Shown here: positions 1 through 54,019 of the stretch, one piece after another | Layout: each line of letters opens with the position of its first letter | Numbering within the stretch: the stretch's first letter is position 1 | Assembly (NCBI GenBank): GCA_016783555.1 | Contig: JADHWH010000004.1 | Location: 1 to 54,019, forward strand | Reading direction: 5' to 3' | DNA length: 54,019 nucleotides | Source: Candidatus Omnitrophota bacterium | Lineage (GTDB): Bacteria; Omnitrophota; Gorgyraeia; JABMRJ01 | Translations under genes and position numbers: made by a program | The notes under the pieces: model-generated | Told to the model about the DNA's origin: nothing | What the model saw: the letters and a program-made list of their open reading frames with translations, nothing else | The model's database searches: none

Positions 1-4
1 TGAA

Positions 5-152
5 AGGCATGCGGGGTTATCCTCGCAGGGACGCTCGCTTGCCCCGCCGAGGCAAGCTTCGCTTCGGTTTTTCTGCTCGCTCGCCCTCGCTTCGCTCGGG
101 CACCATGGCCGCTCGCAGAAAAAGACCCTGCTCAGATAAGCCCCGCACGCCT
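5..152. repeat. Palindromic miniature element with imperfect inverted ends
   Basis: AGGCATGCGGGGTTATC (5-21) is a near reverse complement of GATAAGCCCCGCACGCCT (ending 152); internal nested hairpins with GCTTCGC motifs. Confidence 0.6.
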
Positions 153-309
153 ACGGTATCTATGGCTAAAAAATGAATTGTCTCGCGGGCAACGGCTGGA
201 ATATGCAGCATAAGCACATATGTTTGCAAGGCAGCTAAAGCAAACATAGCGAGGGCGGAGGCAACCCCCGCCCTCACTGCAATAAAAATGAGTAGAGCGG
301 GCAATGGCA

Positions 310-458
310 GGAAATTTTTGCGGGTGGCATTTGGCGGGCGCCCAAATTTTGCAGTGGGGGATGGGGGGATCTGGAGACCCACATAGATTACACATTGGGT
401 GTCAGTACCCCCCACAAAAAATTTGGGCTGCCAAATGACAGGACCCGCAAAAATTTCC
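310..458. repeat. Long nested inverted repeat (MITE-like)
   Basis: Perfect 16-bp ends GGAAATTTTTGCGGGT / ACCCGCAAAAATTTCC; inner arms CATTTGGC/GCCAAATG, GCCCAAATTTT/AAAATTTGGGC, TGGGGG/CCCCCA. Confidence 0.75.
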
Positions 459-475
459 AATGAGTGTTTTTGCAT

Positions 476-504
476 TTGCATTTTATATATGTATAAGATA
501 TAAT
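476..504 (+). promoter_or_regulatory. sigma70-type promoter for mscS
   Basis: TTGCAT-17 nt-TATAAT; GGAGGT ribosome-binding site before ATG 533. Confidence 0.55.
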
Positions 505-532
505 TATACCAATAACGCGGAGGTGAGATGCC

Positions 533-1384
533 ATGTTTTTAGAATTGAACCCGGACACGGAAAAGATTCTGATTTCTGTAGCGTTAGTATTGTTTGTATA
601 CCTTATTATGCTTGCGATAATAAGGATAGTTAACAGAAGGATGTCCGATCTTAAAAGGCGCCATTCCACGCGAAAGGCGACTCTCTACATTGCCACTCTT
701 TTGGCATTGGTGATTATCTCTATAATCTGGATTGAGAATTTAAGGACCGTTTCTGTTGTAATAAGCGTTATCGGCGCCGGTTTAGTCGTGGCCTTGGGCG
801 ATATGTTCTTGAGCATAGGCGGATGGTTTCTTATTCTGTTTAAAAGGCCGTTTGAAACGGGCGACAGGATTGAGATGGACGGCGTAAAAGGCGATGTAAT
901 AGATATAAGGCTTTTTCAGACATCGCTGCTTGAAATCGGAAATTGGGTCAAAGAGGATCAATCCACAGGCAGGGTGGTGCATATATCCAACGGCGCCCTC
1001 TTCAAAAAGCCGCTCTTTAACTTTACGAGGGGATTTGAGTTTTTATGGGATGAGATAAAGGTCACAGTAACGTTTGAGAGCAACTGGAAGAAAGCGCAGG
1101 ATATCATGCTGAGGCACGCGCAGATCGAGGCGGAGAAGACCTCAAAGGAAGTGGCCAAGCGTATCAATAAGATGGCCGAAGAGTACCTAATCTTCTACGA
1201 AAAGTTAACGCCTATAACCTATGTCAAGATCGTCGAAAACGGCGTAGAGATATCGTTAAGGTATCTTACCGAGGTAAAGAGGCGCAGGGAATGCCAGAAT
1301 TGTTTAAATAGATTAATCCTCGACGATTTTGAGAAAGAGCGGGATATAGCGTTTGCATACCCTACGTACAGATTGGTCAAGTGA
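533..1384 (+). CDS. MscS-family small-conductance mechanosensitive channel
   Basis: Three N-terminal TM helices, FKRPFETGDRIEMDGVKGDVIDI motif, C-terminal IAFAYPT. Confidence 0.9.
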   Translation: MFLELNPDTEKILISVALVLFVYLIMLAIIRIVNRRMSDLKRRHSTRKATLYIATLLALVIISIIWIENLRTVSVVISVIGAGLVVALGDMFLSIGGWFLILFKRPFETGDRIEMDGVKGDVIDIRLFQTSLLEIGNWVKEDQSTGRVVHISNGALFKKPLFNFTRGFEFLWDEIKVTVTFESNWKKAQDIMLRHAQIEAEKTSKEVAKRINKMAEEYLIFYEKLTPITYVKIVENGVEISLRYLTEVKRRRECQNCLNRLILDDFEKERDIAFAYPTYRLVK

Positions 1385-1396
1385 CGGGGTTAAAAG

Positions 1397-2650
1397 ATGG
1401 AAGCTACGATCACACAGAAGATATTGGCGGCGCACGCAGATAAGAAGTCTGTTGAGCCAGGCGAATTTATTGAGGCGAAGATAGACTTCGCGCTCGGCAA
1501 TGATATAACTGCGCCCCTTGCTATAAAGGAGTTTGAAAGATTAGGTGTAAAGAGGGTCTTCGATAAGAATAGAATAGCCCTCATTCCGGACCATTTTACG
1601 CCGAATAAAGACCTAGAGAGCGCCAACCAGTGCAAAATATTGCAGGATTTTGCCCATAAACAGAAGATAAGACATTACTACGAGGTAGGGAGGATGGGCA
1701 TAGAGCACGCGTTGTTGCCGGAATTAGGGCTTGTCTCTCCGGGCGATCTTGTTATAGGCGCCGATTCGCATACATGCACTTACGGGGCGCTCGGCCTCTT
1801 TTCTACGGGTGTAGGCTCTACGGATCTGGCAGCGGCATTCATTACAGGCAGGTGCTGGTTCAGAGTGCCGGAGTCTATGAAGTTTATTTATAAAGGCGGG
1901 CTGAAGAAGTGGGTAGGCGGCAAGGATCTTATCTTATATACTATCGGCGATATCGGCGTCGACGGCGCGCTCTATAAGGCCATGGAATTTACAGGCGATG
2001 CTATCAGTAGATTGCCGATGGACGACAGGTTCTCAATGTGCAATATGGCTATAGAAGCCGGCGCAAAGAGCGGTATCATAGCGGTAGATGAAATCACAAA
2101 AAGATATGTGGGATTTAAGAGATACAAGGTATTTGCAAGTGACAAAAAAGCGGGATATTCAAAAGTTATCGAATATGACGCAAAGACAATTGAGCCGCAG
2201 GTAGCCCTTCCGCACCTACCGAGCAACGCAAGGCCTGTAAAGAGGATTAAGAATATCAGCATCGACCAGGCGGTTATAGGTTCGTGCACAAACGGCAGGA
2301 TATCCGATCTCAGGATAGCGGCGCATGTGCTTAAGGGTAAGAGGGTAAAATCAAATGTGAGGCTTATAGTTATACCCGCGACGCAGTCGGTCTACCTGCA
2401 GGCGGTAGAGGAAGGTTTGGCCGAGATATTTGTAAAGGCAGGCGGTCTCTTCTCCACACCGACTTGCGGCCCGTGCCTCGGCGGTCATATGGGGATCCTC
2501 GCCGAAGGAGAGAGGGCCATCGCCACCACAAACAGGAATTTTGTCGGCAGGATGGGTGATACAAGAAGCGAGGTCTACCTTTCGAATCCGGCCGTCTGCG
2601 CGGCATCGAGCATCAAGGGCAGAATAGCGCATCCGGAAGAGGTCATGTAA
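1397..2650 (+). CDS. leuC: 3-isopropylmalate dehydratase large subunit
   Basis: [26 protein letters not shown] and [11 protein letters not shown] motifs; adjacent to leuD/leuB. Confidence 0.93.
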
Positions 2651-2655
2651 AAGGG

Positions 2656-3216
2656 ATGAACCCCGTTAGACCTACAGGTTCTAATGGGGGCAGGAGGTCT
2701 AACGGGGTGAAGATAAAAGGCAAGGTTCATAAATTCGGCAATAACGTAAATACAGACGAAATAATACCAGCGTCGTATCTAAATACCACGGATCCCGGAC
2801 AGCTGGCGAGGCATTGCATGGAAGGCATAGATAAGAATTTTTCAAAAATTGTAAAGAGGGGCGATGTTATAGTAGCCGGCAGAAATTTCGGGTGCGGGTC
2901 AAGCCGCGAGCACGCCCCATTATCGATAAAGGGGGCCGGCGTATCGTGTGTCATAGGCAGGAGTTTCGCAAGGATATTTTACAGAAACTGCATAAATATC
3001 GGACTCCCTATATTGGAGTCGAAAGAAGCGGCAAGAAGGATAAGGGTGAATGATAGACTTAAAATAGATACAAAGAGAGGTACGATAGAAGATATTACCT
3101 TAAAGAAGACATTCTATGCGCAGAAATTCCCGCCTTTTATGCAGCAGATGATTTCCGCCGGCGGGTTGATGAAATATATAAAAAAGAAGAAGAGTAAAAT
3201 CCGCCTTCGCACATGA
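2656..3216 (+). CDS. leuD: 3-isopropylmalate dehydratase small subunit; start either ATG 2656 (reads through a family B element) or regenerated GTG 2707
   Basis: NTDEIIPA, NFGCGSSREHA, FARIFYRNCINIG. Confidence 0.93.
   Translation: MNPVRPTGSNGGRRSNGVKIKGKVHKFGNNVNTDEIIPASYLNTTDPGQLARHCMEGIDKNFSKIVKRGDVIVAGRNFGCGSSREHAPLSIKGAGVSCVIGRSFARIFYRNCINIGLPILESKEAARRIRVNDRLKIDTKRGTIEDITLKKTFYAQKFPPFMQQMISAGGLMKYIKKKKSKIRLRT
2661..2707. mobile_element. Family B miniature element, copy B1 (target duplication TGAA)
   Basis: TGAA-CCCCGTTAGACCT...AGGTCTAACGGGG-TGAA inside the leuD start ATGAAG. Confidence 0.85.
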
Positions 3217-3327
3217 ATGCGAAAATGAAAGTTTGGCTACGGCGGATTTAATTCGCACGTTCAAAGAAAGGAAAGGAGGAAGTTCAATTTACGAAAATCT
3301 TATATTTTCGTAAATTGAGTGCTCATT
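3192..3327. mobile_element. Family A four-way-junction element, partial copy A1 (right half)
   Basis: AAATCCGCC/GGCGGATTT hairpin, then AATTC-GCAC...TCAATTTACGAAAAT/ATTTTCGTAAATTGA-GTGC-TCATT as in the full copies. Confidence 0.75.
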
Positions 3328-3331
3328 AAAG

Positions 3332-4381
3332 ATGTATAAGATCGCTGTGATACCCGGAGACGGCACGGGGCCTGAGGTTGTAAACGAAGGCTTAAAGGTT
3401 CTCGATGCAGTATCAAGAAAGGCCAATTTTAAATACGATACAAAAATGTTCGACTATGGCGGAGAGCGCTATCGAAAGACAGGCGTGACTCTGCCAGACT
3501 CTGCGTTAGAAGAATTTAAGAAATTTGACGCGATATATCTGGGCGCGGTAGGCGACCCGGAGGTAAAACCGGGGATATTAGAAAAAGGGCTCCTTTTGAA
3601 ACTCAGATTCGGCCTCCAGCAGTACATTAATCTAAGGCCTGTTAAGCTCTATCCCGGCGTCTGGACGCCCGTCAGGGATAAGGGACCGGAAGATATAGAT
3701 TTTGTAGTGGTAAGAGAGAATAACGAAGGGCTCTATGTAGGCGAAGGCGAGTTTAAAGATAAGGGCACGGAGAATGAGATCGCCCTTCAGATTTCACGTA
3801 ACACAAGGAAGGGCGTTGAGAGATGCATACGCTTTGCCTTCGAATATACTAAAAAGAGAAATAAGAGGAAGAAGCTTACGCTCTGCGGCAAGACCAATGT
3901 CTTAACGTACGCATGGGATTTGTGGGAGAGGACGTTTTACGAAGTAGCGAAGGAATATAAAGAGATCCAGACCGATTATACCCATGTAGACGCGACATGC
4001 ATGTGGATGATCAAGAATCCCGAATGGTTCGACGTGATAGTTACGGATAATATGTTCGGGGATATAATAACAGATCTGGGCGCCATGATCCAGGGCGGTA
4101 TGGGTATAGCGGCGGGCGGAAACCTTAATCCCGAAGGCGTCTCTATGTTCGAGCCGATAGGCGGCTCCGCGCCTAAATATACGGGAAAAAATGTTATAAA
4201 CCCTTTAGCCGCGATATGCGCCCTCGAGATGCTGCTGGAGCATATCGGAGAAGAGAAGGCCGCGTCGATGATAGAGAGATCGGTTATACGGGTGACTTCG
4301 GAGAAATTAAAAAGCCTTTCAGCGGGGAAGATGGGCTGCACTACCCAGGAAGTAGGGGATTTAGTAGCTGAATTTTTATAA
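3332..4381 (+). CDS. leuB: 3-isopropylmalate dehydrogenase
   Basis: IAVIPGDGTGPEV, NLRP, NMFGDIITD, FEPIGGSAP. Confidence 0.9.
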   Translation: MYKIAVIPGDGTGPEVVNEGLKVLDAVSRKANFKYDTKMFDYGGERYRKTGVTLPDSALEEFKKFDAIYLGAVGDPEVKPGILEKGLLLKLRFGLQQYINLRPVKLYPGVWTPVRDKGPEDIDFVVVRENNEGLYVGEGEFKDKGTENEIALQISRNTRKGVERCIRFAFEYTKKRNKRKKLTLCGKTNVLTYAWDLWERTFYEVAKEYKEIQTDYTHVDATCMWMIKNPEWFDVIVTDNMFGDIITDLGAMIQGGMGIAAGGNLNPEGVSMFEPIGGSAPKYTGKNVINPLAAICALEMLLEHIGEEKAASMIERSVIRVTSEKLKSLSAGKMGCTTQEVGDLVAEFL

Positions 4382-4389
4382 AACGATAT

Positions 4390-4453
4390 GTCATTGCGAG
4401 CGAAGCGAAGCAATCTCTAGAGATTGCTTCGGCGCTTCGCGCCTCGCAATGAC
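4390..4453. repeat. GTCATTGCGAG-type (CGTC-class REP-like) palindrome
   Basis: GTCATTGCGAG...GAAGCAATCTCT/AGAGATTGCTTC...CTCGCAATGAC. Confidence 0.85.
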
Positions 4454-4461
4454 TGGGGGTT

Positions 4462-5493
4462 GTGATGAAGAATTGGAATGTGGCAGTAATGGGGGCGACC
4501 GGCGCCGTAGGCTCAAGGTTCCTCTCTATATTGGAGGAGAGGAATTTTCCGATAAAGAGCATAAAACTTCTGGCATCCAAACGCTCTAAAGGCAAGTCCA
4601 TTAAGTTCAAGAAGAGATCCTGCGAAGTAGAAGAGCTGACCCATGACTCATTCAAGGGAGTGGAACTCGTCTTATCAAGCGCAGGCGCCGAGAGGAGCTT
4701 AGAGTATCTACCCAGCGCCGTTAAGGCGGGCTGTATATGTATAGATAATTCAAGCGCGTTCCGCATGGATGAAAATGTCCCGTTAGTTGTACCTGAGGTA
4801 AACCCCCATGCCGTAAAGCGCCACAGAGGCATAATAGCCAACCCTAACTGTTCGACTATACAGCTGGTAGTAGCGCTGTGGCCGCTTCATAAAAAGGCTA
4901 AGATTAAGAGAGTTGTAGTCTCTACCTATCAGTCTGTATCAGGCGCAGGCGGTAAGAATATATCCGAGTTAAAAGAGCAGGTCTCTTACCTTCAAAAGGC
5001 CAAAGACGCGGATTTAATAGGTAAGCATACCGTGGGTAAATCCTGTATAAAGGAATTCCCGCACCAGATCGCGTTTAATCTGATCCCTCATATTGACAAA
5101 TTTCTGGATAACGCTTATACCAAAGAAGAGATGAAGATGGTCAATGAGACCAGAAAGATTATGGAGGACGATTCTATAGGGATAACCGCCACCGCTATAA
5201 GGGTTCCCGTCTATTATGCCCATTCCGAGAGCGTAAATATTGAGACTGAAGATAAATTAAGCCGAGATGAAGCAAAAGGGATTCTCTCCCGCGCGCCGGG
5301 AGTAACCCTCATAGATGATCCGCAAAATTTTAGATACCCTATGCCCCTAGATGCGGAGGGAACCGACGGTGTCTTTGTAGGAAGGGTTCGCGAAGATGAG
5401 TCTATACCAAACGGCCTTAACCTTTGGATTGTAAGCGACAACCTGCGAAAAGGCGCCGCCTTAAACGCCATCCAGATAGCTGAACTTCTTTAA
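4462..5493 (+). CDS. asd: Aspartate-semialdehyde dehydrogenase
   Basis: GATGAVG, IDNSSAFRM, ANPNCSTIQ, DNLRKGAALNA. Confidence 0.96.
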   Translation: MMKNWNVAVMGATGAVGSRFLSILEERNFPIKSIKLLASKRSKGKSIKFKKRSCEVEELTHDSFKGVELVLSSAGAERSLEYLPSAVKAGCICIDNSSAFRMDENVPLVVPEVNPHAVKRHRGIIANPNCSTIQLVVALWPLHKKAKIKRVVVSTYQSVSGAGGKNISELKEQVSYLQKAKDADLIGKHTVGKSCIKEFPHQIAFNLIPHIDKFLDNAYTKEEMKMVNETRKIMEDDSIGITATAIRVPVYYAHSESVNIETEDKLSRDEAKGILSRAPGVTLIDDPQNFRYPMPLDAEGTDGVFVGRVREDESIPNGLNLWIVSDNLRKGAALNAIQIAELL

Positions 5494-5501
5494 TATAAAA
5501 G

Positions 5502-6236
5502 ATGCGAAATATCAAGCTCACCATTCAATATGACGGTACTAATTATTCCGGGTGGCAGTCACAGAAGAACAGCCTGGCCATCCAGGATATTGTAGAGGCA
5601 TCTCTTAAAAAGCTTACCGGTCAAAGGCATAGGCTGATAGGCGCCGCGAGGACCGACGCGGGCGTCCACGCTAAAGGGCAGGTCGCTAACTTTAAGACAG
5701 AGTCGCGCCTCCCGCTTACCAATATAAGAGACGGCCTTAACCATAATCTTCCGCCCGATATAGTTATAGAGAACGCAAGGCACGTCGCGCTCGATTTTCA
5801 TTCTCGATACGACGCCAAAAGCAAATATTATCGCTATTCGGTTTATACGCAAAAGCCGGTAAGCCCCTTTTATAAAAACTTTGTTGCGCCGGTTCCGCGC
5901 AAATTGGATTTACGGGCGATAAAGAGAGAGTCAAAAGTTCTTTTGGGGAGGCATGATTTTTCCTCATTCCAGGGGAGTAATTCAAAGAGGCTAAACCCGG
6001 TAAGGAATATTTACAGGCTTGAATTGAAAAGGAGTGGTCTCTTTTTGCATTTTGATATCGAAGCCGACGGCTTCTTATACACTATGGTCAGAACGATTAT
6101 CGGCACGCTCATAGGTGTGGGGAGGGGCCGCCTAAAAGAAGGCAGCGTAAAGAAGATTCTACGGGAGAGAAAGAGGAGCCTCGCCGGTCCCACGGCGCCG
6201 GCCAGAGGCCTATCTCTTATTAAGGTGAGGTATTAA
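5502..6236 (+). CDS. truA: tRNA pseudouridine(38-40) synthase
   Basis: YDGTNYSGWQ, RTDAGVHA, FLYTMVR, TAPARGL. Confidence 0.96.
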   Translation: MRNIKLTIQYDGTNYSGWQSQKNSLAIQDIVEASLKKLTGQRHRLIGAARTDAGVHAKGQVANFKTESRLPLTNIRDGLNHNLPPDIVIENARHVALDFHSRYDAKSKYYRYSVYTQKPVSPFYKNFVAPVPRKLDLRAIKRESKVLLGRHDFSSFQGSNSKRLNPVRNIYRLELKRSGLFLHFDIEADGFLYTMVRTIIGTLIGVGRGRLKEGSVKKILRERKRSLAGPTAPARGLSLIKVRY

Positions 6237-6401
6237 ATGAGGCCATGATTTACGAAAATCTTTGATTTTCGTAAATCATATGGCCGAATTTACCCAGCCC
6301 CTGCGCGCAGGGGCTGGGTTCAATTCGACCTTTCAGAGAAGAGAAACAGAGGAGATAGGCTTACGAAAAATCTCCGATTTTTCGTAAGCCTAGGTCTCAT
6401 T
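6236..6401. mobile_element. Family A four-way-junction element, copy A2
   Basis: AATGA|GGCC..GGCC|GAATT..AATTC|GACC..GGTC|TCATT with three long internal hairpins; lies exactly between truA TAA and rsmE ATG. Confidence 0.88.
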
Positions 6402-6403
6402 GA

Positions 6404-7141
6404 ATGAGCAGATTTTACATAAGACCGGATAATATAAAAGAGAATAAGATTCGCGTTAACGGCGATGAGGCGCATCACATACTGCGCGTGATGAGGCTGG
6501 AGATCGGCGACGAGATAACGGCCTTCGACGGCACAGGCAGAGAATATTACGGGATAATAGAGGAGGTTTCAAAAAAGGGCGCAGTGATTAAGATAGAAAA
6601 AAGCAGTATGGCCAAAAGCGGCAAGAGGTATACCATAACACTCGCCCAGGCCGTACCTAAGATGGAGAAGATGGATTACATAATACAAAAGACCACTGAG
6701 CTGGGTATAGACTCGATAATACCCATGAATACAAAAAGGACTATTGTAAGATTAAACAAAGAGAAGATGCTGTCAAAACAGAGAAGGTGGAAGAGGATCG
6801 CCGCGGAGGCGTCAAAACAATGCGGCAGGGTTAACATTACCGAAATAGAGAGTTATACAAGCCTTAACGGGGTATTGGAAAGAGGCGATAGGTATGATCT
6901 CGCGCTTATGCCATCCGTCTTTTCCTGCGAAAAAAAGAGCCTCAAAAAGATCTTGCCCGATTTCCAGGGTAGATCCATCCTTTTGCTTATAGGGCCGGAG
7001 GGTGGATTCGACGCCGATGAACACAAGAGGGCGTCAGAAAACGGCGTTATCTTTGTCTCGCTCGGCGAGAACATACTCAGGTGTGACACCGCCGCCATAG
7101 CGGCGGTAGCTATGCTAAAATTTTCCTTAAGCGACATATGA
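6404..7141 (+). CDS. rsmE: 16S rRNA m3U1498 methyltransferase
   Basis: HHILRVMRL, QKTTELG, EASKQCGR, IGPEGGF, LGENILRCDTA. Confidence 0.95.
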   Translation: MSRFYIRPDNIKENKIRVNGDEAHHILRVMRLEIGDEITAFDGTGREYYGIIEEVSKKGAVIKIEKSSMAKSGKRYTITLAQAVPKMEKMDYIIQKTTELGIDSIIPMNTKRTIVRLNKEKMLSKQRRWKRIAAEASKQCGRVNITEIESYTSLNGVLERGDRYDLALMPSVFSCEKKSLKKILPDFQGRSILLLIGPEGGFDADEHKRASENGVIFVSLGENILRCDTAAIAAVAMLKFSLSDI

Positions 7142-7142
7142 T

Positions 7143-7258
7143 CCCCGTTAGACCTCAAGGAGGTTTAACGGGCGAGGAGGTCTAACGGGGTGATCCCCGT
7201 TAGACCTCTAACGGGAAGTGAAACTCACGAGCTCTAATAGATAGGAGGTCTAACGGGG
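7143..7258. mobile_element. Two tandem family B elements, B2a 7143-7190 and B2b 7195-7258 (target duplication TGAT x3)
   Basis: A-TGAT-[CCCCGTTAGACCT..AGGTCTAACGGGG]-TGAT-[..]-TGAT-AAG at the rsmE-stop/mtaB-start ATGA overlap. Confidence 0.85.
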
Positions 7259-8556
7259 TGATAAGAAAAGTCAAATTTTATACACTGGGGTGTAAGACCA
7301 ACCAGTATGAGACACAGGCCATAAGGGAGAGTATAATTTCTAAAAAACGCTTTGAGGAAACGCCGCCCTCGGAAAAAGCCGATATCTATATAGTAAATAC
7401 ATGCACAGTTACCGCTAAGGCAGACAGGAATTCGCGCTGGACGATAAATCATTGCCACAGAGAGAATCCCAATGCAAAAATTTTAGTCACAGGCTGCCTT
7501 GCTGAGCTGGACGATAAGATGATAAAGGACCTGCCCGGCGTCTTTTTAATAGCAAAGAACAGAGATAAGCACCGGATCAAGGATTTTCTAAATACGACAT
7601 ACGACATACGACATACGATATACGGGAGACAAGATTACACCCCATTAAAGATCAGCGGCTTTCAAAATCGGACCAAGGCATTTATAAAGATACAGGACGG
7701 CTGCGATAACTTCTGCGCCTACTGTAAAGTTCCGCTGGCAAGAGGAAGGTCAAGAAGCAGAGACGTAGAGGGCATTGTGGAGGAAGTAGCAAGGCTTTTG
7801 GATAGCGGCTTTAAGGAGCTCGTTTTGACGGGGATATGCCTTGGAGATTGGGGCAAGGGGCTTGAGGGAGATTTCAAACTGCCGGAACTCCTTGAAAAAA
7901 TCACAAAAATCAATAGAGATTTTAGAGTGCGCTTAAGCTCGATAGAGCCAAATTTGATTGAAGATAACTTAATAGAAAAGGTCGCAAGAGATGATAAGAT
8001 TTGCAATCATCTGCATATACCCCTGCAGAGCGGCAGCGATAAAATACTTAAAACTATGAGAAGGCCCTATACCGCGAATGAATACCTCCGGACTATTAAG
8101 AAGATACGAAAGGCGATACCGGCAATTTCAATAACCTCCGATGTGATGGTCGGGTTTCCCGGAGAGTCTCTCAAGGATTTTAACGCAACCGTCAGGCTGA
8201 TAAAAGATATTTTTCCTTCGAGACTTCATATTTTTCCCTATAGTAAAAGAAGAGGAACGCCGGCATATATATTGAATGACAAGCTTACACCGAAAGAAAA
8301 GAAAGCCAGGAGAGAGATCCTTGTAAATTTGTCAGAGAAATTATCCTATAAATACAGGAGACGCTTTTTAGGCAAGACCGTAAGCGGTCTTATCGAAGCG
8401 AAGAGGGATCCCGGGACAGACCTCCTTACCGGCTACACTGATACTTACATAAGATTTTTACTGAAAGGGGATGACTCGCTTATGGGTAAAATAACTGCGT
8501 TGAAAATCAATAAACTGGCTGGAAAATCTACCTTTTGTAAGCATTTATCTGGCTAA
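7258..8556 (+). CDS. mtaB: tRNA ms2t6A37 methylthiotransferase (radical SAM)
   Basis: TLGCKTNQYE, NTCTVT, CDNFCAYC radical-SAM motif, RLSSIEP; follows rsmE. Confidence 0.92.
   Translation: MIRKVKFYTLGCKTNQYETQAIRESIISKKRFEETPPSEKADIYIVNTCTVTAKADRNSRWTINHCHRENPNAKILVTGCLAELDDKMIKDLPGVFLIAKNRDKHRIKDFLNTTYDIRHTIYGRQDYTPLKISGFQNRTKAFIKIQDGCDNFCAYCKVPLARGRSRSRDVEGIVEEVARLLDSGFKELVLTGICLGDWGKGLEGDFKLPELLEKITKINRDFRVRLSSIEPNLIEDNLIEKVARDDKICNHLHIPLQSGSDKILKTMRRPYTANEYLRTIKKIRKAIPAISITSDVMVGFPGESLKDFNATVRLIKDIFPSRLHIFPYSKRRGTPAYILNDKLTPKEKKARREILVNLSEKLSYKYRRRFLGKTVSGLIEAKRDPGTDLLTGYTDTYIRFLLKGDDSLMGKITALKINKLAGKSTFCKHLSG
7592..7624 (+). repeat. Heptamer tandem repeat (ATACGAC)n inside mtaB
   Basis: ATACGAC ATACGAC ATACGAC ATACGAT ATACG. 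Confidence 0.85.
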
Positions 8557-8568
8557 TCTTAGTATCCC

Positions 8569-8597
8569 TTGACTTCTTACCCTTTATATGATATACT
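8569..8597 (+). promoter_or_regulatory. sigma70 promoter for the cvpA-dnaG-rpoD operon
   Basis: TTGACT-17 nt-TATACT. Confidence 0.65.
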
Positions 8598-8620
8598 TAT
8601 AACACTTTTGACAATTAAAT

Positions 8621-9139
8621 ATGGGATTACTAGACATTTTATCACGTATAAATTGGGTCGATGTTTTAATCCTAACTATTTTATTTAGAATATGTTACGT
8701 CGGTTTTAACAGAGGCCTCGCAAACGAAGCTGTCCCCCTCATCGGAATTTATGCCGCTTTAGTAATCTCCTTACATTTTTATGCACCTATCGGAAATTTT
8801 ATATCGGGTTTTACCTCCATAAATAAGAACCATGCTTATGTATTGTGTTTTGTCTCTCTCGCCGCATTTACAAATTATGTATTTAGCATAATAGAGGCAT
8901 ATATCGTATCAAAAGTGATGCAAATTCATGTGGCATCTTTGCTTGACAGGATAGGCGGTTTGTTTTTCGGGATTTTAAGAGGGATACTGCTGGCTTCAGT
9001 TGTGATAACGGCACTTGAACTAATACCCATTAAATATCTCGATGACTCTATTTACAAACGGTCTTTATTGGGCACGCGGTTTTTGAATATAGCGAAGGGC
9101 GCCCATAATAAGACGTTCTCTTTCTTAGGCGTTAGATAA
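8621..9139 (+). CDS. CvpA family membrane protein
   Basis: NWVD..IL..GFNRG and LDRIGGLFFGILRG signatures; four TM segments. Confidence 0.85.
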   Translation: MGLLDILSRINWVDVLILTILFRICYVGFNRGLANEAVPLIGIYAALVISLHFYAPIGNFISGFTSINKNHAYVLCFVSLAAFTNYVFSIIEAYIVSKVMQIHVASLLDRIGGLFFGILRGILLASVVITALELIPIKYLDDSIYKRSLLGTRFLNIAKGAHNKTFSFLGVR

Positions 9140-9158
9140 AATATACGGTTTTTATAAT

Positions 9159-10103
9159 TTGAGAAAGATCGGGGTTCTGATAGATTGCGATCCGGGCATT
9201 GACGATGCATTGGCTATACTCTTTGCGCTGGCATCGGATAAGTTAAACGTAGAGGCCATAACGACGGTTTACGGAAACGTAAGCGTAAGGCAATCGACCG
9301 ATAACCTTATAAATATTCTCGAGATCAGCGGATTAAGGCCTCTTCCTGAAATCGGAATCGGAAGCGCTCGGCCTTTAGTTAAAAAGAGGCTTGAAAAAAG
9401 GGAGGTTCATGGAAAGGACGGCCTGGGTGATACCTCACTCGGCCGCCCAAGGAAGACCATAGAGATTAAAGACGGCGTTGAACTGGCCGTATCCAAGATT
9501 TTGTCTAAAAGAATAGAATATATAATCGCTACCGGCCCTTTGACAAACATAGCAGAGATAATTAAGACCAATCCGAAAATTCCTGATTTGGTGAAGAGAA
9601 TCTATATCATGGGGGGCGCGCTCTTTATAAAAGGCAATATAACGCCATACGCGGAGTTTAATATCTACAACGATCCGGAAGCCGCAAAGTTAGTCTTTGA
9701 TTCAAAGATACCCAAGACCGTGGTGAGCCTGGATGTCACTCAAAGGGTTATTTTAGAAAGAAGTGACCTAACCGGTTTCAAGAAAGATAAAGAGAGGCTC
9801 TCGCGGTTTATCTACGATATCGCAAATTTCGCTATTTGCTACCACAGAGGGTTTCGCGGCGTAAAAGGCGCTTACTTAAACGATCCGCTTTGCGTAGGCG
9901 CGGCACTCGAGGGCAAGATTTGTGAATACAAAAAGGGGTCTTTAGGGATTAAGTTAAACGGCCCCCAAAGGGGGCGGACCATCGTAGGCGAAGAGACCGG
10001 AGGAGCGCAGGATATCACGTACGCAGAGAGCGTAAATGTCGACAGGTTTAAGAGGTTATTCTTAGGGAGTTTAAAAAAAATATGTAAGGAGGTAGCAAGT
10101 TGA
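9159..10103 (+). CDS. Inosine/uridine-preferring nucleoside hydrolase
   Basis: DCDPGIDDA, HGKDGLG, GPLTN, AEFNIYNDPEAA. Confidence 0.92.
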   Translation: MRKIGVLIDCDPGIDDALAILFALASDKLNVEAITTVYGNVSVRQSTDNLINILEISGLRPLPEIGIGSARPLVKKRLEKREVHGKDGLGDTSLGRPRKTIEIKDGVELAVSKILSKRIEYIIATGPLTNIAEIIKTNPKIPDLVKRIYIMGGALFIKGNITPYAEFNIYNDPEAAKLVFDSKIPKTVVSLDVTQRVILERSDLTGFKKDKERLSRFIYDIANFAICYHRGFRGVKGAYLNDPLCVGAALEGKICEYKKGSLGIKLNGPQRGRTIVGEETGGAQDITYAESVNVDRFKRLFLGSLKKICKEVAS

Positions 10104-11056
10104 AGCTGGGAAATCTTTATAAGCGTATTATAGGCATTGGGATGAGGAATGATCCGCGTTCCAGGAGAGGCGCCGAAAAAGTTTTAAGAAAGAGCAAGAA
10201 GGAGTACCGCTCACTGAGGGGCGCGAGGAAGGCGGCTTTTGATAAGGATTCGCTTGTCAATCCATATAGCGATACGCGCATACTCTACGGAGACAAGGAT
10301 AAAGATATCAACACAATAATGGTAGGGATTGATATTGAGACGCCCGAGCTTCTTATGGCGGACAGGTTTAATCAGACAGACAGGCGTGTAGACCTGGTGA
10401 TGTCACATCATCCAGGCGGCAGGGCCCTCTGTGAGTTGCACAAGGTTATGGGCCTGCAGACCGATCAGCTTAAGAGCCTCGGGATATCTGGCGAAACGGC
10501 TGATGAGTTTATGGGAGAACGCATTGCGGAGGTCGCGAGGAAACTGCATTCCAGAAACTGTATGCGCAATATAGACGCCGCCAGGATGTTAGATATACCC
10601 TTTATGTGCGTCCATACCGCGGCCGATAATATGGTGACTAGTTTTTTGCAGAACCTCTTGGATAAGAAAAAACCGAAGACGCTGGGCGCGATAGTTGATA
10701 TCCTCGAAGGCATATACGAATATAAAGAAGGGGCCTCAGCCGGCGCAGGGCCGGAGATGCTTATCGGAGACAGGAAGAGGCCGGCGGGAAGGATATTTGT
10801 GGATATGACCGGCGGCACAGAGGGCTCCAAGAGGGCATTCAGCCGTTTGTCGCAGATAGGCATAGGTACGATTATATCTATGCATTTGAGCGAGGAGCAT
10901 TATAAGGCGGCAAAGAAGGAACATATAAATATTATCATTGCCGGCCACATAGCAAGCGATAATGTGGGTTTGAACCTAATACTGGATGAATTGGTAAAGA
11001 TCGAGGGGTTTAATATTATACAGTGCTCAGGGTTTAGGAGGTTTTCGAGGATATAG
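10100..11056 (+). CDS. NIF3/NGG1p-interacting family metal-binding protein
   Basis: NPYSDTRIL, SHHP, CVHTAADN, AGHIASDNVG. Confidence 0.8.
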   Translation: MKLGNLYKRIIGIGMRNDPRSRRGAEKVLRKSKKEYRSLRGARKAAFDKDSLVNPYSDTRILYGDKDKDINTIMVGIDIETPELLMADRFNQTDRRVDLVMSHHPGGRALCELHKVMGLQTDQLKSLGISGETADEFMGERIAEVARKLHSRNCMRNIDAARMLDIPFMCVHTAADNMVTSFLQNLLDKKKPKTLGAIVDILEGIYEYKEGASAGAGPEMLIGDRKRPAGRIFVDMTGGTEGSKRAFSRLSQIGIGTIISMHLSEEHYKAAKKEHINIIIAGHIASDNVGLNLILDELVKIEGFNIIQCSGFRRFSRI

Positions 11057-11058
11057 CC

Positions 11059-12825
11059 ATGGCTGGTATACCGGAATATATCATAGATCAAGTCAGGGAG
11101 AGGACCGATATAGCAGAGGTGATATCCAAATATATCCCCTTAAAGAAGGCGGGGAGGAATTACAGGGCGCTCTGTCCTTTTCATCATGAAAAGACGCCGT
11201 CTTTCATGGTAAGCCCGGCCAAGCAGATATACCATTGTTTTGGATGCGGCGCCGGAGGCAACGTATTCAATTTTTTAATAAAATACGAAAGAGTTGAGTT
11301 TCCTGAGGCAGTAAGAGAGCTTGCCAAGAACGCAGGGGTAACGATACCCGAGACATCTTCGGCAGGCGCCCAAAAGAGCTCTTTAACAGAAAAATTACAC
11401 GTCTTAAACAAACTGGTCGCTGATTTTTATTGTGAAAACCTAAGAAAAGGGCAGGCCCAGGCGGTATCGAAGAACTATCTGGTGAAAAGGAATATAAACC
11501 AGAACCTTATCGAGAGGTTCATGCTCGGATATGCGCCGAAGTCTTGGAATGGCCTTTTAGATTTTCTTAAAAAGAAGGGCTACGATGAGTCGGTTTTACA
11601 GAAAAGCGGTCTTATAATAGAAGGCAGAAATGGGAAGTTTTTTGACAGATTCCGCGACAAGATAATGTTTCCCATCTCCGACGTAAAGGGCAGGATAAAG
11701 GGCTTCGGAAGCAGGGCCCTTGACAATAGCATGCCCAAATACATGAATTCACCGGACACTTTTATATACAATAAAGGCAACCACCTTTACGGGCTTAATC
11801 TGAGCTGGGAAGAGATAAGAGATAAAAACTCGGTTGTGGTGGTGGAGGGGTATACAGACCTCTTAACGCCTTTTCAGCACGGAATCAAAAACATCGCCGC
11901 ATCTTTGGGAACGGCGCTTACGCTTGAACAGATAAGGCTGCTTAAGCGCTACACGAATAACATAGTTATATTATTCGACTCAGACCAGGCCGGGGAGAAT
12001 GCCACCTTGCGAAGCCTCGACCTTCTGGTGGAGGAAGATGTAAAGGTAAAAGTTGTCCAGCTGCCTAAAGGGGAGGATCCCGACAGTTTTATAAATAAAA
12101 ACGGTCCGGATAAGTTCAAGGAATTGCTGAATAGCGCGCAGGACCTTTTTGATTATAAATTGAATCTTTTGTTATCAAGGCATAACGCGGCAGACCTGGA
12201 AGGCAAGGCGCTCGTCGCGAATGAGATGCTCCCTCTTATTTCGAAGATAAAAAACGCTATTCTCCAGTCGGGGTATCTCAAGAGGCTTGCGGAGATACTC
12301 ATCATAGGCGAAGCGGATCTGCGCAGGGAGCTTGCAAAGGTAAAACCGGATTATTCGTATCATTACAAACCCTACGGAGAGCCGCAGGCAGAACCGTTAA
12401 AGGCGAATATGGCGGAGAAGATTTTAGCCGGTTTAATGCTGGAGGACAGAAACTTTGTGCGCAGCGTAAAGGAGAATTTGAATTGCGGGGATTTCAAGGA
12501 TATATCGATAAAAAGGATTGTTGAGAGGCTATTTGAGTATTACGACATGAATGTAACGATAGGTGTCAGCAAATTAATCGACTGTTTTAAGGATGAGGAG
12601 AATGTCCGCGCCTCTATTTCCGAATTGATCGCGACGTGCGAAAATCTCGTAGACAAGAAGAAAAACCTGGATGATTGTATACAATGGGTAAAGCAATGCG
12701 GATTAAAGGATAAGCTTAAGAACCTTTGCAAAGAGATAAAGACGGCGCAGAATTCAGGAGACGAATCGCGGGTCGTAGATTTGGTAATAAAATATAACGA
12801 TATGATGAAGGAAGTCAGGACATAA
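11059..12825 (+). CDS. dnaG: DNA primase
   Basis: CPFHHEKTPSF..CFGC zinc finger, KYMNSP, VEGYTD, FDSDQAG TOPRIM. Confidence 0.98.
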   Translation: MAGIPEYIIDQVRERTDIAEVISKYIPLKKAGRNYRALCPFHHEKTPSFMVSPAKQIYHCFGCGAGGNVFNFLIKYERVEFPEAVRELAKNAGVTIPETSSAGAQKSSLTEKLHVLNKLVADFYCENLRKGQAQAVSKNYLVKRNINQNLIERFMLGYAPKSWNGLLDFLKKKGYDESVLQKSGLIIEGRNGKFFDRFRDKIMFPISDVKGRIKGFGSRALDNSMPKYMNSPDTFIYNKGNHLYGLNLSWEEIRDKNSVVVVEGYTDLLTPFQHGIKNIAASLGTALTLEQIRLLKRYTNNIVILFDSDQAGENATLRSLDLLVEEDVKVKVVQLPKGEDPDSFINKNGPDKFKELLNSAQDLFDYKLNLLLSRHNAADLEGKALVANEMLPLISKIKNAILQSGYLKRLAEILIIGEADLRRELAKVKPDYSYHYKPYGEPQAEPLKANMAEKILAGLMLEDRNFVRSVKENLNCGDFKDISIKRIVERLFEYYDMNVTIGVSKLIDCFKDEENVRASISELIATCENLVDKKKNLDDCIQWVKQCGLKDKLKNLCKEIKTAQNSGDESRVVDLVIKYNDMMKEVRT

Positions 12826-12855
12826 TACGGCAAAGGAGAAGCCGCGCTACATGAA

Positions 12856-12916
12856 CCCCGTTAGACCTCATAGGAGGTCGGCGGGGTGAAACGGAAGTAA
12901 TGGAGGTCTAACGGGG
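12856..12916. mobile_element. Family B miniature element, copy B3 (target duplication TGAA) in the rpoD start codon
   Basis: A-TGAA-[CCCCGTTAGACCT..AGGTCTAACGGGG]-TGAA-GAG; orphaned AAAGGAG site upstream of old ATG 12851. Confidence 0.85.
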
Positions 12917-14469
12917 TGAAGAGACACAAAGAGATAGAAGAACTTTTAAAGGTCGGCAAAAAGAAAGGCTGCCTTACTTACGAAGAGTTAAACAACATAC
13001 TTCCCGATACGATAGTGTCGTCCGAAGAGCTGGATAAGATATTTACCCTATTGGGCGATGAGAATATAAAGGTTGTCGACTCAAAAGAGGCTGCTTTAGA
13101 GCTTGAGAAGAAATCATCCGAGGAGGAATCGACGGAGCAGAAGAAGGCTCCTAAACGGGAAGGGCATGCCGATAAGCTGGTTCAGATGGATGACCCCGTA
13201 AAGATGTATCTCAGGCAGATGGGCCAGATACCCCTTTTGACAAGAGAGGAAGAGCTCAGGCTGGCTGAGAAGATTAAAAGTACGGAGTTTAAATTCAGTA
13301 GAGCGGTTTTAGAATGCAAGCCTGCCAGGAAAGAGGCCATAACGGTCGCGAAAGATATCCTTAGCAGCAAAAAGAGCATGGATGATTTTATCAACATAGA
13401 CCCAAAACCTGACAGGAAAAAGATCAAGGCCAACCTTAGGAAATTCGTCAGGCTCGCAAGGAGAGTCAGAAAAGGCCGGCGTATAGCCGAGATCTTGTCC
13501 GGTTTTAATTTGTGCACAACCGTGATCGAAGAGATATTCATCGCTATGAGGGCCAAGACTGCTGAGATTGAACAGATCGATAAGAATCTCAAGAGATCAC
13601 GGAAAAAAAGGGCACACGGCGAGGTTTCAAAACTTAGAAGAAAGAGGCGCACCATAGAGGCGGAATTCGGCCTTAAGCACCCGGAGATAAAAGAGGCCGT
13701 TAAGGCGATTAGGGTAAAAGAAGCGAAATTTAACAAGGCCAAGAAGGAGTTGGTGGCGGCCAATCTAAGATTGGTTGTGAGCATCGCGAAGAAATACACC
13801 AACAGAGGCTTATCGTTCCTCGATCTTATACAAGAGGGAAATATAGGTCTCATGAAGGCGGTTGATAAGTTCGAGTATGAGAGGGGATATAAATTTTCTA
13901 CATACGCGACATGGTGGATAAGGCAGGCGATAACGCGCTCCATAGCCGACCAGTCCCGCACTATAAGGATTCCCGTGCATATGACCGAGACTATAAACAG
14001 ACTTATACGCGTCTCGCGCGCTCTTGTCCAAGAGAACGGAAAAGAGCCCACGCCTGAAGAAATATCGTATGATATGAAGATGCCCGTAGATAAGGTAAGG
14101 GGGATTCTCAAGATAGCCCAGGAGCCCATATCGTTACAGACGCCGATTGGCGATGAAGGCGATACGCACTTCGGCGATTTTATAGAGGACAAACGCGCCG
14201 TCTCGCCCGCAAACGCAACGGCCTATTCTATGCTAAAGGAGCAGGTAGGAGACGTCCTTTCCACGTTGACCGACCGGGAGAAGAAAGTCCTCCGGCTTCG
14301 TTTCGGTATAGGCGACGGCTATCCCCGCACCCTTGAAGAGGTCGGCTCCATGTTCAATGTCACAAGAGAGAGGGTGCGTCAGATAGAGGCAAAGGCCTTA
14401 AGAAAACTGCGCCATCCTACCAGAAGCAGGAAGCTCAAGAATTTCTTGGCCTTAAGCGCAGGCCAGTAA
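12916..14469 (+). CDS. rpoD: Primary RNA polymerase sigma factor (GTG start formed by the element end)
   Basis: [51 protein letters not shown]. Confidence 0.98.
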
Positions 14470-14475
14470 TAATGG

Positions 14476-15309
14476 ATGAAAGACCACATAGAGATAGAGA
14501 GGCTGTTTAAAGACGATAAAAAGGTTCATTACGACTTCTCGCAAAGCCCTGCCTTAATAGAGCTCCACAAGAAGAATACCGACCAGACATTCGAAAAAGA
14601 CCACGCAGCTAAATGGAAAAAAGCGCAAAATGAATTTCTGCGCTGGACTAAAGACAGGAAGGTCTTTCCAAAAAGACAAGTTGAGGATGGTAAGAAGATA
14701 TTCGACGAATATTTTAAAAAGAGAGGTTATTTACAAGGAAATATTCTCGACGTAGGCGGCGGCTGGGGGTTATTCAGGGAGTGGTGGGAAGAGAGAGAGT
14801 CCAATATCTTCATAGTTCATGACCCCGGCATAGAGAGGTTCCTGCGCGGTCCGCACAAGCTGCATCACGATTATTACAAAAGGGCCTTTAGCCTTCCGAT
14901 GACTTTTGTCGAAGGTTTCGGGGAGGACCTGCCGTATAAGGATGGTATATTCGATTTATACCTTATCGCAGCTACATTGGACCATTGCATCTGGCCGCAA
15001 GAGATTATACGGGCGGCATATCGATGTATAAGACCCGATGGGATTATACTCATCATCCAAAGATGCGGCCCATCCGGACCTCTCGGTGATTTTGTAAACA
15101 TATTCAGGCGCCTGAAGGCATATTTATTCAAGCCTGAAAGATTCTTGCGCGCATTTTACAGAAGGTTATTCTATCGAGACCCTCATCTGCACCATTTTTC
15201 TATTCAAGGTATAACCGCATTATTGGAAGAGGCCGGTTTTTCAAAGGTCCGCATAGAGGTTATTTCGATGGCAGAGAATATCTACGCCTTCGAAGCGCAA
15301 AAACGATAA
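14476..15309 (+). CDS. Class I SAM-dependent methyltransferase
   Basis: ILDVGGGWG motif I; GEDLPYKDGIFD; LDH; RPDG. Confidence 0.8.
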   Translation: MKDHIEIERLFKDDKKVHYDFSQSPALIELHKKNTDQTFEKDHAAKWKKAQNEFLRWTKDRKVFPKRQVEDGKKIFDEYFKKRGYLQGNILDVGGGWGLFREWWEERESNIFIVHDPGIERFLRGPHKLHHDYYKRAFSLPMTFVEGFGEDLPYKDGIFDLYLIAATLDHCIWPQEIIRAAYRCIRPDGIILIIQRCGPSGPLGDFVNIFRRLKAYLFKPERFLRAFYRRLFYRDPHLHHFSIQGITALLEEAGFSKVRIEVISMAENIYAFEAQKR

Positions 15310-15321
15310 GACTCCTAATCT

Positions 15322-15355
15322 AGCCGTAGGGCAGGTTTAAACCTGCCCTACGGCT
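15322..15355. repeat. GTAG-type REP-like perfect palindrome (family C)
   Basis: AGCCGTAGGGCAGGTTTAAACCTGCCCTACGGCT, 34-bp perfect palindrome. Confidence 0.9.
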
Positions 15356-15374
15356 GGTTAGAAGTTATAATTGT

Positions 15375-16511
15375 ATGGAAAAAATCGAGGTAGCAGTTGT
15401 AGGCGCTGGTATTATAGGCCTTGCCATAGCCAGCGAAGTCTCAAAATTCAAAAAATCTCTATATGTGCTCGAGAGACATGAGTCTTTCGGCCAAGAGACG
15501 AGCTCAAGGAACAGCGAGGTTCTGCATGCGGGCCTCTATTATCCTAAGGGGTCACTTAAGAGAGAGACGTGCATCGAAGGAAAGAGGCTTCTTTACGAGA
15601 TATGCGAGAAGAATAATATACCCTATAGAAGACTGGGAAAGCTCGTCGTGGCGGCAAGCGCTTCGGAGACCGCAGGCTTGGAGCGGCTCTTTTGTAATGC
15701 CAGGGCAAACGGCGTAAGGGAATTGGAATTGATATCCAAGGATAAGATTAAAAGCCTGGAGCCCAATATAAAAGCCGAGGCCGCAATACATTCAAAGTCT
15801 ACAGGCATAGTGGATTCACATAGCCTTATGAAATATTATGTAATTAAGATTAAAGAGAAGAAGGCAGGCATTTCATACAAGACAGAGGTGAAGTCCGTAA
15901 AAAAGATTGGCGGTGGATATGAAATCAGGGTGCTTGATGCAAACAATACGGAATTTAAATTTGAAACAGAGATCTTAATTAACTGTGCGGGTTTAGAGTC
16001 GGATAGGATAGCCGAGATGGCAGGCGTAGATATAGAGAGCAAGGGGTACAGGCTTAAATACTGCAAGGGTCAATATTTTAAATTACCCCCTAAGAAGAGC
16101 AGGCTTATAAAGAGGCTTATATACCCCGTGCCCAGAGAACGGAATGCCGGACTCGGAATACACGCTACTCCGAATTTAGGGGGAATAATCCGCCTGGGGC
16201 CCGATGACGAATATGTTGAGAGAGAAGGTTTCGATTACAAGGTAGATGAAAGGGCAAGGGCTAGATTTCGCGATTCAGTATTTAATTTTCTCCCTTTTAT
16301 AGAGGAGAACGACCTTACTTGTGATACCGCAGGTATAAGGCCGAAGCTGCAAGGCCCTGGTGAGGATTTCAGGGACTATGTAATAAAAGAGGAGAGAGAT
16401 ATCGGCCTCCCCGGTTTTATAAATCTTATCGGAATCGAATCCCCGGGCCTTACAAGCGCGCCTTCGATAGCAAGGTTCGTATCTTTATTGGTAAAGAAAA
16501 ATGCCCGCTAA
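15375..16511 (+). CDS. FAD-dependent oxidoreductase, L-2-hydroxyglutarate oxidase (LhgO)-like
   Basis: VVGAGIIG, ETSSRNSEVLHAG, GIRPKL, GIESPGLTS. Confidence 0.85.
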   Translation: MEKIEVAVVGAGIIGLAIASEVSKFKKSLYVLERHESFGQETSSRNSEVLHAGLYYPKGSLKRETCIEGKRLLYEICEKNNIPYRRLGKLVVAASASETAGLERLFCNARANGVRELELISKDKIKSLEPNIKAEAAIHSKSTGIVDSHSLMKYYVIKIKEKKAGISYKTEVKSVKKIGGGYEIRVLDANNTEFKFETEILINCAGLESDRIAEMAGVDIESKGYRLKYCKGQYFKLPPKKSRLIKRLIYPVPRERNAGLGIHATPNLGGIIRLGPDDEYVEREGFDYKVDERARARFRDSVFNFLPFIEENDLTCDTAGIRPKLQGPGEDFRDYVIKEERDIGLPGFINLIGIESPGLTSAPSIARFVSLLVKKNAR

Positions 16512-16620
16512 GAGTCCTATTTCAAATCTGGTCCGCGTATCTTCAGGCATCCTTTTGGCAGCCGCCCTTGCGGTGGCATTCTTTTTTATTTATGGCAGAA
16601 AATAGGAGGAAGATAACTTA

Positions 16621-17682
16621 ATGAGAAATAAGGTGTTAATATATATCTTTATCTTTGTTTTTCTTATAGTAATTCTTGCGCCGTTTTTTATGTTATTCGG
16701 CCCGACACGGCTTAAAGACTATCTTCATAAAGAATTGGTCTATAAAGTAATCGCCTCTAAGATAACCCGCGGATTAAAAACAGATGAGGAGAAGGCGCTA
16801 AGATTGATGGAATATGTCCATAGACACGTTGTGACTAATCAGTCAGGGTATAAGATAATAGATAAGCACCCTCTAAATGATTTAATCAGAAACGTAGGAG
16901 TATGCGACCAGGTTGCGAATACCCTGGTAACATTAGCAAGAAAAGCCCATATCAAGGGACGGCTTATATTCCTGCGCGGCTACCAGGCCTCTTCGCAGCA
17001 CAGCCTCTGCGATCTATACATAGACGGTGAATTTAGAATCTTTGATCCGACCTTTGACATGATATTTATTAACGAGAGCGGAAAGATTGCTACTTTTGAG
17101 GATATCCAAAGGCACAATACCAAGCTTAAACGCGTCATGCAGACAGAGTTCGGGCGCATCTTTGACCCGTTCGGCAGGGGCATAGAAAAATTTTATTTTA
17201 AGCTGTTTGAGCCCGAATATAAGCCTAAGATTTTCAGGACGAATTTCGAGCAGGATAAAAAAAGATTCATCCTATCGAGGTGGATAGATCTATATTACGA
17301 TATCTTCGCCGACTTATTTTTAACGCTCTACCAAAAGCTTTATTTCAAGTCGGCCGGGACGGGCCCGTTTTTAAGGGCAAGGTACAAACATCTATCGTTC
17401 AGGCATGATTCGGCCCTCGCCGATTACGATTATATATTAGAAAAATATGAAGATGAGTTTATGCGGTCCGAATGCGTCTATTTTAAGGGAGTAGCCTTCT
17501 GGGAGCTAAAAGAGTATTATAAGGCAATCTCGGAATTTGAAAAGCTGCTTGAAGAGGCGCCCGGCACAAAGAGACGGCGGCTGGCGATGATGTTTTTATT
17601 AGACTCTTATTGCCTTCTTAATAATCCCGATAAGGTGCTCTTTTATCTTTCGCGGCTAAGGCCTAAACTTAAAGGGGAGTAA
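16621..17682 (+). CDS. Membrane-anchored transglutaminase-like protein with C-terminal TPR
   Basis: N-terminal TM; GVCDQVA..H..FDPT Cys-His-Asp pattern; TPR-like helices (YYKAISEFEKLLEEAP). Confidence 0.7.
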   Translation: MRNKVLIYIFIFVFLIVILAPFFMLFGPTRLKDYLHKELVYKVIASKITRGLKTDEEKALRLMEYVHRHVVTNQSGYKIIDKHPLNDLIRNVGVCDQVANTLVTLARKAHIKGRLIFLRGYQASSQHSLCDLYIDGEFRIFDPTFDMIFINESGKIATFEDIQRHNTKLKRVMQTEFGRIFDPFGRGIEKFYFKLFEPEYKPKIFRTNFEQDKKRFILSRWIDLYYDIFADLFLTLYQKLYFKSAGTGPFLRARYKHLSFRHDSALADYDYILEKYEDEFMRSECVYFKGVAFWELKEYYKAISEFEKLLEEAPGTKRRRLAMMFLLDSYCLLNNPDKVLFYLSRLRPKLKGE

Positions 17683-17699
17683 GAAATTGCGATATACTC

Positions 17700-17728
17700 T
17701 TGACTTTCACTATTAGTCCATATATACT
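17700..17728 (+). promoter_or_regulatory. sigma70 promoter for the GGDEF gene
   Basis: TTGACT-17 nt-TATACT. Confidence 0.65.
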
Positions 17729-17760
17729 TTTTTTAGTGTAATATATAAGGGGATATATAT

Positions 17761-18597
17761 ATGTTGGACAAATCCGAAAAAGATTTCTTAACAGATTGCT
17801 TTGCCAAGTCCGAACTGCTCCCTTTTTTGGATGAAAGCATCGGTAATTCCAAGAAGAATAACAAGCCCTTTTCGATAGCGCTCATAGACCTCGACCGCTT
17901 TAAAAAGCTGAATTACAAATTTGGCCATCTCTATGGCGATGACATATTAAAATATGTCGCAAGCACAGTGCGCCTGACCCTGGAAGATAAAGGCTATCTC
18001 TTCCGTTATGGAGGGGATGAGTTTGTCGCGGTCTTTCCGGAGAAGTCGAGTAAAGAGGCCGCACAGCTTGCAAGGCAGTGCAGTAACAATCTGGCGCACC
18101 GGCCCTTTCTATATAAGGAGAAGCTTCACAAGATTACGATAAGCGTGGGGATTGCCGATTTTCCTTCCGATGGAAATACAAAGTATGAGCTCATCAGCAG
18201 GGCCGACAAGGCCATGTATATGTCAAAAAATTACGGCCGCAACCTGATTACAGAGGCGCACAGGATAACTTATATAAGATGGCGCAATACGGCCATGGCG
18301 GTAGCGAGCGTCCTTATCGTTTCGCTAACGCTTCATCTTTTGAGCGGTTACGGACTTTTGGGGTTTTTCAAGAAGATGGTTAAAAGCGTTCAGGCTGTTA
18401 AGGTCGTTTCGGAAGGCGCGGAGTTGGTAACCGTTATAAAGAAAGACGGCACCATGTTCGAAGGCCGCATATTAGGGGAGACCGACGATTTTGTAATAAT
18501 AAATTTTAAGCTGGAGAGAGGATCTGCCTCGATCAATATAGATAAAGATGAGATAGCAGAGATAAAATTCTCACCGAAAAAAGACCGAGACAGATGA
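17761..18597 (+). CDS. Diguanylate cyclase (N-terminal GGDEF, C-terminal TM plus small beta domain)
   Basis: DLDRFKKLN..GHLYGD, RYGGDEF, ADKAMY..K..GRN. Confidence 0.9.
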   Translation: MLDKSEKDFLTDCFAKSELLPFLDESIGNSKKNNKPFSIALIDLDRFKKLNYKFGHLYGDDILKYVASTVRLTLEDKGYLFRYGGDEFVAVFPEKSSKEAAQLARQCSNNLAHRPFLYKEKLHKITISVGIADFPSDGNTKYELISRADKAMYMSKNYGRNLITEAHRITYIRWRNTAMAVASVLIVSLTLHLLSGYGLLGFFKKMVKSVQAVKVVSEGAELVTVIKKDGTMFEGRILGETDDFVIINFKLERGSASINIDKDEIAEIKFSPKKDRDR

Positions 18598-20162
18598 AAA
18601 AGTCTGTCGCAATCCATCCCTTTTTATTCGCTCTTTATCCGATCATATATTTAGTCGCCCATAATATAGGTGAATTGCTTCTCATAGACCGGTTTTCATT
18701 GACCAGCGTCTTTTTACCGATGATTGTCTCGCTCGGTTTTGCGTCGGTTTCGATGTTGATGCTGGGCCTTATCCTAAAGAATGCAAAAAAAGCGGCTTTG
18801 ATAGTCACTGCCTCATTGTTTCTATTTTTTTCATACGGCCATTTTTACGATATGACGAGTCGTTTGATGCGCGATTCCGCATTCTGGATAGGACGATTTG
18901 TAATCGGGCCGCATAAGATCGTTTTTTTTGCATGGTGCGCGCTTTTCTGCATAGCCGCCTTCTTTTCTATAAAGACCCGCCGCGACCTTAAAATGATTAC
19001 ATCTTTTTTAAATATTACAGCCGGATGCCTCATAGCCATATCTATGGTAAACATCGGGTTTCACGAATTTAAGAGAATGGAGATCTGGAAGGGGTATGCG
19101 GACAAGAGAGATGCGCTGGAAGAAAGGGCAGCTATTGGAAGCGGCATAGGATACTCTCCCGACATCTACTATATAATATTGGATGGATATACGAGTTCGA
19201 AGAAACTGGAGGAGATTTACGGTTTTGATAACAGCGAATTTACGGATTATTTGGTGGAAAAAGGGTTCTTTATAGCATTTGAGAGTATGAGCAATTACGC
19301 CCAAACCACCCATTCGCTGGCCTCGTCATTGAATATGGAATATATTAACTACGTAACAGATATTGTCAATTCGAAATATTCCGCGATGGGGATGTTGTAT
19401 CTGAAGCTCAGAAATAATAAGGTCATTGATTTTTTGAAAAAGAGAGGGTATAAATTTGTGCATTTCGCCACGTCATACGGACTGACAGAGCATAATAAAT
19501 TTGCCGATATAGAGTTTCATTTCGGAAAGAAGAATGAATTTTATTATATGCTGGTAAACACGACAATGCTCTGTTACTTCAGAGAAAAATTTAATATGGC
19601 AGGCGACAAAAGAAGGATGGTGCTCGACACATTCTCCACGCTGTCTAAGATGCCTGCGATAGAAGGCCCGAAATTTGTTTTTGCCCATATGATAATCCCC
19701 CACCCCCCTTATTATTTCGATGAAGACGGCGGCATGCCGCCAAAGATACTCGGCGCCGAGGGAGGAAAGAACGCATGGGCTGAAAAGGAGGCATATGTAA
19801 AACAGCTGATATTCCTCAATAAAAAAATTAAGGCATTTCTTGATAAGATAGAGTCCGGATCATCAACGCCTCCGGTTATTATACTCCAGGGAGATCACGG
19901 GACAGAAGCGACATTCAGTCACGGCCAAAGAAGCCGCGCGAGCACGACAGATGAGATGATGGAAGAGAGGATGAGCATATTTAACGCGTATTGTTTGCCG
20001 CAGGGCGGCAAGAAGGCTCTATATAGCAGCATCTCGCCCGTTAATACATTCAGGGTTCTCTTTAATTATTATTTCAACGCTGATTTTGAATTACTTGAAG
20101 AGAGAAGCTACTTTTCGTCATATGAGCGGCCGTTTGAGTTTATTGCCGTAAACCGAGAATGA
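18594..20162 (+). CDS. Membrane protein with C-terminal sulfatase/alkaline-phosphatase-like (LTA-synthase-like) domain
   Basis: Five TM helices, then PDIYYIILDGY, SNYAQT, PHPPY, ILQGDHG. Confidence 0.75.
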   Translation: MKKSVAIHPFLFALYPIIYLVAHNIGELLLIDRFSLTSVFLPMIVSLGFASVSMLMLGLILKNAKKAALIVTASLFLFFSYGHFYDMTSRLMRDSAFWIGRFVIGPHKIVFFAWCALFCIAAFFSIKTRRDLKMITSFLNITAGCLIAISMVNIGFHEFKRMEIWKGYADKRDALEERAAIGSGIGYSPDIYYIILDGYTSSKKLEEIYGFDNSEFTDYLVEKGFFIAFESMSNYAQTTHSLASSLNMEYINYVTDIVNSKYSAMGMLYLKLRNNKVIDFLKKRGYKFVHFATSYGLTEHNKFADIEFHFGKKNEFYYMLVNTTMLCYFREKFNMAGDKRRMVLDTFSTLSKMPAIEGPKFVFAHMIIPHPPYYFDEDGGMPPKILGAEGGKNAWAEKEAYVKQLIFLNKKIKAFLDKIESGSSTPPVIILQGDHGTEATFSHGQRSRASTTDEMMEERMSIFNAYCLPQGGKKALYSSISPVNTFRVLFNYYFNADFELLEERSYFSSYERPFEFIAVNRE

Positions 20163-20223
20163 TCCTTCTGACTTCAAAGAAGAGCTCATATTGTTAATGC
20201 ATACAAAACTTAGTCATGACCCC

Positions 20224-20251
20224 TTGACATTCATATCATATAGTGTATTAT
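20224..20251 (+). promoter_or_regulatory. sigma70 promoter upstream of the riboswitch
   Basis: TTGACA-16 nt-TATTAT. Confidence 0.55.
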
Positions 20252-20304
20252 ATATAGTAGAATAGCATATAATAGCATATATGAAGATGGCTCTTTAATA
20301 TGAT

Positions 20305-20448
20305 CTTCTCGATAAAGGCAAACTGTCTGAAAGGATAGGGCGCAAAGCTACGAGCCTAAAGCGAGGTCACGCTAAAGCGTGACCTACAGCAGAAGTCACA
20401 CTAAAGTGTGACCTACAGCTGCTAAGGTAGTCGGGCTGCCGAAAGAAG
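20305..20448 (+). ncRNA. Cyclic di-GMP-I (GEMM) riboswitch with REP-like insertions in the variable loop
   Basis: GGCAAAC-TGTCT-GAAA-GGATA-GGGCGCAAAGCTACGAGCCTAA...GGTAGTCGGGCTGCCGAA; P1 CTTCTCG/CGAAAGAAG. Confidence 0.85.
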
Positions 20449-20465
20449 CCATTTATGTTATAATG

Positions 20466-20495
20466 GCCCTAATGCCCTATGATTAGGGCTTTTTT
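20466..20495 (+). terminator. Intrinsic terminator 1 downstream of the riboswitch
   Basis: GCCCTAAT/ATTAGGGC stem followed by TTTTTT. Confidence 0.7.
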
Positions 20496-20542
20496 GTTAT
20501 AATATAAGGCTAATTGCTAAAAGCCGCTTTTTGTGCTATAAT

Positions 20543-20573
20543 AAGCCCTAATGTCTCAGATTAGGGCTTTTTT
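20543..20573 (+). terminator. Intrinsic terminator 2 (duplicate of terminator 1)
   Basis: AAGCCCTAAT/ATTAGGGCTT stem plus T tract. Confidence 0.7.
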
Positions 20574-20598
20574 ATTAATGGTAAGGTGGTGAAAGAAG

Positions 20599-21321
20599 AT
20601 GACTCTCAAGTGTAAGGCAAATAAGACGCAGTGGCCGGCGATGATGAAGATATTAATCTTAATCAGCGTGCTAGTTATGCCGTTTTATTTAGCCGGTAAC
20701 GCATCTGCCGCGTCCGATTCCCGCGAGAAAAGAGAGATAGGGTATAGCCGCCATATTAATATCGATACCGGCCAGACAAAGTGGAGAGTCGCCGCCACCG
20801 AGATAAAGAGGTCGGCCTTGTCAAAACAGAGGGTCTTAGAAGTTCTTGCCAAAGAGAATATAAAACGTATCGAAGAGTATGCGGAATGGCTGGTGAAGAA
20901 TGTAGCATACCGGCGGGACAAAAAGAGCGATACGTGGTCCTTACCGGAAGAGACGCTCGCGAGAAGATACGGGGATTGCGAAGACCTCGCCTTTTTGAAC
21001 AGAGAGGTCCTTGGCGCCTTAGGTTATCAGCCCCAGGTAGTAGCGTTTAGAAAAAAGAACTGGGAAAAATGGCACGCTATCTGCGTCTTCGAGAAAGAAG
21101 GCCGCTATCTCTATTTTGATAATCGCAGGCTTAAGGATACCCCCGCGGCTTCAATGGAGCAATTCGCAAAAGAGATCGGCGCAGAGGGTAATATAGTTGC
21201 ATTTGGCTCTTTTGGCATAACCGAGGTATTGCAGAAGACCATAAACTTAAAAGATATTGCCAGAGGAACGAAGTTCGAGAAGAAGGATGGAAGCGTATAT
21301 ATTGTCGCAGGACGATATTAA
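20599..21321 (+). CDS. Secreted transglutaminase-like cysteine protease (BTLCP/LapG-like)
   Basis: Signal peptide (likely start near 20641); DTWSLPEETLARRYGDCEDLA, WHAIC, YFDN catalytic triad. Confidence 0.75.
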   Translation: MTLKCKANKTQWPAMMKILILISVLVMPFYLAGNASAASDSREKREIGYSRHINIDTGQTKWRVAATEIKRSALSKQRVLEVLAKENIKRIEEYAEWLVKNVAYRRDKKSDTWSLPEETLARRYGDCEDLAFLNREVLGALGYQPQVVAFRKKNWEKWHAICVFEKEGRYLYFDNRRLKDTPAASMEQFAKEIGAEGNIVAFGSFGITEVLQKTINLKDIARGTKFEKKDGSVYIVAGRY

Positions 21322-21383
21322 AAACCCCGCCCAGCAAGTTACTGCCATGTATAAAATCCCTCTATAGAAAATATATATTATTC

Positions 21384-21419
21384 CAGCCGTAGGGCACCCT
21401 TAAGGGTGCCCTACGGCTG
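21384..21419. repeat. GTAG-type REP-like perfect palindrome (family C)
   Basis: CAGCCGTAGGGCACCCTTAAGGGTGCCCTACGGCTG, 36 bp. Confidence 0.9.
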
Positions 21420-21439
21420 TGGATAACTTCAAATCTCCC

Positions 21440-21468
21440 TTGAAATCATCTCTTAAATAATGTATAAT
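21440..21468 (+). promoter_or_regulatory. sigma70 promoter for the tRNA cluster
   Basis: TTGAAA-17 nt-TATAAT. Confidence 0.65.
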
Positions 21469-21479
21469 TAGCAACATAA

Positions 21480-21531
21480 TGGGGACACTTCTCTTAGCAT
21501 TAGAGAATATGCATGATGAGAAGTGTCCCCA
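21480..21531. repeat. GGGGACAC-type inverted repeat
   Basis: TGGGGACACTTCTC / GAGAAGTGTCCCCA perfect 14-bp arms. Confidence 0.75.
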
Positions 21532-21558
21532 GCGATGATATATTACTAACATAGAAGT

Positions 21559-21635
21559 GGGGCCATAGCTCAATTGGTTAGAGCATCTGACTCATAATCA
21601 GGTGGTTCAAGGTTCAAGTCCTTGTGGCCCCACCA
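21559..21635 (+). tRNA. tRNA with CAT anticodon, most likely tRNA-Ile2 (lysidine)
   Basis: GGGGCCA/TGGCCCC acceptor stem, TCTGA-CTCATAA-TCAGG anticodon arm, GGTTCAAGTCC T arm, encoded CCA. Confidence 0.93.
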
Positions 21636-21830
21636 GTTTCTCAAGTGAGGTTATTGGGGACTTGAAGCTCGCGAGCGCCGAGCAAAGCGAGGAAAAGGCC
21701 TGTAGCCGCGAAGCGGCGCGGCCGTAAGCGAGCGAGGTGAGCCTACGCAGCGAGCGCATAAGCGCGAGCGTAGTAGGCAAGTCCTTGTGGCCCCACCAGT
21801 CTTACACATGATGCTTGGGTGGACTTGAAG
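21615..21830 (+). mobile_element. 163-bp structured element with duplicated tRNA 3' end (attL/attR-like)
   Basis: 23-bp direct repeat CAAGTCCTTGTGGCCCCACCAGT at 21615-21637 and 21778-21800; GGACTTGAAG at 21658 and 21821 (same 163-bp offset). Confidence 0.75.
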
Positions 21831-21831
21831 T

Positions 21832-21908
21832 GGGCGATTAGCTCAGTCGGTTAGAGCGTGTGCCTCACATGCACAAGGTCAGTGGTTCGAGCCCACTATC
21901 GCCCACCA
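21832..21908 (+). tRNA. tRNA-Val(CAC)
   Basis: GGGCGAT/ATCGCCC acceptor stem, TGTGC-CTCACAT-GCACA anticodon arm, encoded CCA. Confidence 0.95.
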
Positions 21909-22027
21909 TTCTGCTTCGCCGAGCTTAAGAAGTTCAAAGAAGCTTGGCTTCGCAGAATTTTTGGCGAAGCAGAATGTTCTACGAAGCCCAAGACTTCTAT
22001 GAAATTCTTTTATGGGCGAAGTAGAAC
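21908..22027. repeat. Two adjacent CTTCGCC/GGCGAAG-type palindromic units
   Basis: ATTCTGCTTCGCC..GGCGAAGCAGAAT (21908-21975); GTTCTAC..GCCCA..TGGGC..GTAGAAC (21976-22027). Confidence 0.7.
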
Positions 22028-22038
22028 ACATATATATT

Positions 22039-22749
22039 ATGAATATAGCTGAACAGATAAAATCGTTGGTAGAGTTACAAAAGCTGGATTCCCAAATCTA
22101 TAAGCACAATATGAGAAAGGGGAGGATCCCCCTCTTAATAAAGGAGTTAGAAGACGGCTTCCAAAAAAAGGGAGAAGCCTTAAAAGAGGAGGATAGCAAC
22201 CTAAAGTCATTACTGGTTAGGCAGAAGGAGAAGGAGAATGATTTGGCGTCAAAAGAGGAGACAATAAAAAAGTGCGAGGGGCAGCTTTATCAGATTAAGA
22301 CAAATAAAGAATATACCGCTATGCAGCAGGAGATAAAGGGCTACGGGGCTGATAAGTCAGTATTGGAAGACGATATCTTGGCCCTTTTAGACGAGACAGA
22401 GGCGAAGAAGAGGATTATCGAGCAGCACAAGGCAGCCCTGAAGGACGAAGAGAAGAAGCTGGGCGAGGAGAAAGAGAAGGTCAACGCCGAGCTAAAAGAG
22501 ATAGAGGAGAAGCTAAACTCCTTGAATGCTCAACGAAGCGAAATGACATCCAAGATAGACAGGGGGATGCTGAGCAAATATGAAAGGGTGCTAAAAGGAA
22601 AAGACGGACTTGCAATGGTCCCTGTGGTCGAAGATTCCTGCGGAGGGTGCAATCTCAACCTGCCGCCGCAGGTTATAAATGAGATAAAGATGGAAAAAGA
22701 CCTTGTGTTCTGCGAGTCTTGTGCGCGAATATTATATATTGAGGAATAG
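22039..22749 (+). CDS. Coiled-coil C4 zinc-ribbon protein (CT398/HP0958-like)
   Basis: LVELQKLD start, long coiled coil, CGGC..CESC; upstream ATG 22012 lies inside a repeat. Confidence 0.88.
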   Translation: MNIAEQIKSLVELQKLDSQIYKHNMRKGRIPLLIKELEDGFQKKGEALKEEDSNLKSLLVRQKEKENDLASKEETIKKCEGQLYQIKTNKEYTAMQQEIKGYGADKSVLEDDILALLDETEAKKRIIEQHKAALKDEEKKLGEEKEKVNAELKEIEEKLNSLNAQRSEMTSKIDRGMLSKYERVLKGKDGLAMVPVVEDSCGGCNLNLPPQVINEIKMEKDLVFCESCARILYIEE

Positions 22750-23175
22750 ATGCCTGAGAGACTCTTAATCTATATTGACGGTGCGGCAAGAGGTAATCCC
22801 GGTCCTGCGGGAATCGGCGTAGTTATATTGGACGAAAATAAGAATAAGGTTAAGGAATATTCAAAGCACTTAGGAAGCGCCACAAATAACACCGCCGAAT
22901 ATAACGCCCTTATATACGCCCTGCAAGAGGCGCATATGCTGGGGGTAAAGGATGTAGTGCTGCACACAGACAGCGAACTTGTAGCCAAACAGCTTAAGGG
23001 CGAATTCAGGGTCAAGAATGCAAATATAAAACCGTTATTTGAGCAGGCGGTACATCTTATAAATGGTTTTGAGAAGGTAGAAGTTAAGAGAATCGACCGT
23101 TCTTTGAATAAAGAGGCCGACAGATTAGCCAATAAGGCGATAAATCTGTCGGGACTTAAGACAAAGATTGAATGA
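22750..23175 (+). CDS. rnhA: Ribonuclease HI family protein
   Basis: IDGAARGNPGPAG, TNNTAEY, DSELV, NKEADRLAN. Confidence 0.9.
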   Translation: MPERLLIYIDGAARGNPGPAGIGVVILDENKNKVKEYSKHLGSATNNTAEYNALIYALQEAHMLGVKDVVLHTDSELVAKQLKGEFRVKNANIKPLFEQAVHLINGFEKVEVKRIDRSLNKEADRLANKAINLSGLKTKIE

Positions 23176-23356
23176 GGCCATGATTTACGAAAATCTTTGA
23201 TTTTCGTAAATCATATGGCCGAATTCAACCCTTGACATTTTTTTATGCGAGAACTTCAGAAAAATGTCAAGGGTTCAATTCGCACATTCAGAGAAGAGTT
23301 TCATAGAAGATGAAGTTACGAAAAATCAAGGATTTTTCGTAACTTCAGTGCTCATT
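23171..23356. mobile_element. Family A four-way-junction element, copy A3
   Basis: AATGA|GGCC..GGCC|GAATT..AATTC|GCAC..GTGC|TCATT; flanked by TGA/TGA; supplies the rnhA stop codon. Confidence 0.88.
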
Positions 23357-23359
23357 GAA

Positions 23360-23805
23360 GAGGGGTAGATCGGGTGGTCGCCCTTGACATTCGCGCATTG
23401 CGCGAATGTCAAGGGAGGAAAGTCCGAGCTCCATAGAGCGGCGTAGCGGGTAATGCCCGTCGGTCGAAAGGCCAGGATCAGAGCAACAGAGACAACGACT
23501 CCCCCCGTCTCGCTATTGTAAAATACGGCGAGACGGGGCAGAGGGTGAAAAGATGCAATCTCTACGCGGAGCAAGACCAAATAGGTCCCGAATCACCCTT
23601 CGACAAGCTCAGGGTGATCCTGAGCAAGGTCGCCGAAGGCGACCGCGTCGAAGGATCAGAAGCTGCTCGTTTCTACCGGTAAGACGTCGGTGTCGGGACG
23701 GGTTAGGTCGCTTGAGCCTTGTGGCAACATAAGGCCCAGATGGATGATCACTAACAGGCATCTAAGGTGCTTGCTTACAGAACTCGGCTTACAGATCTGC
23801 CCCTC
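23360..23805 (+). ncRNA. rnpB: RNase P RNA (type A-like, with insertions; P13/P14 apparently absent)
   Basis: P1 GAGGGGTAGATC/GATCTGCCCCTC, GAGGAAAGTCCGAGCTC, GCAACAGAGAC, GGAGCAAGACCAAATAGG, ACAGAACTCGGCTTAC. Confidence 0.95.
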
Positions 23806-23812
23806 ATTATTA

Positions 23813-23841
23813 TTGACAAAAATCCCATAATGTGGTATTAT
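23813..23841 (+). promoter_or_regulatory. sigma70 promoter
   Basis: TTGACA-17 nt-TATTAT. Confidence 0.65.
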
Positions 23842-23972
23842 AAAAGACGATGAGATTGCCGTGGAAGGCCACGGTTCCTAATGATGCAGACCAGGTAACC
23901 AGATGAAAAGGACGGTGGCCTGGTTTATCTATTTGTATTAAAACTGATTTTAAAAAGGTTTTACTTACAGAG

Positions 23973-24788
23973 ATGAAAAGAGATATATCGGTAATATTAA
24001 TAATGGGCTTTACTCTTATTCTTTCGGCCAGCCCTGCGTATTCCGACGATGGCATGGACCGGATAAGGGCGGTAGAATCGACCTTCTATCTGGTGGAAGC
24101 AATATTCGGCAATGCGCGATTTGTGAATTTAGACTTAAATAGCATGATGGATATAGAAGACCTTAGAGGCCCTCTCAACCATAAACTCATTTCCGAAGTC
24201 GTAGGTTCGCTCATAAAGAACGGAGGATTGACCCGGGGCAGGCTATGGGTGCATAGATCGCATTACAGGACGGTAGAAAGGTGGAGCAGGCTCAGCCGCC
24301 TTATCCCGTTAGATAGAATAGCGGTATATGATGAAATAGACGAACTTATAGCTGACTTAGATACAGACAATGACGTCGCCATTTTACCGAGGGTCGATCT
24401 CGAGCGATTGGCAAGGGATCTATTTAAAGAGAGAGGAGGCCTCAGAGAGGCTGTAGTGCTGGCCCCTTTAAAGGTAAGATTGGAATACATGGATCAAATC
24501 CTGATCTCTCTTATGCTTATGAGGGAATTGAAGGAGGCGTATCAGGAAGCAGGAGATCCTTTAGGGTTGTGCGCGATACCTCAATTCAAGACACTAAAGG
24601 CGTTGCTGGAATCCCTATTTGCAATGAGGGCGGGATTTGAAGACAGAGACATCTTATATATGATACCGCAGGCCGGGCTCTCATTTGAGATGAGGATTTT
24701 TGCCATACTCCAAAATTCGCTTCTTCCTATAAGAAGGGAAGATATTGAGCGTATAAGGGCAGCCCAGGCTACAGTAAGAAGTATATAA
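23973..24788 (+). CDS. Hypothetical secreted protein
   Basis: 271-aa ORF with Sec-type signal peptide (SASPAYS|D) and own promoter; no family recognised. Confidence 0.7.
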   Translation: MKRDISVILIMGFTLILSASPAYSDDGMDRIRAVESTFYLVEAIFGNARFVNLDLNSMMDIEDLRGPLNHKLISEVVGSLIKNGGLTRGRLWVHRSHYRTVERWSRLSRLIPLDRIAVYDEIDELIADLDTDNDVAILPRVDLERLARDLFKERGGLREAVVLAPLKVRLEYMDQILISLMLMRELKEAYQEAGDPLGLCAIPQFKTLKALLESLFAMRAGFEDRDILYMIPQAGLSFEMRIFAILQNSLLPIRREDIERIRAAQATVRSI

Positions 24789-24905
24789 TTATATTATAGA
24801 GGCAGTTATCTAAGACACTTTCTATTCTATTAATGATAACCGTCTCTTTTTTTATTGTTATTTTAGCGTAATTATGATAATATATTATAGTATAAAGGAG
24901 ATAGA

Positions 24906-25691
24906 ATGCAGATTCACCCGACAGCAATTGTTGACAAAGACGCAAAGATAGGCAATAACGTTTCCATAGGCCCATATAGTGTTATTGAGGGCGGTGTCGA
25001 GATAGGGGATGATACCAAGCTATGGCAAAATGTCTACGTGGCAAAGGGTACGACAATAGGCAGGAAATGCCAGATACACATGGGCGCGGTATTAGGCCAC
25101 GAGCCGCAGGATGTCACCTTTCAAAAGAAACCCTCGTATTTAAAAATAGGCGACGGGAATATCATAAGAGAATTCGTCACTATACATAGGGGTACTAAAG
25201 AAAATTCCTCCACCAAAATAGGCGACGATAATTTTATTATGGGCCTTTGTCATATCGCGCACAATTGCGAGCTCGGTAATAAGATAGTCATGTGTAACAG
25301 CTCTTTACTGGCAGGTTACGTCGGCGTCGGGGATATGGTATTTATGTCGGGCAATTGCGTGGTGCACCAGTTCGTAAGAATAGGAAGACTCGTCATGGTC
25401 AGCGGCTCTGCCAGGGTAGGAAAAGATGTACCGCCCTTTATGATAACAGAGAGAGAATCGGCCATTGCATCATATAATGCGGTCGGTATTAAACGCGCGG
25501 GCCTTGACGTAGAGACGCGAAACGAGATAAAAAAAGCATTTACCATATTATACCTCTCAGGCCTCAATATTAAAAGCGCCCTTGAAAAGATGGAAAGCCA
25601 ACTGAATTCACCCGAGATTAAGCATTTCGTAGAATTCATTCGCGCATCTAAAAAGAGAGGCGTCTGTAATTACAGCAGGCGAAGGACCTAG
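24906..25691 (+). CDS. lpxA: Acyl-ACP--UDP-GlcNAc O-acyltransferase
   Basis: IHPTAIVD, hexapeptide repeats, GHEPQD, REFVTIHRGT, HIAHNC, VHQFVRIG. Confidence 0.95.
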   Translation: MQIHPTAIVDKDAKIGNNVSIGPYSVIEGGVEIGDDTKLWQNVYVAKGTTIGRKCQIHMGAVLGHEPQDVTFQKKPSYLKIGDGNIIREFVTIHRGTKENSSTKIGDDNFIMGLCHIAHNCELGNKIVMCNSSLLAGYVGVGDMVFMSGNCVVHQFVRIGRLVMVSGSARVGKDVPPFMITERESAIASYNAVGIKRAGLDVETRNEIKKAFTILYLSGLNIKSALEKMESQLNSPEIKHFVEFIRASKKRGVCNYSRRRT

Positions 25692-25858
25692 GACCTACCA
25701 AACTTAACCCCTCCCGACCGCAAAAAAGTGACAAATCTTCATTTCTTGTGATTTTTTACTCTACACAATATATTGAGCTCTAACCCCCCTAAAACACACC
25801 TAATTGTAGCTAAAAGCACAGCTATAAAAAGTATTAAAAAAATATTTAAAAAGTCCTC

Positions 25859-25916
25859 TTGACATTAAATATACATAATGTATACTTATTGTGGTACAAA
25901 GTGGAGGAAAGTGGTG
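25859..25916 (+). promoter_or_regulatory. dcw promoter with three MraZ-binding repeats
   Basis: TTGACA-16 nt-TATACT; GTGG at 25891, 25901 and 25911 (10-nt period). Confidence 0.8.
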
Positions 25917-25920
25917 AATA

Positions 25921-26358
25921 ATGTTCTACGGTGAATTTGATCATACCTTAGACAAGAAAGGGCGTTTGATACTGCCTTCAAAGATCAGAGAGACAGCGAA
26001 GGCCAATTACATAGAAAAATTCTACGTAACACGAGGCCTCGATAAATGTCTCTTTTTATTTTCTGAAGAGGAGTGGAAGACGCAGGAGGCAAAATTTAAG
26101 TCTCTCTCTTTTACTAAGAAAGAGGCGAGGCGTTTCAATAGATTGTTCTTTTCTGGCGCGGTTGAGGTGACGCCTGACGGGCAGGGGAGGATACTCCTTC
26201 CGAAATACCTCAAGGATTATGCCGGGATTAAAAGAGATGTAATAATCACCGGCGTCTCTAACAGAATCGAGATATGGGATAGACACAGCTGGGAGAAATT
26301 TTACGACGAAAATAAAGATTCATTTGAAGAGACCGCAGAAAAATTGATAGATCTCTAG
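25921..26358 (+). CDS. mraZ: Division/cell-wall cluster transcriptional regulator
   Basis: MFYGEFDHTLDKKGRL, DGQGRILLP, RIEIW. Confidence 0.97.
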   Translation: MFYGEFDHTLDKKGRLILPSKIRETAKANYIEKFYVTRGLDKCLFLFSEEEWKTQEAKFKSLSFTKKEARRFNRLFFSGAVEVTPDGQGRILLPKYLKDYAGIKRDVIITGVSNRIEIWDRHSWEKFYDENKDSFEETAEKLIDL

Positions 26359-26372
26359 AAAGGAGACAGGTT

Positions 26373-26570
26373 ATGACTATAAGGGATATAAAAGAGATGT
26401 ATAAAGATAAAGGCGACGATCTTGTCTTTATAAGAACCGACACATTGGTCGAAAGGCTGCGGCGTCTGCGCGCGCTCAATACCGGCCTTTCAAATACCGG
26501 AGTCACGCGGCGCATATGGAATGGCTGCGTGATTGAAGAAGCCGCGCGTACTAAGAAAAAAAGATTTTAA
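26373..26570 (+). CDS. Small basic hypothetical protein
   Basis: AAAGGAG ribosome-binding site; fills the mraZ-rsmH gap on the operon strand. Confidence 0.55.
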   Translation: MTIRDIKEMYKDKGDDLVFIRTDTLVERLRRLRALNTGLSNTGVTRRIWNGCVIEEAARTKKKRF

Positions 26571-26578
26571 GAATAGAT

Positions 26579-27451
26579 GTGCATCAGTCGGTATTATTAC
26601 ATGAGGTAATCGAAAATTTAAATTTAGCCCCGGGCAAGAAGATTCTGGACTGCACACTCGGAGGCGGCGGGCATGCCAGGGCGATATTGGAAGAGATCAC
26701 TCCCGGCGGAAAGCTGATAGGGATAGATCAGGACGAAGGGGCATTAAGTATAGCCGCCGGCAATTTGAAAGATTTTGGGGACGAAGCAATCTTCGTCCAC
26801 GGTAATTTTAGAAATTTAAATTCAATATTTAATAAACTTGATATAGGTGAAGTTGATGGAATTCTATTCGATTTGGGTCTGTCTTCTCTTCAGCTGGAAG
26901 AAAAAGAGAGAGGGTTCAGCATAAAGCTCGACGGGCCTCTTGATATGAGGATGAACAAGAGGCAGAAACTTGACGCTGCGCAATTGTTAAACAGCCTTAG
27001 CGAACTTGAAATCGCGGATATACTCAAGAGATTCGGCGAAGAGCGTTTTGCGAAGCGTATAGCAAGGGCCATTGTCAGAAGAAGGCCTGTAAGGAGAACG
27101 CGCGAACTCATCAAGCTGGTCGTGAATGCCGTGCCTTACAAGGCCAGGCACGGAAGGATACATCTGGCGACAAGAACATTTCAGGCGCTGAGGATAGCGG
27201 TCAATGACGAATTGGAGTCGCTAAGTTCCGGTTTAGATGCGGCGGTAAGGTTTCTTAAAAAGAACGGAAGGATATGTGTTATATCCTTTCATTCTCTCGA
27301 AGATAGAATCGTAAAGAATAGATATAAAGATTACAAGATGAAGAATATCTTAAAGATCATCACAAAGAAGCCCCTAACGCCCCAGGATGAAGAGGTCTTA
27401 GTAAACCCGCGCTCGCGCAGCGCAAAGCTCAGGGTAGCGGAGAAAGTATGA
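26579..27451 (+). CDS. rsmH: 16S rRNA m4C1402 methyltransferase
   Basis: HQSVLL, DCTLGGGGH, DLGLSSLQL, FQALRIAVN, SFHSLEDR, NPRSRSAKLR. Confidence 0.97.
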   Translation: MHQSVLLHEVIENLNLAPGKKILDCTLGGGGHARAILEEITPGGKLIGIDQDEGALSIAAGNLKDFGDEAIFVHGNFRNLNSIFNKLDIGEVDGILFDLGLSSLQLEEKERGFSIKLDGPLDMRMNKRQKLDAAQLLNSLSELEIADILKRFGEERFAKRIARAIVRRRPVRRTRELIKLVVNAVPYKARHGRIHLATRTFQALRIAVNDELESLSSGLDAAVRFLKKNGRICVISFHSLEDRIVKNRYKDYKMKNILKIITKKPLTPQDEEVLVNPRSRSAKLRVAEKV

Positions 27452-27819
27452 AGATAATAAAATTTATAATATTGGTCATTTTTATTACGAGCACAACCTT
27501 TTTGTATGCCCATCAGAGGATCGAGGCGATGAGATTGAGCTATGAGATAAACAAAAAAGAGGTCTCTCTTGATAAGCTTCTTGACCAGAGGAAAGAACTG
27601 GAGTATAATGTAGCCAAGTTAAAAGCGCCTACTTATCTAGAACTGCAGTTGGCAAAAAGAGATGTGAAACTGGTTCTACCTGAGCGCTGGCAGGTCTTTG
27701 AAGTATCGGGCATGACAGAAAAAGCTGATAAAAATTTGCCAATGCCGCTGTTTGTGCGTAATATCGTAGGCCTCTTTTCTTTTGACAAAGAAGCACAGGC
27801 TACGCCCGCATCACATTAG
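27448..27819 (+). CDS. ftsL: Cell division protein FtsL-like
   Basis: Single TM plus coiled coil, between rsmH and the PBP gene. Confidence 0.7.
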   Translation: MKIIKFIILVIFITSTTFLYAHQRIEAMRLSYEINKKEVSLDKLLDQRKELEYNVAKLKAPTYLELQLAKRDVKLVLPERWQVFEVSGMTEKADKNLPMPLFVRNIVGLFSFDKEAQATPASH

Positions 27820-27886
27820 ACTTGCCAAAACCCATACTCAGAAGACCGCCGCGCTTAACCCATTTAAGTTTTAGGGGAAAGGCAAA

Positions 27887-29596
27887 TTGCGTAACAAAAG
27901 TTATAGATCCCGCCTATATCTTGTTTTTCTCATTCTTATCTCTGTCATGGTGTTTTACATGGCAAGACTCGTCTACATACAGATATCAAAATCCACTCAA
28001 CTAACAGCCTTAGCTGATAATCAGCATAATATTATAATAGAGATAGCGCCGGAGAGGGGCAATATCCTTGACCGGGGTCTGCGCAAGCTGGCCGTTGACC
28101 GTAACGTATATTCGGTATATGCCTCCCCGGACAGGATAGACGATGACATGAATCCCGAATACGCAAAGGCGATCTCTGGCATATTGGATATGGACGAGAA
28201 GCTGATTCTGAAGAGGTTAGAACAAGATAAATCTTTCGTATGGATTAAGAGGGAGATGGAGAAAGAGATATCCGAAGCCGTCGCGAAACTGGAACTCAAG
28301 GGTGTAAAGATAATAAAGGAGCGCAAGAGGTTTTATCCAAACGGATCACTGGCGAGCCATCTTATAGGTTTTACGGGTGTTGACGACGTAGGGTTAGAAG
28401 GGATAGAATTAGCATACGACGGTTACCTGAAGGGCGCGCCCGGATGGCGCTGGACCGTGAGAGACGCAAAGAGGAGGGATATATTATCCGAGGATGTGCA
28501 GTTTATTCCCCCCTCTGACGGGCTCGATGTGGTATTGACTATAGACGAAACCATACAGCATATAGTCGAGACGAAACTCGATGCCGTTTACAAAAAGTAT
28601 AAGGCAGAAGGCGCCTCCATAATAGTAATGGATCCCGCAAACGGAGATGTATTGGCCCTCGCCAACAGGCCTTCATTCGACATAAATGATTTTTCATCTT
28701 CAGAGGCCGATGCCAGAAGGAATAGGGCTGTTACGGATATGTACGAACCGGGTAGTGTCTTTAAGATTATCACGGCTTCGTGCGCCGTAGAGGGTAATGC
28801 GGTAAGCTTGAACCAGGAATTCTTCTGCGAGAACGGAGAATACTACATAGGCGGACGGATCCTCCATGACCATAGCCCGTACGGGACCCTGACATTCAGA
28901 GAGATTATTGAAAAGTCGAGCAATATAGGGGTAACCAAGATTGCCCAGATTTTGGGCCGTGAAAGAGTGTGTGAATTCATTAGGCTATTCGGCTTTGGCC
29001 GGCCTACCGGCATAGATATACCGGGAGAGATAAAAGGGCTTGTGCATCCAGCCAGCAGGTGGTCCGGCGTATCTATCTCCTCCGTGCCTATAGGGCAGGA
29101 GGTAGCGGTTACTTCCATCCAGCTCATATCGGCGATATCAGCAATCGCAAACGGCGGTTATCTAGTAAGGCCTCGGGTGGTCCGCGAGATAAGGGACAAA
29201 GACGGAAATACTATCAAGTCTTTTCCGCCGACAGTAGTATCGCAGATATTATCGCAGCGCTCAAGTGATACCGTGAAAGATATATTGAAGGGGGTAGTGG
29301 AGAAGGGGACCGGAAGGCGCGCCCGTTTAGAGAGATATACAGCTGCGGGCAAGACCGGCACCGCGCAGAAGATCGAACCGGACGGCAGGTATTCCCATAC
29401 TAAGTTCATAGCCACATTCGTCGGATTCGCCCCTGTTGAGGACCCCAGGATTGCCGTGCTTGTAACGGTTGATAAACCCACGCCGGCCTATTACGGCGGC
29501 ACAGTAGCGGCCCCGGTATTTAAAAACGTCGCAGGGGATGTGCTTAAATATTTAAGGGTAGAGCCGGACAGGGTCGAAGAGGCTGTAGAATTATGA
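27887..29596 (+). CDS. ftsI: Class B penicillin-binding protein (FtsI)
   Basis: RGNILDR, RFYPNG, YEPGSVFK (SxxK), SSN, GKTGTAQK. Confidence 0.93.
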   Translation: MRNKSYRSRLYLVFLILISVMVFYMARLVYIQISKSTQLTALADNQHNIIIEIAPERGNILDRGLRKLAVDRNVYSVYASPDRIDDDMNPEYAKAISGILDMDEKLILKRLEQDKSFVWIKREMEKEISEAVAKLELKGVKIIKERKRFYPNGSLASHLIGFTGVDDVGLEGIELAYDGYLKGAPGWRWTVRDAKRRDILSEDVQFIPPSDGLDVVLTIDETIQHIVETKLDAVYKKYKAEGASIIVMDPANGDVLALANRPSFDINDFSSSEADARRNRAVTDMYEPGSVFKIITASCAVEGNAVSLNQEFFCENGEYYIGGRILHDHSPYGTLTFREIIEKSSNIGVTKIAQILGRERVCEFIRLFGFGRPTGIDIPGEIKGLVHPASRWSGVSISSVPIGQEVAVTSIQLISAISAIANGGYLVRPRVVREIRDKDGNTIKSFPPTVVSQILSQRSSDTVKDILKGVVEKGTGRRARLERYTAAGKTGTAQKIEPDGRYSHTKFIATFVGFAPVEDPRIAVLVTVDKPTPAYYGGTVAAPVFKNVAGDVLKYLRVEPDRVEEAVEL

Positions 29597-31098
29597 TTAA
29601 GCTGGAAAGACTCCTTAACGGTTTTGAGTATGTAAAGAATAGCGCCTCTCGGGATATAGAGATAAATAAGATAGAGACCGATTCGAGGCTTGTAGAAAAA
29701 AGAGACCTCTTCGTTGCCATCTCCGGCAGTGACAAAGACGGCCATGATTATATAGCGGGCGCGCTCAAGCGCGGCGCCGCAGCCCTAGTCATAGAGAAGG
29801 ATTATACAGATAATTCAAGAGATGTAAGCCGCGTAAGGGACCGGCAGCCTTACGTGATAAAGGTAAAGGATTCGAGAAAGGCGCTGGCCTTATTGGCTAG
29901 AAATTTTTATGGCGACCCCTCGAAGGATATAAAGGTCATAGGCATTACCGGCACAAACGGAAAGACCACTATTACATATCTCTTGGAGAACATATTAAAC
30001 GCGGCGGCTTTTAAGACAGGGATAGTAGGGACTATAAGGTATAAAATCGCCGACAGGATAATAGATGCCGGAAATACTACGCCATCTTGTTTAGTCCTTC
30101 AGGGATTGATTAAGGATATGCTGGCGTGCTCTGTGGATTATTGCGTCATGGAGGTCTCAAGCCATGGACTTGATCAGCACAGGACAGATTATATAGATTT
30201 TGATACAGCCCTCTTTATAAACGCCACGAGAGAGCATCTGGATTACCACAAGACGTTTGAAAGATATCTCGATTCCAAGGCGAGGCTGTTTGAGGGATTG
30301 GAGGCCGATGCCGCTTGCGTACTGAATAGAGACGACCCCAATTACCGGTTCTTTAAAAAGGCTTCTTCAACGAAGAGGATAATAAGTTTCGGTATTAATA
30401 AAGATGCGGACGTCTACGCGGATAATATAAAGAGAGATATAAACGGCAGTTCGTTTACCATACATAGAGATAAAGAAAAGGCTATTATAAAGACAAGACT
30501 TATAGGCGCGCACAATATATATAATATGCTAGCCGCCGCCAGCTGCGCCATAAGTGAGGATATAGGCTTAGATAAAATAAAAGAAGGGCTTGAAAAAGTC
30601 GGCGCGATAGAAGGCAGGCTCCAGCTGTTAGATGCGTCTTTGGGTATTAAGATATTTGTGGATTACGCGCACACAGATGATGCCCTGGAGAAGGTGCTTA
30701 CCGCTCTAAAAGAGCTGAAGAGAAAGAAGCTCATAACGGTATTTGGCTGCGGCGGCAACAGGGATAGAGGGAAGCGGCCGAGGATGGGCAGGGTAGCCGC
30801 AACCCTTTCTGACCGCGTAATCATTACCTCTGATAACCCGCGGTTTGAAGAGCCGAATGATATAGTAAGAGATATAATAAAGGGCATAGATAAGGATCTT
30901 AACAATTTTGAGGTGATATTGGACAGGAGAGACGCCATAAAAGAAGCGCTCTCTAGCGCCGAAGAAGACGATATAGTGCTTATTGCGGGAAAGGGGCATG
31001 AGAGATATCAGATAGTTAAAGACAAGAAGATCCCCTTTAACGACAGAGAGGTCGCAGAAGAGTTTATCGAAGAGAAGAGATCTGTTGAGGCATTGTAA
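29593..31098 (+). CDS. murE: UDP-MurNAc-dipeptide--DAP ligase
   Basis: ITGTNGKTT, MEVSSH, DYAHT, TSDNPR, AGKGHE. Confidence 0.96.
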   Translation: MIKLERLLNGFEYVKNSASRDIEINKIETDSRLVEKRDLFVAISGSDKDGHDYIAGALKRGAAALVIEKDYTDNSRDVSRVRDRQPYVIKVKDSRKALALLARNFYGDPSKDIKVIGITGTNGKTTITYLLENILNAAAFKTGIVGTIRYKIADRIIDAGNTTPSCLVLQGLIKDMLACSVDYCVMEVSSHGLDQHRTDYIDFDTALFINATREHLDYHKTFERYLDSKARLFEGLEADAACVLNRDDPNYRFFKKASSTKRIISFGINKDADVYADNIKRDINGSSFTIHRDKEKAIIKTRLIGAHNIYNMLAAASCAISEDIGLDKIKEGLEKVGAIEGRLQLLDASLGIKIFVDYAHTDDALEKVLTALKELKRKKLITVFGCGGNRDRGKRPRMGRVAATLSDRVIITSDNPRFEEPNDIVRDIIKGIDKDLNNFEVILDRRDAIKEALSSAEEDDIVLIAGKGHERYQIVKDKKIPFNDREVAEEFIEEKRSVEAL

Positions 31099-31101
31099 GA
31101 T

Positions 31102-32511
31102 ATGTTTAATATAAGCGATATATTAAAGGCTACAGGCGGAACACTATTATCTAAAGCTAAATCGCGTATGCCTATCCCCGGTCTATCTATCGATTCACGC
31201 AGCATAAAAAAGGGAGAGCTTTTTATAGCCATAAAAGGAGACCGTTTTGACGGCCACGATTTCATAGGCGATGCCCTGAAGAAGGGCGCCTCAGGCGCCG
31301 TCTTAAAGAGAATGCCTGCCGCGAAAATAGCCGATACGCAAATCATAATAAAGGTAAAAGAGACCACAAGGGCGCTGGGCGATATCGCCGCCTTTCACCG
31401 CAGGCGGTTCAACATCCCGGTAATCGGCATAACCGGCTCAAACGGAAAGACCACCGTGAAAGATATGGCATCTTTTATATTAGAGAAGAGATACAATGTC
31501 TTGAAGAACAATGGCACAGAGAATAATTATATAGGAGTGCCGCTTACATTGCTGAGGTTGCAAAAGAGGCATTCGACAGCCATCCTTGAGATGGGCGCAA
31601 ACCACCACGGCGAGATCGACAGGCTTACCGAGATAGTTAGGCCCACTATAGGGTTGATTACGGGTATCGGGCCATCGCACCTTGAATTCTTTAAGGATGA
31701 ACTCGGTGTACTAAAGGCAAAGACGGAGATGGTCCGCAGATTATCAAAAGAGGACTTGGTTATATTAAACGGCGATGATAAACTGCTTTCACGTATAAAG
31801 CCGCGTTGTAAAAAGATAGAGTTCGGACTTAAGGCCGGCAATGACTACAGGGCAACAGATATAAAAATAGATAAGAAGATATCCTTTCTCTTAAACGGCG
31901 TCTACCGCCTTAAGATAAAGACCCTGGGATGGCATAACCTATATAACGCCCTGGCCTCGATTGTTGTCGCGCGTCGTCTGGGAATCGATATGTCGGTGAT
32001 TAAGAATGCGCTTTTGGATTTTAAGACCCCTTCGATGCGCATGGAACTAAAGAGAGTAAAGGGTATAAATATTATAGACGACGCGTATAACTCTAATCCG
32101 CTTTCACTCAAATGGGCGATAGAGACACTTTCGCAATTCAAGACAAAAGGAAGGCGGATATTGGTATCGGGCGATATGCTGGAGCTGGGAGATAAATCCA
32201 AACTTTTTCATACCCTGGCCGGCCGCGCCGTAGCATCTTCGTCAGTAGATAGCTTTATCGGCGTAGGGAGGTTTTCGCGATTTGCCATAGACGGAGCCAG
32301 CCGCGCCGGCATGAAGAGGCAAAGCCTCTGGTCGTGTTCTACCGCAGAGGAGGCATCCGGCGTGCTGAAGAGAGTTGCAAAACGCGGAGATGCGGTATTG
32401 GTCAAGGGATCTCGCGGCATGTGTATGGAGAAGATAATAGAGAGGTTATCAAATGAGGCCATGACTTACGGAGCGCCAAAAGCGCGACGTAAGTCATGTG
32501 GCCGAATTTGA
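31102..32511 (+). CDS. murF: UDP-MurNAc-tripeptide--D-Ala-D-Ala ligase (last ~19 codons and stop come from element A4)
   Basis: ITGSNGKTTVK, DDAYNSNP, GDMLELG, VKGSRG. Confidence 0.96.
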   Translation: MFNISDILKATGGTLLSKAKSRMPIPGLSIDSRSIKKGELFIAIKGDRFDGHDFIGDALKKGASGAVLKRMPAAKIADTQIIIKVKETTRALGDIAAFHRRRFNIPVIGITGSNGKTTVKDMASFILEKRYNVLKNNGTENNYIGVPLTLLRLQKRHSTAILEMGANHHGEIDRLTEIVRPTIGLITGIGPSHLEFFKDELGVLKAKTEMVRRLSKEDLVILNGDDKLLSRIKPRCKKIEFGLKAGNDYRATDIKIDKKISFLLNGVYRLKIKTLGWHNLYNALASIVVARRLGIDMSVIKNALLDFKTPSMRMELKRVKGINIIDDAYNSNPLSLKWAIETLSQFKTKGRRILVSGDMLELGDKSKLFHTLAGRAVASSSVDSFIGVGRFSRFAIDGASRAGMKRQSLWSCSTAEEASGVLKRVAKRGDAVLVKGSRGMCMEKIIERLSNEAMTYGAPKARRKSCGRI

Positions 32512-32884
32512 CCCTTGACATTTTGCGTATGAATACAAAATATTATTTCTATATTCTAGAATGCAATGATAATAGAAAATATTATGGCTGCACAAACAAT
32601 TTAAACAGACGTCTTGAGGATCATTTGAAAGGTAAGGTGCAGGCTACTAAGTACAGACAGCCTGTAGAGTTAATTTACTATAAGGAATGTAATTCACGAC
32701 CAGAAGCGTTTAGGCTGGAAATGAAGTTTAAAAATGGAAAGACTAGAAAGAGTACCATAGATAAACTTATCAATTCATTTTCTAAGACAAAATGTCAAGG
32801 GTTTAATTCGCACCTTCATAGAAGAGAAACGGAGGAGATAGAGTTACGAAAAATCAGAGATTTTTCGTAACTCTAGTGCTCATT
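32452..32884. mobile_element. Family A four-way-junction element, copy A4, carrying a GIY-YIG nuclease gene in the arm-3 loop
   Basis: Same AATGA|GGCC|GAATT|GCAC junction; arm 3 ACCCTTGACATTTTG (32511-32525)/CAAAATGTCAAGGGT (32788-32802) encloses ~260 bp of coding DNA. Confidence 0.88.
32529..32870 (+). CDS. Small GIY-YIG nuclease (Slx1/YhbQ-UPF0213-like); alternative start ATG 32496
   Basis: YFYILEC..KYYGCTNNLNRRLEDH..G..TKYRQP..LIY..EAFRLEMKFK; visibly AT-richer than the neighbouring genes. Confidence 0.88.
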   Translation: MNTKYYFYILECNDNRKYYGCTNNLNRRLEDHLKGKVQATKYRQPVELIYYKECNSRPEAFRLEMKFKNGKTRKSTIDKLINSFSKTKCQGFNSHLHRRETEEIELRKIRDFS

Positions 32885-32886
32885 AA

Positions 32887-33972
32887 ATGTTCTACCATTT
32901 TTTATATTCGTTAAAGGATTACTGGTTCGGGTTTAACGTATTCAGATATATCACCTTCAGGGCGGCATTCTGCGGCGTGACATCATTTCTGATAAGCGTA
33001 ATGGTAGGGCCGTGGATTATAAAGACACTTAAAGGCCTTAATGTAAAGGAGAACGTCTTAAGGAGCGATGCGCCGGCTCTCTATCAATACCATAAGCATA
33101 AAGAGGGAACGCCCACTATGGGCGGTATAATCATAATCCTCTCTTTAGTTGTCTCAACACTCCTCTGGGCCGACCTTACCAATAAGTTCATAGTATTTTC
33201 GCTTTTGACCACATTATGGTTAGGGGCGATAGGTTTTATGGACGATTTCATAAAGTTAAAAGGAAAGTCTAAGGGGTTGAGGGCTGCCGCCAAACTCTTG
33301 GGGCAGGTTACAGTAGCTTTGCTGATCGGCTTAACGCTCTATCTGGATCCGGAATTTGATAATACCCTGATGTTCCCGTTTTTTAAAAATCTTATAATAA
33401 ATTTGGGGATCTTCTATATATTATTCGTGATTGTGGTCATAATCGGAGCGTCAAACGCCGTGAATATAACCGACGGCCTGGACGGTCTTGCGATCGGATG
33501 TATAATAATAATCGCTATAACATACGGCATCATGAGCTATGTTACGGGCCACTTAAAATTCAGCCAATACCTCAATATATTCTATAATCCCCATGCGGGA
33601 GAGCTCGGCGTCTTCTGCGCAGCCATATTGGGAAGCGGGCTCGGCTTCTTGTGGTTTAACGCACATCCCGCTACGGTATTTATGGGGGACACCGGTTCAC
33701 TTGCCCTCGGAGGCGCCATAGGAATGGTAGCCATATTTATTAAGAAGGAATTGCTTTTATTTCTTGTCGGCGGCATATTCGTGATAGAGACGCTTTCGGT
33801 CTTGCTGCAGGTTGCTTCGTTTAAATTAAAGAAGAAGAGGATATTCTTGATGGCCCCATTGCATCACCATTTTCAGTTAAAAGGGTGGCCGGAGAGTAAG
33901 ATAATAATAAGGTTCTGGATAGTCGCGATAGTCTTGTCGCTTCTTACGCTGGCGACGCTGAAACTAAGGTAA
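32887..33972 (+). CDS. mraY: Phospho-MurNAc-pentapeptide transferase
   Basis: KEGTPTMGG, FMDD, NAVNITDGLDGLA, FMGDTGS, APLHHHF. Confidence 0.98.
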   Translation: MFYHFLYSLKDYWFGFNVFRYITFRAAFCGVTSFLISVMVGPWIIKTLKGLNVKENVLRSDAPALYQYHKHKEGTPTMGGIIIILSLVVSTLLWADLTNKFIVFSLLTTLWLGAIGFMDDFIKLKGKSKGLRAAAKLLGQVTVALLIGLTLYLDPEFDNTLMFPFFKNLIINLGIFYILFVIVVIIGASNAVNITDGLDGLAIGCIIIIAITYGIMSYVTGHLKFSQYLNIFYNPHAGELGVFCAAILGSGLGFLWFNAHPATVFMGDTGSLALGGAIGMVAIFIKKELLLFLVGGIFVIETLSVLLQVASFKLKKKRIFLMAPLHHHFQLKGWPESKIIIRFWIVAIVLSLLTLATLKLR

Positions 33973-33986
33973 AGAGAAGAGGCCGT

Positions 33987-35354
33987 ATGGAATTGAAGGA
34001 TAAAAGAGTTACGGTGGTAGGATTGGGAATAAGCGGCGAAGCCGCAGCAAAGTTTTTACACGAACATAATGCCAAGGTAAGAGTTACTGACAAAAGCGAT
34101 AATCCACAAGTTCAACAAGACGCTAGAGCGCTTAAGGATATGGGGATAGAGTGCGAATTGGGAGAGCACAGAGAAGCATTTCTTGAGGGTTCGGAGCTTA
34201 TTGTTGTAAGCCCGGGCGTAGATAATAGCGCCCTTCCCGTAAAATGGGCCGATGAAAGAGGTATCCCTGTAATAAGCGAGATCGAGCTCGGATATAGATT
34301 CTGCCGCGCCCCCATTATAGCGGTATCGGGCACCAACGGCAAGTCGACAGTGACATCGCTCATCGGGCAGATGTTTACTGCCGGAGGGAGGGATGTGTAC
34401 ATATGCGGCAATATAGGCGTGCCTTTTACATCTGTAGTTTCTATGGCCGCGCCAGAGGCCGTAGTAGTCTTAGAGATAAGCTCCTTTCAGCTTGAAAGGA
34501 TCGATACCTTCTCTCCCCACATCGCGGTTATGCTTAATATCACGCAGGATCATTTGGATAGATATGCCAATTTCGATGAGTACGCAAACGCCAAATTGAG
34601 ATTGTTCTCGAATCAAAAGGCCGCAGATTACGCAATCGTCAATTATGACCAGGCGAAATTCAAGGATCTATCGGCAAAATCAAAGCTGCTTTATTTCAGC
34701 AAGCGGAGCCTTCCTAAGAAGTTTGAAGGCGTATTCGTAGAGAACGAGGAGCTACTCGTCCGCAGGGATGGAAGGTATATATGGCTTGCCGCCAAAGAAG
34801 AGCTATCCTTAAGCGGTGAGCACAATCTTGAGAACGCCCTGGCTTCGGGGCTTGCCGCTCTTATATCAGGCGTTGAGCCCAATATAATAAAGGAGACGTT
34901 GTGTCACTTTAAAGGGCTCAGCCACAGGTTCGAGCTTGTGGATACGATAAACGGCATAAAATTCGTGGATGATTCCAAGGCGACAAACGTAGACAGCGTC
35001 AAAAAGGCGGTTCAGTCATCGAGTAAAGGTATAATATTGATTGCCGGTGGAAGAGACAAAAGCAGCGATTACAGGATATTGGCAGGGCCTTTAAAGGAGA
35101 AGGTAAAGTCGATGCTCCTTATCGGCGAGGCGAGAGAGAAGATAAAAAAAGCCCTCTCCGGCGCAGTCCCTATATCTTTCGCAGAGTCGCTGGAGGAGGC
35201 GGTTAAGACCGCCTTCGGCAGCGCGAGAAACGGCGATACGGTGCTTCTTTCTCCCATGTGCTCAAGCTTTGACATGTTCAGGGATTACAAGGAGAGGGGC
35301 GAGGTATTCCGCAACGCGGTAAACAGTCTAAAGAGAAGCAATAAGGATGCGTGA
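33987..35354 (+). CDS. murD: UDP-MurNAc-L-Ala--D-Glu ligase
   Basis: SGTNGKST, EISSFQL, DHLDRY, DDSKATN, LSPMCSSFD. Confidence 0.97.
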   Translation: MELKDKRVTVVGLGISGEAAAKFLHEHNAKVRVTDKSDNPQVQQDARALKDMGIECELGEHREAFLEGSELIVVSPGVDNSALPVKWADERGIPVISEIELGYRFCRAPIIAVSGTNGKSTVTSLIGQMFTAGGRDVYICGNIGVPFTSVVSMAAPEAVVVLEISSFQLERIDTFSPHIAVMLNITQDHLDRYANFDEYANAKLRLFSNQKAADYAIVNYDQAKFKDLSAKSKLLYFSKRSLPKKFEGVFVENEELLVRRDGRYIWLAAKEELSLSGEHNLENALASGLAALISGVEPNIIKETLCHFKGLSHRFELVDTINGIKFVDDSKATNVDSVKKAVQSSSKGIILIAGGRDKSSDYRILAGPLKEKVKSMLLIGEAREKIKKALSGAVPISFAESLEEAVKTAFGSARNGDTVLLSPMCSSFDMFRDYKERGEVFRNAVNSLKRSNKDA

Positions 35355-36438
35355 TATAAGAGTATCTATATTTATGGTGACGGCGGTACTCATCGCTATA
35401 GGGACGGTAATGATATACTCGTCGAGCGCCATCTATGCCTACGAAAAGACGGGTGACAGCCTGCTCTTTTTTAAAAGACACATTCTCTTTTTGGCCGCAT
35501 CCTGCGCGGCCTGCTTTTTATCTATGTCATTTGATTACAGAAGGCTTAGAGAGTATACCCGGGTTATTGCCGTCTCTTGTATAATTCTACTGATATTGGT
35601 CCTTCTCCCTTTACTGGGCAGCCAGGTAGGCGGCGCGCGGCGCTGGTTCAGGATGGCAGGCTTTAGTCTTCAACCTTCAGAGATAGCAAAGCTGGGATTA
35701 ATAATATACCTGGCAGATTTTCTTTCGAGAAAAAAGGCGTATATAAATAATTTCCTGAAGGTATTGTTGCCGGTCTTTTTTGTGTCGGGCGCGGTAATGG
35801 GGCTGATACTTCTTCAGCCTGATCTGGGTACGGTCATTGTGATAGCCGCCTTTACATTGATTCTTCTTTTTTTTGCAGGTATAAGATGGGAGTATATACT
35901 GGGATTATTCTTAAGCGCCTTGCCGTTCTTTTATCTTTTGATATACAGGGTCCCTTATAGGTGGATGAGGATCAAGGTATTTTTAGATCCCTGGCAGGAT
36001 CCCAGGGGAACGGGTTTTCAGATAATACAATCCTTTGTGGCCTTGGGGTCGGGCGGTCTATTCGGCGTGGGGCTCGGGATGTCCAAGCAGAAGCTATTCT
36101 ATCTGCCTGAGGCCCATACAGATTTTATCTTCTCGATTATCGGTGAAGAGCTGGGTCTTATCGGCACACTCTCCGTTACGGCCCTTTTTATAGCGTTGAT
36201 CTGGCAGGGTATGAGGATAGTATTTAAGGCCGGGGATTCATTCGGTAGATTTTTGTCTCTTGGCATAGTATCTATGATTGCGCTCGAAGTCATTATTAAT
36301 ATAGGCGTATCTATAGGCGCGCTTCCTACAAAAGGGTTGCCGCTGCCTTTTATCAGCTATGGCGGGAGCGCACTCTTTTTTCATATGATCGCCATAGGAC
36401 TTTTGTTGAATATCGCCAAGAATAGCGGTAGGCTATGA
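35347..36438 (+). CDS. ftsW: Peptidoglycan polymerase FtsW
   Basis: GARRW, QPSE, QPDLGT, LPEAHTDFIF, GLPLPFISYGGS. Confidence 0.97.
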   Translation: MRDIRVSIFMVTAVLIAIGTVMIYSSSAIYAYEKTGDSLLFFKRHILFLAASCAACFLSMSFDYRRLREYTRVIAVSCIILLILVLLPLLGSQVGGARRWFRMAGFSLQPSEIAKLGLIIYLADFLSRKKAYINNFLKVLLPVFFVSGAVMGLILLQPDLGTVIVIAAFTLILLFFAGIRWEYILGLFLSALPFFYLLIYRVPYRWMRIKVFLDPWQDPRGTGFQIIQSFVALGSGGLFGVGLGMSKQKLFYLPEAHTDFIFSIIGEELGLIGTLSVTALFIALIWQGMRIVFKAGDSFGRFLSLGIVSMIALEVIINIGVSIGALPTKGLPLPFISYGGSALFFHMIAIGLLLNIAKNSGRL

Positions 36439-37538
36439 AGATTGCAATAGCATGCGGCTTAAGCGGAGGGCATATATTTCCGGGTATCGCCCTGGCTTAT
36501 GAGCTGACTAAAAAAAGCGGCAATGATATATTGATGGTGACAAGCCGGAAGAAGCTTGATATCGAGATCTTTGAAAAAAGCGGTTTGCGGTTTGAAGCCG
36601 TGCCGTATAATCCGTTTATCCTTACCCTTAATCCGGTAAAGCAGTTTTTGTTTGTATTAAGATTGGTCAGGGGGGTAAATCTGAGCGTAAAGGTATTGTC
36701 TCGATTTCGCCCGCAGTGCGTCGTGGGCTTCGGCGGTTCTGTGTCAGTGCCTATACTCTTTGCCGCATGGATTCTTCACATACCGCGGATTATACACGAG
36801 CAGAATATCATCGCGGGCCTCGCTAACAGACTGGTATCGCTCTTTGCGGACAGGATAGCGGTGAGCTTCGAGGAGACAAAGAGATTCTTCAACGAGAGGA
36901 AAGTAGTGGTCACGGGAAACCCCGTAAGGAGAAAATTTCTCAATTTAGACAAGATCCATTCCAGAGACAGGTTCGGCCTTGATAAGGAGAGATTTACCAT
37001 ATTTGTAATCGGAGGCAGCCAGGGGGCCGCGGCGCTCAATAATGCCGTGCTGGACGCCCTCGGCATGATGGATTATCAGGAGAAGAAGACTCTTCAGGTT
37101 ATCCATATAGCGGGCAGGGACGCCCAGGGGCCCGTAACAGAGAGGTATCAAAAGGAGAATATAAAATCCAGGATATTTTCATTCCTGGATGAGATAGACA
37201 GGGCGTATACGGCCTGTGATCTCGTAATATCGCGTGCGGGCGCTACGACCATAGCGGAGCTTGCACACTTTGAAAGGCCGTCGATATTGGTGCCGTATCC
37301 CAAAAGAAGAGTCCATCAGGCAGAGAACGCATACTTTCTTTCGGATAATAAAGCGGCCATAACCATTGAAGAGAAAGATTTGAATCCGGTTCAAATTAAG
37401 AATTTGATATTAGACCTTAAAAAAGATAAAAAACGTTTAGAGGATATGGCCTCAAGATTTAAGGGCCTCGGCGTCCGCGACGCAGATCTATTATTGGCAA
37501 GAGAGGTCCTCTCCTTAGGGGAACCAACGAATCCGTAG
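36435..37538 (+). CDS. murG: Lipid II GlcNAc transferase
   Basis: SGGHIFP, HEQN, TGNPVR, GGSQGA, SRAGATT; stop TAG lies in a REP half. Confidence 0.96.
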   Translation: MKIAIACGLSGGHIFPGIALAYELTKKSGNDILMVTSRKKLDIEIFEKSGLRFEAVPYNPFILTLNPVKQFLFVLRLVRGVNLSVKVLSRFRPQCVVGFGGSVSVPILFAAWILHIPRIIHEQNIIAGLANRLVSLFADRIAVSFEETKRFFNERKVVVTGNPVRRKFLNLDKIHSRDRFGLDKERFTIFVIGGSQGAAALNNAVLDALGMMDYQEKKTLQVIHIAGRDAQGPVTERYQKENIKSRIFSFLDEIDRAYTACDLVISRAGATTIAELAHFERPSILVPYPKRRVHQAENAYFLSDNKAAITIEEKDLNPVQIKNLILDLKKDKKRLEDMASRFKGLGVRDADLLLAREVLSLGEPTNP

Positions 37539-37594
37539 GGCACCCTTAAGTGTAACAGCACCCGTAGGGCACACTTAAGTGTGCCCTACGGGTG
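37533..37594. repeat. Family C REP: one half copy plus a 36-bp perfect palindrome
   Basis: CCGTAGGGCACCCTTAAG (37533-37550), then CACCCGTAGGGCACACTTAAGTGTGCCCTACGGGTG (37559-37594). Confidence 0.88.
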
Positions 37595-37646
37595 TGGATA
37601 AGTGCGGTTAATTATGGATAAGTGTGGATAACTTTAGGTTTAGGCG

Positions 37647-39032
37647 GTGCAGGAGATGTTAAATAAGAGCGCGAGGATACATTTTGTAGGGATAGGCGGC
37701 ATAGGCATGAGCGCCCTGGCCCAGGTGCTTTTATCCAGAGGCTATATCGTAAGCGGCTCAGATATAAACCTTAATAATCTGACGAGGCTTGTGGAATTTA
37801 AAGGCGGCAGGATATACAAGGGGCACGATAGAAAGAACGTGGGCGACGCAGAGATCGTCGTCTATTCCACGGCTGTATCCAAGGATAACCCGGAGTTGCT
37901 GGAGGCGGCGAAGCGCCATCTTAAGATATTGCACAGGGGCGAACTTCTGGGTGAATTGATGAAGGATAAGATCGGTGTTGCCGTAACCGGGGCGCACGGA
38001 AAGACTACCACCACCTCGATGCTTTCGGATATAATGATAAAGGCGCGCTTAGACCCCGTCTGCATATTAGGCGGGGAGTCGGTAAATTTAAGAAGTAATG
38101 CCTATGCGGGTAAGGGTAAGTATCTGATCGCCGAGGCGGATGAGAGCGACGGTTCTCACCTTTATCTCAACCCCAAGTTCGCCATATTGACTAATGTAGA
38201 CCGCGAACACGTCGATTACTACGAGAACATGGAGGAGCTTGTAAAAATAAATAGATCATTTTTGAAAAGGATTCATCCGGACGGCATCTTCTTCGGATTG
38301 ATCGATAACGAATTTATTAGAAAGATCCTCCTTCATTATGACCGTAGATTCGCTACATTCGGCCTGTCGAAAGAGGCCGACCTTCATGCGGCCAATATCC
38401 ATATGGAAGGAATGATTTCACGTTTTGATTGTATCTACCACAAAGAAAACCTGGGCACTATTAATATTAAGATACCCGGCATCCATAATGTGCTAAACGC
38501 CCTTGCGGCTTCTATCTTTGCGCTCCATATCGGAATAGATTTTAATGTCATAAGAGATGCGCTTTCTCTGTTTAAGTCGTCAAAACGCCGATTTGAGGTC
38601 TATCCCGATACCGACGGCATTACTCTGGTGGAAGACTACGCGCATCACCCGACGGAAATAAGCGCCGCGCTTGAAGCCTGTAGGCTGCTTAAGCCGCGCA
38701 GACTTATAACTGTCTTTCAGCCGCATCGGTATACCCGCACAAAGGCCCTGTCGAATGAATTTGGTTTATGTTTCGGTTTAAGCGACGAATTGATACTGAC
38801 GAATATATACGCAGCCAGCGAACCGCCGATAGAAGGCGTGACAGTAAAGAATATCTACGACAAAGTCCTGGAGAATAATTTTGAAAATGTGCATATAATG
38901 CCGAAAGAGAATATAGCCGATTACCTTTATAACTCTTCAGAGGACGGCGACCTTATAGCCGTATTGGGGGCGGGGGACATATCAGAGGTTGCGAAAGAGT
39001 TGGCGCAGAGGTTTAAAGATGAACCCCGTTAG
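37647..39032 (+). CDS. murC: UDP-MurNAc--L-alanine ligase
   Basis: GIGGIGMS, GAHGKTTT, EADESD, DYAHHPTE, FQPHRYTRT. Confidence 0.97.
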   Translation: MQEMLNKSARIHFVGIGGIGMSALAQVLLSRGYIVSGSDINLNNLTRLVEFKGGRIYKGHDRKNVGDAEIVVYSTAVSKDNPELLEAAKRHLKILHRGELLGELMKDKIGVAVTGAHGKTTTTSMLSDIMIKARLDPVCILGGESVNLRSNAYAGKGKYLIAEADESDGSHLYLNPKFAILTNVDREHVDYYENMEELVKINRSFLKRIHPDGIFFGLIDNEFIRKILLHYDRRFATFGLSKEADLHAANIHMEGMISRFDCIYHKENLGTINIKIPGIHNVLNALAASIFALHIGIDFNVIRDALSLFKSSKRRFEVYPDTDGITLVEDYAHHPTEISAALEACRLLKPRRLITVFQPHRYTRTKALSNEFGLCFGLSDELILTNIYAASEPPIEGVTVKNIYDKVLENNFENVHIMPKENIADYLYNSSEDGDLIAVLGAGDISEVAKELAQRFKDEPR

Positions 39033-39129
39033 ACCTTTGAAAGATGACAAGAAGGTCTAACGGGGTGAACCCCGTTAGACCTTTGAAAGATGACGAAGAG
39101 GTCTTATGGGGTCAGGAGGTCTAACGGGG
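39024..39129. mobile_element. Two tandem family B elements, B4a 39024-39065 and B4b 39070-39129 (target duplication TGAA x3)
   Basis: A-TGAA-[TIR..TIR]-TGAA-[TIR..TIR]-TGAA-AAG in the murB start; supplies the murC stop (TAG). Confidence 0.85.
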
Positions 39130-40040
39130 TGAAAAGAGACTTTAAAAAGGACTTGAGAGGATCGCTAAAGGGTTTCATATCTTTTAATGAATATTTAAGC
39201 GCGCATACCACATTTAAGATAGGGGGAAGGCCGCGCGTCTGGGTCGAGCCCGATTCTATCGAAGACTTAAGAAGCGCCCTCGAAATTTTTGGAAGGATAA
39301 AACTAAAGACTTTTTTAATAGGAAACGGCTCGAATGTATTGGCACGTGACGGCAGGCTCAATAGAGCCGTTATAAAATTATCCACCCCGCCTTTTAAAAA
39401 TCTGATTTTCGGCAAGGGTCATATTATTTGCGGCTGCGGCCATACCCTCCCCGGCCTTATCAGAAAGTGCATAGATAGGGGGTTGGCCGGCCTAGAGGGG
39501 CTTGCCGGCATACCCGGCAGTGTCGGCGGCGCCATTATGACGAACGCGGGCGGGATCGGCATGAGGAGCATATTGGATACCGTCGAGTGGATTAAGGTTA
39601 TGGATTATAAGCAAAGGAAGGTATCTTCGATTAAGAAGAAGAGACTGAGATACAATTACAGAGACTCCGACCTCTCAAAGTATGTGATATTAGAGGCGAA
39701 GATTTTGTTAAAGAAGGAAGCCCCGGATGCTATAGGCGAAAGGTATGATAGATTCTTGAGGCAAAAACTGGCTACGCAGGACTACAGACTGCCGAGCGCG
39801 GGTTGTATATTTAAGAATCCGAAAGAGTCAGGCCTGACAAGCGGCCAGATTTTAGAAAAGTGCAGACTAAAAGGGCTGAAGATAGGAGACGCAGAAGTAT
39901 CACGCAGGCACGCCAATTTTATCGTAAATAAAAGAAAAGCGAAATTCAAGGATGTAATGTCATTGATTAAGCTGGAACAGAGGCTGGTAAAGAGGAATTT
40001 CGGCATATGGCTGGAACCGGAAATAGAGATAGTAAAGTAA
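39129..40040 (+). CDS. murB: UDP-N-acetylenolpyruvoylglucosamine reductase (probable GTG start at 39129)
   Basis: HTTFKIGG, GNGSNVL, GIPGSVGGA, SAGCIFKNP, HANFIVN. Confidence 0.95.
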   Translation: MKRDFKKDLRGSLKGFISFNEYLSAHTTFKIGGRPRVWVEPDSIEDLRSALEIFGRIKLKTFLIGNGSNVLARDGRLNRAVIKLSTPPFKNLIFGKGHIICGCGHTLPGLIRKCIDRGLAGLEGLAGIPGSVGGAIMTNAGGIGMRSILDTVEWIKVMDYKQRKVSSIKKKRLRYNYRDSDLSKYVILEAKILLKKEAPDAIGERYDRFLRQKLATQDYRLPSAGCIFKNPKESGLTSGQILEKCRLKGLKIGDAEVSRRHANFIVNKRKAKFKDVMSLIKLEQRLVKRNFGIWLEPEIEIVK

Positions 40041-40981
40041 GAAGGTTTAAGAAGGTGGGCGTATTGGCAGGCGGCCCGTCCAGCGAAAGAGATATATCGC
40101 TTGCCTCCGGAGAGGCCGTGAATAACGCCTTATTAAAAGGAGGCGTTAATTCTGTCTTCATAGATGTCCGTGAGCGCGTAAGGGATGCGGTCAGGAAAAG
40201 CGGCGCCGACGCGGTATTTATAGCGCTGCACGGCGGCTTCGGAGAAGACGGGACAGTCCAGTCAATTCTGGAGAAGCTTAAGATCCCTTATACCGGTTCC
40301 GGCCCGGATGCGTCGAGGCTGGCGCTGGACAAGCTCGCCTCGCGCGAGATATTCCGCGGTATCGGCATCGATGTCCCGAAGTATAAGGTGCTAAAAAAAA
40401 ATAGAGATAGCCGGATGGACAGCCTTAATATGCCCGTTGTCGTCAAGCCTCAGAAGGAAGGTTCAAGCGTCGGCCTTTCAGTGGTATTCGATTTAAAGAG
40501 ATTAAAGAAAGCTATTGATAAGGCCTTTGATTACGGCGACAAGATATTAATAGAGGAATTCATAAGAGGGAGAGAGCTTACCGTAGGTATATTGGCCGAT
40601 AAGCCCCTTCCGGTGATAGAGATTGTTCCTGAGGGCGATCTGTATGATTATTACGCCAAATACGAAAGCCCCAAGACTAAATACCTGGTCCCGGCGCCTA
40701 TTACAGATAAAGATTTTGACAAGGCAAAAGAGATCGGATTAAAGGCGCATAAGACGCTTGGGTGCAGATACTTCTCGCGCGTCGATATGGTGCTGGGCGA
40801 CGACGGCAGAATCTATGTATTGGAGGTCAATACAATCCCCGGCCTTACGTCAAGGAGTCTCCTGCCCAAGGCGGCCTTGGTCACAGGGGTTGACTTTTGC
40901 GGATTATGTATTAAAATCTTAGAGGCATCTACTCTTAACGGCAGAAGGAGGTCAAATGAAGCCCGAACTTATGGAGCGTAA
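40007..40981 (+). CDS. ddl: D-alanine--D-alanine ligase
   Basis: GGPSSERDIS, LHGGFGEDG, EGSSVG, EVNTIPG; C-terminus comes from element A5. Confidence 0.96.
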   Translation: MAGTGNRDSKVRRFKKVGVLAGGPSSERDISLASGEAVNNALLKGGVNSVFIDVRERVRDAVRKSGADAVFIALHGGFGEDGTVQSILEKLKIPYTGSGPDASRLALDKLASREIFRGIGIDVPKYKVLKKNRDSRMDSLNMPVVVKPQKEGSSVGLSVVFDLKRLKKAIDKAFDYGDKILIEEFIRGRELTVGILADKPLPVIEIVPEGDLYDYYAKYESPKTKYLVPAPITDKDFDKAKEIGLKAHKTLGCRYFSRVDMVLGDDGRIYVLEVNTIPGLTSRSLLPKAALVTGVDFCGLCIKILEASTLNGRRRSNEARTYGA

Positions 40982-41138
40982 GCAAACATAAGTTCGTTGG
41001 CTGAATTTGACCCTTGACATTTTGCCTGTCGACTTCACCAGCAAAATGTCAAGGGTTTAATTCGACCCTTCGGGGAAGAGTTTCAGAGAAGATAGACTTA
41101 CGAAAAATCTTTGATTTTTCGTAAGCCTAGGTCTCATT
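40955..41138. mobile_element. Family A four-way-junction element, copy A5
   Basis: AATGA|AGCC..GGCT|GAATT..AATTC|GACC..GGTC|TCATT. Confidence 0.87.
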
Positions 41139-41155
41139 AAAGGAGGTAGATTTGT

Positions 41156-41959
41156 ATGGAGAGACAGAAGAATAAGAAAGAGAATAAGAAAGAGAAGAAG
41201 AAAGAAGGCTTTTTTAAAAAGAGGATCTCTACGTTCATAATAGGCGGATTTCTATTTTTGTTTTTACTGATTACCGCCGGTCTCGCGGTCTTTTCATATC
41301 AGCTCCTTTATAATTCGGATTGGTTTTTTATTAAAGAAAGCCGCATAGACTGGCTGAAGGAGCCTCTGGCTAAAGAAGAGTATAACGAACTCTTCAAAAC
41401 GGGCTCCGGGCGGAATATATTCAAATTTAATATTTCCTCGGCAAGAGATGAGATATTAAACGCCCATCCGGAGCTCAAAGAGATATGGATAGTAAGGAAC
41501 TTCCCCGATAGATTGATGCTTAAGATATATCCGAGGGTGCCTGTGGCGCAGGTCGGAGAAAGAAACTTCTTTCTTACGGACCAGGAAGGCGTGGTCTTGA
41601 CTGAGGAGCAGGATTTTATAAGAGAAGGCCTTCCGATAATAACCGGCGTAGGCTGGCGTATCTTCCGCAAAGTCGGGCATAGAGAAGATTCTTCGAGGAT
41701 GAAGAGCGCGCTTAAGCTTCTTAAGGCAGTAAAGGAATCTGATTTTATGGATGACCATACGTTGGCCAAGATAGACGTCTCGGATTATAGAAACGTCTCA
41801 TTCTTTATTGAGGACGGGCTTGAGGTCAAGATTGGCCATACGAATTTCAAGGAGAGACTTGAGTCTCTTGATAATACGCTTTTGTCCATGGAGATAGATA
41901 GAGACCGCATAAAATATATAGATTTGAGATTCGACGATGTTGTGCTGGGGACAAAATAG
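41156..41959 (+). CDS. ftsQ: Cell division protein FtsQ/DivIB
   Basis: Basic N-terminus, TM, POTRA (RNFPDRL), C-terminal YIDLRF. Confidence 0.88.
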   Translation: MERQKNKKENKKEKKKEGFFKKRISTFIIGGFLFLFLLITAGLAVFSYQLLYNSDWFFIKESRIDWLKEPLAKEEYNELFKTGSGRNIFKFNISSARDEILNAHPELKEIWIVRNFPDRLMLKIYPRVPVAQVGERNFFLTDQEGVVLTEEQDFIREGLPIITGVGWRIFRKVGHREDSSRMKSALKLLKAVKESDFMDDHTLAKIDVSDYRNVSFFIEDGLEVKIGHTNFKERLESLDNTLLSMEIDRDRIKYIDLRFDDVVLGTK

Positions 41960-41962
41960 AAG

Positions 41963-43186
41963 ATGAGAAATATTATGACGGGGCTTGATATCGGGACATC
42001 CAAGATTTGCGCCGCTATAGCCGGAGTCTCGCCGGACGGCAAGATCGAAATACGCGGTATAGGCCTTGCCGAGGCCAAGGGGATAAATAAGGGCTTTGTT
42101 TCGAGCCTTGATAAGCTTATCGACTCTGTAAGCACGGCCGTTAAGGCGGCGGAGGACGAAGCAGGCGTAAAGGCGCATAATGTTGTGACAAATATAAGCG
42201 GTTCTTCAGTAGCGGGTAAGCTTAATGAAGGGCTTGTGCATCTTTCCAGGCGGGGCAGGGAGATTACAAGGAGGGACATAAACGGGGCTATCGAGACGAC
42301 CAAGAATATATCTCTTACGCTCGAAAGGGATTTTCTCTATTGCGTACCTCAAGAGTTCGTCGTGGATGACAATGCCGGGGTAGAAGATGCCCTCGGATTA
42401 TTCGGCACTAAATTAAAGGTGAGATTATACGTAATTACGGCGCTCGCCACTCATATTCAAAATATATCAAAGGCCGTCAGCTACGCAGGTTATGAGCTGA
42501 CGGATATAGTTCCTACGCTCGTAGCCAGCGCATCATGCATCTTGAGAGACGAGCATAAAGAGAACGGGACGTTAGTCATAGATATGGGCGGCGGGATTAC
42601 TGAATTGGCTATATATAAAAATGGCATGCTCAGGTTTTTTGACTCGGTCAACGTGGGCGGCATGGACCTGACGGCGTCTTTATCCGCCCACTTTAAAATC
42701 TCATTTGAGAGCGCAGAGATGATAAAGAGAAAGTGCGCGGGTATCTCTAAGGAAGACCTGTCTAAGGAAAAGAAGAGCATCTTTGATGTGGATAACAGGC
42801 ACGTTACGGTAAACAGTATCATAATAAATAATCTCTTGAAAGAAAGGTTTGAGGAGATCTTTTACATATTGAATGACAGACTAAAAAGCTCGGAGTTCTT
42901 TTCTGATTCGATGCCGGCATTTATGGTAACAGGCGGCAGCTCCCTTTTGAGCGGCGCCCACGAATCATTTGAAGATCTTTTAAATATTCCAATAAAGAGA
43001 TGGCGGATAGAAGAGATAGATGCAGACCCCTCGTATCTTTCAAATCCTGTCTATTCCGCCGCCATCAGCCTTGCCAAGTATGGTTTGGATAAAGAGAAGA
43101 AGCCGGGACGGACCTACTCCAGAGGCAAATCCTTCCTCCTCGATTCAGTATCCAGAATGCGCGCCTTCCTCGACGACTACTTCTAA
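41963..43186 (+). CDS. ftsA: Cell division protein FtsA
   Basis: GLDIGTSKI, IDMGGGIT, AEMIK, TGGSS, amphipathic C-terminal helix ending FLDDYF. Confidence 0.93.
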   Translation: MRNIMTGLDIGTSKICAAIAGVSPDGKIEIRGIGLAEAKGINKGFVSSLDKLIDSVSTAVKAAEDEAGVKAHNVVTNISGSSVAGKLNEGLVHLSRRGREITRRDINGAIETTKNISLTLERDFLYCVPQEFVVDDNAGVEDALGLFGTKLKVRLYVITALATHIQNISKAVSYAGYELTDIVPTLVASASCILRDEHKENGTLVIDMGGGITELAIYKNGMLRFFDSVNVGGMDLTASLSAHFKISFESAEMIKRKCAGISKEDLSKEKKSIFDVDNRHVTVNSIIINNLLKERFEEIFYILNDRLKSSEFFSDSMPAFMVTGGSSLLSGAHESFEDLLNIPIKRWRIEEIDADPSYLSNPVYSAAISLAKYGLDKEKKPGRTYSRGKSFLLDSVSRMRAFLDDYF

Positions 43187-43204
43187 CCAGTGATAGCAAT
43201 AACA

Positions 43205-43315
43205 GCGTAAGGCGCAAAGGGCAAAGCGCAAAACTTATGTGTCGCTTCGCGACCTTAATTTAACGCCGCCGAAGGCGGCACCACAGCTTTGCGCTTTTCG
43301 CCTTGCACTTTACGC
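43205..43315. repeat. Heptad-periodic palindromic element
   Basis: GCGTAAGGCGCAAAGGGCAAAGCGCAAA ... TTTGCGCTTTTCGCCTTGCACTTTACGC, with internal GTCGCTTCGCGAC and GCCGCCGAAGGCGGC hairpins. Confidence 0.75.
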
Positions 43316-43393
43316 CACTGCTAGATACATATAAGTCATGCGTTTTAGTAATATTGACATTAGACATTATATATGATATCTTATTAAGCTAAT

Positions 43394-44071
43394 ATGATAA
43401 GTGATAATATTAAGGAGATCAATAATAGAATAAAATTAGCATGTAAGAAGAGCGGGCGCGACCCCAGCGAGATAACCCTTGTCTGCGTCACAAAGGGCAT
43501 AGACCCGTACAGGATAAGCGAAGTCTTTGTGCATGGTATAAAGGATATCGGGGAGAATAGAGTCAAGGAGGCCCTCAAGAAGAAGCCTGCGGTACTGCCC
43601 GGCGCAAAATGGCATCTTATAGGACATCTTCAGACAAACAAGGTAAAGGACGCGATAGAGATATTCGGGCTTATGCACTCTGTAGATAGCCTGGAACTGG
43701 CCAGAAAGATCGATAAAGAGGCCAAGAAGAAAGAGAAGAGAGTCGATATGCTTATACAGGTAAACACGTCCGGGGAAGAGAGTAAATACGGCATAAGACC
43801 GGAGGAGGTCAGCCCCTTTTTGAAAGAGGCGTCACAATTGACAAACGTAAAGATATTAGGCCTTATGACTATAACCCCCTTGACTGAGGATCCGGAGAAA
43901 GTTCGGCCGTATTTAAGACTGCTTAAGGAGGTTTTCGAGAGCGTAGGAAACGAGGCCATACCGAACGTCGAAATGAAGTATCTCTCTATGGGTATGTCAC
44001 AGGACTATGGAGTCGCGGTTGAAGAAGGCGCTAACATGATAAGAATCGGCAGCGCCATATTTAGAGAGTGA
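43394..44071 (+). CDS. yggS: PLP homeostasis protein (YggS/PROSC)
   Basis: VCVTK, GENRV, WHLIGHLQTNK, LSMGMSQD, IRIGSAIF. Confidence 0.95.
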   Translation: MISDNIKEINNRIKLACKKSGRDPSEITLVCVTKGIDPYRISEVFVHGIKDIGENRVKEALKKKPAVLPGAKWHLIGHLQTNKVKDAIEIFGLMHSVDSLELARKIDKEAKKKEKRVDMLIQVNTSGEESKYGIRPEEVSPFLKEASQLTNVKILGLMTITPLTEDPEKVRPYLRLLKEVFESVGNEAIPNVEMKYLSMGMSQDYGVAVEEGANMIRIGSAIFRE

Positions 44072-44081
44072 GACAGATGTT

Positions 44082-44218
44082 AAATCCGAAGCACGAAACC
44101 CGAAATTCGAAACAAACTCGAATAACCAAAATCCGAATAACCGAAACCGAATGTTTTGAACATTTGAAAATTCGGATTTCTAATTTGTTTCGGATTTCGA
44201 TATTCGAATTTCGAATTT
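44082..44218. repeat. Heptamer-periodic imperfect palindrome (AAATCCG/CGAAATT type)
   Basis: AAATCCGAAGCACGAAACCCGAAATTCGAAACAAA ... TTTGTTTCGGATTTCGATATTCGAATTTCGAATTT. Confidence 0.8.
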
Positions 44219-44232
44219 GAAACGAGGTTAAG

Positions 44233-45039
44233 ATGAAAAAGATCGGGATAATAGGTTGCGGTAATATGGGCGAGGCTATTCTAAAAGGGATAGTCTCGGA
44301 GAAATTGTTTTCGCACAAGCGGATCTCTGTTTCTGATGCGGATTCTACGAAACTGGACCGCATAAAGAAGGTCTATAACGTAAACGCCACTTTTAATAAT
44401 TCATTGGTGGCCAAGACGTGCAACATTATTATAATCGCCGTAAAGCCGCAGGATATGGGAGAACTGCTCGCCGGCATCTCGGAATATCTGAATGATAAGA
44501 AATTATTAGTCTCTATAGCTGCGGGTATAACAACAAAGAAGATAAACGAATTTATAGGACGAGATATCCCTGTCGCAAGGGCCATGCCCAACATGCCGGC
44601 CCTTATAAATATGGGATTCTCCGCTTTATCATTTTCGAAGAGTGTCGACAAAGGCCTTGCGAAATCAGTGGTATCGATTTTTGGCTGCATAGGGGATGTT
44701 GTAGAGGTCGATGAGAAAGATCTGGACACGATAACCGCGATAAGCGGAAGCGGGCCGGCATACTTCTTCTATCTAATCGAGATGCTTATAAAAAGCGGCG
44801 TGAAACTCGGCCTTAAAAAAGAGGTCGCCGAGAGGGCCGCCATTAAGACGGCCTTGGGCAGCGCAGAGCTTTTGAGCAAATTCGGCGAAGATGCGGGCCG
44901 CTTGAGAAAGAAAGTCACGTCAGAAGGCGGCACAACAGAAGCGGCTTTCAAGGCATTCAAAAAGAGTAAATTAGGCCCCGCCATACAAAAGGGTATAAAG
45001 GCGGCCAGGGACAGGTCTAAAGAGTTATCGGGAGGCTGA
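44233..45039 (+). CDS. proC: Pyrroline-5-carboxylate reductase
   Basis: IGCGNMG, AVKPQ, RAMPN, SGSGPAY, VTSEGGTT. Confidence 0.96.
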   Translation: MKKIGIIGCGNMGEAILKGIVSEKLFSHKRISVSDADSTKLDRIKKVYNVNATFNNSLVAKTCNIIIIAVKPQDMGELLAGISEYLNDKKLLVSIAAGITTKKINEFIGRDIPVARAMPNMPALINMGFSALSFSKSVDKGLAKSVVSIFGCIGDVVEVDEKDLDTITAISGSGPAYFFYLIEMLIKSGVKLGLKKEVAERAAIKTALGSAELLSKFGEDAGRLRKKVTSEGGTTEAAFKAFKKSKLGPAIQKGIKAARDRSKELSGG

Positions 45040-45040
45040 T

Positions 45041-45337
45041 ATGTTTATCCTGGGTCAATTATTCAGTAGTCTGGCGCTTTTGTTCAACATGATCTTTAAT
45101 GTCATATATTTTCTTTTGGTTATCCGTATTATTCTCTCTTGGTTTGGGGTAAACCGTTATAATGAACTGGTTCAGATTCTGTTTAGAATAACAGAACCAA
45201 TTTTAGCCCCTTTCAGGCGGCTGCCGCTGCAGATGGGCGCGATGGATTTTTCCCCGATAATAGCATTTATCATATTGGCATTTTTGAGGAATTTTGTCGT
45301 CGGCTTATTAACGCAGCTCGCATATAGGTTCGGGTAG
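45041..45337 (+). CDS. yggT: YggT family membrane protein
   Basis: ILSWF, ITEPILAPFRR, DFSPI. Confidence 0.92.
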   Translation: MFILGQLFSSLALLFNMIFNVIYFLLVIRIILSWFGVNRYNELVQILFRITEPILAPFRRLPLQMGAMDFSPIIAFIILAFLRNFVVGLLTQLAYRFG

Positions 45338-45381
45338 ACGCATTAGGTCTGTTTTTAATATTCGCATAGGAGGAGTCGAAG

Positions 45382-46251
45382 ATGCCTAAGATAGGGATTA
45401 TAGGTGGGAGCGGTCTTAATAATATAGAGGGGCTGAAAGATGTAAAGGGTGTTGAGGTAGAGACGCCTTTTGGCAAGCCGTCCGATAAATTCATCTGTGG
45501 AGTGTTAGACGGCAGGGAGATAGCATTTTTACCCAGACACGGTGTGGGTCACAGGATTCTGCCTACCGAATTGAACTATAGGGCCAACATATACGGCATG
45601 AAGAAGCTCGGCGTAGAGAGGATAATATCGATCAGTACCGTAGGAAGCTTCAAAAAGGAACTGAAGCCTTTGGACATTTTGGTGGTGAGCCAGTTTGTGG
45701 ACAGGACGAATCAGTCGAGAAAGACCACTTTTTTCGGGGAAGGGATAGCGGGCCATATCCCATTTGCCGAACCGATATGTTCGGAACTTTCCGGTATACT
45801 CTACGAGGCGGGCAAGAATGTCGGGGCAACGATGCACAGAAAAGGGACGTATCTTAACATGGAAGGGCCCGCATTTTCTACCATAGCCGAATCCCACCTC
45901 TATAAGAGCTGGGGCATGGATGTCATCGGTATGACCAACATGCCGGAGGCGAGGCTCTCAAGAGAGGCGGAGATATGCTATTCGACCCTTGCGATGATTA
46001 CAGATTATGACAGCTGGCGCCTGGAAGAAGAAGGGGGGCCGAGCGTTGTAACGATAGATCTGATTATACAGAATTTAAATAAAAATGCGGAGACCGCAAA
46101 GAGGCTCATAAGAGAGGCGTTGAAGAGAATACCGGATGAGAGAAGCTGCCCGTGCAAGGATACACTTAAGTACTCTATCGTAACGCGGAAGGATTTGATA
46201 CCCAAAAAGAGAAGAAAAGAGCTTGATATTATAATAGGGAAGTATCTATAA
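45382..46251 (+). CDS. mtnP: S-methyl-5'-thioadenosine phosphorylase
   Basis: IGIIGGSG, TPFGKPS, PRHG, EGPAFST, GMT..PEA, TDYD. Confidence 0.93.
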   Translation: MPKIGIIGGSGLNNIEGLKDVKGVEVETPFGKPSDKFICGVLDGREIAFLPRHGVGHRILPTELNYRANIYGMKKLGVERIISISTVGSFKKELKPLDILVVSQFVDRTNQSRKTTFFGEGIAGHIPFAEPICSELSGILYEAGKNVGATMHRKGTYLNMEGPAFSTIAESHLYKSWGMDVIGMTNMPEARLSREAEICYSTLAMITDYDSWRLEEEGGPSVVTIDLIIQNLNKNAETAKRLIREALKRIPDERSCPCKDTLKYSIVTRKDLIPKKRRKELDIIIGKYL

Positions 46252-46252
46252 G

Positions 46253-49012
46253 ATGGATTACAAAAATACGTTAAATCTGCCAAAGTCCGATTTCTCAATG
46301 AAGGCGGACCTCCCCAGGAAGGAACCCGTAATTCTTAAGGAATGGGAGAATGCGGGAATATACAGCCTCATAAGGAAGGCGTCTTCCGGAAAGAAGCATT
46401 TTATCCTGCATGACGGGCCTCCGTATTCAAACGGCAACATACATATGGGCCATACGTTAAATAAGATCCTGAAGGATATTGTGGTAAAGTTTAATACCAT
46501 GATTGGCATGGACGCCCCTTTTATACCCGGCTGGGATTGTCACGGCCTGCCGGTGGAGCACCAGCTCTTTAAGGAGTTGGGGCTCTCCAAGTACGATATA
46601 GGGCAGGTCGATTTTAGAAAGAAGGCCCATAAATACGCTATGAGGTATGTGGATATTCAGAGAGACGAGTTCAAAAGGCTGGGCGTATTCGGCGATTGGA
46701 ATAATCCATATTTAACGCTGGACCCAAAATATGAGGCGCAGATTATAACCGCCTTCGGAAGACTGGTCGAGAAGGGATATATCTATAAGGATTTAAAACC
46801 CGTAAACTGGTGCGCTGCATGTGAAACCGCTCTCGCTGAGGCTGAGGTCGAATATCAGGATAAGGTTTCACCTTCAATCTATGTCAGGTTCAAGGTTAAA
46901 GAGAAGAAGAAGCCGTCCGCAGTAAAGGATCTGGGCGACGATACTTATTTTCTTATATGGACTACCACTCCGTGGACGCTGGTCGCCAACGTCGCCATAA
47001 CGGTCCATCCGGACTTTAACTACGTAGTGGTTGAGACCGAGCATGGCAGACTTATAGTTTCGGAAGACCTGATGAATATGACGATGGCAAAACTCTCTTT
47101 GAAGAAGTATAAAACCTTGAAAAAAATTCGGGGCAAAAAACTGGAGGGGCTGGTAACAAGACACCCATTTATAGACAGAGATTCTCTTGTCTGCCTCGCC
47201 GATTATGTGTCGAACCTTGAAGGGACCGGATGCGTTCATACCGCCCCGGGCCACGGCCAGGAGGATTATATTACCGGCAAAAAGTACAAACTTCCCACGA
47301 TTATGCCGGTGGATCAAAAAGGCATCTTTGACAAAGATGCGGGAAAGCTCAAGGGCATATCCGTTAACGAGGCAAACGATATTATACTCAAGGACTTAAA
47401 ATCAACCGGCGATCTTTTGTATAGAGAAGAGATCAGACATTCATACCCGTACTGCTGGCGCTGCAAGAAGCCCATAATATTCCGCGCCACCCAGCAGTAT
47501 TTCATGGAGGTCGATAAACATAATTTAAGAACTAAGCTGCTCGATGTAATAAAGAAGGTAAGGTGGATTCCGAATGTCGGCTCAAGCAGAATATCCGCTA
47601 TGGTCAAGAACAGACCCGATTGGTGCCTGTCGAGACAGCGCTATTGGGGAGTCCCTATCCCCGCTTTTTACTGCGAAAAATGCGACGAGCTTCTCCTTGA
47701 TGCGAAGGTCATAAAAAATATCGCGGGGATAATAGAGAAAGAAGGATCCAATGCCTTTTTTGAGAAAGACCCGGAAGGGCTCCTGCCCGAAGGCACAAAA
47801 TGCAGGAAATGCAAAAACAAGACCTTCAAAAAAGAATCTGACATAATAGACGTATGGTTTGAGTCCGGCGTAAGTCATCAGGCGGTACTTAAGCGCCATA
47901 AACAGTTCCCTTCCGATCTATATTTAGAAGGTTCAGACCAGCACAGGGGCTGGTTTCAATCCGCGCTTATAACATCTTACGCCATAGATAAGACGGCTCC
48001 TTACAAGGCTGTCCTTACGCACGGATTTGTGGTCGATGGCGAGGGAAAGAAGATGTCTAAATCATTGGGAAACGTTATCTCCCCGCAGGAAGTCATGAAG
48101 AGATACGGCGCGGATATGCTGAGGCTATGGGTCGCCTCAAGCGATTACAATGAAGATATCAGATTATCCGAAGAGATACTCAAGAGGCTCGCTGACGCAT
48201 ACCGAAAGATAAGAAATACCTTAAAATACCTGATAAGCAATATATACGACATCGATTTTAAGGAGGCCTGCGCCTATAAGGATATGTTGGCGATTGACAG
48301 ATGGGCGTTGAGCGAGACCAGGAGGCTTGTCGATGGCGTAAAAAAATATTATGAAAATTATAATTTCCATATGGTCTATCGGTCTGTATATAACTTCTGC
48401 ACCGTGACTATGTCATCGATATATCTTGACATTTTAAAAGATAGATTGTATACTTTTCCATCCTCTTCGCGCGAAAGGAGATCCGCTCAGAGCGCAATAC
48501 ATCTTATATTGTCATCTTTGATAAGAATAATCGCGCCTATATTGAGTTTTACGGCAGAAGAGGCCTGGTCGCAGATGCCGGGCGGAGGAGGCGAGAGTGT
48601 CCACCTTACGTCTTGGCCGGAATCAAGCGCGATAAAGCGGGATAAGGATATTCTTTCGAAATACGAAAGGCTCTTTAGGATTAGAGAAAAGGTTCTCCTT
48701 TCATTGGAAAAGAGACGCCAGACTGGAGATATCGGTTCCTCGCTTGAGGCAAAGGTAATATTAACGCCGAAGAGGGACGACGATTATAAGTTTTTGAAAG
48801 ATTTTAAGGGAGAACTCCCCTCTGTATTTATCGTCTCTCAGGTTGAATTAAGGAAGAGAGACCCTAAATCGAAAGATGAATACGGCATAGAGGTGGCCAG
48901 GGCCGACGGTGAGAAGTGTCAGCGCTGCTGGAATTACAGCGTAAGCGTCGGCAGGGACGAGACGCATAAAGATATATGCGAAAGATGCGTAAAGGCAATC
49001 AATAAAATCTAA
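46253..49012 (+). CDS. ileS: Isoleucine--tRNA ligase (type 1)
   Basis: LHDGPPY..HMGH, PGWDCHGLP, WTTTPWT, KMSKS, C-terminal CQRC..CERC zinc site. Confidence 0.98.
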   Translation: MDYKNTLNLPKSDFSMKADLPRKEPVILKEWENAGIYSLIRKASSGKKHFILHDGPPYSNGNIHMGHTLNKILKDIVVKFNTMIGMDAPFIPGWDCHGLPVEHQLFKELGLSKYDIGQVDFRKKAHKYAMRYVDIQRDEFKRLGVFGDWNNPYLTLDPKYEAQIITAFGRLVEKGYIYKDLKPVNWCAACETALAEAEVEYQDKVSPSIYVRFKVKEKKKPSAVKDLGDDTYFLIWTTTPWTLVANVAITVHPDFNYVVVETEHGRLIVSEDLMNMTMAKLSLKKYKTLKKIRGKKLEGLVTRHPFIDRDSLVCLADYVSNLEGTGCVHTAPGHGQEDYITGKKYKLPTIMPVDQKGIFDKDAGKLKGISVNEANDIILKDLKSTGDLLYREEIRHSYPYCWRCKKPIIFRATQQYFMEVDKHNLRTKLLDVIKKVRWIPNVGSSRISAMVKNRPDWCLSRQRYWGVPIPAFYCEKCDELLLDAKVIKNIAGIIEKEGSNAFFEKDPEGLLPEGTKCRKCKNKTFKKESDIIDVWFESGVSHQAVLKRHKQFPSDLYLEGSDQHRGWFQSALITSYAIDKTAPYKAVLTHGFVVDGEGKKMSKSLGNVISPQEVMKRYGADMLRLWVASSDYNEDIRLSEEILKRLADAYRKIRNTLKYLISNIYDIDFKEACAYKDMLAIDRWALSETRRLVDGVKKYYENYNFHMVYRSVYNFCTVTMSSIYLDILKDRLYTFPSSSRERRSAQSAIHLILSSLIRIIAPILSFTAEEAWSQMPGGGGESVHLTSWPESSAIKRDKDILSKYERLFRIREKVLLSLEKRRQTGDIGSSLEAKVILTPKRDDDYKFLKDFKGELPSVFIVSQVELRKRDPKSKDEYGIEVARADGEKCQRCWNYSVSVGRDETHKDICERCVKAINKI

Positions 49013-49040
49013 CCCGGTTAGATTTTGAGGAGGTTTTGGA

Positions 49041-49421
49041 ATGGATAAAAGGGAACTCGGAAGGTTTAAAAAGAGACTGCTGAAGGACCGCGCCGATATC
49101 CTCGGGGGTGTGGATAAGATCACCGAAGAGACGCTGAAGAAGTCACAGCGCGATGCGTCCGGCGATTTATCCGGTTATACCTTTCACATGGCGGATATGG
49201 CGACAGACAACTATGACCGTGAGTTCTCTTTAGGTATAGCAGACAATGAACGTGAAACCCTTAGAAAGATAGACGATGCGCTTAGGAGGGTAGGAGACAA
49301 CACGTACGGTAAATGTCTTTCCTGCGGAAAAAGAATCGCAAAAAAACGCCTTATGGCGGTCTGTCACGCGGAATACTGCAAGAAATGCCAAGAGAAAGAA
49401 GAAGCTCAGAACGAGGAATAA
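49041..49421 (+). CDS. TraR/DksA family C4 zinc-finger protein
   Basis: HMADMATD coiled-coil tip, CLSC..CKKC. Confidence 0.9.
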   Translation: MDKRELGRFKKRLLKDRADILGGVDKITEETLKKSQRDASGDLSGYTFHMADMATDNYDREFSLGIADNERETLRKIDDALRRVGDNTYGKCLSCGKRIAKKRLMAVCHAEYCKKCQEKEEAQNEE

Positions 49422-49867
49422 ATCTAACCCTGACCCTGCTTATCTCAATATCTATATTCATCTTGGATCAGCTTACAAAAACATCAATAAAGTATTTGAT
49501 TGCTGTAGGCGACTCCATCCCGGTAATAAAAGACGTTTTCCACATAACGCTGGTCTTCAACAAAGGCGCGGCCTTCGGTATACTCAAGACGCAGAATAGC
49601 TTTTTTATAATAATAGCCGTAGTCGCAGCCATATTTATAGTCTATAGCTTACCACGTCTGAAAAAAGACGAATTTTTTGTAAATACGGCCTTCTCATTAT
49701 TGTTGGGCGGCATCTTCGGAAATCTAATCGACAGATTAAGATTCGGCTATGTAATAGATTTCCTGGACTTCCGTATCTGGCCGGTCTTTAACGTCGCCGA
49801 CTGCGCCATATCGATAGGGGCGGCGCTTGTAGCGATACATCTTTTGAGGTTAAAATTTAAAAGATAG
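49313..49867 (+). CDS. lspA: Lipoprotein signal peptidase II (true start probably downstream of 49313)
   Basis: DQLTK, NKGAAFG, GNLIDR, VIDF, FNVAD. Confidence 0.93.
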   Translation: MSFLRKKNRKKTPYGGLSRGILQEMPRERRSSERGINLTLTLLISISIFILDQLTKTSIKYLIAVGDSIPVIKDVFHITLVFNKGAAFGILKTQNSFFIIIAVVAAIFIVYSLPRLKKDEFFVNTAFSLLLGGIFGNLIDRLRFGYVIDFLDFRIWPVFNVADCAISIGAALVAIHLLRLKFKR

Positions 49868-49879
49868 CCAGGGATCTTT

Positions 49880-50593
49880 ATGCACAAAATCCTCTTTGAA
49901 ATCGGGCCGCTTACCGTATATTCTTACGGCACCTTCATCGCGCTCGGTTATTTGACAGCGACCATTCTTGTTCTAAGGGGCTGCCCTAGATACGGATTTC
50001 CCAAAGATAAGATGTGGACTCTTCTTACGCTTATTCTCATCTTCGGGCTTATAGGGGCGCGCCTTTTGAACGTCATCTTAAAATTCAAGTTCTATATGGA
50101 GGCCCCCTTGAGCATGATATTTCTGCATAGAGGGGGTTTGGCGATTCAGGGAGGCATCGTCGGCGGTATCGGTATAAGCATATTCTATCTTTTTAAAAAT
50201 AGACTGTCGGTGTGGAAGACGGGAGATTTAATACTTCAAAATCTGCCTTTGGGCCAGGCCATAGGAAGGATAGGCTGCTATTTAAACGGATGCTGTTTCG
50301 GAAGATGGGGGTTGCCGACCCAGCTCTTTATGTCGGCGGGGTTTTTTATCACCTTTATAATTTTAAAATATTTGGCTAAGAAGAGACCCTCTTTCGACGG
50401 CAGCGTCTTTATATCCTATTTTCTTATCTATCCGGCCGTCAGGTTTTTTATCGATTTTTTAAGGGGGGATCTGAGGCCGGTCTTCATGGGTCTTACAGAG
50501 TCGCAGTATATCAGCCTTCTCTTTTTTATCGCAGCGTTTTTTATTTATATCCTTAAGAAAAGACGGCATAATTTTCAAAAGGAAAGAAGTTGA
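49880..50593 (+). CDS. lgt: Prolipoprotein diacylglyceryl transferase
   Basis: YSYG, IGARL, GQAIGRIGCYLNGCCFG, RFFIDFLRGD. Confidence 0.92.
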   Translation: MHKILFEIGPLTVYSYGTFIALGYLTATILVLRGCPRYGFPKDKMWTLLTLILIFGLIGARLLNVILKFKFYMEAPLSMIFLHRGGLAIQGGIVGGIGISIFYLFKNRLSVWKTGDLILQNLPLGQAIGRIGCYLNGCCFGRWGLPTQLFMSAGFFITFIILKYLAKKRPSFDGSVFISYFLIYPAVRFFIDFLRGDLRPVFMGLTESQYISLLFFIAAFFIYILKKRRHNFQKERS

Positions 50594-51483
50594 AAAATTT
50601 TTCATTTACGGCAGAAGATAAGGATGACAAAAAGAGGCTCGATCTTTTTTTAGTCGACAGGCTCGGTAAAGATTATTCCCGCTCTTTCCTCCAAAAGCTG
50701 ATTCAAGAGGGATACGTTCTTCTTGACAAAAAGACCGCAAAGAGAAACTCAAGAATAAAACCGGGCGATGATATAGAGCTTACCGTCCCGCCGCCGCAAG
50801 AGACAGAGATTATCCCGGAGGATATATCCGTCAATGTAGTATTTGAGGATGAGCATCTTTTAATTGTTGATAAGCCGGCCGGCATGGTAGTCCATCCCGC
50901 CGCAGGAAACCCCTCGGGCACCCTCCTTAACGCGCTTATGTCATACTGTAAAGAGCTTTCTTCTATTGGCGGGAGGCTCCGCCCCGGCATAGTGCATAGG
51001 TTGGATAAAGATACTTCGGGGCTTCTTGTAGTCGCGAAAAACGATTACGCGCATAACTATCTTTCGACCCAGTTTAAAGACCACACTACAAAACGCAAGT
51101 ACATCGCTTTTGTAAGAGGGGTAGTAGAGTTGGACAATGGGACGATAGACCTTCCGATCGGAAGAGACAAAAGAGATAGGCAAAAGATGGCGGTAGGCTT
51201 TACTGAATCGCGGACCGCGGTGACGCATTATAAGGTGTTGAAGAGATTTAATGAGTATACTATGCTCGAGCTCCGTTTAGAGACGGGCAGGACTCACCAG
51301 ATAAGGGCCCACATGCAATATCTGGGCCACCCTTTATTGGGAGATAAGAAATACGGTAAGGTTCACGAAAAGATTAAACGCCAGGCCCTGCATGCGGCGA
51401 CGCTGGGATTTAAACATCCCGCTACAAATAAGTTCATGGAATTCTCATCCGAGCTTCCGGAGGATATGAAGCGGCTTATGTGA
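50590..51483 (+). CDS. rluD: RluA/RluD family 23S rRNA pseudouridine synthase
   Basis: S4 domain, DKPAGMVVHP, VHRLDKDTSG, TGRTHQIR. Confidence 0.92.
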   Translation: MKNFSFTAEDKDDKKRLDLFLVDRLGKDYSRSFLQKLIQEGYVLLDKKTAKRNSRIKPGDDIELTVPPPQETEIIPEDISVNVVFEDEHLLIVDKPAGMVVHPAAGNPSGTLLNALMSYCKELSSIGGRLRPGIVHRLDKDTSGLLVVAKNDYAHNYLSTQFKDHTTKRKYIAFVRGVVELDNGTIDLPIGRDKRDRQKMAVGFTESRTAVTHYKVLKRFNEYTMLELRLETGRTHQIRAHMQYLGHPLLGDKKYGKVHEKIKRQALHAATLGFKHPATNKFMEFSSELPEDMKRLM

Positions 51484-51532
51484 CTTATATAATTTCTTGC
51501 AATAATGATGTTCTATGATATAATTAGCTAAT

Positions 51533-52396
51533 ATGATGCCGGATAAATTGAATAGAAATTTTTTAATAGGTCTTTCGCTTTTGATAATCGCCAGCGTATT
51601 GCTTTTAAGCAGCACGGTGGCATTTTATATTTTAAAGGAAGCGGAAAAGAGTAAATTAACACTGCTTAAAAATGAGCTGGAGAATGTGGTTGAGATGAAG
51701 GATATCATAGCCGAGGACTTGGAAGAGATTAAGGCGAAGAACAGCGAGCTCGAATTAAAATTAAGCTCTACAAGTGATCAGGCAAGAAAGATTTCGGAAG
51801 AGTTTTCAAAAGAGAAAGAGATAAAAAATCTTATGACGTCGCAGCTGGAGCATGAGAGGAAGAAGACCGAGGAGATGATGTCTCAAGTTTTAAAAGAAAA
51901 AGAAGAGCGCCTGAATCTCTCCTATAAATTATCCAAGGTCGAAGAGGATTACCGCAGGCTTAAAGAGCAGTTTGAATTGCTGCTGGAGGCGAAAGAGGCG
52001 CTGGAAGCGAAGGTCAGGTCTATGATGGAGAAGAAAGGCATAGAGCTTGAGAAGATAGAGGTAAAGAGGGGTTACCGCGTAGAAGAACCGAAGGAAGAAA
52101 AGATTTTTAAACCGCAGATACCCGGCAAAAAAGAGAGCGCCTCGAAGCCCGACACGAAGACAACTGTTTTGGTTGTAAACAGGCAATTCAACTTTATCGT
52201 TACCAACATAGGGAAACTGGACGGGGCAGGCATTGGGTCTGAGTTAGACGTTTATAGGGGCGGCGAGTTTATCGCAAAGACGAGGATAGAAAAACTTTAT
52301 GACAAGATGTCGGCCGCTACTATCTTACCGGAGTGGAAAAGGGCCAGGATAAAAGAAGGAGATCAGGTTTACCCTGTTAGACCTCCTGATAATTAG
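51533..52396 (+). CDS. Membrane-anchored coiled-coil hypothetical protein with C-terminal beta domain
   Basis: N-terminal TM, long heptad region, VLVVNRQFNFIVTNIG..G beta domain; promoter TTGCAA..TATAAT at 51497-51524. Confidence 0.75.
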   Translation: MMPDKLNRNFLIGLSLLIIASVLLLSSTVAFYILKEAEKSKLTLLKNELENVVEMKDIIAEDLEEIKAKNSELELKLSSTSDQARKISEEFSKEKEIKNLMTSQLEHERKKTEEMMSQVLKEKEERLNLSYKLSKVEEDYRRLKEQFELLLEAKEALEAKVRSMMEKKGIELEKIEVKRGYRVEEPKEEKIFKPQIPGKKESASKPDTKTTVLVVNRQFNFIVTNIGKLDGAGIGSELDVYRGGEFIAKTRIEKLYDKMSAATILPEWKRARIKEGDQVYPVRPPDN

Positions 52397-52438
52397 AACT
52401 GGTGAGGAGATCTAATTATATGAAGAGGTCTAACGGGG
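52372..52438. mobile_element. Family B miniature element, copy B5 (target duplication TTTA)
   Basis: TTTA-[CCCTGTTAGACCT..AGGTCTAACGGGG]-TTTA within the 3' end of the 51533 ORF. Confidence 0.85.
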
Positions 52439-52463
52439 TTTACATTTCCCAATAGATCCTTCC

Positions 52464-53753
52464 ATGGACGATATAAAAATAAATCCTATAAAGAAATTTG
52501 AAGGCGCCGTCTCGTTAAGAGGCGATAAATCTATTTCTCACCGTTCGGTGATGATAGCATCTATAGCCGAAGGCCAGTCGAGGATTAAGAATTTCTTAAG
52601 AAGCGAAGACGCCCTTTATACAATAAAGGCCTTTAAGCAATTAGGCGTGGCGATAGGCTTATCCAACGATGACATTATCGTTGAAGGAAAGGGGCTTGAT
52701 GGCCTGAAAGGACCGAAAGGAGATATCTATCTTGGGAATTCCGGGACATCTATGAGGCTTCTCTCCGGTGTTCTCGCAGGGCAGAATTTTAAATCGACAT
52801 TGACCGGCGATGAATCGCTTTCCCGAAGACCTATGTATAGAATAATAAGACCCTTAAGACAGATGGGGGCTCATATAAAAGGAAGAGAAGATAATTTTCC
52901 CCCTCTTGTCATAGAAGGCGCAAAATTGAGGGCTATAAGATATAAGACAGAGGTGGCAAGCGCCCAGATAAAATCAGCGTTAATCTTTGCCGCGCTTTAC
53001 GCAGACGGCGTTACAGAGATTGAGGAACCTATAAAATCGAGAGACCATACAGAAAGGATGCTTGGCCTATTCGGGGCAAAGATGGAGATAGACGACCTCA
53101 GGATATCAGTGAACCCGAGGCCCGACTTAAAAGGCAGGTCACTTGCCATTCCGGGCGACATATCGAGCGCGGCGTTCTTTATTATAGGAGCGCTCATTTT
53201 AAAAGGATCGGAGATATTGATTAAGGATCTCTTGTTTAATCGAACCCGATGGGGCATCATAGAGATACTTAACCAGATGGGCGCCGAGATTAAGATAGAG
53301 AATAAGCGTTTCAATGGTTGTGAAGAGATATGCGATATAAATGTAAGGTCAAGCCGCCTTAAAGGCATTACAGTCGATGAGAATAGAATACCGTCTGTAA
53401 TAGATGAGTTACCTATCCTTATGGTGGCGGCTTGTTTTGCGGAGGGCGACACATATATAAAAGGCGCCGGTGAGCTGCGCATCAAAGAGACAGACAGGAT
53501 TGCCTCTATGAGCGCTGCTTTAGAAAGCATGGGCGCGGATATCTCTGTTGAGAGAGACAACATCTTGATAAAACCGACAGCGAGATTAAGAGGCGCTGTC
53601 ATGGACAGCCGGGGCGATCACCGTACCGCTATGTCTCTTGCAATAGCCGCGCTGTGCGCGAAGGGCTCATCCAGGATAAAGAAGATAGATTGCGTAAATA
53701 CTTCTTTCCCTGACTTTTTTCAAGCCCTTGATGCAATTAGTCTTAAAAAATAG
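52464..53753 (+). CDS. aroA: 3-phosphoshikimate 1-carboxyvinyltransferase
   Basis: GDKSISHR, GNSGTSMRL, SAQIKSA, SRDHTE, ELRIKETDR, DHRTAM. Confidence 0.97.
   Translation: MDDIKINPIKKFEGAVSLRGDKSISHRSVMIASIAEGQSRIKNFLRSEDALYTIKAFKQLGVAIGLSNDDIIVEGKGLDGLKGPKGDIYLGNSGTSMRLLSGVLAGQNFKSTLTGDESLSRRPMYRIIRPLRQMGAHIKGREDNFPPLVIEGAKLRAIRYKTEVASAQIKSALIFAALYADGVTEIEEPIKSRDHTERMLGLFGAKMEIDDLRISVNPRPDLKGRSLAIPGDISSAAFFIIGALILKGSEILIKDLLFNRTRWGIIEILNQMGAEIKIENKRFNGCEEICDINVRSSRLKGITVDENRIPSVIDELPILMVAACFAEGDTYIKGAGELRIKETDRIASMSAALESMGADISVERDNILIKPTARLRGAVMDSRGDHRTAMSLAIAALCAKGSSRIKKIDCVNTSFPDFFQALDAISLKK

Positions 53754-54019
<266 letters not shown>

Follow-up and report, generated by a model that had tools for sequence, protein, structure and literature searches.

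Start-codon-associated short inverted-repeat elements in a Candidatus Omnitrophota genome, probable gene-less derivatives of a GIY-YIG nuclease element

The window analysed here is the whole 54,019-nt stretch JADHWH010000004.1:1-54019 of Candidatus Omnitrophota bacterium GCA_016783555.1. Seven copies of a very short element, termed Family B, occupy five sites in it (Table 1), all where a sequence-only reading had placed them, and their 13-bp inverted ends, CCCCGTTAGACCT and AGGTCTAACGGGG, are exact or carry one mismatch. With up to two mismatches allowed, 16 arm matches were counted in the window versus 0.94 expected, and a count of 16 was reached in none of 100 shuffles. The flanking tetranucleotides are, as that reading had it, TGAA, TGAT, TGAA, TGAA and TTTA, with the TGAT at mtaB and the last TGAA, at murB, each being common to both members of a tandem pair. 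Four of the five sites are start codons, those of leuD, mtaB, rpoD and murB (names from NCBIfam), and excision of the element with one 4-mer restores the proposed N-termini MKIKG (LeuD-family small subunit), MIRKV (MtaB), MKRHK (RpoD) and MKRDF (MurB). The fifth insert lies away from any start codon, in the final codons of a 287-codon ORF (51533 ORF), where ...ISQ* becomes PVRPPDN*. Rfam 15, applied to the window at gathering score, gave four matches (RNase P, two tRNAs and a c-di-GMP-I riboswitch), none of them at an element.

Table 1. Family B copies and the start codons they occupy in the window
Position	Strand	Feature	Adjoining repeat or remark
2656..2660	+	Old ATG of LeuD-family gene (2656-2658)	Overlaps left TGAA (2657-2660)
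2661..2707	+	47-bp element, exact arms, internal degenerate right arm	Right TGAA (2708-2711)
7138..7142	+	Old ATG of mtaB (7138-7140)	Left TGAT (7139-7142)
7143..7190	+	48-bp element, upstream tandem member	Junction TGAT (7191-7194)
7195..7258	+	64-bp element, gene-proximal at mtaB	Right TGAT (7259-7262)
12851..12855	+	Old ATG of rpoD (12851-12853)	Left TGAA (12852-12855)
12856..12916	+	61-bp element at rpoD	Right TGAA (12917-12920)
39019..39023	+	Old ATG of murB (39019-39021)	Left TGAA (39020-39023)
39024..39065	+	42-bp element without GGAGG, upstream tandem member	Junction TGAA (39066-39069)
39070..39129	+	60-bp element, gene-proximal at murB, internal degenerate right arm	Right TGAA (39130-39133)
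52368..52442	+	67-bp element (52372-52438), TTTA on both sides	One left-arm mismatch

The suggestion that the right end supplies GGAGG ahead of a new GTG holds for the gene-proximal copy at all four starts and fails for the 42-bp copy and the fifth-site copy. The new GTG lies at 2707-2709 in the LeuD-family gene, with GGAGG 9 nt upstream, at 12916-12918 in rpoD, and at 7258-7260 and 39129-39131, where it opens mtaB and murB, respectively. At the LeuD-family gene the old ATG reads through in frame (MNPVRPTGSNGGRRSNGV-KIKG...), because the 47-bp element and its 4-mer together make 51 nt. For mtaB, a mini-ORF from the old ATG, MIPVRPQGGLTGEEV, ends at a TAA (7183-7185) within the right arm of the 48-bp element, and the rpoD mini-ORF, MNPVRPHRRSAG, terminates 29 nt upstream of the new GTG. 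Pairing between the two inverted ends gives a hairpin stem; the proposed burial of the ribosome-binding site in this stem is reproduced by RNA folds, which predict 14-15 bp over that site, with z from -2.7 to -8.7 in RNA and DNA folds.

The genome-wide scan covered 1,773,865 bases in 78 contigs of this metagenome-assembled genome (MAG; 93% complete) and returned 75 exact left and 77 exact right arms and a total of 88 sites, in which a locus with identical flanks on two contigs (C28/C56) is probably one site counted twice. The 4-bp flank is identical on both sides at 84 of the 88 sites, and since 16 different strings occur, it is a true duplication rather than a fixed element end. TGAA or TGAG accounts for 68 of the 84 duplicated flanks, the rarer strings including CTAG, TTAG, CCCG, TTCG and CTCG, and beyond the 4-mer the flanks of near-identical copies differ. 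Consensus arms are present in 65 of 93 paired elements, and 19 of the 28 variant-arm elements remain perfect inverted repeats through matched changes (27 positions matched versus 10 unmatched). The short copies span 29-153 bp, with highly variable interiors and many subfamilies, one of which, that of the 64-bp element at mtaB, is present at 10 places; they have no enzyme coding capacity, only relic mini-ORFs. The 42-bp copy lacking GGAGG is always an upstream tandem member. Six tandem arrays have an internal TGAT junction, although five are bounded on the outside by TGAA, and for these arrays copying from a donor array fits better than simple insertion.

With gene starts defined from ORFs only, the last base of the element and the duplicated TG open a long ORF at 72 of the 88 sites, and about four fifths of all sites coincide precisely with the RTGAR of a gene start. 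The start-codon enrichment suspected from the window is extreme across the genome: among the 25,610 TGAR sites present once the elements were taken out, 67 of 1,365 start-like sites are occupied, compared with 1 of 1,495 in non-coding sequence and 1 of 22,750 in the remainder, so that start-like sites make up 67 of the 69 occupied ones (start-like versus non-coding, odds ratio 77, p 5e-21). The 8-mer TGAAGATA is occupied at 11/24 start-like sites, 0/15 non-coding sites and 0/174 sites inside ORFs, and an extended preference for TGAAGATA was seen as well (11/64 versus 7/586). Target flanks resemble the right end of the element weakly (4.25 versus 3.69 of 14 positions, against a contaminated background). 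Orientation is similarly constrained: of the 72 start sites, 64 have GG ahead of the gene-proximal arm and one has it ahead of the distal arm; four of the eight exceptions are in-frame read-throughs. The initiation signal that takes the place of the original one is GGAGG-N9-GTG, or ATG in a subfamily with T...A ends, and the old start codon is still intact at 70 of the 72 sites. At close to half of the start sites, a stop and a start codon overlap as ATGA, and the duplicated TGA there also preserves the stop of the upstream gene. Of the 16 non-start copies, about nine are at a stop codon or within 17 nt of one, while the internal copies (four of 88 sites) are all in frame and without stops.

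Alignment to orthologous loci in same-family genomes of related genera (G001-G005) revealed the empty sites expected of mobile insertions. No element is present at leuD in four of four readable orthologues, or at mtaB and murB in five of five each; for rpoD, three of five orthologues reach the start and have no element, the other two contigs ending there. Where the start can be read, these orthologues of the four genes show an ordinary ATG at the position predicted for it. All of the tests by which the sequence-only reading could have been refuted (flank duplication, start-codon enrichment and empty sites) thus turned out in its favour. Identical ends and the same placement were identified in MAGs of several phyla, at unrelated genes, and 41 of 44 paired copies in the genomes of other species are on ATG or GTG. 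No movement of the inserts was observed directly: contigs from two sequencing runs (X1, X2) bridge the rpoD element unchanged, the leuD or rpoD insert is unchanged in contigs from three other samples (2020-2024), and overall the inserts are unchanged across samples of four studies from 2020-2024. No empty-site junction was seen in the contigs of the three other samples, although contigs drop rare variants.

A longer copy with the same ends, the search for which the sequence-only reading had proposed, was found upstream of dnaE (G000:C76:22518-22788). It is the only full-length copy in the 78 contigs, measures 271 bp, and has exact arms and TGAA flanks. Its sole gene encodes a 92-residue, single-domain GIY-YIG nuclease (PF01541, 52.2 bits against a cut-off of 22.6, E 7.5e-14; no other domain found). 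Start codon, ribosome-binding site and stop codon are all absent from the element itself: the ORF begins at the host ATG, with MNPVRP encoded by the 4-mer and left arm, and its stop is a TGA that overlaps the rebuilt GTG, the right arm encoding GGLTG. Among the best 120 homologue representatives, 104 start with MNPVRP or MSPVRP, 110 end in xGLTG and 84 are 91 residues long, even though their cores share only about 65% identity. In the short copies, which are probably deletion derivatives of the 271-bp element, the mini-ORFs retain MNPVRP...(NRLK)GGLTG. Y13, Y24, G26, H38 and E58 are invariant across 27 homologues and R34 is at least 90% conserved; Y13, Y24, R34, H38 and E58 are positions of the type that we take to be catalytic in GIY-YIG enzymes. 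The predicted structure is beta-beta-alpha-alpha-beta-alpha-alpha (mean pLDDT 85) with unstructured arm-encoded termini, and the nearest solved structures are UPF0213 proteins and Slx1, a structure-specific nuclease. The earlier remark that the window holds no mobilising enzyme is correct for Family B but not for its relatives, a paralogous GIY-YIG mini-gene with different ends being present at 32496-32870. Two more arm families in the genome share the Family B layout, and three different arm families each enclose a GIY-YIG gene or relic.

Family B shows terminal inverted repeats, a target duplication of fixed length and variable sequence, small gene-less multicopy members and filled and empty sites, as is characteristic of MITEs. 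Several known repeats resemble it in part. Rickettsia palindromic elements (RPEs) are reportedly tolerated as in-frame insertions in protein-coding genes, as are the four internal Family B copies, but this mode is a minority for Family B (4/88 sites) and RPEs are not known as start-codon elements. Correia elements duplicate TA and insert between genes. IS200/IS605 and REP/RAYT systems rely on an HUH tyrosine transposase that forms a covalent intermediate, and they produce no target duplication; their ends are not mutual inverted repeats, and the smallest known elements of this kind are about 700 bp, against 271 bp for full-length Family B. Bacterial MITEs of the Correia/NEMIS and REP2 type likewise have short inverted repeats and a target duplication, and through co-transcription they change how the following gene is expressed. 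[quoted passage not shown] The known partners of these repeats are DDE insertion sequences. MIRUs (mycobacterial interspersed repetitive units) share a length of 40-100 bp, tetranucleotide direct repeats, filled and empty sites, co-transcription between operon genes and small ORFs whose ends overlap neighbouring genes (Supply et al. 1997 via Delihas 2011, PMC3184786), but they are variable tandem repeats in Actinobacteria, and that text reports neither a matching nuclease-bearing full-length copy nor strict placement at start codons or a conserved GGAGG-start cassette.

The closest published relatives, as far as the available text of Chenal et al. (2025, Nat Commun, PMC11893778) extends, are the Ssn nucleases (family cd10448), which cut single-stranded DNA beside the hairpin repeats flanking their own gene, a layout those authors call 'identical to' insertion sequences. 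In both systems the protein consists of one GIY-YIG domain, with a length of about 92-94 residues, and its gene is flanked on both sides by hairpin-forming repeats amplified through the genome; in that amplification, the very small size and the reading of end hairpins by the enzyme, IS200/IS605 and REP/RAYT systems are also similar (PMC11893778). Unlike Ssn repeats, the Family B arms are not the SRM motif or NTS consensus (PMC11893778), each is half of one long-range stem rather than its own hairpin, and they encode protein termini, with a 4-bp duplication and start-codon placement in addition. The genome also carries a canonical Ssn-type copy flanked by GTCATTCCCGCGAAAGCGGGAATC, which matches the NTS consensus as published; the Family B nuclease is 44% identical over 66 residues to this SRM-flanked homologue (E 5e-14). 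In the available text of PMC11893778 the terms 'start codon' and 'MITE' are absent and mobility is not shown; no description of start-codon targeting by such elements was found in the literature.

Taken together, Family B most probably represents gene-less, MITE-like derivatives of a start-landing 271-bp element with an Ssn/UPF0213/Slx1-like GIY-YIG nuclease. A free-standing homing endonuclease gene moves among alleles at a single locus through repair based on flanking homology and leaves no target duplication, which does not match the 88 unrelated loci and the 4-bp duplication seen here. It is unlikely that selection alone created the pattern, with insertion at any T-R-A-R-like 4-mer regardless of genes and survival of gene-sparing copies only. 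Only the harmless classes survive (oriented starts, gene ends and in-frame internal copies), as reflected in the orientation bias (64/72 versus 1/72), the confinement of copies without GGAGG to in-frame read-throughs or upstream tandem members, the frame of all four internal copies and the proximity of about 9/16 non-start copies to stop codons. However, such selection predicts retention in non-coding DNA at least equal to that at starts, whereas 1/1,495 non-coding and 67/1,365 start-like TGAR sites are occupied and TGAAGATA is empty at all 15 non-coding sites compared with 11/24 filled at start-like ones, and the extended preference for this string points to a sequence choice by the machinery. 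Homing-like copying is no more plausible; here the nuclease would break the 4-mer and repair would copy the element through arm homology or 4-8-nt flank microhomology, so that the 'duplication' would reflect shared flanks. This would suit a nuclease without strand-transfer activity, the prevalence of TGAA/TGAG (68/84), the over-representation of the donor-like flank TGAAGATA, and the six arrays with an identical TGAT and 64-bp unit, five within outer TGAA, as if primed by the right arm from a donor array; yet the 16 duplicated strings, CTAG and CCCG among them, require sites without a pre-existing donor flank, and near-identical copies differ past the 4-mer.

DDE elements typically combine inverted ends and a 4-bp duplication, and a conventional transposase missing from the incomplete assembly (93%, 78 contigs) might move the short copies with the GIY-YIG gene as a passenger. 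This is very unlikely, as no long copy was found (each of the 16 arm pairs that share a 4-mer at a spacing of 300-4,000 bp comes from neighbouring gene-start copies), no unpaired arm lies near a contig end, the last 150 bases holding arms of two complete short elements only, and no DDE-type partner with Family B ends was found in the 78 contigs. Moreover, the arms encode the nuclease N-terminus in 104 and the C-terminus in 110 of the best 120 homologue representatives, and all three arm families hold a GIY-YIG gene or relic. The least likely explanation considered is a domesticated translational leader, in which the host would keep the cassettes as a shared control element of various housekeeping genes, with a leader ORF opening the stem that covers the ribosome-binding site. 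The strong structures (z down to -8.7), the old start codons intact at 70/72 sites and the inserts unchanged across four studies are consistent with it, but the sites are empty in sister genera, the interiors are highly variable with many subfamilies, copies also occur within ORFs and at gene ends, the same element is present in unrelated phyla at unrelated genes, and published Ssn does not bind RNA according to the available text (PMC11893778).

For the nuclease-derived element, the following mechanism is plausible. The nuclease would recognise a hairpin or cruciform formed by the arms and would cut with a 4-nt stagger, host repair and ligation finishing the insertion; to our knowledge, no GIY-YIG nuclease has strand-transfer chemistry and no GIY-YIG enzyme acts as a transposase. 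Target choice may be largely intrinsic to the machinery, with purifying selection clearing wrong orientations and frames afterwards. The earlier reading needs one amendment: rather than being simply replaced, the old start codon continues to open the nuclease ORF or a relic mini-ORF. In the mRNA, the arms would form a stem hiding the new ribosome-binding site, and the mini-ORF crossing the left arm probably melts it, ribosomes from the old start thereby relaying translation to the host gene, which, judging from the sequence, would begin at the rebuilt start codon. The idea that insertion is tolerated thanks to the recreated initiation signal agrees with the orientation of the copies and the signatures of the exceptions, and this rebuilt signal may be what makes insertion tolerable even in essential genes.

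All seven Family B copies placed in the window by the sequence-only reading (42-67-bp inserts with 13-bp inverted arms, at five sites) lie exactly at the positions claimed, and the arms match the window 16 times with up to two mismatches, against 0.94 matches expected and a count of 16 attained in 0 of 100 shuffles. In the host assembly (1,773,865 bases in 78 contigs, GC 45%, 93% completeness; the window is contig C53), exact left and right arms occur 75 and 77 times, respectively. The proposal that each insert is flanked by a 4-bp duplication tracking the local sequence holds genome-wide, with equal 4-mers on both sides at 84 of 88 sites, where each tandem array is counted as one site and one locus sits on two contigs (C28 and C56). 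By orientation, the duplicated 4-mers are TGAA/TTCA at 56 sites, TGAG/CTCA at 12, TTTA/TAAA at five and others at 11 (including CTAG, TTAG, CCCG, TTCG, CTCG and TGAT), and this variety indicates that the duplication reflects local sequence. A 64-bp subfamily in tandem arrays is always preceded by a TGAT junction, including in the five of the six such arrays that have TGAA as their outer flanks; its stand-alone copies have TGAA at both flanks. The TGAT junction in these arrays may result from copying from a donor array.

In contigs from three other samples the leuD or rpoD insert is present without change, and the mtaB tandem interrupts metagenome contigs. Empty-site junctions, lacking the element and one 4-mer, were absent from the contigs of sequencing runs X1, X2, X6 and X7; the junctions listed there are cross-matches to other genomic copies. 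No RNA dataset was listed among the sequencing runs. Empty sites were found, as had been anticipated, in five genomes from other genera of the family, whose orthologues lack the element and have ATG where excision predicts it; for instance, the restored LeuD start MKIKGKVHKFG compares with MKIEGRAHKFG in an orthologue.

The reported placement on start codons extends well beyond the window, where NCBIfam confirmed the four genes concerned as a LeuD-family small subunit, MtaB, RpoD and MurB. At 72 of the 88 sites (one of them, on contig C46, is doubtful) the last base of the element and the next two form a GTG (58 sites) or an ATG (14) opening an ORF of 80 codons or more, the ATG cases being a subfamily whose arms have T as first and A as last base. 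When every element and one 4-mer were deleted in silico and all 25,610 TGAR sites classed, 67 of 1,365 start-like sites proved to be occupied, compared with one of 1,495 non-coding and one of 22,750 other sites. The predicted genome-wide enrichment is thus borne out, with an odds ratio of 626 overall (p 2e-83) and 77 against non-coding sites alone (p 5e-21), the site classes being crude as gene starts were taken from ORFs only. The TGA stop of the upstream gene lies within the duplicated 4-mer, in an ATGA overlap, at 32 of 70 start sites, so that both neighbouring genes retain their signals, and at 20 further start sites the upstream gene ends within 30 nt. Genome-wide, 31 of 131 RTGAR stop/start overlaps are occupied, against a background of crude starts that includes false ones.

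Signs of selection on the surviving copies are seen in orientation, reading frame and proximity to stop codons. A GG before the gene-proximal right arm, which places GGAGG 9 nt ahead of the start, is present at 64 of 72 start sites, and a GG at the equivalent position of the distal arm at only one; at four of the eight sites without the proximal GG, element length allows in-frame read-through from the old ATG. The 42-bp type without GGAGG is found at starts solely as the upstream member of tandems, in five arrays. Mini-ORFs from the old start end in a TGA overlapping the new start (21 sites), in a TAA within the right arm (six) or at an earlier stop (36), or are fused in frame (nine). Among the 16 sites away from starts, four hold in-frame, stop-free inserts inside long ORFs and about nine are at a stop codon or no more than 17 nt from one, including the fifth window site at the end of the 51533 ORF.

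Selection alone, we think, is insufficient, and targeting is largely intrinsic to the machinery. Elements hardly ever occupy TGAR sites in non-coding sequence, and the strongly favoured 8-mer TGAAGATA (11 of 64 occupied sites versus seven of 586 crude background starts) is occupied at 11 of 24 start-like positions, none of 15 non-coding ones and none of 174 inside ORFs. A likeness between the target flanks and the right end of the element was considered as well and rejected (4.25 versus 3.69 of 14 positions, with a background that includes false starts). The right end reads ...ACCTCC on the bottom strand, an anti-Shine-Dalgarno string that might be a clue to targeting, although only a lead.

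In RNA folds, each of the four start regions forms a 14-15-bp stem between left and right arms, predicted to hide part of GGAGG along with the first base of GTG (-32 to -64 kcal/mol, z -2.7 to -8.7), and DNA folds of both strands give the same arm-arm stem; an Rfam search returned no match at the elements. Of the 72 sites, 70 keep an intact old start codon, and at one it has decayed to ATT. As the left arm begins two bases past this codon, a ribosome initiating there must melt the stem, and this opening would relay translation from the old codon to the rebuilt one.

A longer copy with the same ends and an enclosed nuclease, which the sequence-only reading had proposed to look for, was found before dnaE (coordinates in the table). 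Its ORF opens at the host ATG, crosses the element and closes with a TGA overlapping the rebuilt GTG, and the 92-residue product matches the GIY-YIG domain (52.2 bits, E 7.5e-14), with sub-cut-off matches only in an NCBIfam search. UPF0213 proteins are its nearest solved sequences. The AlphaFold model has the expected fold (mean pLDDT 85), and its arm-encoded ends (residues 1-9 and the last four) are unstructured; Foldseek ranks UPF0213 BH0048 first, then Slx1 structure-specific nucleases and HIGLE, and far below them UvrC and I-TevI. There are at least 637 homologous protein clusters. Among the 120 best representatives, 84 have 91 residues, 104 start with MNPVRP or MSPVRP (N or S as second residue corresponding to ATGAA|C or ATGAG|C) and 110 end in xGLTG, while the cores are just about 65% identical, which indicates that throughout the family the target supplies the start codon and the arms supply the termini. 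Mini-ORFs of short copies retain these termini (e.g. MSPVRPLKEVKLTICNRLKGGLTG), and the short copies are therefore internal-deletion derivatives. No conventional transposase was found in a longer copy, as the 16 arm pairs with equal 4-mers 300-4,000 bp apart are all neighbouring gene-start copies; arms within 150 bases of contig ends are only those of two complete short elements.

Ssn nucleases, which are 94 residues long, cleave single-stranded DNA next to the hairpin repeats flanking their genes, a layout whose resemblance to insertion sequences has been pointed out (Chenal et al. 2025, PMC11893778); 'start codon' and 'MITE' do not occur in the main text of that article, whose supplements could list Omnitrophota homologues. 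MIRUs have tetranucleotide repeats and ORFs overlapping adjacent genes, and REP2-type repeats bring a ribosome-binding site and ATG (Delihas 2011, PMC3184786). Full-text literature searches, at the level of listings and abstract openings, returned no inverted-repeat element with a GIY-YIG gene at start codons, and a term search of a 2026 Omnitrophota preprint gave no hit for GIY-YIG, MITE, inverted repeat or palindrome.

Exact arm pairs are present in eight of 41 relatives, and nuclease homologues in 192 of 301 Omnitrophota genomes (E <=1e-8). Among the 29 of 30 fetched nuclease loci that were read (L036 excluded), six have Family B arms and the start-codon layout, and 11 carry arms of the CCCCGTTAGA(G/A)A... 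type, in which the ATG is internal and the stop codon is supplied directly beyond the arm; several of these 11 are located at the TAA of the upstream gene. A scan for GGAGGTCTAACGGGG in one genome per species gave at least 103 loci, with about 1,000 chance matches expected in the collection; at 44 of the 103 listed a left arm lies no more than 150 nt away and the 4-mers are equal, and at 41 of these 44, in other species, an ATG or GTG is completed. The 8-mer TGAAGATA is also found at five of the 44. The titles of the GGAGGTCTAACGGGG records include Omnitrophota, groundwater 'Deltaproteobacteria', Planctomycetia, Nitrospira and Thermodesulfovibrionia.

Other arm families with the same start-codon layout exist in the host genome, namely CCCAGCCCCT / AGGGGCTGGG (10 paired copies) and CCCCGCCCCTCC. 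Their copies include a full-length GIY-YIG copy arranged in tandem with a bare hairpin of 26 bp and a relic ahead of a gene taken, from translation by eye, as that of ribosomal protein L24. The product of a second GIY-YIG mini-gene in the window is 34% identical to the Family B nuclease, and a separate hairpin nearby lengthens the murF reading frame. On contig C46, a gene flanked by inverted copies of GTCATTCCCGCGAAAGCGGGAATC, which fits the NTS consensus (PMC11893778), looks like a canonical Ssn unit. A palindromic repeat in the window, the first bases of which resemble published Ssn-related hairpin repeats, has a summed depth of about 8,700 in run X1 contigs versus about 20 for adjoining sequence, and must therefore be common to very many organisms.

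Coordinates of features in the window and on other contigs (C) of the host assembly (G000)
Feature	Location	Details
Full-length Family B copy	G000:C76:22518-22788	271 bp; exact arms; TGAA flanks
TGAT junction in array	window 7191-7194	
TGAT junction in array	C68 85448	
TGAT junction in array	C68 86698	
TGAT junction in array	C1 13934	
TGAT junction in array	C12 15250	
TGAT junction in array	C78 3636	
Example of TGAAGATA	window 2708-2715	
Further-arm-family locus	G000:C9:6739-7074	
Further-arm-family locus	G000:C59:5741-5830	
Second GIY-YIG mini-gene	window 32496-32870	124-codon ORF; own ATG; between murF and mraY
Its inverted repeats, different from Family B	window, about 32511-32524 and 32791-32805	CCCTTGACATTTTG / CAAAATGTCAAGGG
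Separate hairpin	window 32461-32498	CATGACTTACG...CGTAAGTCATG
GTCATTCCCGCGAAAGCGGGAATC-flanked GIY-YIG gene	G000:C46:9148-9441 (locus L164, 249-542)	97 residues
Palindromic repeat	window 4388-4453	GTCATTGCGAGCGAAGCGAAGCAATC...GATTGCTTCG...CTCGCAATGAC
c-di-GMP-I riboswitch	window 20307-20443	71 bits
tRNA-Met	window 21559-21635	
tRNA-Val	window 21832-21908	
Bacterial RNase P class A RNA	window 23362-23807	220 bits

Insertion at start codons with a rebuilt initiation signal, as originally put forward, is supported by the genome-wide enrichment and the GGAGG orientation and is extended by the full-length nuclease copy, and Family B is a striking, apparently unpublished variant of small hairpin-ended mobile DNA. 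It is possible, if somewhat short of probable, that the 271-bp unit, as a self-sufficient transposable element, represents a new enzymatic class and is smaller than any other known, the smallest known insertion sequences being far larger. Lacking a promoter, ribosome-binding site, start codon and stop codon of its own, this hairpin-ended element would be moved by its 92-residue GIY-YIG structure-specific nuclease together with host repair, the machinery itself would seek out translation-initiation sites, and operon junctions and start-codon usage would have been remodelled on a large scale in Omnitrophota and other lineages. Known transposition enzymes belong to the DDE, HUH, serine, tyrosine and Cas1 classes, and the element would represent a transposon class beyond these if the nuclease truly mobilises it; the published Ssn nucleases would likewise gain a testable role as mobility enzymes. 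For genome annotation, dozens of genes in genomes of this kind carry GTG starts, 'leader' ORFs of 15-25 codons or N-terminal extensions that are by-products of insertion. In evolutionary terms, a quarter of the eligible stop/start overlaps of the host genome have been split by the element. Selfish DNA can occupy the control signals of essential genes harmlessly, by borrowing the start signals of the host and returning a rebuilt copy.

Follow-up and report, generated by a model that had tools for sequence, protein, structure and literature searches.

Family A is a dispersed element of approximately 180 bases that folds as a four-armed cloverleaf. On sequence comparison it may well represent a modular mobile DNA element of the Omnitrophota, akin to the systems that pair Ssn nucleases with hairpin repeats and persisting mostly as gene-less derivatives. 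In the complete form, the arm 3 loop quite plausibly houses a one-domain GIY-YIG gene between matched inverted repeats, with most copies having lost the gene and retained just the hairpin, in a MITE-like fashion. The window (the whole stretch of DNA analyzed, 54,019 nt; contig JADHWH010000004.1 of Candidatus Omnitrophota bacterium, GCA_016783555.1) contains four full copies and one partial copy, and the 1.77-Mb genome (G000) contains 14 full copies and two that consist of the 3' half alone.

Copies of family A and their fold

All five copies in the window lie on the + strand, as do the adjoining genes, in line with the common orientation at gene junctions described in an earlier note on this DNA; the positions given there for the four full copies also hold. 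Copy 1 (6236..6401, + strand; 3' half 6322-6401) is gene-less, lies between truA and rsmE and has an arm 3 stem of type ACCCAGCCCCTGC. Copy 2 (23171..23356, + strand) separates the RNase H gene from the RNase P RNA gene (23362-23807); its P1 strands (5' strand 23171-23175, 3' strand 23352-23356) enclose arm 2 (23176-23220), arm 3 (23221-23281) and arm 4 (23282-23351). Copy 3 (32452..32884, + strand; 3' half 32805-32884), between murF and mraY, carries a gene in arm 3, and copy 4 (40955..41138, + strand; 3' half 41059-41138), between ddl and ftsQ, is gene-less. The 113-codon GIY-YIG gene in arm 3 of copy 3 and a single A.C mismatch in distal arm 4 of copy 4 had previously been overlooked. A partial copy between leuD and leuB had been placed at 3192-3327. 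Here the 3' half (3250-3327) belongs to family A; the copy as now read (3199..3327, + strand) lacks arm 2, and its 3' half is preceded by a different hairpin at 3199-3249 (ATCCGCCTTCGC..GCTACGGCGGAT), unlike the full copies. This combination of hairpin and 3' half recurs in relatives L014, L021 and L029.

A covariance model (R1) was built on the family A 3' half. The search of the 1.77-Mb genome, suggested in the earlier note, gave 16 full-length sense matches with E-values of 1.5e-18 to 1.8e-13, including copies 1 to 4 (2.4e-18, 6.0e-18, 1.7e-18 and 1.8e-17, respectively) and the partial copy (1.8e-13). The remaining 26 matches at E <= 1 were all weaker (E >= 2.7e-5) and mostly antisense or hairpin-only fragments of known copies; weak matches were also present at the C19 copy and on contigs C62 and C13. 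As expected from the earlier note, the element corresponds to no described Rfam family: a search of the window with Rfam 15 returned no family A match at the gathering score, and in the region 32300-33000 only chance-level hairpin matches (E 0.11-8.3). ARAGORN found two tRNAs only, and no tRNA-like gene at the copies.

Copy 2 alone folds to a gap-free four-way junction, at -55.6 kcal/mol as DNA (z -12.8) and -79 kcal/mol as RNA (z -11.1); a fold this good was reached by none of 200 shuffles with either DNA or RNA folding. Each strand folds on its own, and as DNA both are equal at -55.6 kcal/mol. The junction motifs AATGA|RGCC..GGCY|GAATT..AATTC|GMMC..GKKC|TCATT were recovered in the four full window copies. 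Across 13 genome copies, 96.4% of cells are paired, whereas shuffles reach 86.9% and slid partners 26-46%; compensatory changes occur in 25 of 65 pairs, a number matched by 0 of 500 shuffles. These changes are found in arm 2 (11/14 pairs), distal arm 3 (7/12), P4a (2/4) and the arm-4 hairpin (4/17), so that the compensatory pairing proposed earlier stands for arms 2, 3 (distal) and 4; the closing helix P1 (0/5) and the arm 3 base (0/9) have none and are only conserved. Family A keeps its shape while the sequences of arms 2, 3 and 4 change, and to that extent the idea of selection on shape rather than sequence applies, the junction-closing P1 and the arm 3 base being conserved in sequence. As these two helices show no covariation, the "perfect junction" rests on sequence conservation.

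Insertion sites and operon junctions

Three insertion sites of the window are empty in related genera, as a comparison with relatives shows. The truA-rsmE site lacks family A in all five relatives of the family (nothing is inserted in G001, G002 and G004, and G003 and G005 carry unrelated insertions), murF-mraY is empty in 5/5, and ddl-ftsQ in all four readable relatives (G001-G004). The junction between the RNase H gene and rnpB is filled in G000, L139 and G005, the last with a short variant of the element, and is empty in G001-G004. The presence and absence of the element at orthologous sites argue for a mobile element and not for a fixed regulatory RNA. R1 matches occur in 8 of 41 relatives; across the class, 21 of 151 genomes have them, with a distribution that is patchy by family and at most 16 matches per genome. 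In a pattern scan, 55 of the 80 matches listed bore the title Candidatus Omnitrophota or Omnitrophica. No empty allele turned up in two metagenome scans.

The element ends, AATGAG/CTCATT, form a 6 bp inverted repeat, and direct repeats at the ends are imperfect, with ATTGAA perfect in 2 of 14 copies. The flanking stop-like triplets listed previously are present. Their interpretation as a decayed 3-bp duplication gained no support: the left triplet of copy 1 is the stop codon of the upstream gene, and no clean target-site duplication could be defined at the empty sites of relatives.

All copies are positioned in sense orientation at stop/start junctions inside operons. The 5' end of the element provides stop codons and the 3' end often AAGGAGG, a ribosome-binding site, signals by which the element would survive at such junctions. 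In 13/13 copies with an upstream gene on the contig, the upstream frame terminates 0-60 nt into the element. Downstream, 80 of 99 3' halves lie 1-23 nt before the start of a same-strand frame with 90 codons or more, and 33 of those 80 end 1-4 nt before the start codon. The element also stops 3-5 nt short of the 5' ends that Rfam defines for RNase P RNA (G000, L139) and 5S rRNA (L015).

Such positions, together with the sense orientation of all copies, would also suit a cloverleaf that acts as RNA in operon transcripts, as an intercistronic structure subject to processing, or one coupling or shielding translation starts, and kept for a benefit to the host or because it renders the insertion harmless. 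We consider this rather unlikely. Consistent with an RNA role are the strong RNA fold, the conserved unpaired purine-rich stretch of arm 4, and the arm-4 mini-hairpin, with 21 G.T and 7 A.C cases. Two genera retain a copy between pheT and 6S in the same position, and its P4a shows a compensatory change (GCAC/GTGC to GCGC/GCGC). Structured RNAs, however, typically show G.U enriched over A.C. In the long helices P4a and P4c, G.T is no commoner than A.C (20 versus 22 among 1637 cells), which points to pairing at the level of DNA. Hairpin loops moreover flip orientation (CAAAG 10 versus CTTTG 6; CAGAG 7 versus CTCTG 1), copies are variously present and absent at orthologous junctions between unrelated housekeeping genes, and the element has no Rfam or tRNA-like match. 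Sense orientation does not discriminate between DNA and RNA, given the gene strand bias: in a sampled complete relative, more than 90% of the genes are on one strand in most 20-kb blocks and the GC skew follows, so that the sense strand may also be the lagging-strand template. In a variant reading, the transcript of the fold might act as punctuation, defining the 5' ends of the mRNA, RNase P RNA and 5S rRNA that lie downstream. The retention of the pheT-6S copy and the abutment on the rnpB and 5S rRNA 5' ends both count against a mobile DNA element, in that they would suit an RNA role as well.

Arm modules and the nuclease gene in arm 3

The four-way junction could also be a by-product of adjacent or nested palindromic hairpin modules that are separately maintained, with the global fold itself not selected. 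Nested insertion is seen directly, as the C78 and C68 copies consist of an ordinary copy plus a ACCCAGCCCCTGC hairpin within the arm-4 mini-hairpin, with GTTCA repeated, and C48a represents the corresponding empty site. Arm 3 is swapped wholesale, with at least four stem types. ACCC..GGGT hairpins are also found alone elsewhere, even as P3 of RNase P RNA, and approximately half of the 3' half matches (63 of 121, duplicates still included) have no detected 5' half. The helices without covariation point in the same direction, as among 50 distinct four-way elements a double change occurs once in P1 and never in P3, where 10 A.C cases are seen. We nevertheless regard this explanation as improbable. 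The 50 elements, from many genomes and families, share order, arm lengths and junction sequences, and covariation of P2 and P4a extends right to the junction, with at least nine and at least six Watson-Crick helix types, respectively. In this genome, no TTACG..CGTAA hairpins were found outside family A. The CCCTTGACATT arms gave 27 matches, corresponding to approximately 13 hairpins, the majority in gene-less family A copies.

The GIY-YIG nuclease gene of copy 3 (32529..32870, + strand) exactly fills the loop of arm 3, between the inverted repeats CCCTTGACATTTTG and CAAAATGTCAAGGG, and its reading frame continues through arm 4; no ribosome-binding site of its own is visible. The protein matches PF01541 (E 6.9e-15, residues 4-72 of 113), and its best PDB matches, 1zg2_A (E 2.6e-8) and 1ywl_A (E 2.1e-7), are both small UPF0213 proteins. 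It has a single domain, and no DNA-binding domain besides GIY-YIG. Copy 3 is one of 5 among the 50 distinct elements with such a gene exactly in the arm 3 loop, and in all five an inverted-repeat pair surrounds the gene, the flanks pairing mutually and neither forming its own hairpin. The repeat type of arm 3 follows the protein clade, with identities of 65% and 57% within a type and 31-46% between types; in L124, a gene in the same arm type is 65% identical to that of copy 3. The scaffold of arms 2 and 4 is unchanged across three nuclease/repeat types, suggesting that it may have another recogniser. Contig C46 of the same genome holds a canonical NTS-gene-NTS unit; its product and the arm-3 protein share 36% identity. 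Small GIY-YIG genes are present in 38/41 genomes of the class and the element in 8/41, indicating that the gene family is not element-specific.

If family A is a mobile DNA element, the cloverleaf would form in one DNA strand while it is single-stranded, with ssDNA, not RNA, as the probable form. Folding would place the two ends of the element side by side at the foot of P1 and display hairpins whose unpaired flanks are conserved. Ssn-type GIY-YIG nucleases bind and nick substrates of this kind in ssDNA, and the arm-3 nuclease may act on the element itself. A tentative and in our view unlikely extension is that the cloverleaf itself serves as substrate for a new type of mobility, in which a one-domain GIY-YIG nuclease recognises the branched ssDNA fold that joins both ends and drives copying into operon stop/start junctions. 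GIY-YIG enzymes act by hydrolysing DNA, and strand joining is not a known activity of theirs, which counts against the mobile-element reading. Group I intron loops commonly carry GIY-YIG genes, some ribozymes have a comparable four-way junction with conserved unpaired purines, and the element is absent from both adjoining coding sequences, but an RNA that cleaves or splices itself, as an intron-like small ribozyme with a homing-endonuclease gene would, is highly improbable, as there is no Rfam intron or ribozyme match even at E <= 10, splicing of an intergenic element would restore nothing, the purine-rich stretch differs among copies, and likeness to hairpin ribozyme purine strings is confined to copy 1.

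Implications and relation to known systems

Family A, through its forms with and without the gene, its empty orthologous sites and its patchy occurrence in the class, provides comparative evidence that Ssn-like units move. The branched repeat architecture, far larger than one hairpin, offers a concrete substrate for studying how a 90-residue nuclease attains specificity. Insertion is tolerated in essential operons (mur/fts, leu, rRNA) through the element's own stop and start signals. If mobility through an ssDNA cloverleaf holds true, Ssn-type nucleases would count as genuinely selfish mobile elements and not as domesticated enzymes. Gene calling in Omnitrophota MAGs suffers as well, since predicted upstream genes run 0-60 nt into the element.

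REP/BIME sequences and IS200/IS605-derived palindromes are composite, oriented hairpin clusters that are thought to act as ssDNA. As in REP/BIME with RAYT, gene-less copies of family A far outnumber gene-bearing ones; unlike in REP/BIME and IS200/IS605, the associated gene is a GIY-YIG nuclease. No Y1 transposase was found in or beside family A. The eight PF01797 matches in G000 are not adjacent to copies, the two on copy-bearing contigs (C64, C68) lying approximately 14 kb from the copy. Y1 genes are present in 34 of 41 genomes irrespective of family A, and G003 has 10 matches to the 3' half and no Y1 match. Bacterial MITEs that share transcripts with genes, among them Correia, ERIC, BOX, RUP and Rickettsia palindromic elements, are short, structured, multi-copy insertions tolerated in operons or genes. 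Set beside these, family A has a terminal inverted repeat of only 5-6 bp and no clear target duplication; its fold is branched instead of a single hairpin, and its gene-bearing partner encodes a nuclease and not a known transposase. The nuclease gene in a helix loop of a larger conserved fold resembles group I introns with a GIY-YIG homing endonuclease, although the family A protein, unlike those endonucleases, has no further DNA-binding domain. Identity as a group I intron was rejected, as the element is intergenic and too small and has neither an intron core nor an Rfam match.

The GIY-YIG gene in arm 3 ties family A to the systems of Ssn nucleases and hairpin repeats (PMC11893778). In the parts of that paper drawn on here, Ssn proteins are single-domain GIY-YIG enzymes of approximately 94 residues that cut ssDNA, but not dsDNA or RNA, beside hairpin repeats; these repeats flank the Ssn gene and are dispersed genome-wide (PMC11893778, Chenal et al., 2025). 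The Discussion raises the mobility of repeat-gene-repeat units, which could not be shown (PMC11893778). Compared with Ssn/SRM as described there, family A shares a single-domain GIY-YIG protein of approximately 90-100 residues, a gene between inverted repeats with the same repeats dispersed without the gene, a repeat type that varies with the protein, and a strand-oriented element. None of the family A arms matches the NTS/SRM consensus CGTCATTCCCGCGMAVGCGGGAATCYRG given in that text (PMC11893778); the sole matches are the two repeats next to the gene on C46. Unlike in Ssn/SRM as portrayed there, the repeat pair of family A makes up a single arm within a conserved scaffold of four arms and approximately 180 nt, and the element lies exactly at operon stop/start junctions, to which it brings stop and ribosome-binding signals.

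Copies and fold of the family A element

The sequences of the four full family A copies in the window (copy 1, 6236-6401; copy 2, 23171-23356; copy 3, 32452-32884; copy 4, 40955-41138) and of one partial copy (3199-3327) match their description in the earlier note. Motif searches combined with R1, a covariance model of the 80-nt 3' half built from 14 sequences, identified three kinds of copy in the 1.77-Mb genome of this bacterium (G000), whose 78 contigs include the window as C53: 14 full copies, two that consist of the 3' half only (window 3250-3327 and C64:31112-31190, on another contig) and one truncated copy on contig C19. R1 yielded 16 full-length sense matches in G000 (E 1.5e-18 to 1.8e-13). 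The remaining matches (E >= 2.7e-5) were mostly antisense or hairpin-only fragments of known copies, and weak matches in this range were also found at the C19 copy and on contigs C62 and C13. No Rfam family matched at the family A copies, a permissive Rfam scan of 32300-33000 returned chance-level hairpin matches only, and ARAGORN called two tRNAs only, with nothing tRNA-like at the copies.

Copy 2 alone folds exactly into the four-way junction as drawn, with zero unpaired junction bases. Its sense strand reaches -55.6 kcal/mol as DNA (z -12.8) and -79 kcal/mol as RNA (z -11.1), and its antisense strand -55.6 kcal/mol as DNA (z -14.5). Over 13 G000 copies 96.4% of the cells are paired, against 86.9% in shuffled alignments and 26-46% with slid partners; both-sided changes occur in 25 of 65 pairs, a number reached by none of 500 shuffles. 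For a set of 83 distinct 3' halves drawn from many genomes, the paired fraction is 93.1% versus 73.1% in shuffles and 22 of 25 pairs show a compensatory change, in an alignment that was fitted to the R1 structure and leans towards it.

The 5' and 3' halves were then paired with nhmmer over G000 and all loci fetched from relatives. This gave 121 full-length 3' halves, 58 of them with a detected upstream 5' half, corresponding to 50 distinct four-way elements. Among these 50, helix P2 (arm 2) has Watson-Crick pairs in 194 of 200 cells with at least nine helix types, and P4a (in arm 4) in 187 of 200 with at least six. P1 has them in 232 of 250 with a single double change, and the base of P3 (arm 3; 236/250) shows no covariation and carries an A.C mismatch in 10 elements. 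The arms are thus under selection for pairing, and closure of the junction depends on conserved sequence. The original observation holds, with good support for the fold in the arms; of the perfect, covarying junction that had been proposed, the covarying arms stand, whereas closure by P1 and the base of P3 is a matter of sequence conservation only. Two further structural ideas were dropped: pseudoknot pairing of the purine linker with the arm 4 loop, read by eye, fits some copies only, and a resemblance to hairpin-ribozyme purine strings is limited to copy 1.

Insertion sites, spread and ends

The window copies are flanked by unrelated housekeeping genes (leuD/leuB, truA/rsmE, RNase H gene/rnpB, murF/mraY and ddl/ftsQ). 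We compared orthologous junctions in five genomes of the same family (G001-G005). The truA/rsmE junction is empty in three of the five and holds unrelated insertions in the other two, murF/mraY is empty in all five, and ddl/ftsQ is empty in all four readable relatives. At the RNase H gene/rnpB junction the element is present in G000, in the fetched locus L139 and, as a short variant, in G005, and the site is empty in G001-G004. Such presence and absence at orthologous junctions of housekeeping genes shows that family A is a mobile element. For 13 of the 16 G000 copies the closest relative also lies within G000, at 84-94% identity, suggesting amplification or homogenisation inside the lineage, not a very recent burst.

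R1 matches were found in 8 of 41 relatives and in 21 of 151 genomes of the class, with a patchy distribution by family and at most 16 matches per genome. An IUPAC pattern scan, using one genome per species, returned at least 114 stretches; the titles of the 80 listed comprise 55 Candidatus Omnitrophota/Omnitrophica, 14 'uncultured Planctomycetia', three 'uncultured bacterium' and eight other taxa. R1 was then run on 54 of the pattern loci: 39 gave a match at E <= 1e-6, and the five of the 54 that are titled as other phyla gave none.

Contigs from four DNA runs contained no clean empty allele; a joint 32523>32790 seen there stems from other copies, lacking the gene, that map to this position. 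Two metagenome scans contained no empty murF/mraY or RNase H gene/rnpB sites, and no target duplication could be defined. A Y1 transposase was rejected as mobiliser, being neither adjacent to the copies nor correlated with the element. G000 encodes eight Y1 (HUH) transposase-like genes (on C42, C46, C50, C60, C64, C68 and C70), mostly with open frames of 205-340 codons, and none adjoins a family A copy. An extra ACCCAGCCCCTGCACGCAGGGGCTGGGT hairpin, with GTTCA repeated on both sides, lies inside the arm-4 mini-hairpin of the copies at C78:10372-10643 and C68:82865-83141; the copy on C48 represents the empty site for this insertion.

Wherever the contig includes a gene upstream of the copy (13 cases), the reading frame of that gene stops 0-60 nt into the element, in four of the 13 at the TGA of AATGA. 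Many copies share a 3' end consisting of CTCATT, (G/A/T)AAGGAGG, 5-8 nt and ATG, and inspection by eye of the element 3' end revealed no convincing -10/-35 boxes. A 'split ribosome-binding site' that folding would place next to the start codon suits only two of the five copies without the 3' AAGGAGG.

Other hairpins were also noted. A second, commoner family, ACCCCGTTAGAC..GTCTAACGGGGT, has 136 arm matches (approximately 68 hairpins) in G000, including window 2660-2708, 12855-12917, 39023-39066 and 39069-39130, always in the context ATGA, hairpin, GAA. The hairpin at 2656 appears to form the in-frame N-terminus of the leuD reading frame, and in a gene-bearing version (C76:22540-22770) a frame runs from the junction ATG across both repeats to a TGA. 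The P3 hairpin of the G000 RNase P RNA (window ~23381-23415) has the stem CCCTTGACATT..AATGTCAAGGG, that of family A arm 3, and its G001 counterpart is nearly identical to a dispersed hairpin beside the 6S gene of that genome (L202, L207); mobile hairpins seem to replace P3. The c-di-GMP-I riboswitch (window 20307-20443) is interrupted by 56 nt that comprise a tandem pair of hairpins, GGTCACGCTAAAGCGTGACC and after it AGTCACACTAAAGTGTGACC, from yet another repeat type; TACAGC follows each hairpin. Upstream of the riboswitch, CCCTTGACATT is present at 20221, with a promoter-like ATTATA 17 nt later.

Pairing at the DNA or RNA level

In typical structured RNAs, G.U pairs far outnumber A.C. Among 1637 cells of the long helices P4a and P4c we counted 20 G.T and 22 A.C, four hairpin-loop sequences are also present as their own reverse complement, and both strands fold equally well. 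Together these features favour pairing at the DNA level. Other properties would fit a role as RNA: the strict sense orientation, the location 1-23 nt upstream of a same-strand start codon for 80 of 99 3' halves and 3-5 nt ahead of where RNase P RNA and 5S rRNA begin, an unpaired purine-rich stretch conserved in arm 4, the G.T excess in the mini-hairpin (21 versus 7 A.C), and a pheT-6S copy kept in two genera with compensatory change. Orientation does not discriminate between the two readings, and a transcription cause for it could not be told apart from a replication cause, because genes and GC skew run together in a complete relative (G040): in most of 20 sampled 20-kb blocks (L210-L229) a single strand carries over 90% of the long reading frames, and the skew (up to +/-0.19) tracks the gene strand, changing sign several times along the chromosome. 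In G005, a full element fills the 23S-5S rRNA spacer (L015:1119-1437), ending 3 nt before the 5S rRNA.

The arm 3 nuclease gene and comparison with Ssn systems

The extra length of copy 3 is due to a reading frame of 113 codons (32529-32870) within its arm 3. The encoded protein has a GIY-YIG domain (PF01541, E 6.9e-15), and its best matches of known structure are two small UPF0213 proteins, 1zg2_A and 1ywl_A. A GIY-YIG gene occupies the identical arm-3 position in four further elements (L068, L081, L182 and L124) of the 50 distinct four-way elements. Proteins with a common arm-3 repeat share 65% and 57% identity, and those with different repeats 31-46%. In copy 3, the extended murF frame ends 17 nt before the nuclease ATG, at which no ribosome-binding site of its own is visible, and the nuclease frame ends 16 nt before the mraY ATG; by inference, this stop/start chain suggests that expression of the nuclease gene is coupled to that of the host operon.

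Small GIY-YIG genes are present in 38 of 41 genomes of the class, many inside ACCC..GGGT hairpins. One in G000 (C46:9091-9470) lies between inverted copies of GTCATTCCCGCGAAAGCGGGAATC, a sequence that fits the published NTS consensus of Neisseria Ssn and has only these two copies in the genome. In two relatives (L038 in G031, L039 in G027) a prepilin gene is split at its G|FTLIEL motif by a GIY-YIG hairpin element with TTTAC repeated at both ends. The 3' repeat of the element supplies a substitute leader (..KRFLSVTG), fused in-frame to the pilin body. At L129:3641-3790, arm 3 carries instead of the nuclease gene a Cys-rich frame of ~45-60 codons with its own AGGAGG and no match in Pfam.

No paper on family A was found with the literature queries used; the supplementary homologue and repeat lists of the Ssn paper, outside this search, may include Omnitrophota. 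According to that paper, single-domain GIY-YIG proteins of the Ssn type cut ssDNA next to oriented hairpin repeats and leave dsDNA and RNA uncut. The repeats flank the nuclease gene and also occur dispersed across the genome, an arrangement that the authors liken to an insertion sequence (PMC11893778). Family A looks like an elaborated version of the Ssn arrangement in which the repeat pair constitutes a single arm of a conserved scaffold with four arms. The best reading of the element is a new, branched variant of nuclease-plus-hairpin-repeat elements.

What the first reader, a model, noticed from the sequence alone, without database searches (positions are those of the whole stretch)
32452..32884. 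GIY-YIG nuclease encoded in the loop of a four-way-junction element: candidate autonomous member of a new mobile system
Seen: copy A4 has the same architecture as the empty copies, but the ~15-nt loop of arm 3 (between ACCCTTGACATTTTG and CAAAATGTCAAGGGT) is replaced by ~260 bp encoding an intact, AT-rich, stand-alone GIY-YIG domain. Its ATG lies 3 nt inside the loop, and the ORF reads through the right arm to stop in arm 4 (TAA 32868-32870). It sits between murF and mraY, so it would be co-transcribed with the dcw operon. Established: small Slx1/YhbQ-type GIY-YIG proteins include structure-selective nucleases that cut branched DNA (Slx1 nicks Holliday junctions); homing endonuclease genes are typically carried in peripheral loops of structured introns; REP elements are mobilised by a dedicated hairpin-recognising enzyme (RAYT). 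Inference: an autonomous/non-autonomous pair in which a structure-specific GIY-YIG enzyme, instead of a DDE or HUH transposase, recognises the folded element and spreads it.
Basis: partly seen in the sequence, partly recalled or inferred. Interest (0 to 1): 0.92.

Follow-up and report, generated by a model that had tools for sequence, protein, structure and literature searches.

The report
Hairpin-nested GIY-YIG nuclease gene, mobile repeat
A small DNA-cutting enzyme gene sits inside the hairpin loop of a repeated, inserted DNA element between two cell-wall genes of an uncultured Omnitrophota bacterium; it looks like a new variant of the recently described Ssn nuclease-plus-hairpin-repeat systems, and it gives comparative evidence that such units really move.

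Summary
Window 32452-32884 is a four-armed palindromic element (14 copies in this 1.77 Mb Omnitrophota genome). Here its arm-3 loop is replaced by a 262-nt, 32% GC insert encoding an intact single-domain GIY-YIG protein (ATG 32529, TAA 32868-70). It is not a one-off: 27 of 27 gene-bearing loci from different genomes have the same CCCTTGACATTTT arms, and 22 of 27 match all six motifs of the four-arm frame, at different genomic sites. The gene is under purifying selection. The murF-mraY junction is empty in 5 of 5 same-family genomes. Genomes with at least 4 empty arm-3 hairpins all carry the gene (6 of 6).

The enzyme's partner appears to be the arm-3 palindrome, not the junction as such. Paralogous GIY-YIG genes in this genome sit in loops of other stand-alone hairpin families that make 4-nt target duplications (73 of 97; 14 of 21).

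The concept is not new. Chenal et al. 2025 (PMC11893778) showed that single-domain GIY-YIG "Ssn" proteins are hairpin-specific ssDNA nucleases flanked by their multicopy repeats, and noted the likeness to insertion sequences. New here are the gene-in-loop layout, the composite element at gene junctions, deletion derivatives and target duplications. Nuclease activity and mobilisation remain untested.

The parts
32452..32884 (+). Gene-bearing copy of the four-arm composite palindromic element, inserted between murF and mraY
   Evidence: Absent from the murF-mraY junction of 5 of 5 same-family genomes.
32452..32457 (+). 5' half of the closing stem (AATGAG), pairs with 32879-32884
   Evidence: AATGA/TCATT pairs kept in 8-10 of 10 copies.
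32457..32503 (+). Arm 2 hairpin (GGCC..ACTTACG-GA-stem/loop-GA-CGTAAGT..GGCC)
   Evidence: I3; pairs at columns 6-19 / 35-50, many with compensatory changes. This hairpin type occurs on its own in many relatives (matches to query 13-74).
32503..32525 (+). Left half of arm 3 (CGAATTTG + ACCCTTGACATTTTG)
   Evidence: I1. The same arm lies 17-18 nt before the ATG in 20 of 22 related loci.
32526..32787 (+). 262-nt insert in place of the 14-18-nt arm-3 loop; 31.7% GC
32529..32870 (+). ORF of 113 aa. Residues 1-86 form the single GIY-YIG domain. Residues about 87-113 are a tail encoded by the right half of arm 3 and by arm 4.
   Evidence: dN/dS 0.07-0.33.
32788..32810 (+). Right half of arm 3 (CAAAATGTCAAGGGT + TTAATTCG); translated as KCQGFNS
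   Evidence: The KCQG(F/L)(N/S)S tail is present in 15 of 15 close database homologues P0002-P0016.
32811..32878 (+). Arm 4: GCAC..GTGC base, a purine-rich asymmetric internal loop, and a perfect hairpin TTACGAAAAATC-AGA-GATTTTTCGTAA
   Evidence: I2, (covariation at columns 113-116 / 179-182 and 142-146 / 174-178).
32879..32884 (+). 3' half of the closing stem (CTCATT); the mraY ATG follows 2 nt later (32887)
31102..32511 (+). murF, now extended by about 20 codons that are element sequence (stop TGA 32509-11)
   Evidence: Relatives stop at TAA just before the mraY ATG.
32887..33972 (+). mraY; its former Shine-Dalgarno region (GAGAGG) now lies about 440 nt upstream, left of the element
6236..6401 (+). 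Gene-less copy whose arm 3 is replaced by the CCCAGCCCCTGCGCGCAGGGGCTGGG mini-hairpin
23171..23356 (+). Gene-less copy, ending 5 nt before the RNase P RNA gene
40955..41138 (+). Gene-less copy between a ddl-like gene and the next gene

Best explanation
Window 32452-32884 is the gene-bearing ('autonomous-looking') member of a family of about 185-nt composite palindromic elements. These elements lie at gene junctions of Omnitrophota genomes.

The gene encodes a stand-alone GIY-YIG nuclease of the YhbQ/UPF0213-Ssn kind. I think it most likely acts like the characterised Ssn enzymes: it binds a hairpin formed by one strand of its own flanking repeat and cuts single-stranded DNA next to it. The repeat is the arm-3 palindrome CCCTTGACATTTTG..CAAAATGTCAAGGG, possibly together with the arm-2/arm-4 hairpins. 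Gene plus palindrome would then form a selfish module. The module is copied or converted into the arm-3 slot of other copies of the composite element and travels with it to new junctions. It then decays by internal deletion into the gene-less copies.

Shown here:
- the anatomy of the element;
- conservation of the gene-in-hairpin layout across genomes;
- purifying selection on the gene;
- the lineage-specific insertion;
- deletion derivatives;
- the association between copy number and gene presence;
- real 4-nt target duplications for two sister hairpin families whose gene-bearing members carry paralogous GIY-YIG genes.

Inferred:
- that this protein is a hairpin-specific ssDNA nuclease;
- that it, rather than a host or another enzyme, causes the spread;
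- the strand-transfer or repair step, since a hydrolytic nuclease needs host ligation, replication or recombination to complete an insertion.
For: 1. Domain intact. PF01541 E 7e-15. Invariant Y6, Y8, Y18, Y19, G20, R28, H32, E64 in 22 aligned sequences. AF2 model pLDDT 84.7 with a GIY-YIG fold; best PDB matches are UPF0213 BH0048, Slx1 and UvrC-N. Profile against PDB sequences: UPF0213 EF2693 at 3.8e-13 and BH0048 at 7.1e-13.

2. Selection. pN<pS in 253 of 253 pairs. dN/dS is 0.07-0.33 in the 15 lowest-dS pairs printed, out of 18 pairs with dS<1.5. Median pS is 0.79, yet the 13-15-nt arms stay near-invariant.

3. Conserved layout.
- An exact inverted repeat of at least 12 nt spans the gene in 20 of 22 close loci. 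Random placements in the same loci reach at most 8-12.
- Among 58 distant homologues only 1 exceeds 11 nt.
- 27 of 27 loci have both arms and 22 of 27 pass all six frame motifs.
- The neighbouring genes differ between loci.

4. Insertion. The murF-mraY junction is empty in 5 of 5 same-family genomes. Four further sites lack the element in 5 of 5, 3 of 5, 3 of 5 and 3 of 4 relatives. The insert is 31.7% GC against 45%.

5. Co-occurrence in 251 genomes of the class.
- Empty hairpin present in 12 genomes; gene present in 11; both present in 6.
- All 6 genomes with at least 4 empty copies (10, 5, 7, 20, 4, 5) have the gene.
- The 6 genomes with 1-3 copies lack it, and one of them (G045) holds a 25-codon remnant.

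6. Decay series. The G045 loop keeps the first 25 codons. The G063 loops keep about 11 nt of the 5' end and about 10 nt of the 3' end of the gene.

7. Sister systems in the same genome. The GIY-YIG gene at C76 lies in a CCCCGTTAGACCTCC hairpin flanked by TGAA on both sides. The one at C9 lies in a CCCAGCCCCTCC hairpin flanked by TTCA. The one at C46 lies between NTS-like GTCATTCCCGCGAAAGCGGGAATC repeats. Perfect 4-nt direct repeats flank 73 of 97 and 14 of 21 hairpins of the first two families, with 15 different repeat words; shifting the boundary gives 0-1.

8. Precedent. PMC11893778 reports that single-domain GIY-YIG Ssn proteins cut ssDNA next to their hairpin repeat, in a strand-specific way. 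It reports that 42% of homologues are flanked on both sides by the repeat, and that 81% of genomes with more than 200 repeats have the gene.
Against: - No biochemical data exist for this protein.
- Assignment to the Ssn clade (CDD cd10448) could not be tested. Identity to the NTS-flanked paralogue is only 36%.
- Arm 3 does not match the published NTS/SRM consensus.
- In Ssn systems the gene is flanked by two complete hairpins. Here it is flanked by the two halves of one hairpin.
- No unambiguous target duplication was found for the four-arm element (direct repeat of at least 8 nt in 3 of 31 copies) or for arm 3 in its slot (0 of 16). The way it inserts is therefore unknown.
- 5 of 11 gene-positive genomes show no empty hairpin with the exact pattern, and 6 hairpin-positive genomes show no gene. 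These are incomplete MAGs and the pattern is strict.
- Only 1 of the 14 copies in this genome holds the gene.
- The ORF has no Shine-Dalgarno sequence of its own.
- Contigs from two other studies show only the filled allele, so no polymorphism was seen.
- Compensatory changes in a DNA palindrome can arise without any selection on a fold.
Confidence: 0.55

Rival explanations
1. The enzyme recognises the folded four-way junction as a branched structure (Slx1-like) and mobilises the whole ~185-nt element as a unit. Empty copies are its non-autonomous partners.
For: - 22 of 27 gene-bearing loci pass all six four-arm frame motifs, and only L027 clearly lacks the left half.
- The whole element is the insertion at murF-mraY.
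- The four-way fold is supported by 18 covarying pairs.
- The fold of the protein resembles the Slx1 nuclease domain (TMq 0.46-0.54).
Against: - Paralogous GIY-YIG genes in the same genome sit in plain hairpins with no junction, and those hairpins transpose on their own.
- In G063 arm 3 is 0.94 identical between copies while the two sides of the frame are 0.52 and 0.61 (6 parsed of 7 fetched, out of 20 copies).
- Arm 3 can be swapped for other hairpin families in the same slot (window 6236-6401; C30, C68, C78).
- Pieces of the frame occur separately in relatives.
- There is no RING/PHD domain or Slx4-like partner.
- Characterised relatives (Ssn) cut ssDNA next to a hairpin, not junctions (PMC11893778).
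Confidence: 0.15
2. Passenger homing gene. The GIY-YIG ORF is a homing-endonuclease-type selfish gene that only invades the arm-3 loop by cleavage and gene conversion. The composite element and the hairpins are moved by something else (host replication slippage or an unidentified transposase).
For: - The gene always sits at the same position in the loop, 17-18 nt from the start of the left arm.
- Arm 3 plus its loop is homogenised among diverged frames in G063.
- Flanking frame homology of about 60-90 nt on each side could support conversion.
- GIY-YIG homing enzymes are well known (recalled).
Against: - There is no DNA-binding domain such as the ones I-TevI-type enzymes use (single domain).
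- Only 1 of 14 copies is occupied in this genome.
- High copy numbers of empty hairpins occur only where the gene is present. A pure passenger does not predict that.
- Sister hairpin families with a gene in the loop make 4-nt target duplications at new sites. That is transposition, not homing.
Confidence: 0.15
3. Domesticated host function. As proposed for Neisseria SsnA/NTS, the nuclease and its repeats now serve the cell (control of incoming or replicating ssDNA, recombination). The repeats are no longer mobile, and the gene-in-hairpin position is a relic.
For: - There is strong purifying selection.
- The gene sits in an essential operon without breaking it.
- PMC11893778 shows an effect on transformation and raises domestication as a hypothesis.
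Against: - Distribution is patchy: 11 of 251 genomes, in 10 different families, and none of 5 same-family relatives.
- The composition is foreign.
- Each genome has it at a different site.
- Decayed remnants exist.
This pattern fits a selfish, horizontally moving unit.
Confidence: 0.1
4. The four-arm element is mainly a structured RNA within operon transcripts (processing, stability or translational coupling), and the ORF is an incidental insertion.
For: - Where the flanks could be scored, all 14 copies lie on the strand of the flanking genes (12 of 14 on each side).
- They lie between a stop codon and the next start, often followed by GAAGGAGG.
- G-U pairs are kept on the sense strand only (columns 57/106, 73/90, 118/129).
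Against: - No Rfam family matches at gathering level, and a permissive search gives only weak hairpin-type miRNA hits.
- Arms are swapped wholesale.
- The elements are absent from orthologous junctions of relatives.
- Strand bias is equally expected for a strand-specific ssDNA enzyme or for an oriented target such as T[AG]AATG.
- This reading does not explain the conserved nuclease gene.
Confidence: 0.05

Closest known systems
Ssn nucleases with NTS/SRM hairpin repeats (Chenal et al., Nat Commun 2025, PMC11893778; abstract, first part of Results, section 10, Discussion and a term search read)
   Same: - A single-domain GIY-YIG protein of about 90-100 aa.
- The gene is bracketed by inverted copies of a hairpin-forming repeat that is multicopy in the same genome.
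- Each enzyme subfamily has its own repeat sequence.
- Repeat abundance is tied to presence of the gene.
- One paralogue in this very genome (contig C46) is flanked by NTS-like GTCATTCCCGCGAAAGCGGGAATC.
   Different: - The repeat here (CCCTTGACATTTTG) does not fit the NTS/SRM consensus.
- The gene lies inside the loop of one hairpin rather than between two complete hairpins.
- The hairpin is a module of a larger four-arm element at gene junctions.
- The phylum is Omnitrophota.
- cd10448 membership and ssDNA cleavage were not tested here.
- The paper shows no target duplications or insertion polymorphism (0 occurrences of 'target site'). Its supplementary tables could not be read.
REP/REPIN-RAYT and BIME mosaics (recalled; also cited in the Discussion of PMC11893778)
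   Same: - A single gene flanked by inverted palindromic repeats.
- Many gene-less hairpin copies lie in intergenic regions.
- Hairpins combine into composite mosaics.
- The logic of a hairpin-recognising enzyme.
   Different: The enzyme there is an HUH Y1 transposase that makes covalent intermediates. Here it is a hydrolytic GIY-YIG nuclease. REPs are not reported to make 4-nt target duplications (recalled).
MITEs and their parent insertion sequences
   Same: - Terminal inverted repeats.
- Short gene-less deletion derivatives amplified in the genome.
- Target-site duplications in the sister hairpin families.
   Different: There is no DDE, serine or tyrosine transposase. The 'transposase' candidate is an 86-aa nuclease domain, and the element is only 45-65 nt (hairpins) or about 185 nt (composite).
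GIY-YIG homing endonucleases (I-TevI type) in intron loops
   Same: A selfish nuclease ORF sits in the loop of a structured element. The composition is foreign and AT-rich.
   Different: There is no intron or ribozyme and no separate DNA-binding domain. The target is a multicopy palindrome rather than a unique allele.
UPF0213/YhbQ proteins (PDB 1ywl, 1zg2) and the Slx1 nuclease domain
   Same: These are the best sequence and fold matches.
   Different: The UPF0213 structures carry no known function. Slx1 needs a zinc-finger domain and Slx4, and neither is present here.

Membership tests
GIY-YIG nuclease superfamily (Pfam PF01541) | Profile match above the curated threshold | tested here: met
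   55.5 bits against a cut-off of 22.6, E 7.1e-15, residues 5-73.
GIY-YIG nuclease superfamily (Pfam PF01541) | Conserved GIY / YIG tyrosines, Arg, and metal-binding Glu (the roles of these residues are recalled, not from a call) | tested here: met
   Y6, Y8, Y18, Y19, G20, R28, H32 and E64 are invariant in 22 sequences.
GIY-YIG nuclease superfamily (Pfam PF01541) | Three-stranded sheet plus helices fold | tested here: met
   AF2 pLDDT 84.7, with strands 5-12, 17-22 and 45-54. Foldseek top hits are 1zg2, Slx1 (7cq3), 1ywl and UvrC-N (1yd6).
Ssn family (PMC11893778) | Single-domain protein of about 94 aa with no extra DNA-binding domain | tested here: met
   86-aa core plus a 27-aa tail encoded by element sequence. 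Apart from PF01541, Pfam lists only the T5orf172 domain (PF10544, E 8e-4) over the same residues.
Ssn family (PMC11893778) | Assignment to CDD cd10448 / the Ssn clade of the GIY-YIG tree | not testable with these tools
   No CDD search is available. Only indirect evidence: 36% identity to the NTS-flanked paralogue C46 and 32-33% to the UPF0213 structures.
Ssn family (PMC11893778) | Gene flanked on both sides by a hairpin-forming repeat that is multicopy in the genome | tested here: met
   27 of 27 loci have both arms. There are 10 empty arm-3 hairpins in this genome. Arm-2/arm-4 hairpins also bracket the gene. The layout differs: the flanks are the two halves of one hairpin.
Ssn family (PMC11893778) | Repeat matches the NTS/SRM consensus CGTCATTCCCGCGMAVGCGGGAATCYRG | tested here: not met
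   Arm 3 is CCCTTGACATTTTG. Only the paralogue on C46 has NTS-like flanks. The degenerate SRM search pattern is in supplements or methods that I did not see.
Ssn family (PMC11893778) | Strand- and site-specific cleavage of ssDNA, with no activity on dsDNA or RNA | not testable with these tools
   This needs a biochemical assay.
Insertion sequence / MITE pair | Target-site duplication at the ends | tested here: inconclusive
   Four-arm element: a direct repeat of at least 8 nt in 3 of 31 copies, otherwise 3-7 nt overlapping the element ends. Arm 3 in its slot: 0 of 16. Sister hairpin families: 73 of 97 and 14 of 21 perfect 4-nt repeats.
Insertion sequence / MITE pair | Presence/absence at orthologous sites | tested here: met
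   The element is absent from the murF-mraY junction in 5 of 5 relatives. It is absent in 5 of 5, 3 of 5, 3 of 5 and 3 of 4 relatives at four other sites.
Insertion sequence / MITE pair | A recognised transposase (DDE, HUH, Ser or Tyr) | tested here: not met
   The only ORF is the GIY-YIG domain.
GIY-YIG homing endonuclease (I-TevI type) | Nuclease domain joined to a DNA-binding domain; host intron or free-standing phage gene | tested here: not met
   Single domain. NCBIfam group I intron endonuclease TIGR01453 gives no hit for this protein. No intron or ribozyme family was found.
Slx1 | C-terminal zinc-finger domain and an Slx4 partner | tested here: not met
   The 113-aa protein has no such domain. 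The resemblance is limited to the nuclease core.
Any Rfam RNA family | Covariance-model match at the gathering score | tested here: not met
   None on the elements. The permissive search gives only miRNA-hairpin hits of at most 29.5 bits against cut-offs of 55-144.

The most novel reading that the evidence does not exclude
Small Ssn-type GIY-YIG nucleases are the actual mobilising enzymes of a previously unclassified class of bacterial hairpin transposons.

- The minimal elements are 45-65-nt hairpins, or about 185-nt composites.
- Their loop can carry the 86-aa nuclease gene.
- They insert with 4-nt target duplications, preferentially on start codons and stop/start junctions.
- The insertion regenerates a start codon (A|TGAA .. 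G|TGAA gives GTG) and translationally couples the nuclease ORF to the host gene, as at dnaE.
- They therefore spread through essential operons with almost no cost.
Probability: 0.35. Interest if true: 0.85.

Novelty: new variant of a known kind. Interest (0 to 1): 0.64.

Why it matters
The Ssn paper (2025) showed what these tiny GIY-YIG proteins do in vitro, but left open whether the gene-plus-repeat units are mobile and how the repeats multiply. This genome and its relatives supply what comparative genomics can give on that question:

- gene-bearing and deletion-derived copies;
- empty orthologous sites;
- real target duplications in sister families;
- copy number tied to presence of the gene;
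- each nuclease subfamily paired with its own palindrome.

If the nuclease drives the spread, it would be a transposition-like system built on a hydrolytic 86-aa nuclease and host repair. That has no place in current insertion-sequence classifications.

It also adds new enzyme/hairpin pairs to a family of interest as site-specific ssDNA cutters. And it explains a large share of the intergenic repeats, and odd gene-start and C-terminal extensions, in Omnitrophota MAGs, which affects their annotation.

Tried and rejected
- Rfam. No family covers the element at gathering level. The permissive search gave only weak miRNA-hairpin hits. I therefore dropped the ribozyme / known-RNA reading.

- Reads. 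The look-up of sequencing runs listed no RNA holder, so nothing can be said on expression. Laying contigs of four runs showed the filled murF allele with 0 differences over 31900-32811 in two other studies (X5, X6). The many 'joints' that skip about 260 nt carry other loop letters. They are other empty hairpins, not an empty allele of this site, so neither an excised nor a circular form nor a polymorphism could be shown. Contigs cannot show rare variants.

- Target duplication of the four-arm element. I tried 4-, 5-, 6- and 8-nt models by eye and by script. The flanks share 4-8 nt with the element ends (AAATG at mraY, AATGAG at rsmE, ATTGAA at aroC and RNase P, GGAGATGT and AAGGAGGT at two sites), but no single rule fits. 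This is left unresolved.

- Own promoter. One sigma-70-like match uses the TTGACA of arm 3 (32515-32544), against 1.8 expected by chance, and it would start transcription downstream of the ATG. Not pursued.

- Frame bias of the CCCCGTTAGA hairpins on start codons. Length = 1 mod 3 in 31 of 61, and 21 of 61 mini-ORFs stop exactly in the right repeat. This is a modest enrichment and is only noted.

- NCBIfam gave no family for the protein.

- Literature. No paper describing a bacterial GIY-YIG gene inside a hairpin transposon was found with these term sets:
  - 'GIY-YIG, hairpin, repeat, intergenic, mobile';
  - 'Omnitrophota, GIY-YIG';
  - 'GIY-YIG, palindromic, MITE';
  - 'YhbQ, GIY-YIG' (0 papers);
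  - 'UPF0213';
  - 'GIY-YIG, inverted repeats, target site duplication, bacteria'.
  For these six searches I saw listings and abstract starts only. One search found PMC11893778, of which I read the outline with abstract, part 1 of 4 of Results, section 10, the Discussion and a term search. Its supplementary tables (lists of homologues and repeats) were not read and may already include this subfamily or phylum.

- Not run: homodimer prediction, protein-atlas search and the representative-library search. They would not change the reading.

Full report
**What is there.**

The window is contig C53 of a 1.77 Mb, 78-contig genome with 45% GC. Names attached to close homologues place it in Candidatus Omnitrophota.

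- A closing stem AATGAG/CTCATT encloses three arms. Arm 3 has the exact arms ACCCTTGACATTTTG (32511-25) and CAAAATGTCAAGGGT (32788-802).
- The arm-3 loop is 262 nt and 31.7% GC, against 45.3% for the window.
- The loop carries an ORF (32529-32870, 113 aa) whose first 86 residues are a GIY-YIG domain (PF01541, E 7.1e-15).
- The last ~27 residues are translated from the right half of arm 3 and from arm 4. The stop is the TAA inside the arm-4 hairpin.

**The element family.**

- The arm-4 hairpin pattern finds 14 copies in the genome, four of them in the window.
- In 12 of 14 copies the 600 nt upstream form one open frame on the element's strand (199-200 codons, against 63-133 on the other strand). 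The same holds downstream in 12 of 14. The exceptions are a contig end, a copy followed by the RNase P RNA gene on the same strand, and one short ORF. All copies therefore point the same way as their neighbouring genes and sit between a stop and the next start.
- RNAalifold on 10 of the 14 copies (the four with large inserts left out) gives the four-way fold. It has 66 pairs, 18 of them with compensatory double changes, and several G-U pairs that exist only on the sense strand.
- No Rfam family matches.
- The arms are modular. Arm 3 is replaced by other hairpins in copies at window 6236-6401 and on C30, C68 and C78. In 23 of 61 related genomes (own genome included), pieces corresponding to arm 2 alone, arms 2+3, or the arm-4 part match separately.

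**Is the gene-in-arm-3 layout a one-off? No.**

- The word-indexed protein search scored 23 candidates, all at E<=0.001. Of those 23, 15 (P0002-P0016, 59-75% identical) end in ..KCQG(F/L)(N/S)S, and several start with ..LTLDIL.M. These are the translated arm-3 arms.
- The scan of GTDB species genomes returned 80 loci. In 20 of the 22 close loci (L013-L034), an exact inverted repeat of 12-24 nt beginning ..CCCTTGACATTTT spans the gene. Its left arm lies 14-25 nt (17-18 nt in most) before the ATG.
- Random placements in the same loci gave at most 8-12 nt. Among the 58 distant homologues (CPR, Gammaproteobacteria and others, at most 51% identity; L042 and L091 matched only in part) only one, a Dependentiae locus with a different 35-nt repeat, exceeded 11 nt.
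- With four further loci from the G-handle genomes and the window itself, 27 of 27 loci have both arms. 22 of 27 pass all six regex checks for the frame. Four of the five failures are sequence variants or a contig end; only L027 lacks the left half.
- The downstream genes differ from locus to locus.

**Is the gene functional?**

- Y6, Y8, Y18, Y19, G20, R28, H32 and E64 are invariant in 22 sequences.
- Across 23 coding sequences, pN<pS in 253 of 253 pairs. dN/dS is 0.07-0.33 in the 15 lowest-dS pairs printed, of 18 with dS<1.5. Synonymous sites are mostly saturated (median pS 0.79). The arms have hardly changed over the same divergence, so they are constrained too.
- The AlphaFold model (pLDDT 84.7) has the GIY-YIG fold. 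The arm-encoded tail is a lower-confidence helix (68-71).
- The best structural matches are UPF0213 BH0048 and EF2693, Slx1 and the UvrC N-domain (sequence-profile hits).

**Is it an insertion?**

- All five genomes of the same family have an empty murF-mraY junction, for example ..gagaggttataacgct|ATGTTC and ..ggggttata|ATGTTC.
- The insertion removed the murF stop codon. murF now runs 20 codons into the element and stops at 32509-11, which is 17 nt before the nuclease ATG. The nuclease stops 16 nt before the mraY ATG. The old Shine-Dalgarno region of mraY is left upstream of the element. The three ORFs may therefore be translationally chained; this is inference.
- At four other sites occupied in this genome, relatives lack the element:
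  - 5 of 5 at truA-rsmE (two of them have unrelated inserts);
  - 3 of 5 at aroC (one relative has a related partial element with another arm 3);
  - 3 of 5 at topA;
  - 3 of 4 at lysC.
- I could not define a target duplication for the composite element (and the junction comparisons above).

**Gene and repeat go together.**

In 251 genomes sampled from the class:
- the empty arm-3 hairpin (exact 13-nt arms, loop 6-36) occurs in 12 genomes;
- the nuclease subfamily (E<=1e-18) occurs in 11;
- six genomes have both, and these are exactly the six with at least 4 empty copies (10, 5, 7, 20, 4, 5);
- the six genomes with hairpins but no gene have 1-3 copies, and one of them (G045) holds a hairpin whose 130-nt loop still encodes the first 25 codons;
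- five genomes have the gene but no empty copy under this strict pattern, and in one of them the gene has an internal TAG stop.

None of the five same-family relatives has either the hairpin or the gene. These are incomplete MAGs and related genomes are not independent, so I read this as a strong hint, not a test.

In G063 the empty copies share a loop made of about 11 nt resembling the 5' end and about 10 nt matching the 3' end of the gene. The loop occurs in both orientations within the frame. Their arm-3 module is 0.94 identical (median). The arm-2 side of the frame is 0.52 identical and the arm-4 side 0.61 (6 copies parsed, of 7 fetched, out of 20). In this genome the contrast is small (0.83 against 0.72 and 0.80; 7 parsed of 10).

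Arm 3 thus behaves as a unit of its own within the composite element.

**The wider picture in this genome.**

tblastn finds four other small GIY-YIG genes, mutually 32-44% identical.
- The one on C76 sits in the loop of a CCCCGTTAGACCTCC hairpin.
- The one on C9 sits in a CCCAGCCCCTCC hairpin.
- The one on C46 sits between inverted GTCATTCCCGCGAAAGCGGGAATC repeats.
- The one on C10 lies among other repeats.

The first two hairpin families are abundant as empty copies and are true insertion elements. Of 97 CCCCGTTAGA hairpins, 73 are flanked by a perfect 4-nt direct repeat of 15 different kinds (TGAA 28, TTCA 18, and others). Shifting the boundary by 1-3 nt gives 0-1 such repeats. 14 of 21 CCCAGCCC hairpins have the same feature.

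52 of the 73 overlap an ATG. The C76 gene-bearing hairpin sits exactly on the dnaE start. The nuclease ORF begins at the old ATG, reads through the left arm, and stops at a TGA overlapping a regenerated GTG start of dnaE.

Small GIY-YIG genes are nearly universal in this class (55 of 61 genomes). Of the 17 fetched loci from other subfamilies, 5 are spanned by exact repeats of 13-15 nt, with the same repeat word recurring for the same protein subfamily.

**What is known.**

Chenal et al. 2025 (PMC11893778) showed that single-domain GIY-YIG proteins of CDD family cd10448 ("Ssn") bind a hairpin repeat (NTS/SRM) in single-stranded DNA and cut beside it. The cutting is strand-specific, with no activity on dsDNA or RNA.
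- 42% of homologues are flanked by the repeat on both sides.
- 81% of genomes with more than 200 repeats carry the gene.
- The authors say the NTS-ssnA-NTS architecture is identical to that of insertion sequences and comparable to REP/RAYT.
- They propose domestication and show no transposition.

The C46 paralogue here is a textbook case of their system. The protein of the finding is a relative with a different repeat and a different layout.

The specific claim that the four-way junction is the recognised structure is not supported.

**Verdict.**

This is a real, conserved and almost certainly functional nuclease gene nested in its own palindrome, inside a composite mobile element inserted into the dcw operon.

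It is best filed as a new variant of the Ssn/hairpin-repeat systems. Membership in the Ssn clade and the enzymatic activity are untested.

Its added value is the comparative evidence for mobility, which the published work lacks: empty sites, deletion derivatives, target duplications in sister families, and insertion on start codons.

Noticed in passing
window 2662-2706, 7144-7257, 12857-12915, 39025-39128 (and 97 loci genome-wide): CCCCGTTAGACCTC..GAGGTCTAACGGGG hairpin elements are 22-122 nt long, plus one of 271 nt that carries a GIY-YIG gene. 73 of 97 have perfect 4-nt target duplications of 15 kinds. They are often in tandem, and 52 of 73 overlap an ATG, so that A|TGAA..G|TGAA leaves a GTG start for the host gene.
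   Followed up: partly
L127 (G000:C76:21000-24300), locus coordinates 1514-1792: A paralogous GIY-YIG ORF in a hairpin inserted exactly on the dnaE start codon. It uses the old ATG, translates the left arm, and its TGA stop overlaps the regenerated GTG start of dnaE (NF005298, E 3e-244 from residue 4).
   Followed up: partly
L129 (G000:C46:7600-11000), around locus coordinates 1490-1900: A GIY-YIG gene flanked by inverted GTCATTCCCGCGAAAGCGGGAATC repeats. These closely match the Neisseria NTS consensus printed in PMC11893778, so a canonical Ssn-type unit is present in an Omnitrophota genome.
   Followed up: partly
window 23381-23415, inside the RNase P RNA gene (23362-23807): A hairpin near the 5' end of RNase P RNA (CCCTTGACATTCGCGC..GCGCGAATGTCAAGGG) has the same 11-nt arms as arm 3. 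A four-arm element copy ends 5 nt before the gene. Three 25-nt mini-hairpins CCCTTGACATC..GATGTCAAGGG lie on C16, C44 and C76.
   Followed up: no
window 23597-23617 (inside RNase P RNA); also next to the C10 GIY-YIG gene and inside arms of related elements (L019, L023, L163, L165, L167): A further widespread repeat (CCTTCGACAAGCTCAGGGTGA.. / ..CCTGAGCGAAGTCGAAGG type) is inserted in various hairpins and in a variable region of RNase P RNA. A 35-nt version flanks a GIY-YIG gene in a Dependentiae MAG (L035).
   Followed up: no
window 32452-32511: murF has a 20-residue C-terminal extension encoded by element sequence, because the insertion removed its stop codon. The murF profile ends at residue 449 of 469.
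   Followed up: yes
G000 contig C30:64816-65018 (L120): A four-arm copy whose arm 3 is a different hairpin (CCCAGCACTAATTTTAT..). Its 32-nt loop begins with ATG AAA TAT TGG GTC TAT GTA TTA AAA, which looks like the first codons of yet another GIY-YIG gene (MKYWVYVLK). It is probably a decayed gene-bearing hairpin.
   Followed up: no
window 341-427 and five other loci; 16 further loci genome-wide: Two more repeat families: GGCGGGCG-CCCAAATTT..AAATTTGGG-CTGCCAAA (6 loci) and CACCCTA[AT]CCCTCTCCCC..GGGGAGAGGGAAT (16 entries).
   Followed up: no
window 20307-20443, 21559-21632, 21832-21905: A c-di-GMP-I riboswitch and two tRNA genes. These are ordinary and unrelated to the finding.
   Followed up: no
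right flank of the elements, e.g. window 41139-41146; L013-L034: Most copies are followed directly by [GA]AAGGAG(G) and then the next gene's start. In a few copies the same AAGGAGGT also lies just left of the element (window 40945-40952; L023, L032). Either the element targets or duplicates Shine-Dalgarno sequences, or it carries one.
   Followed up: partly
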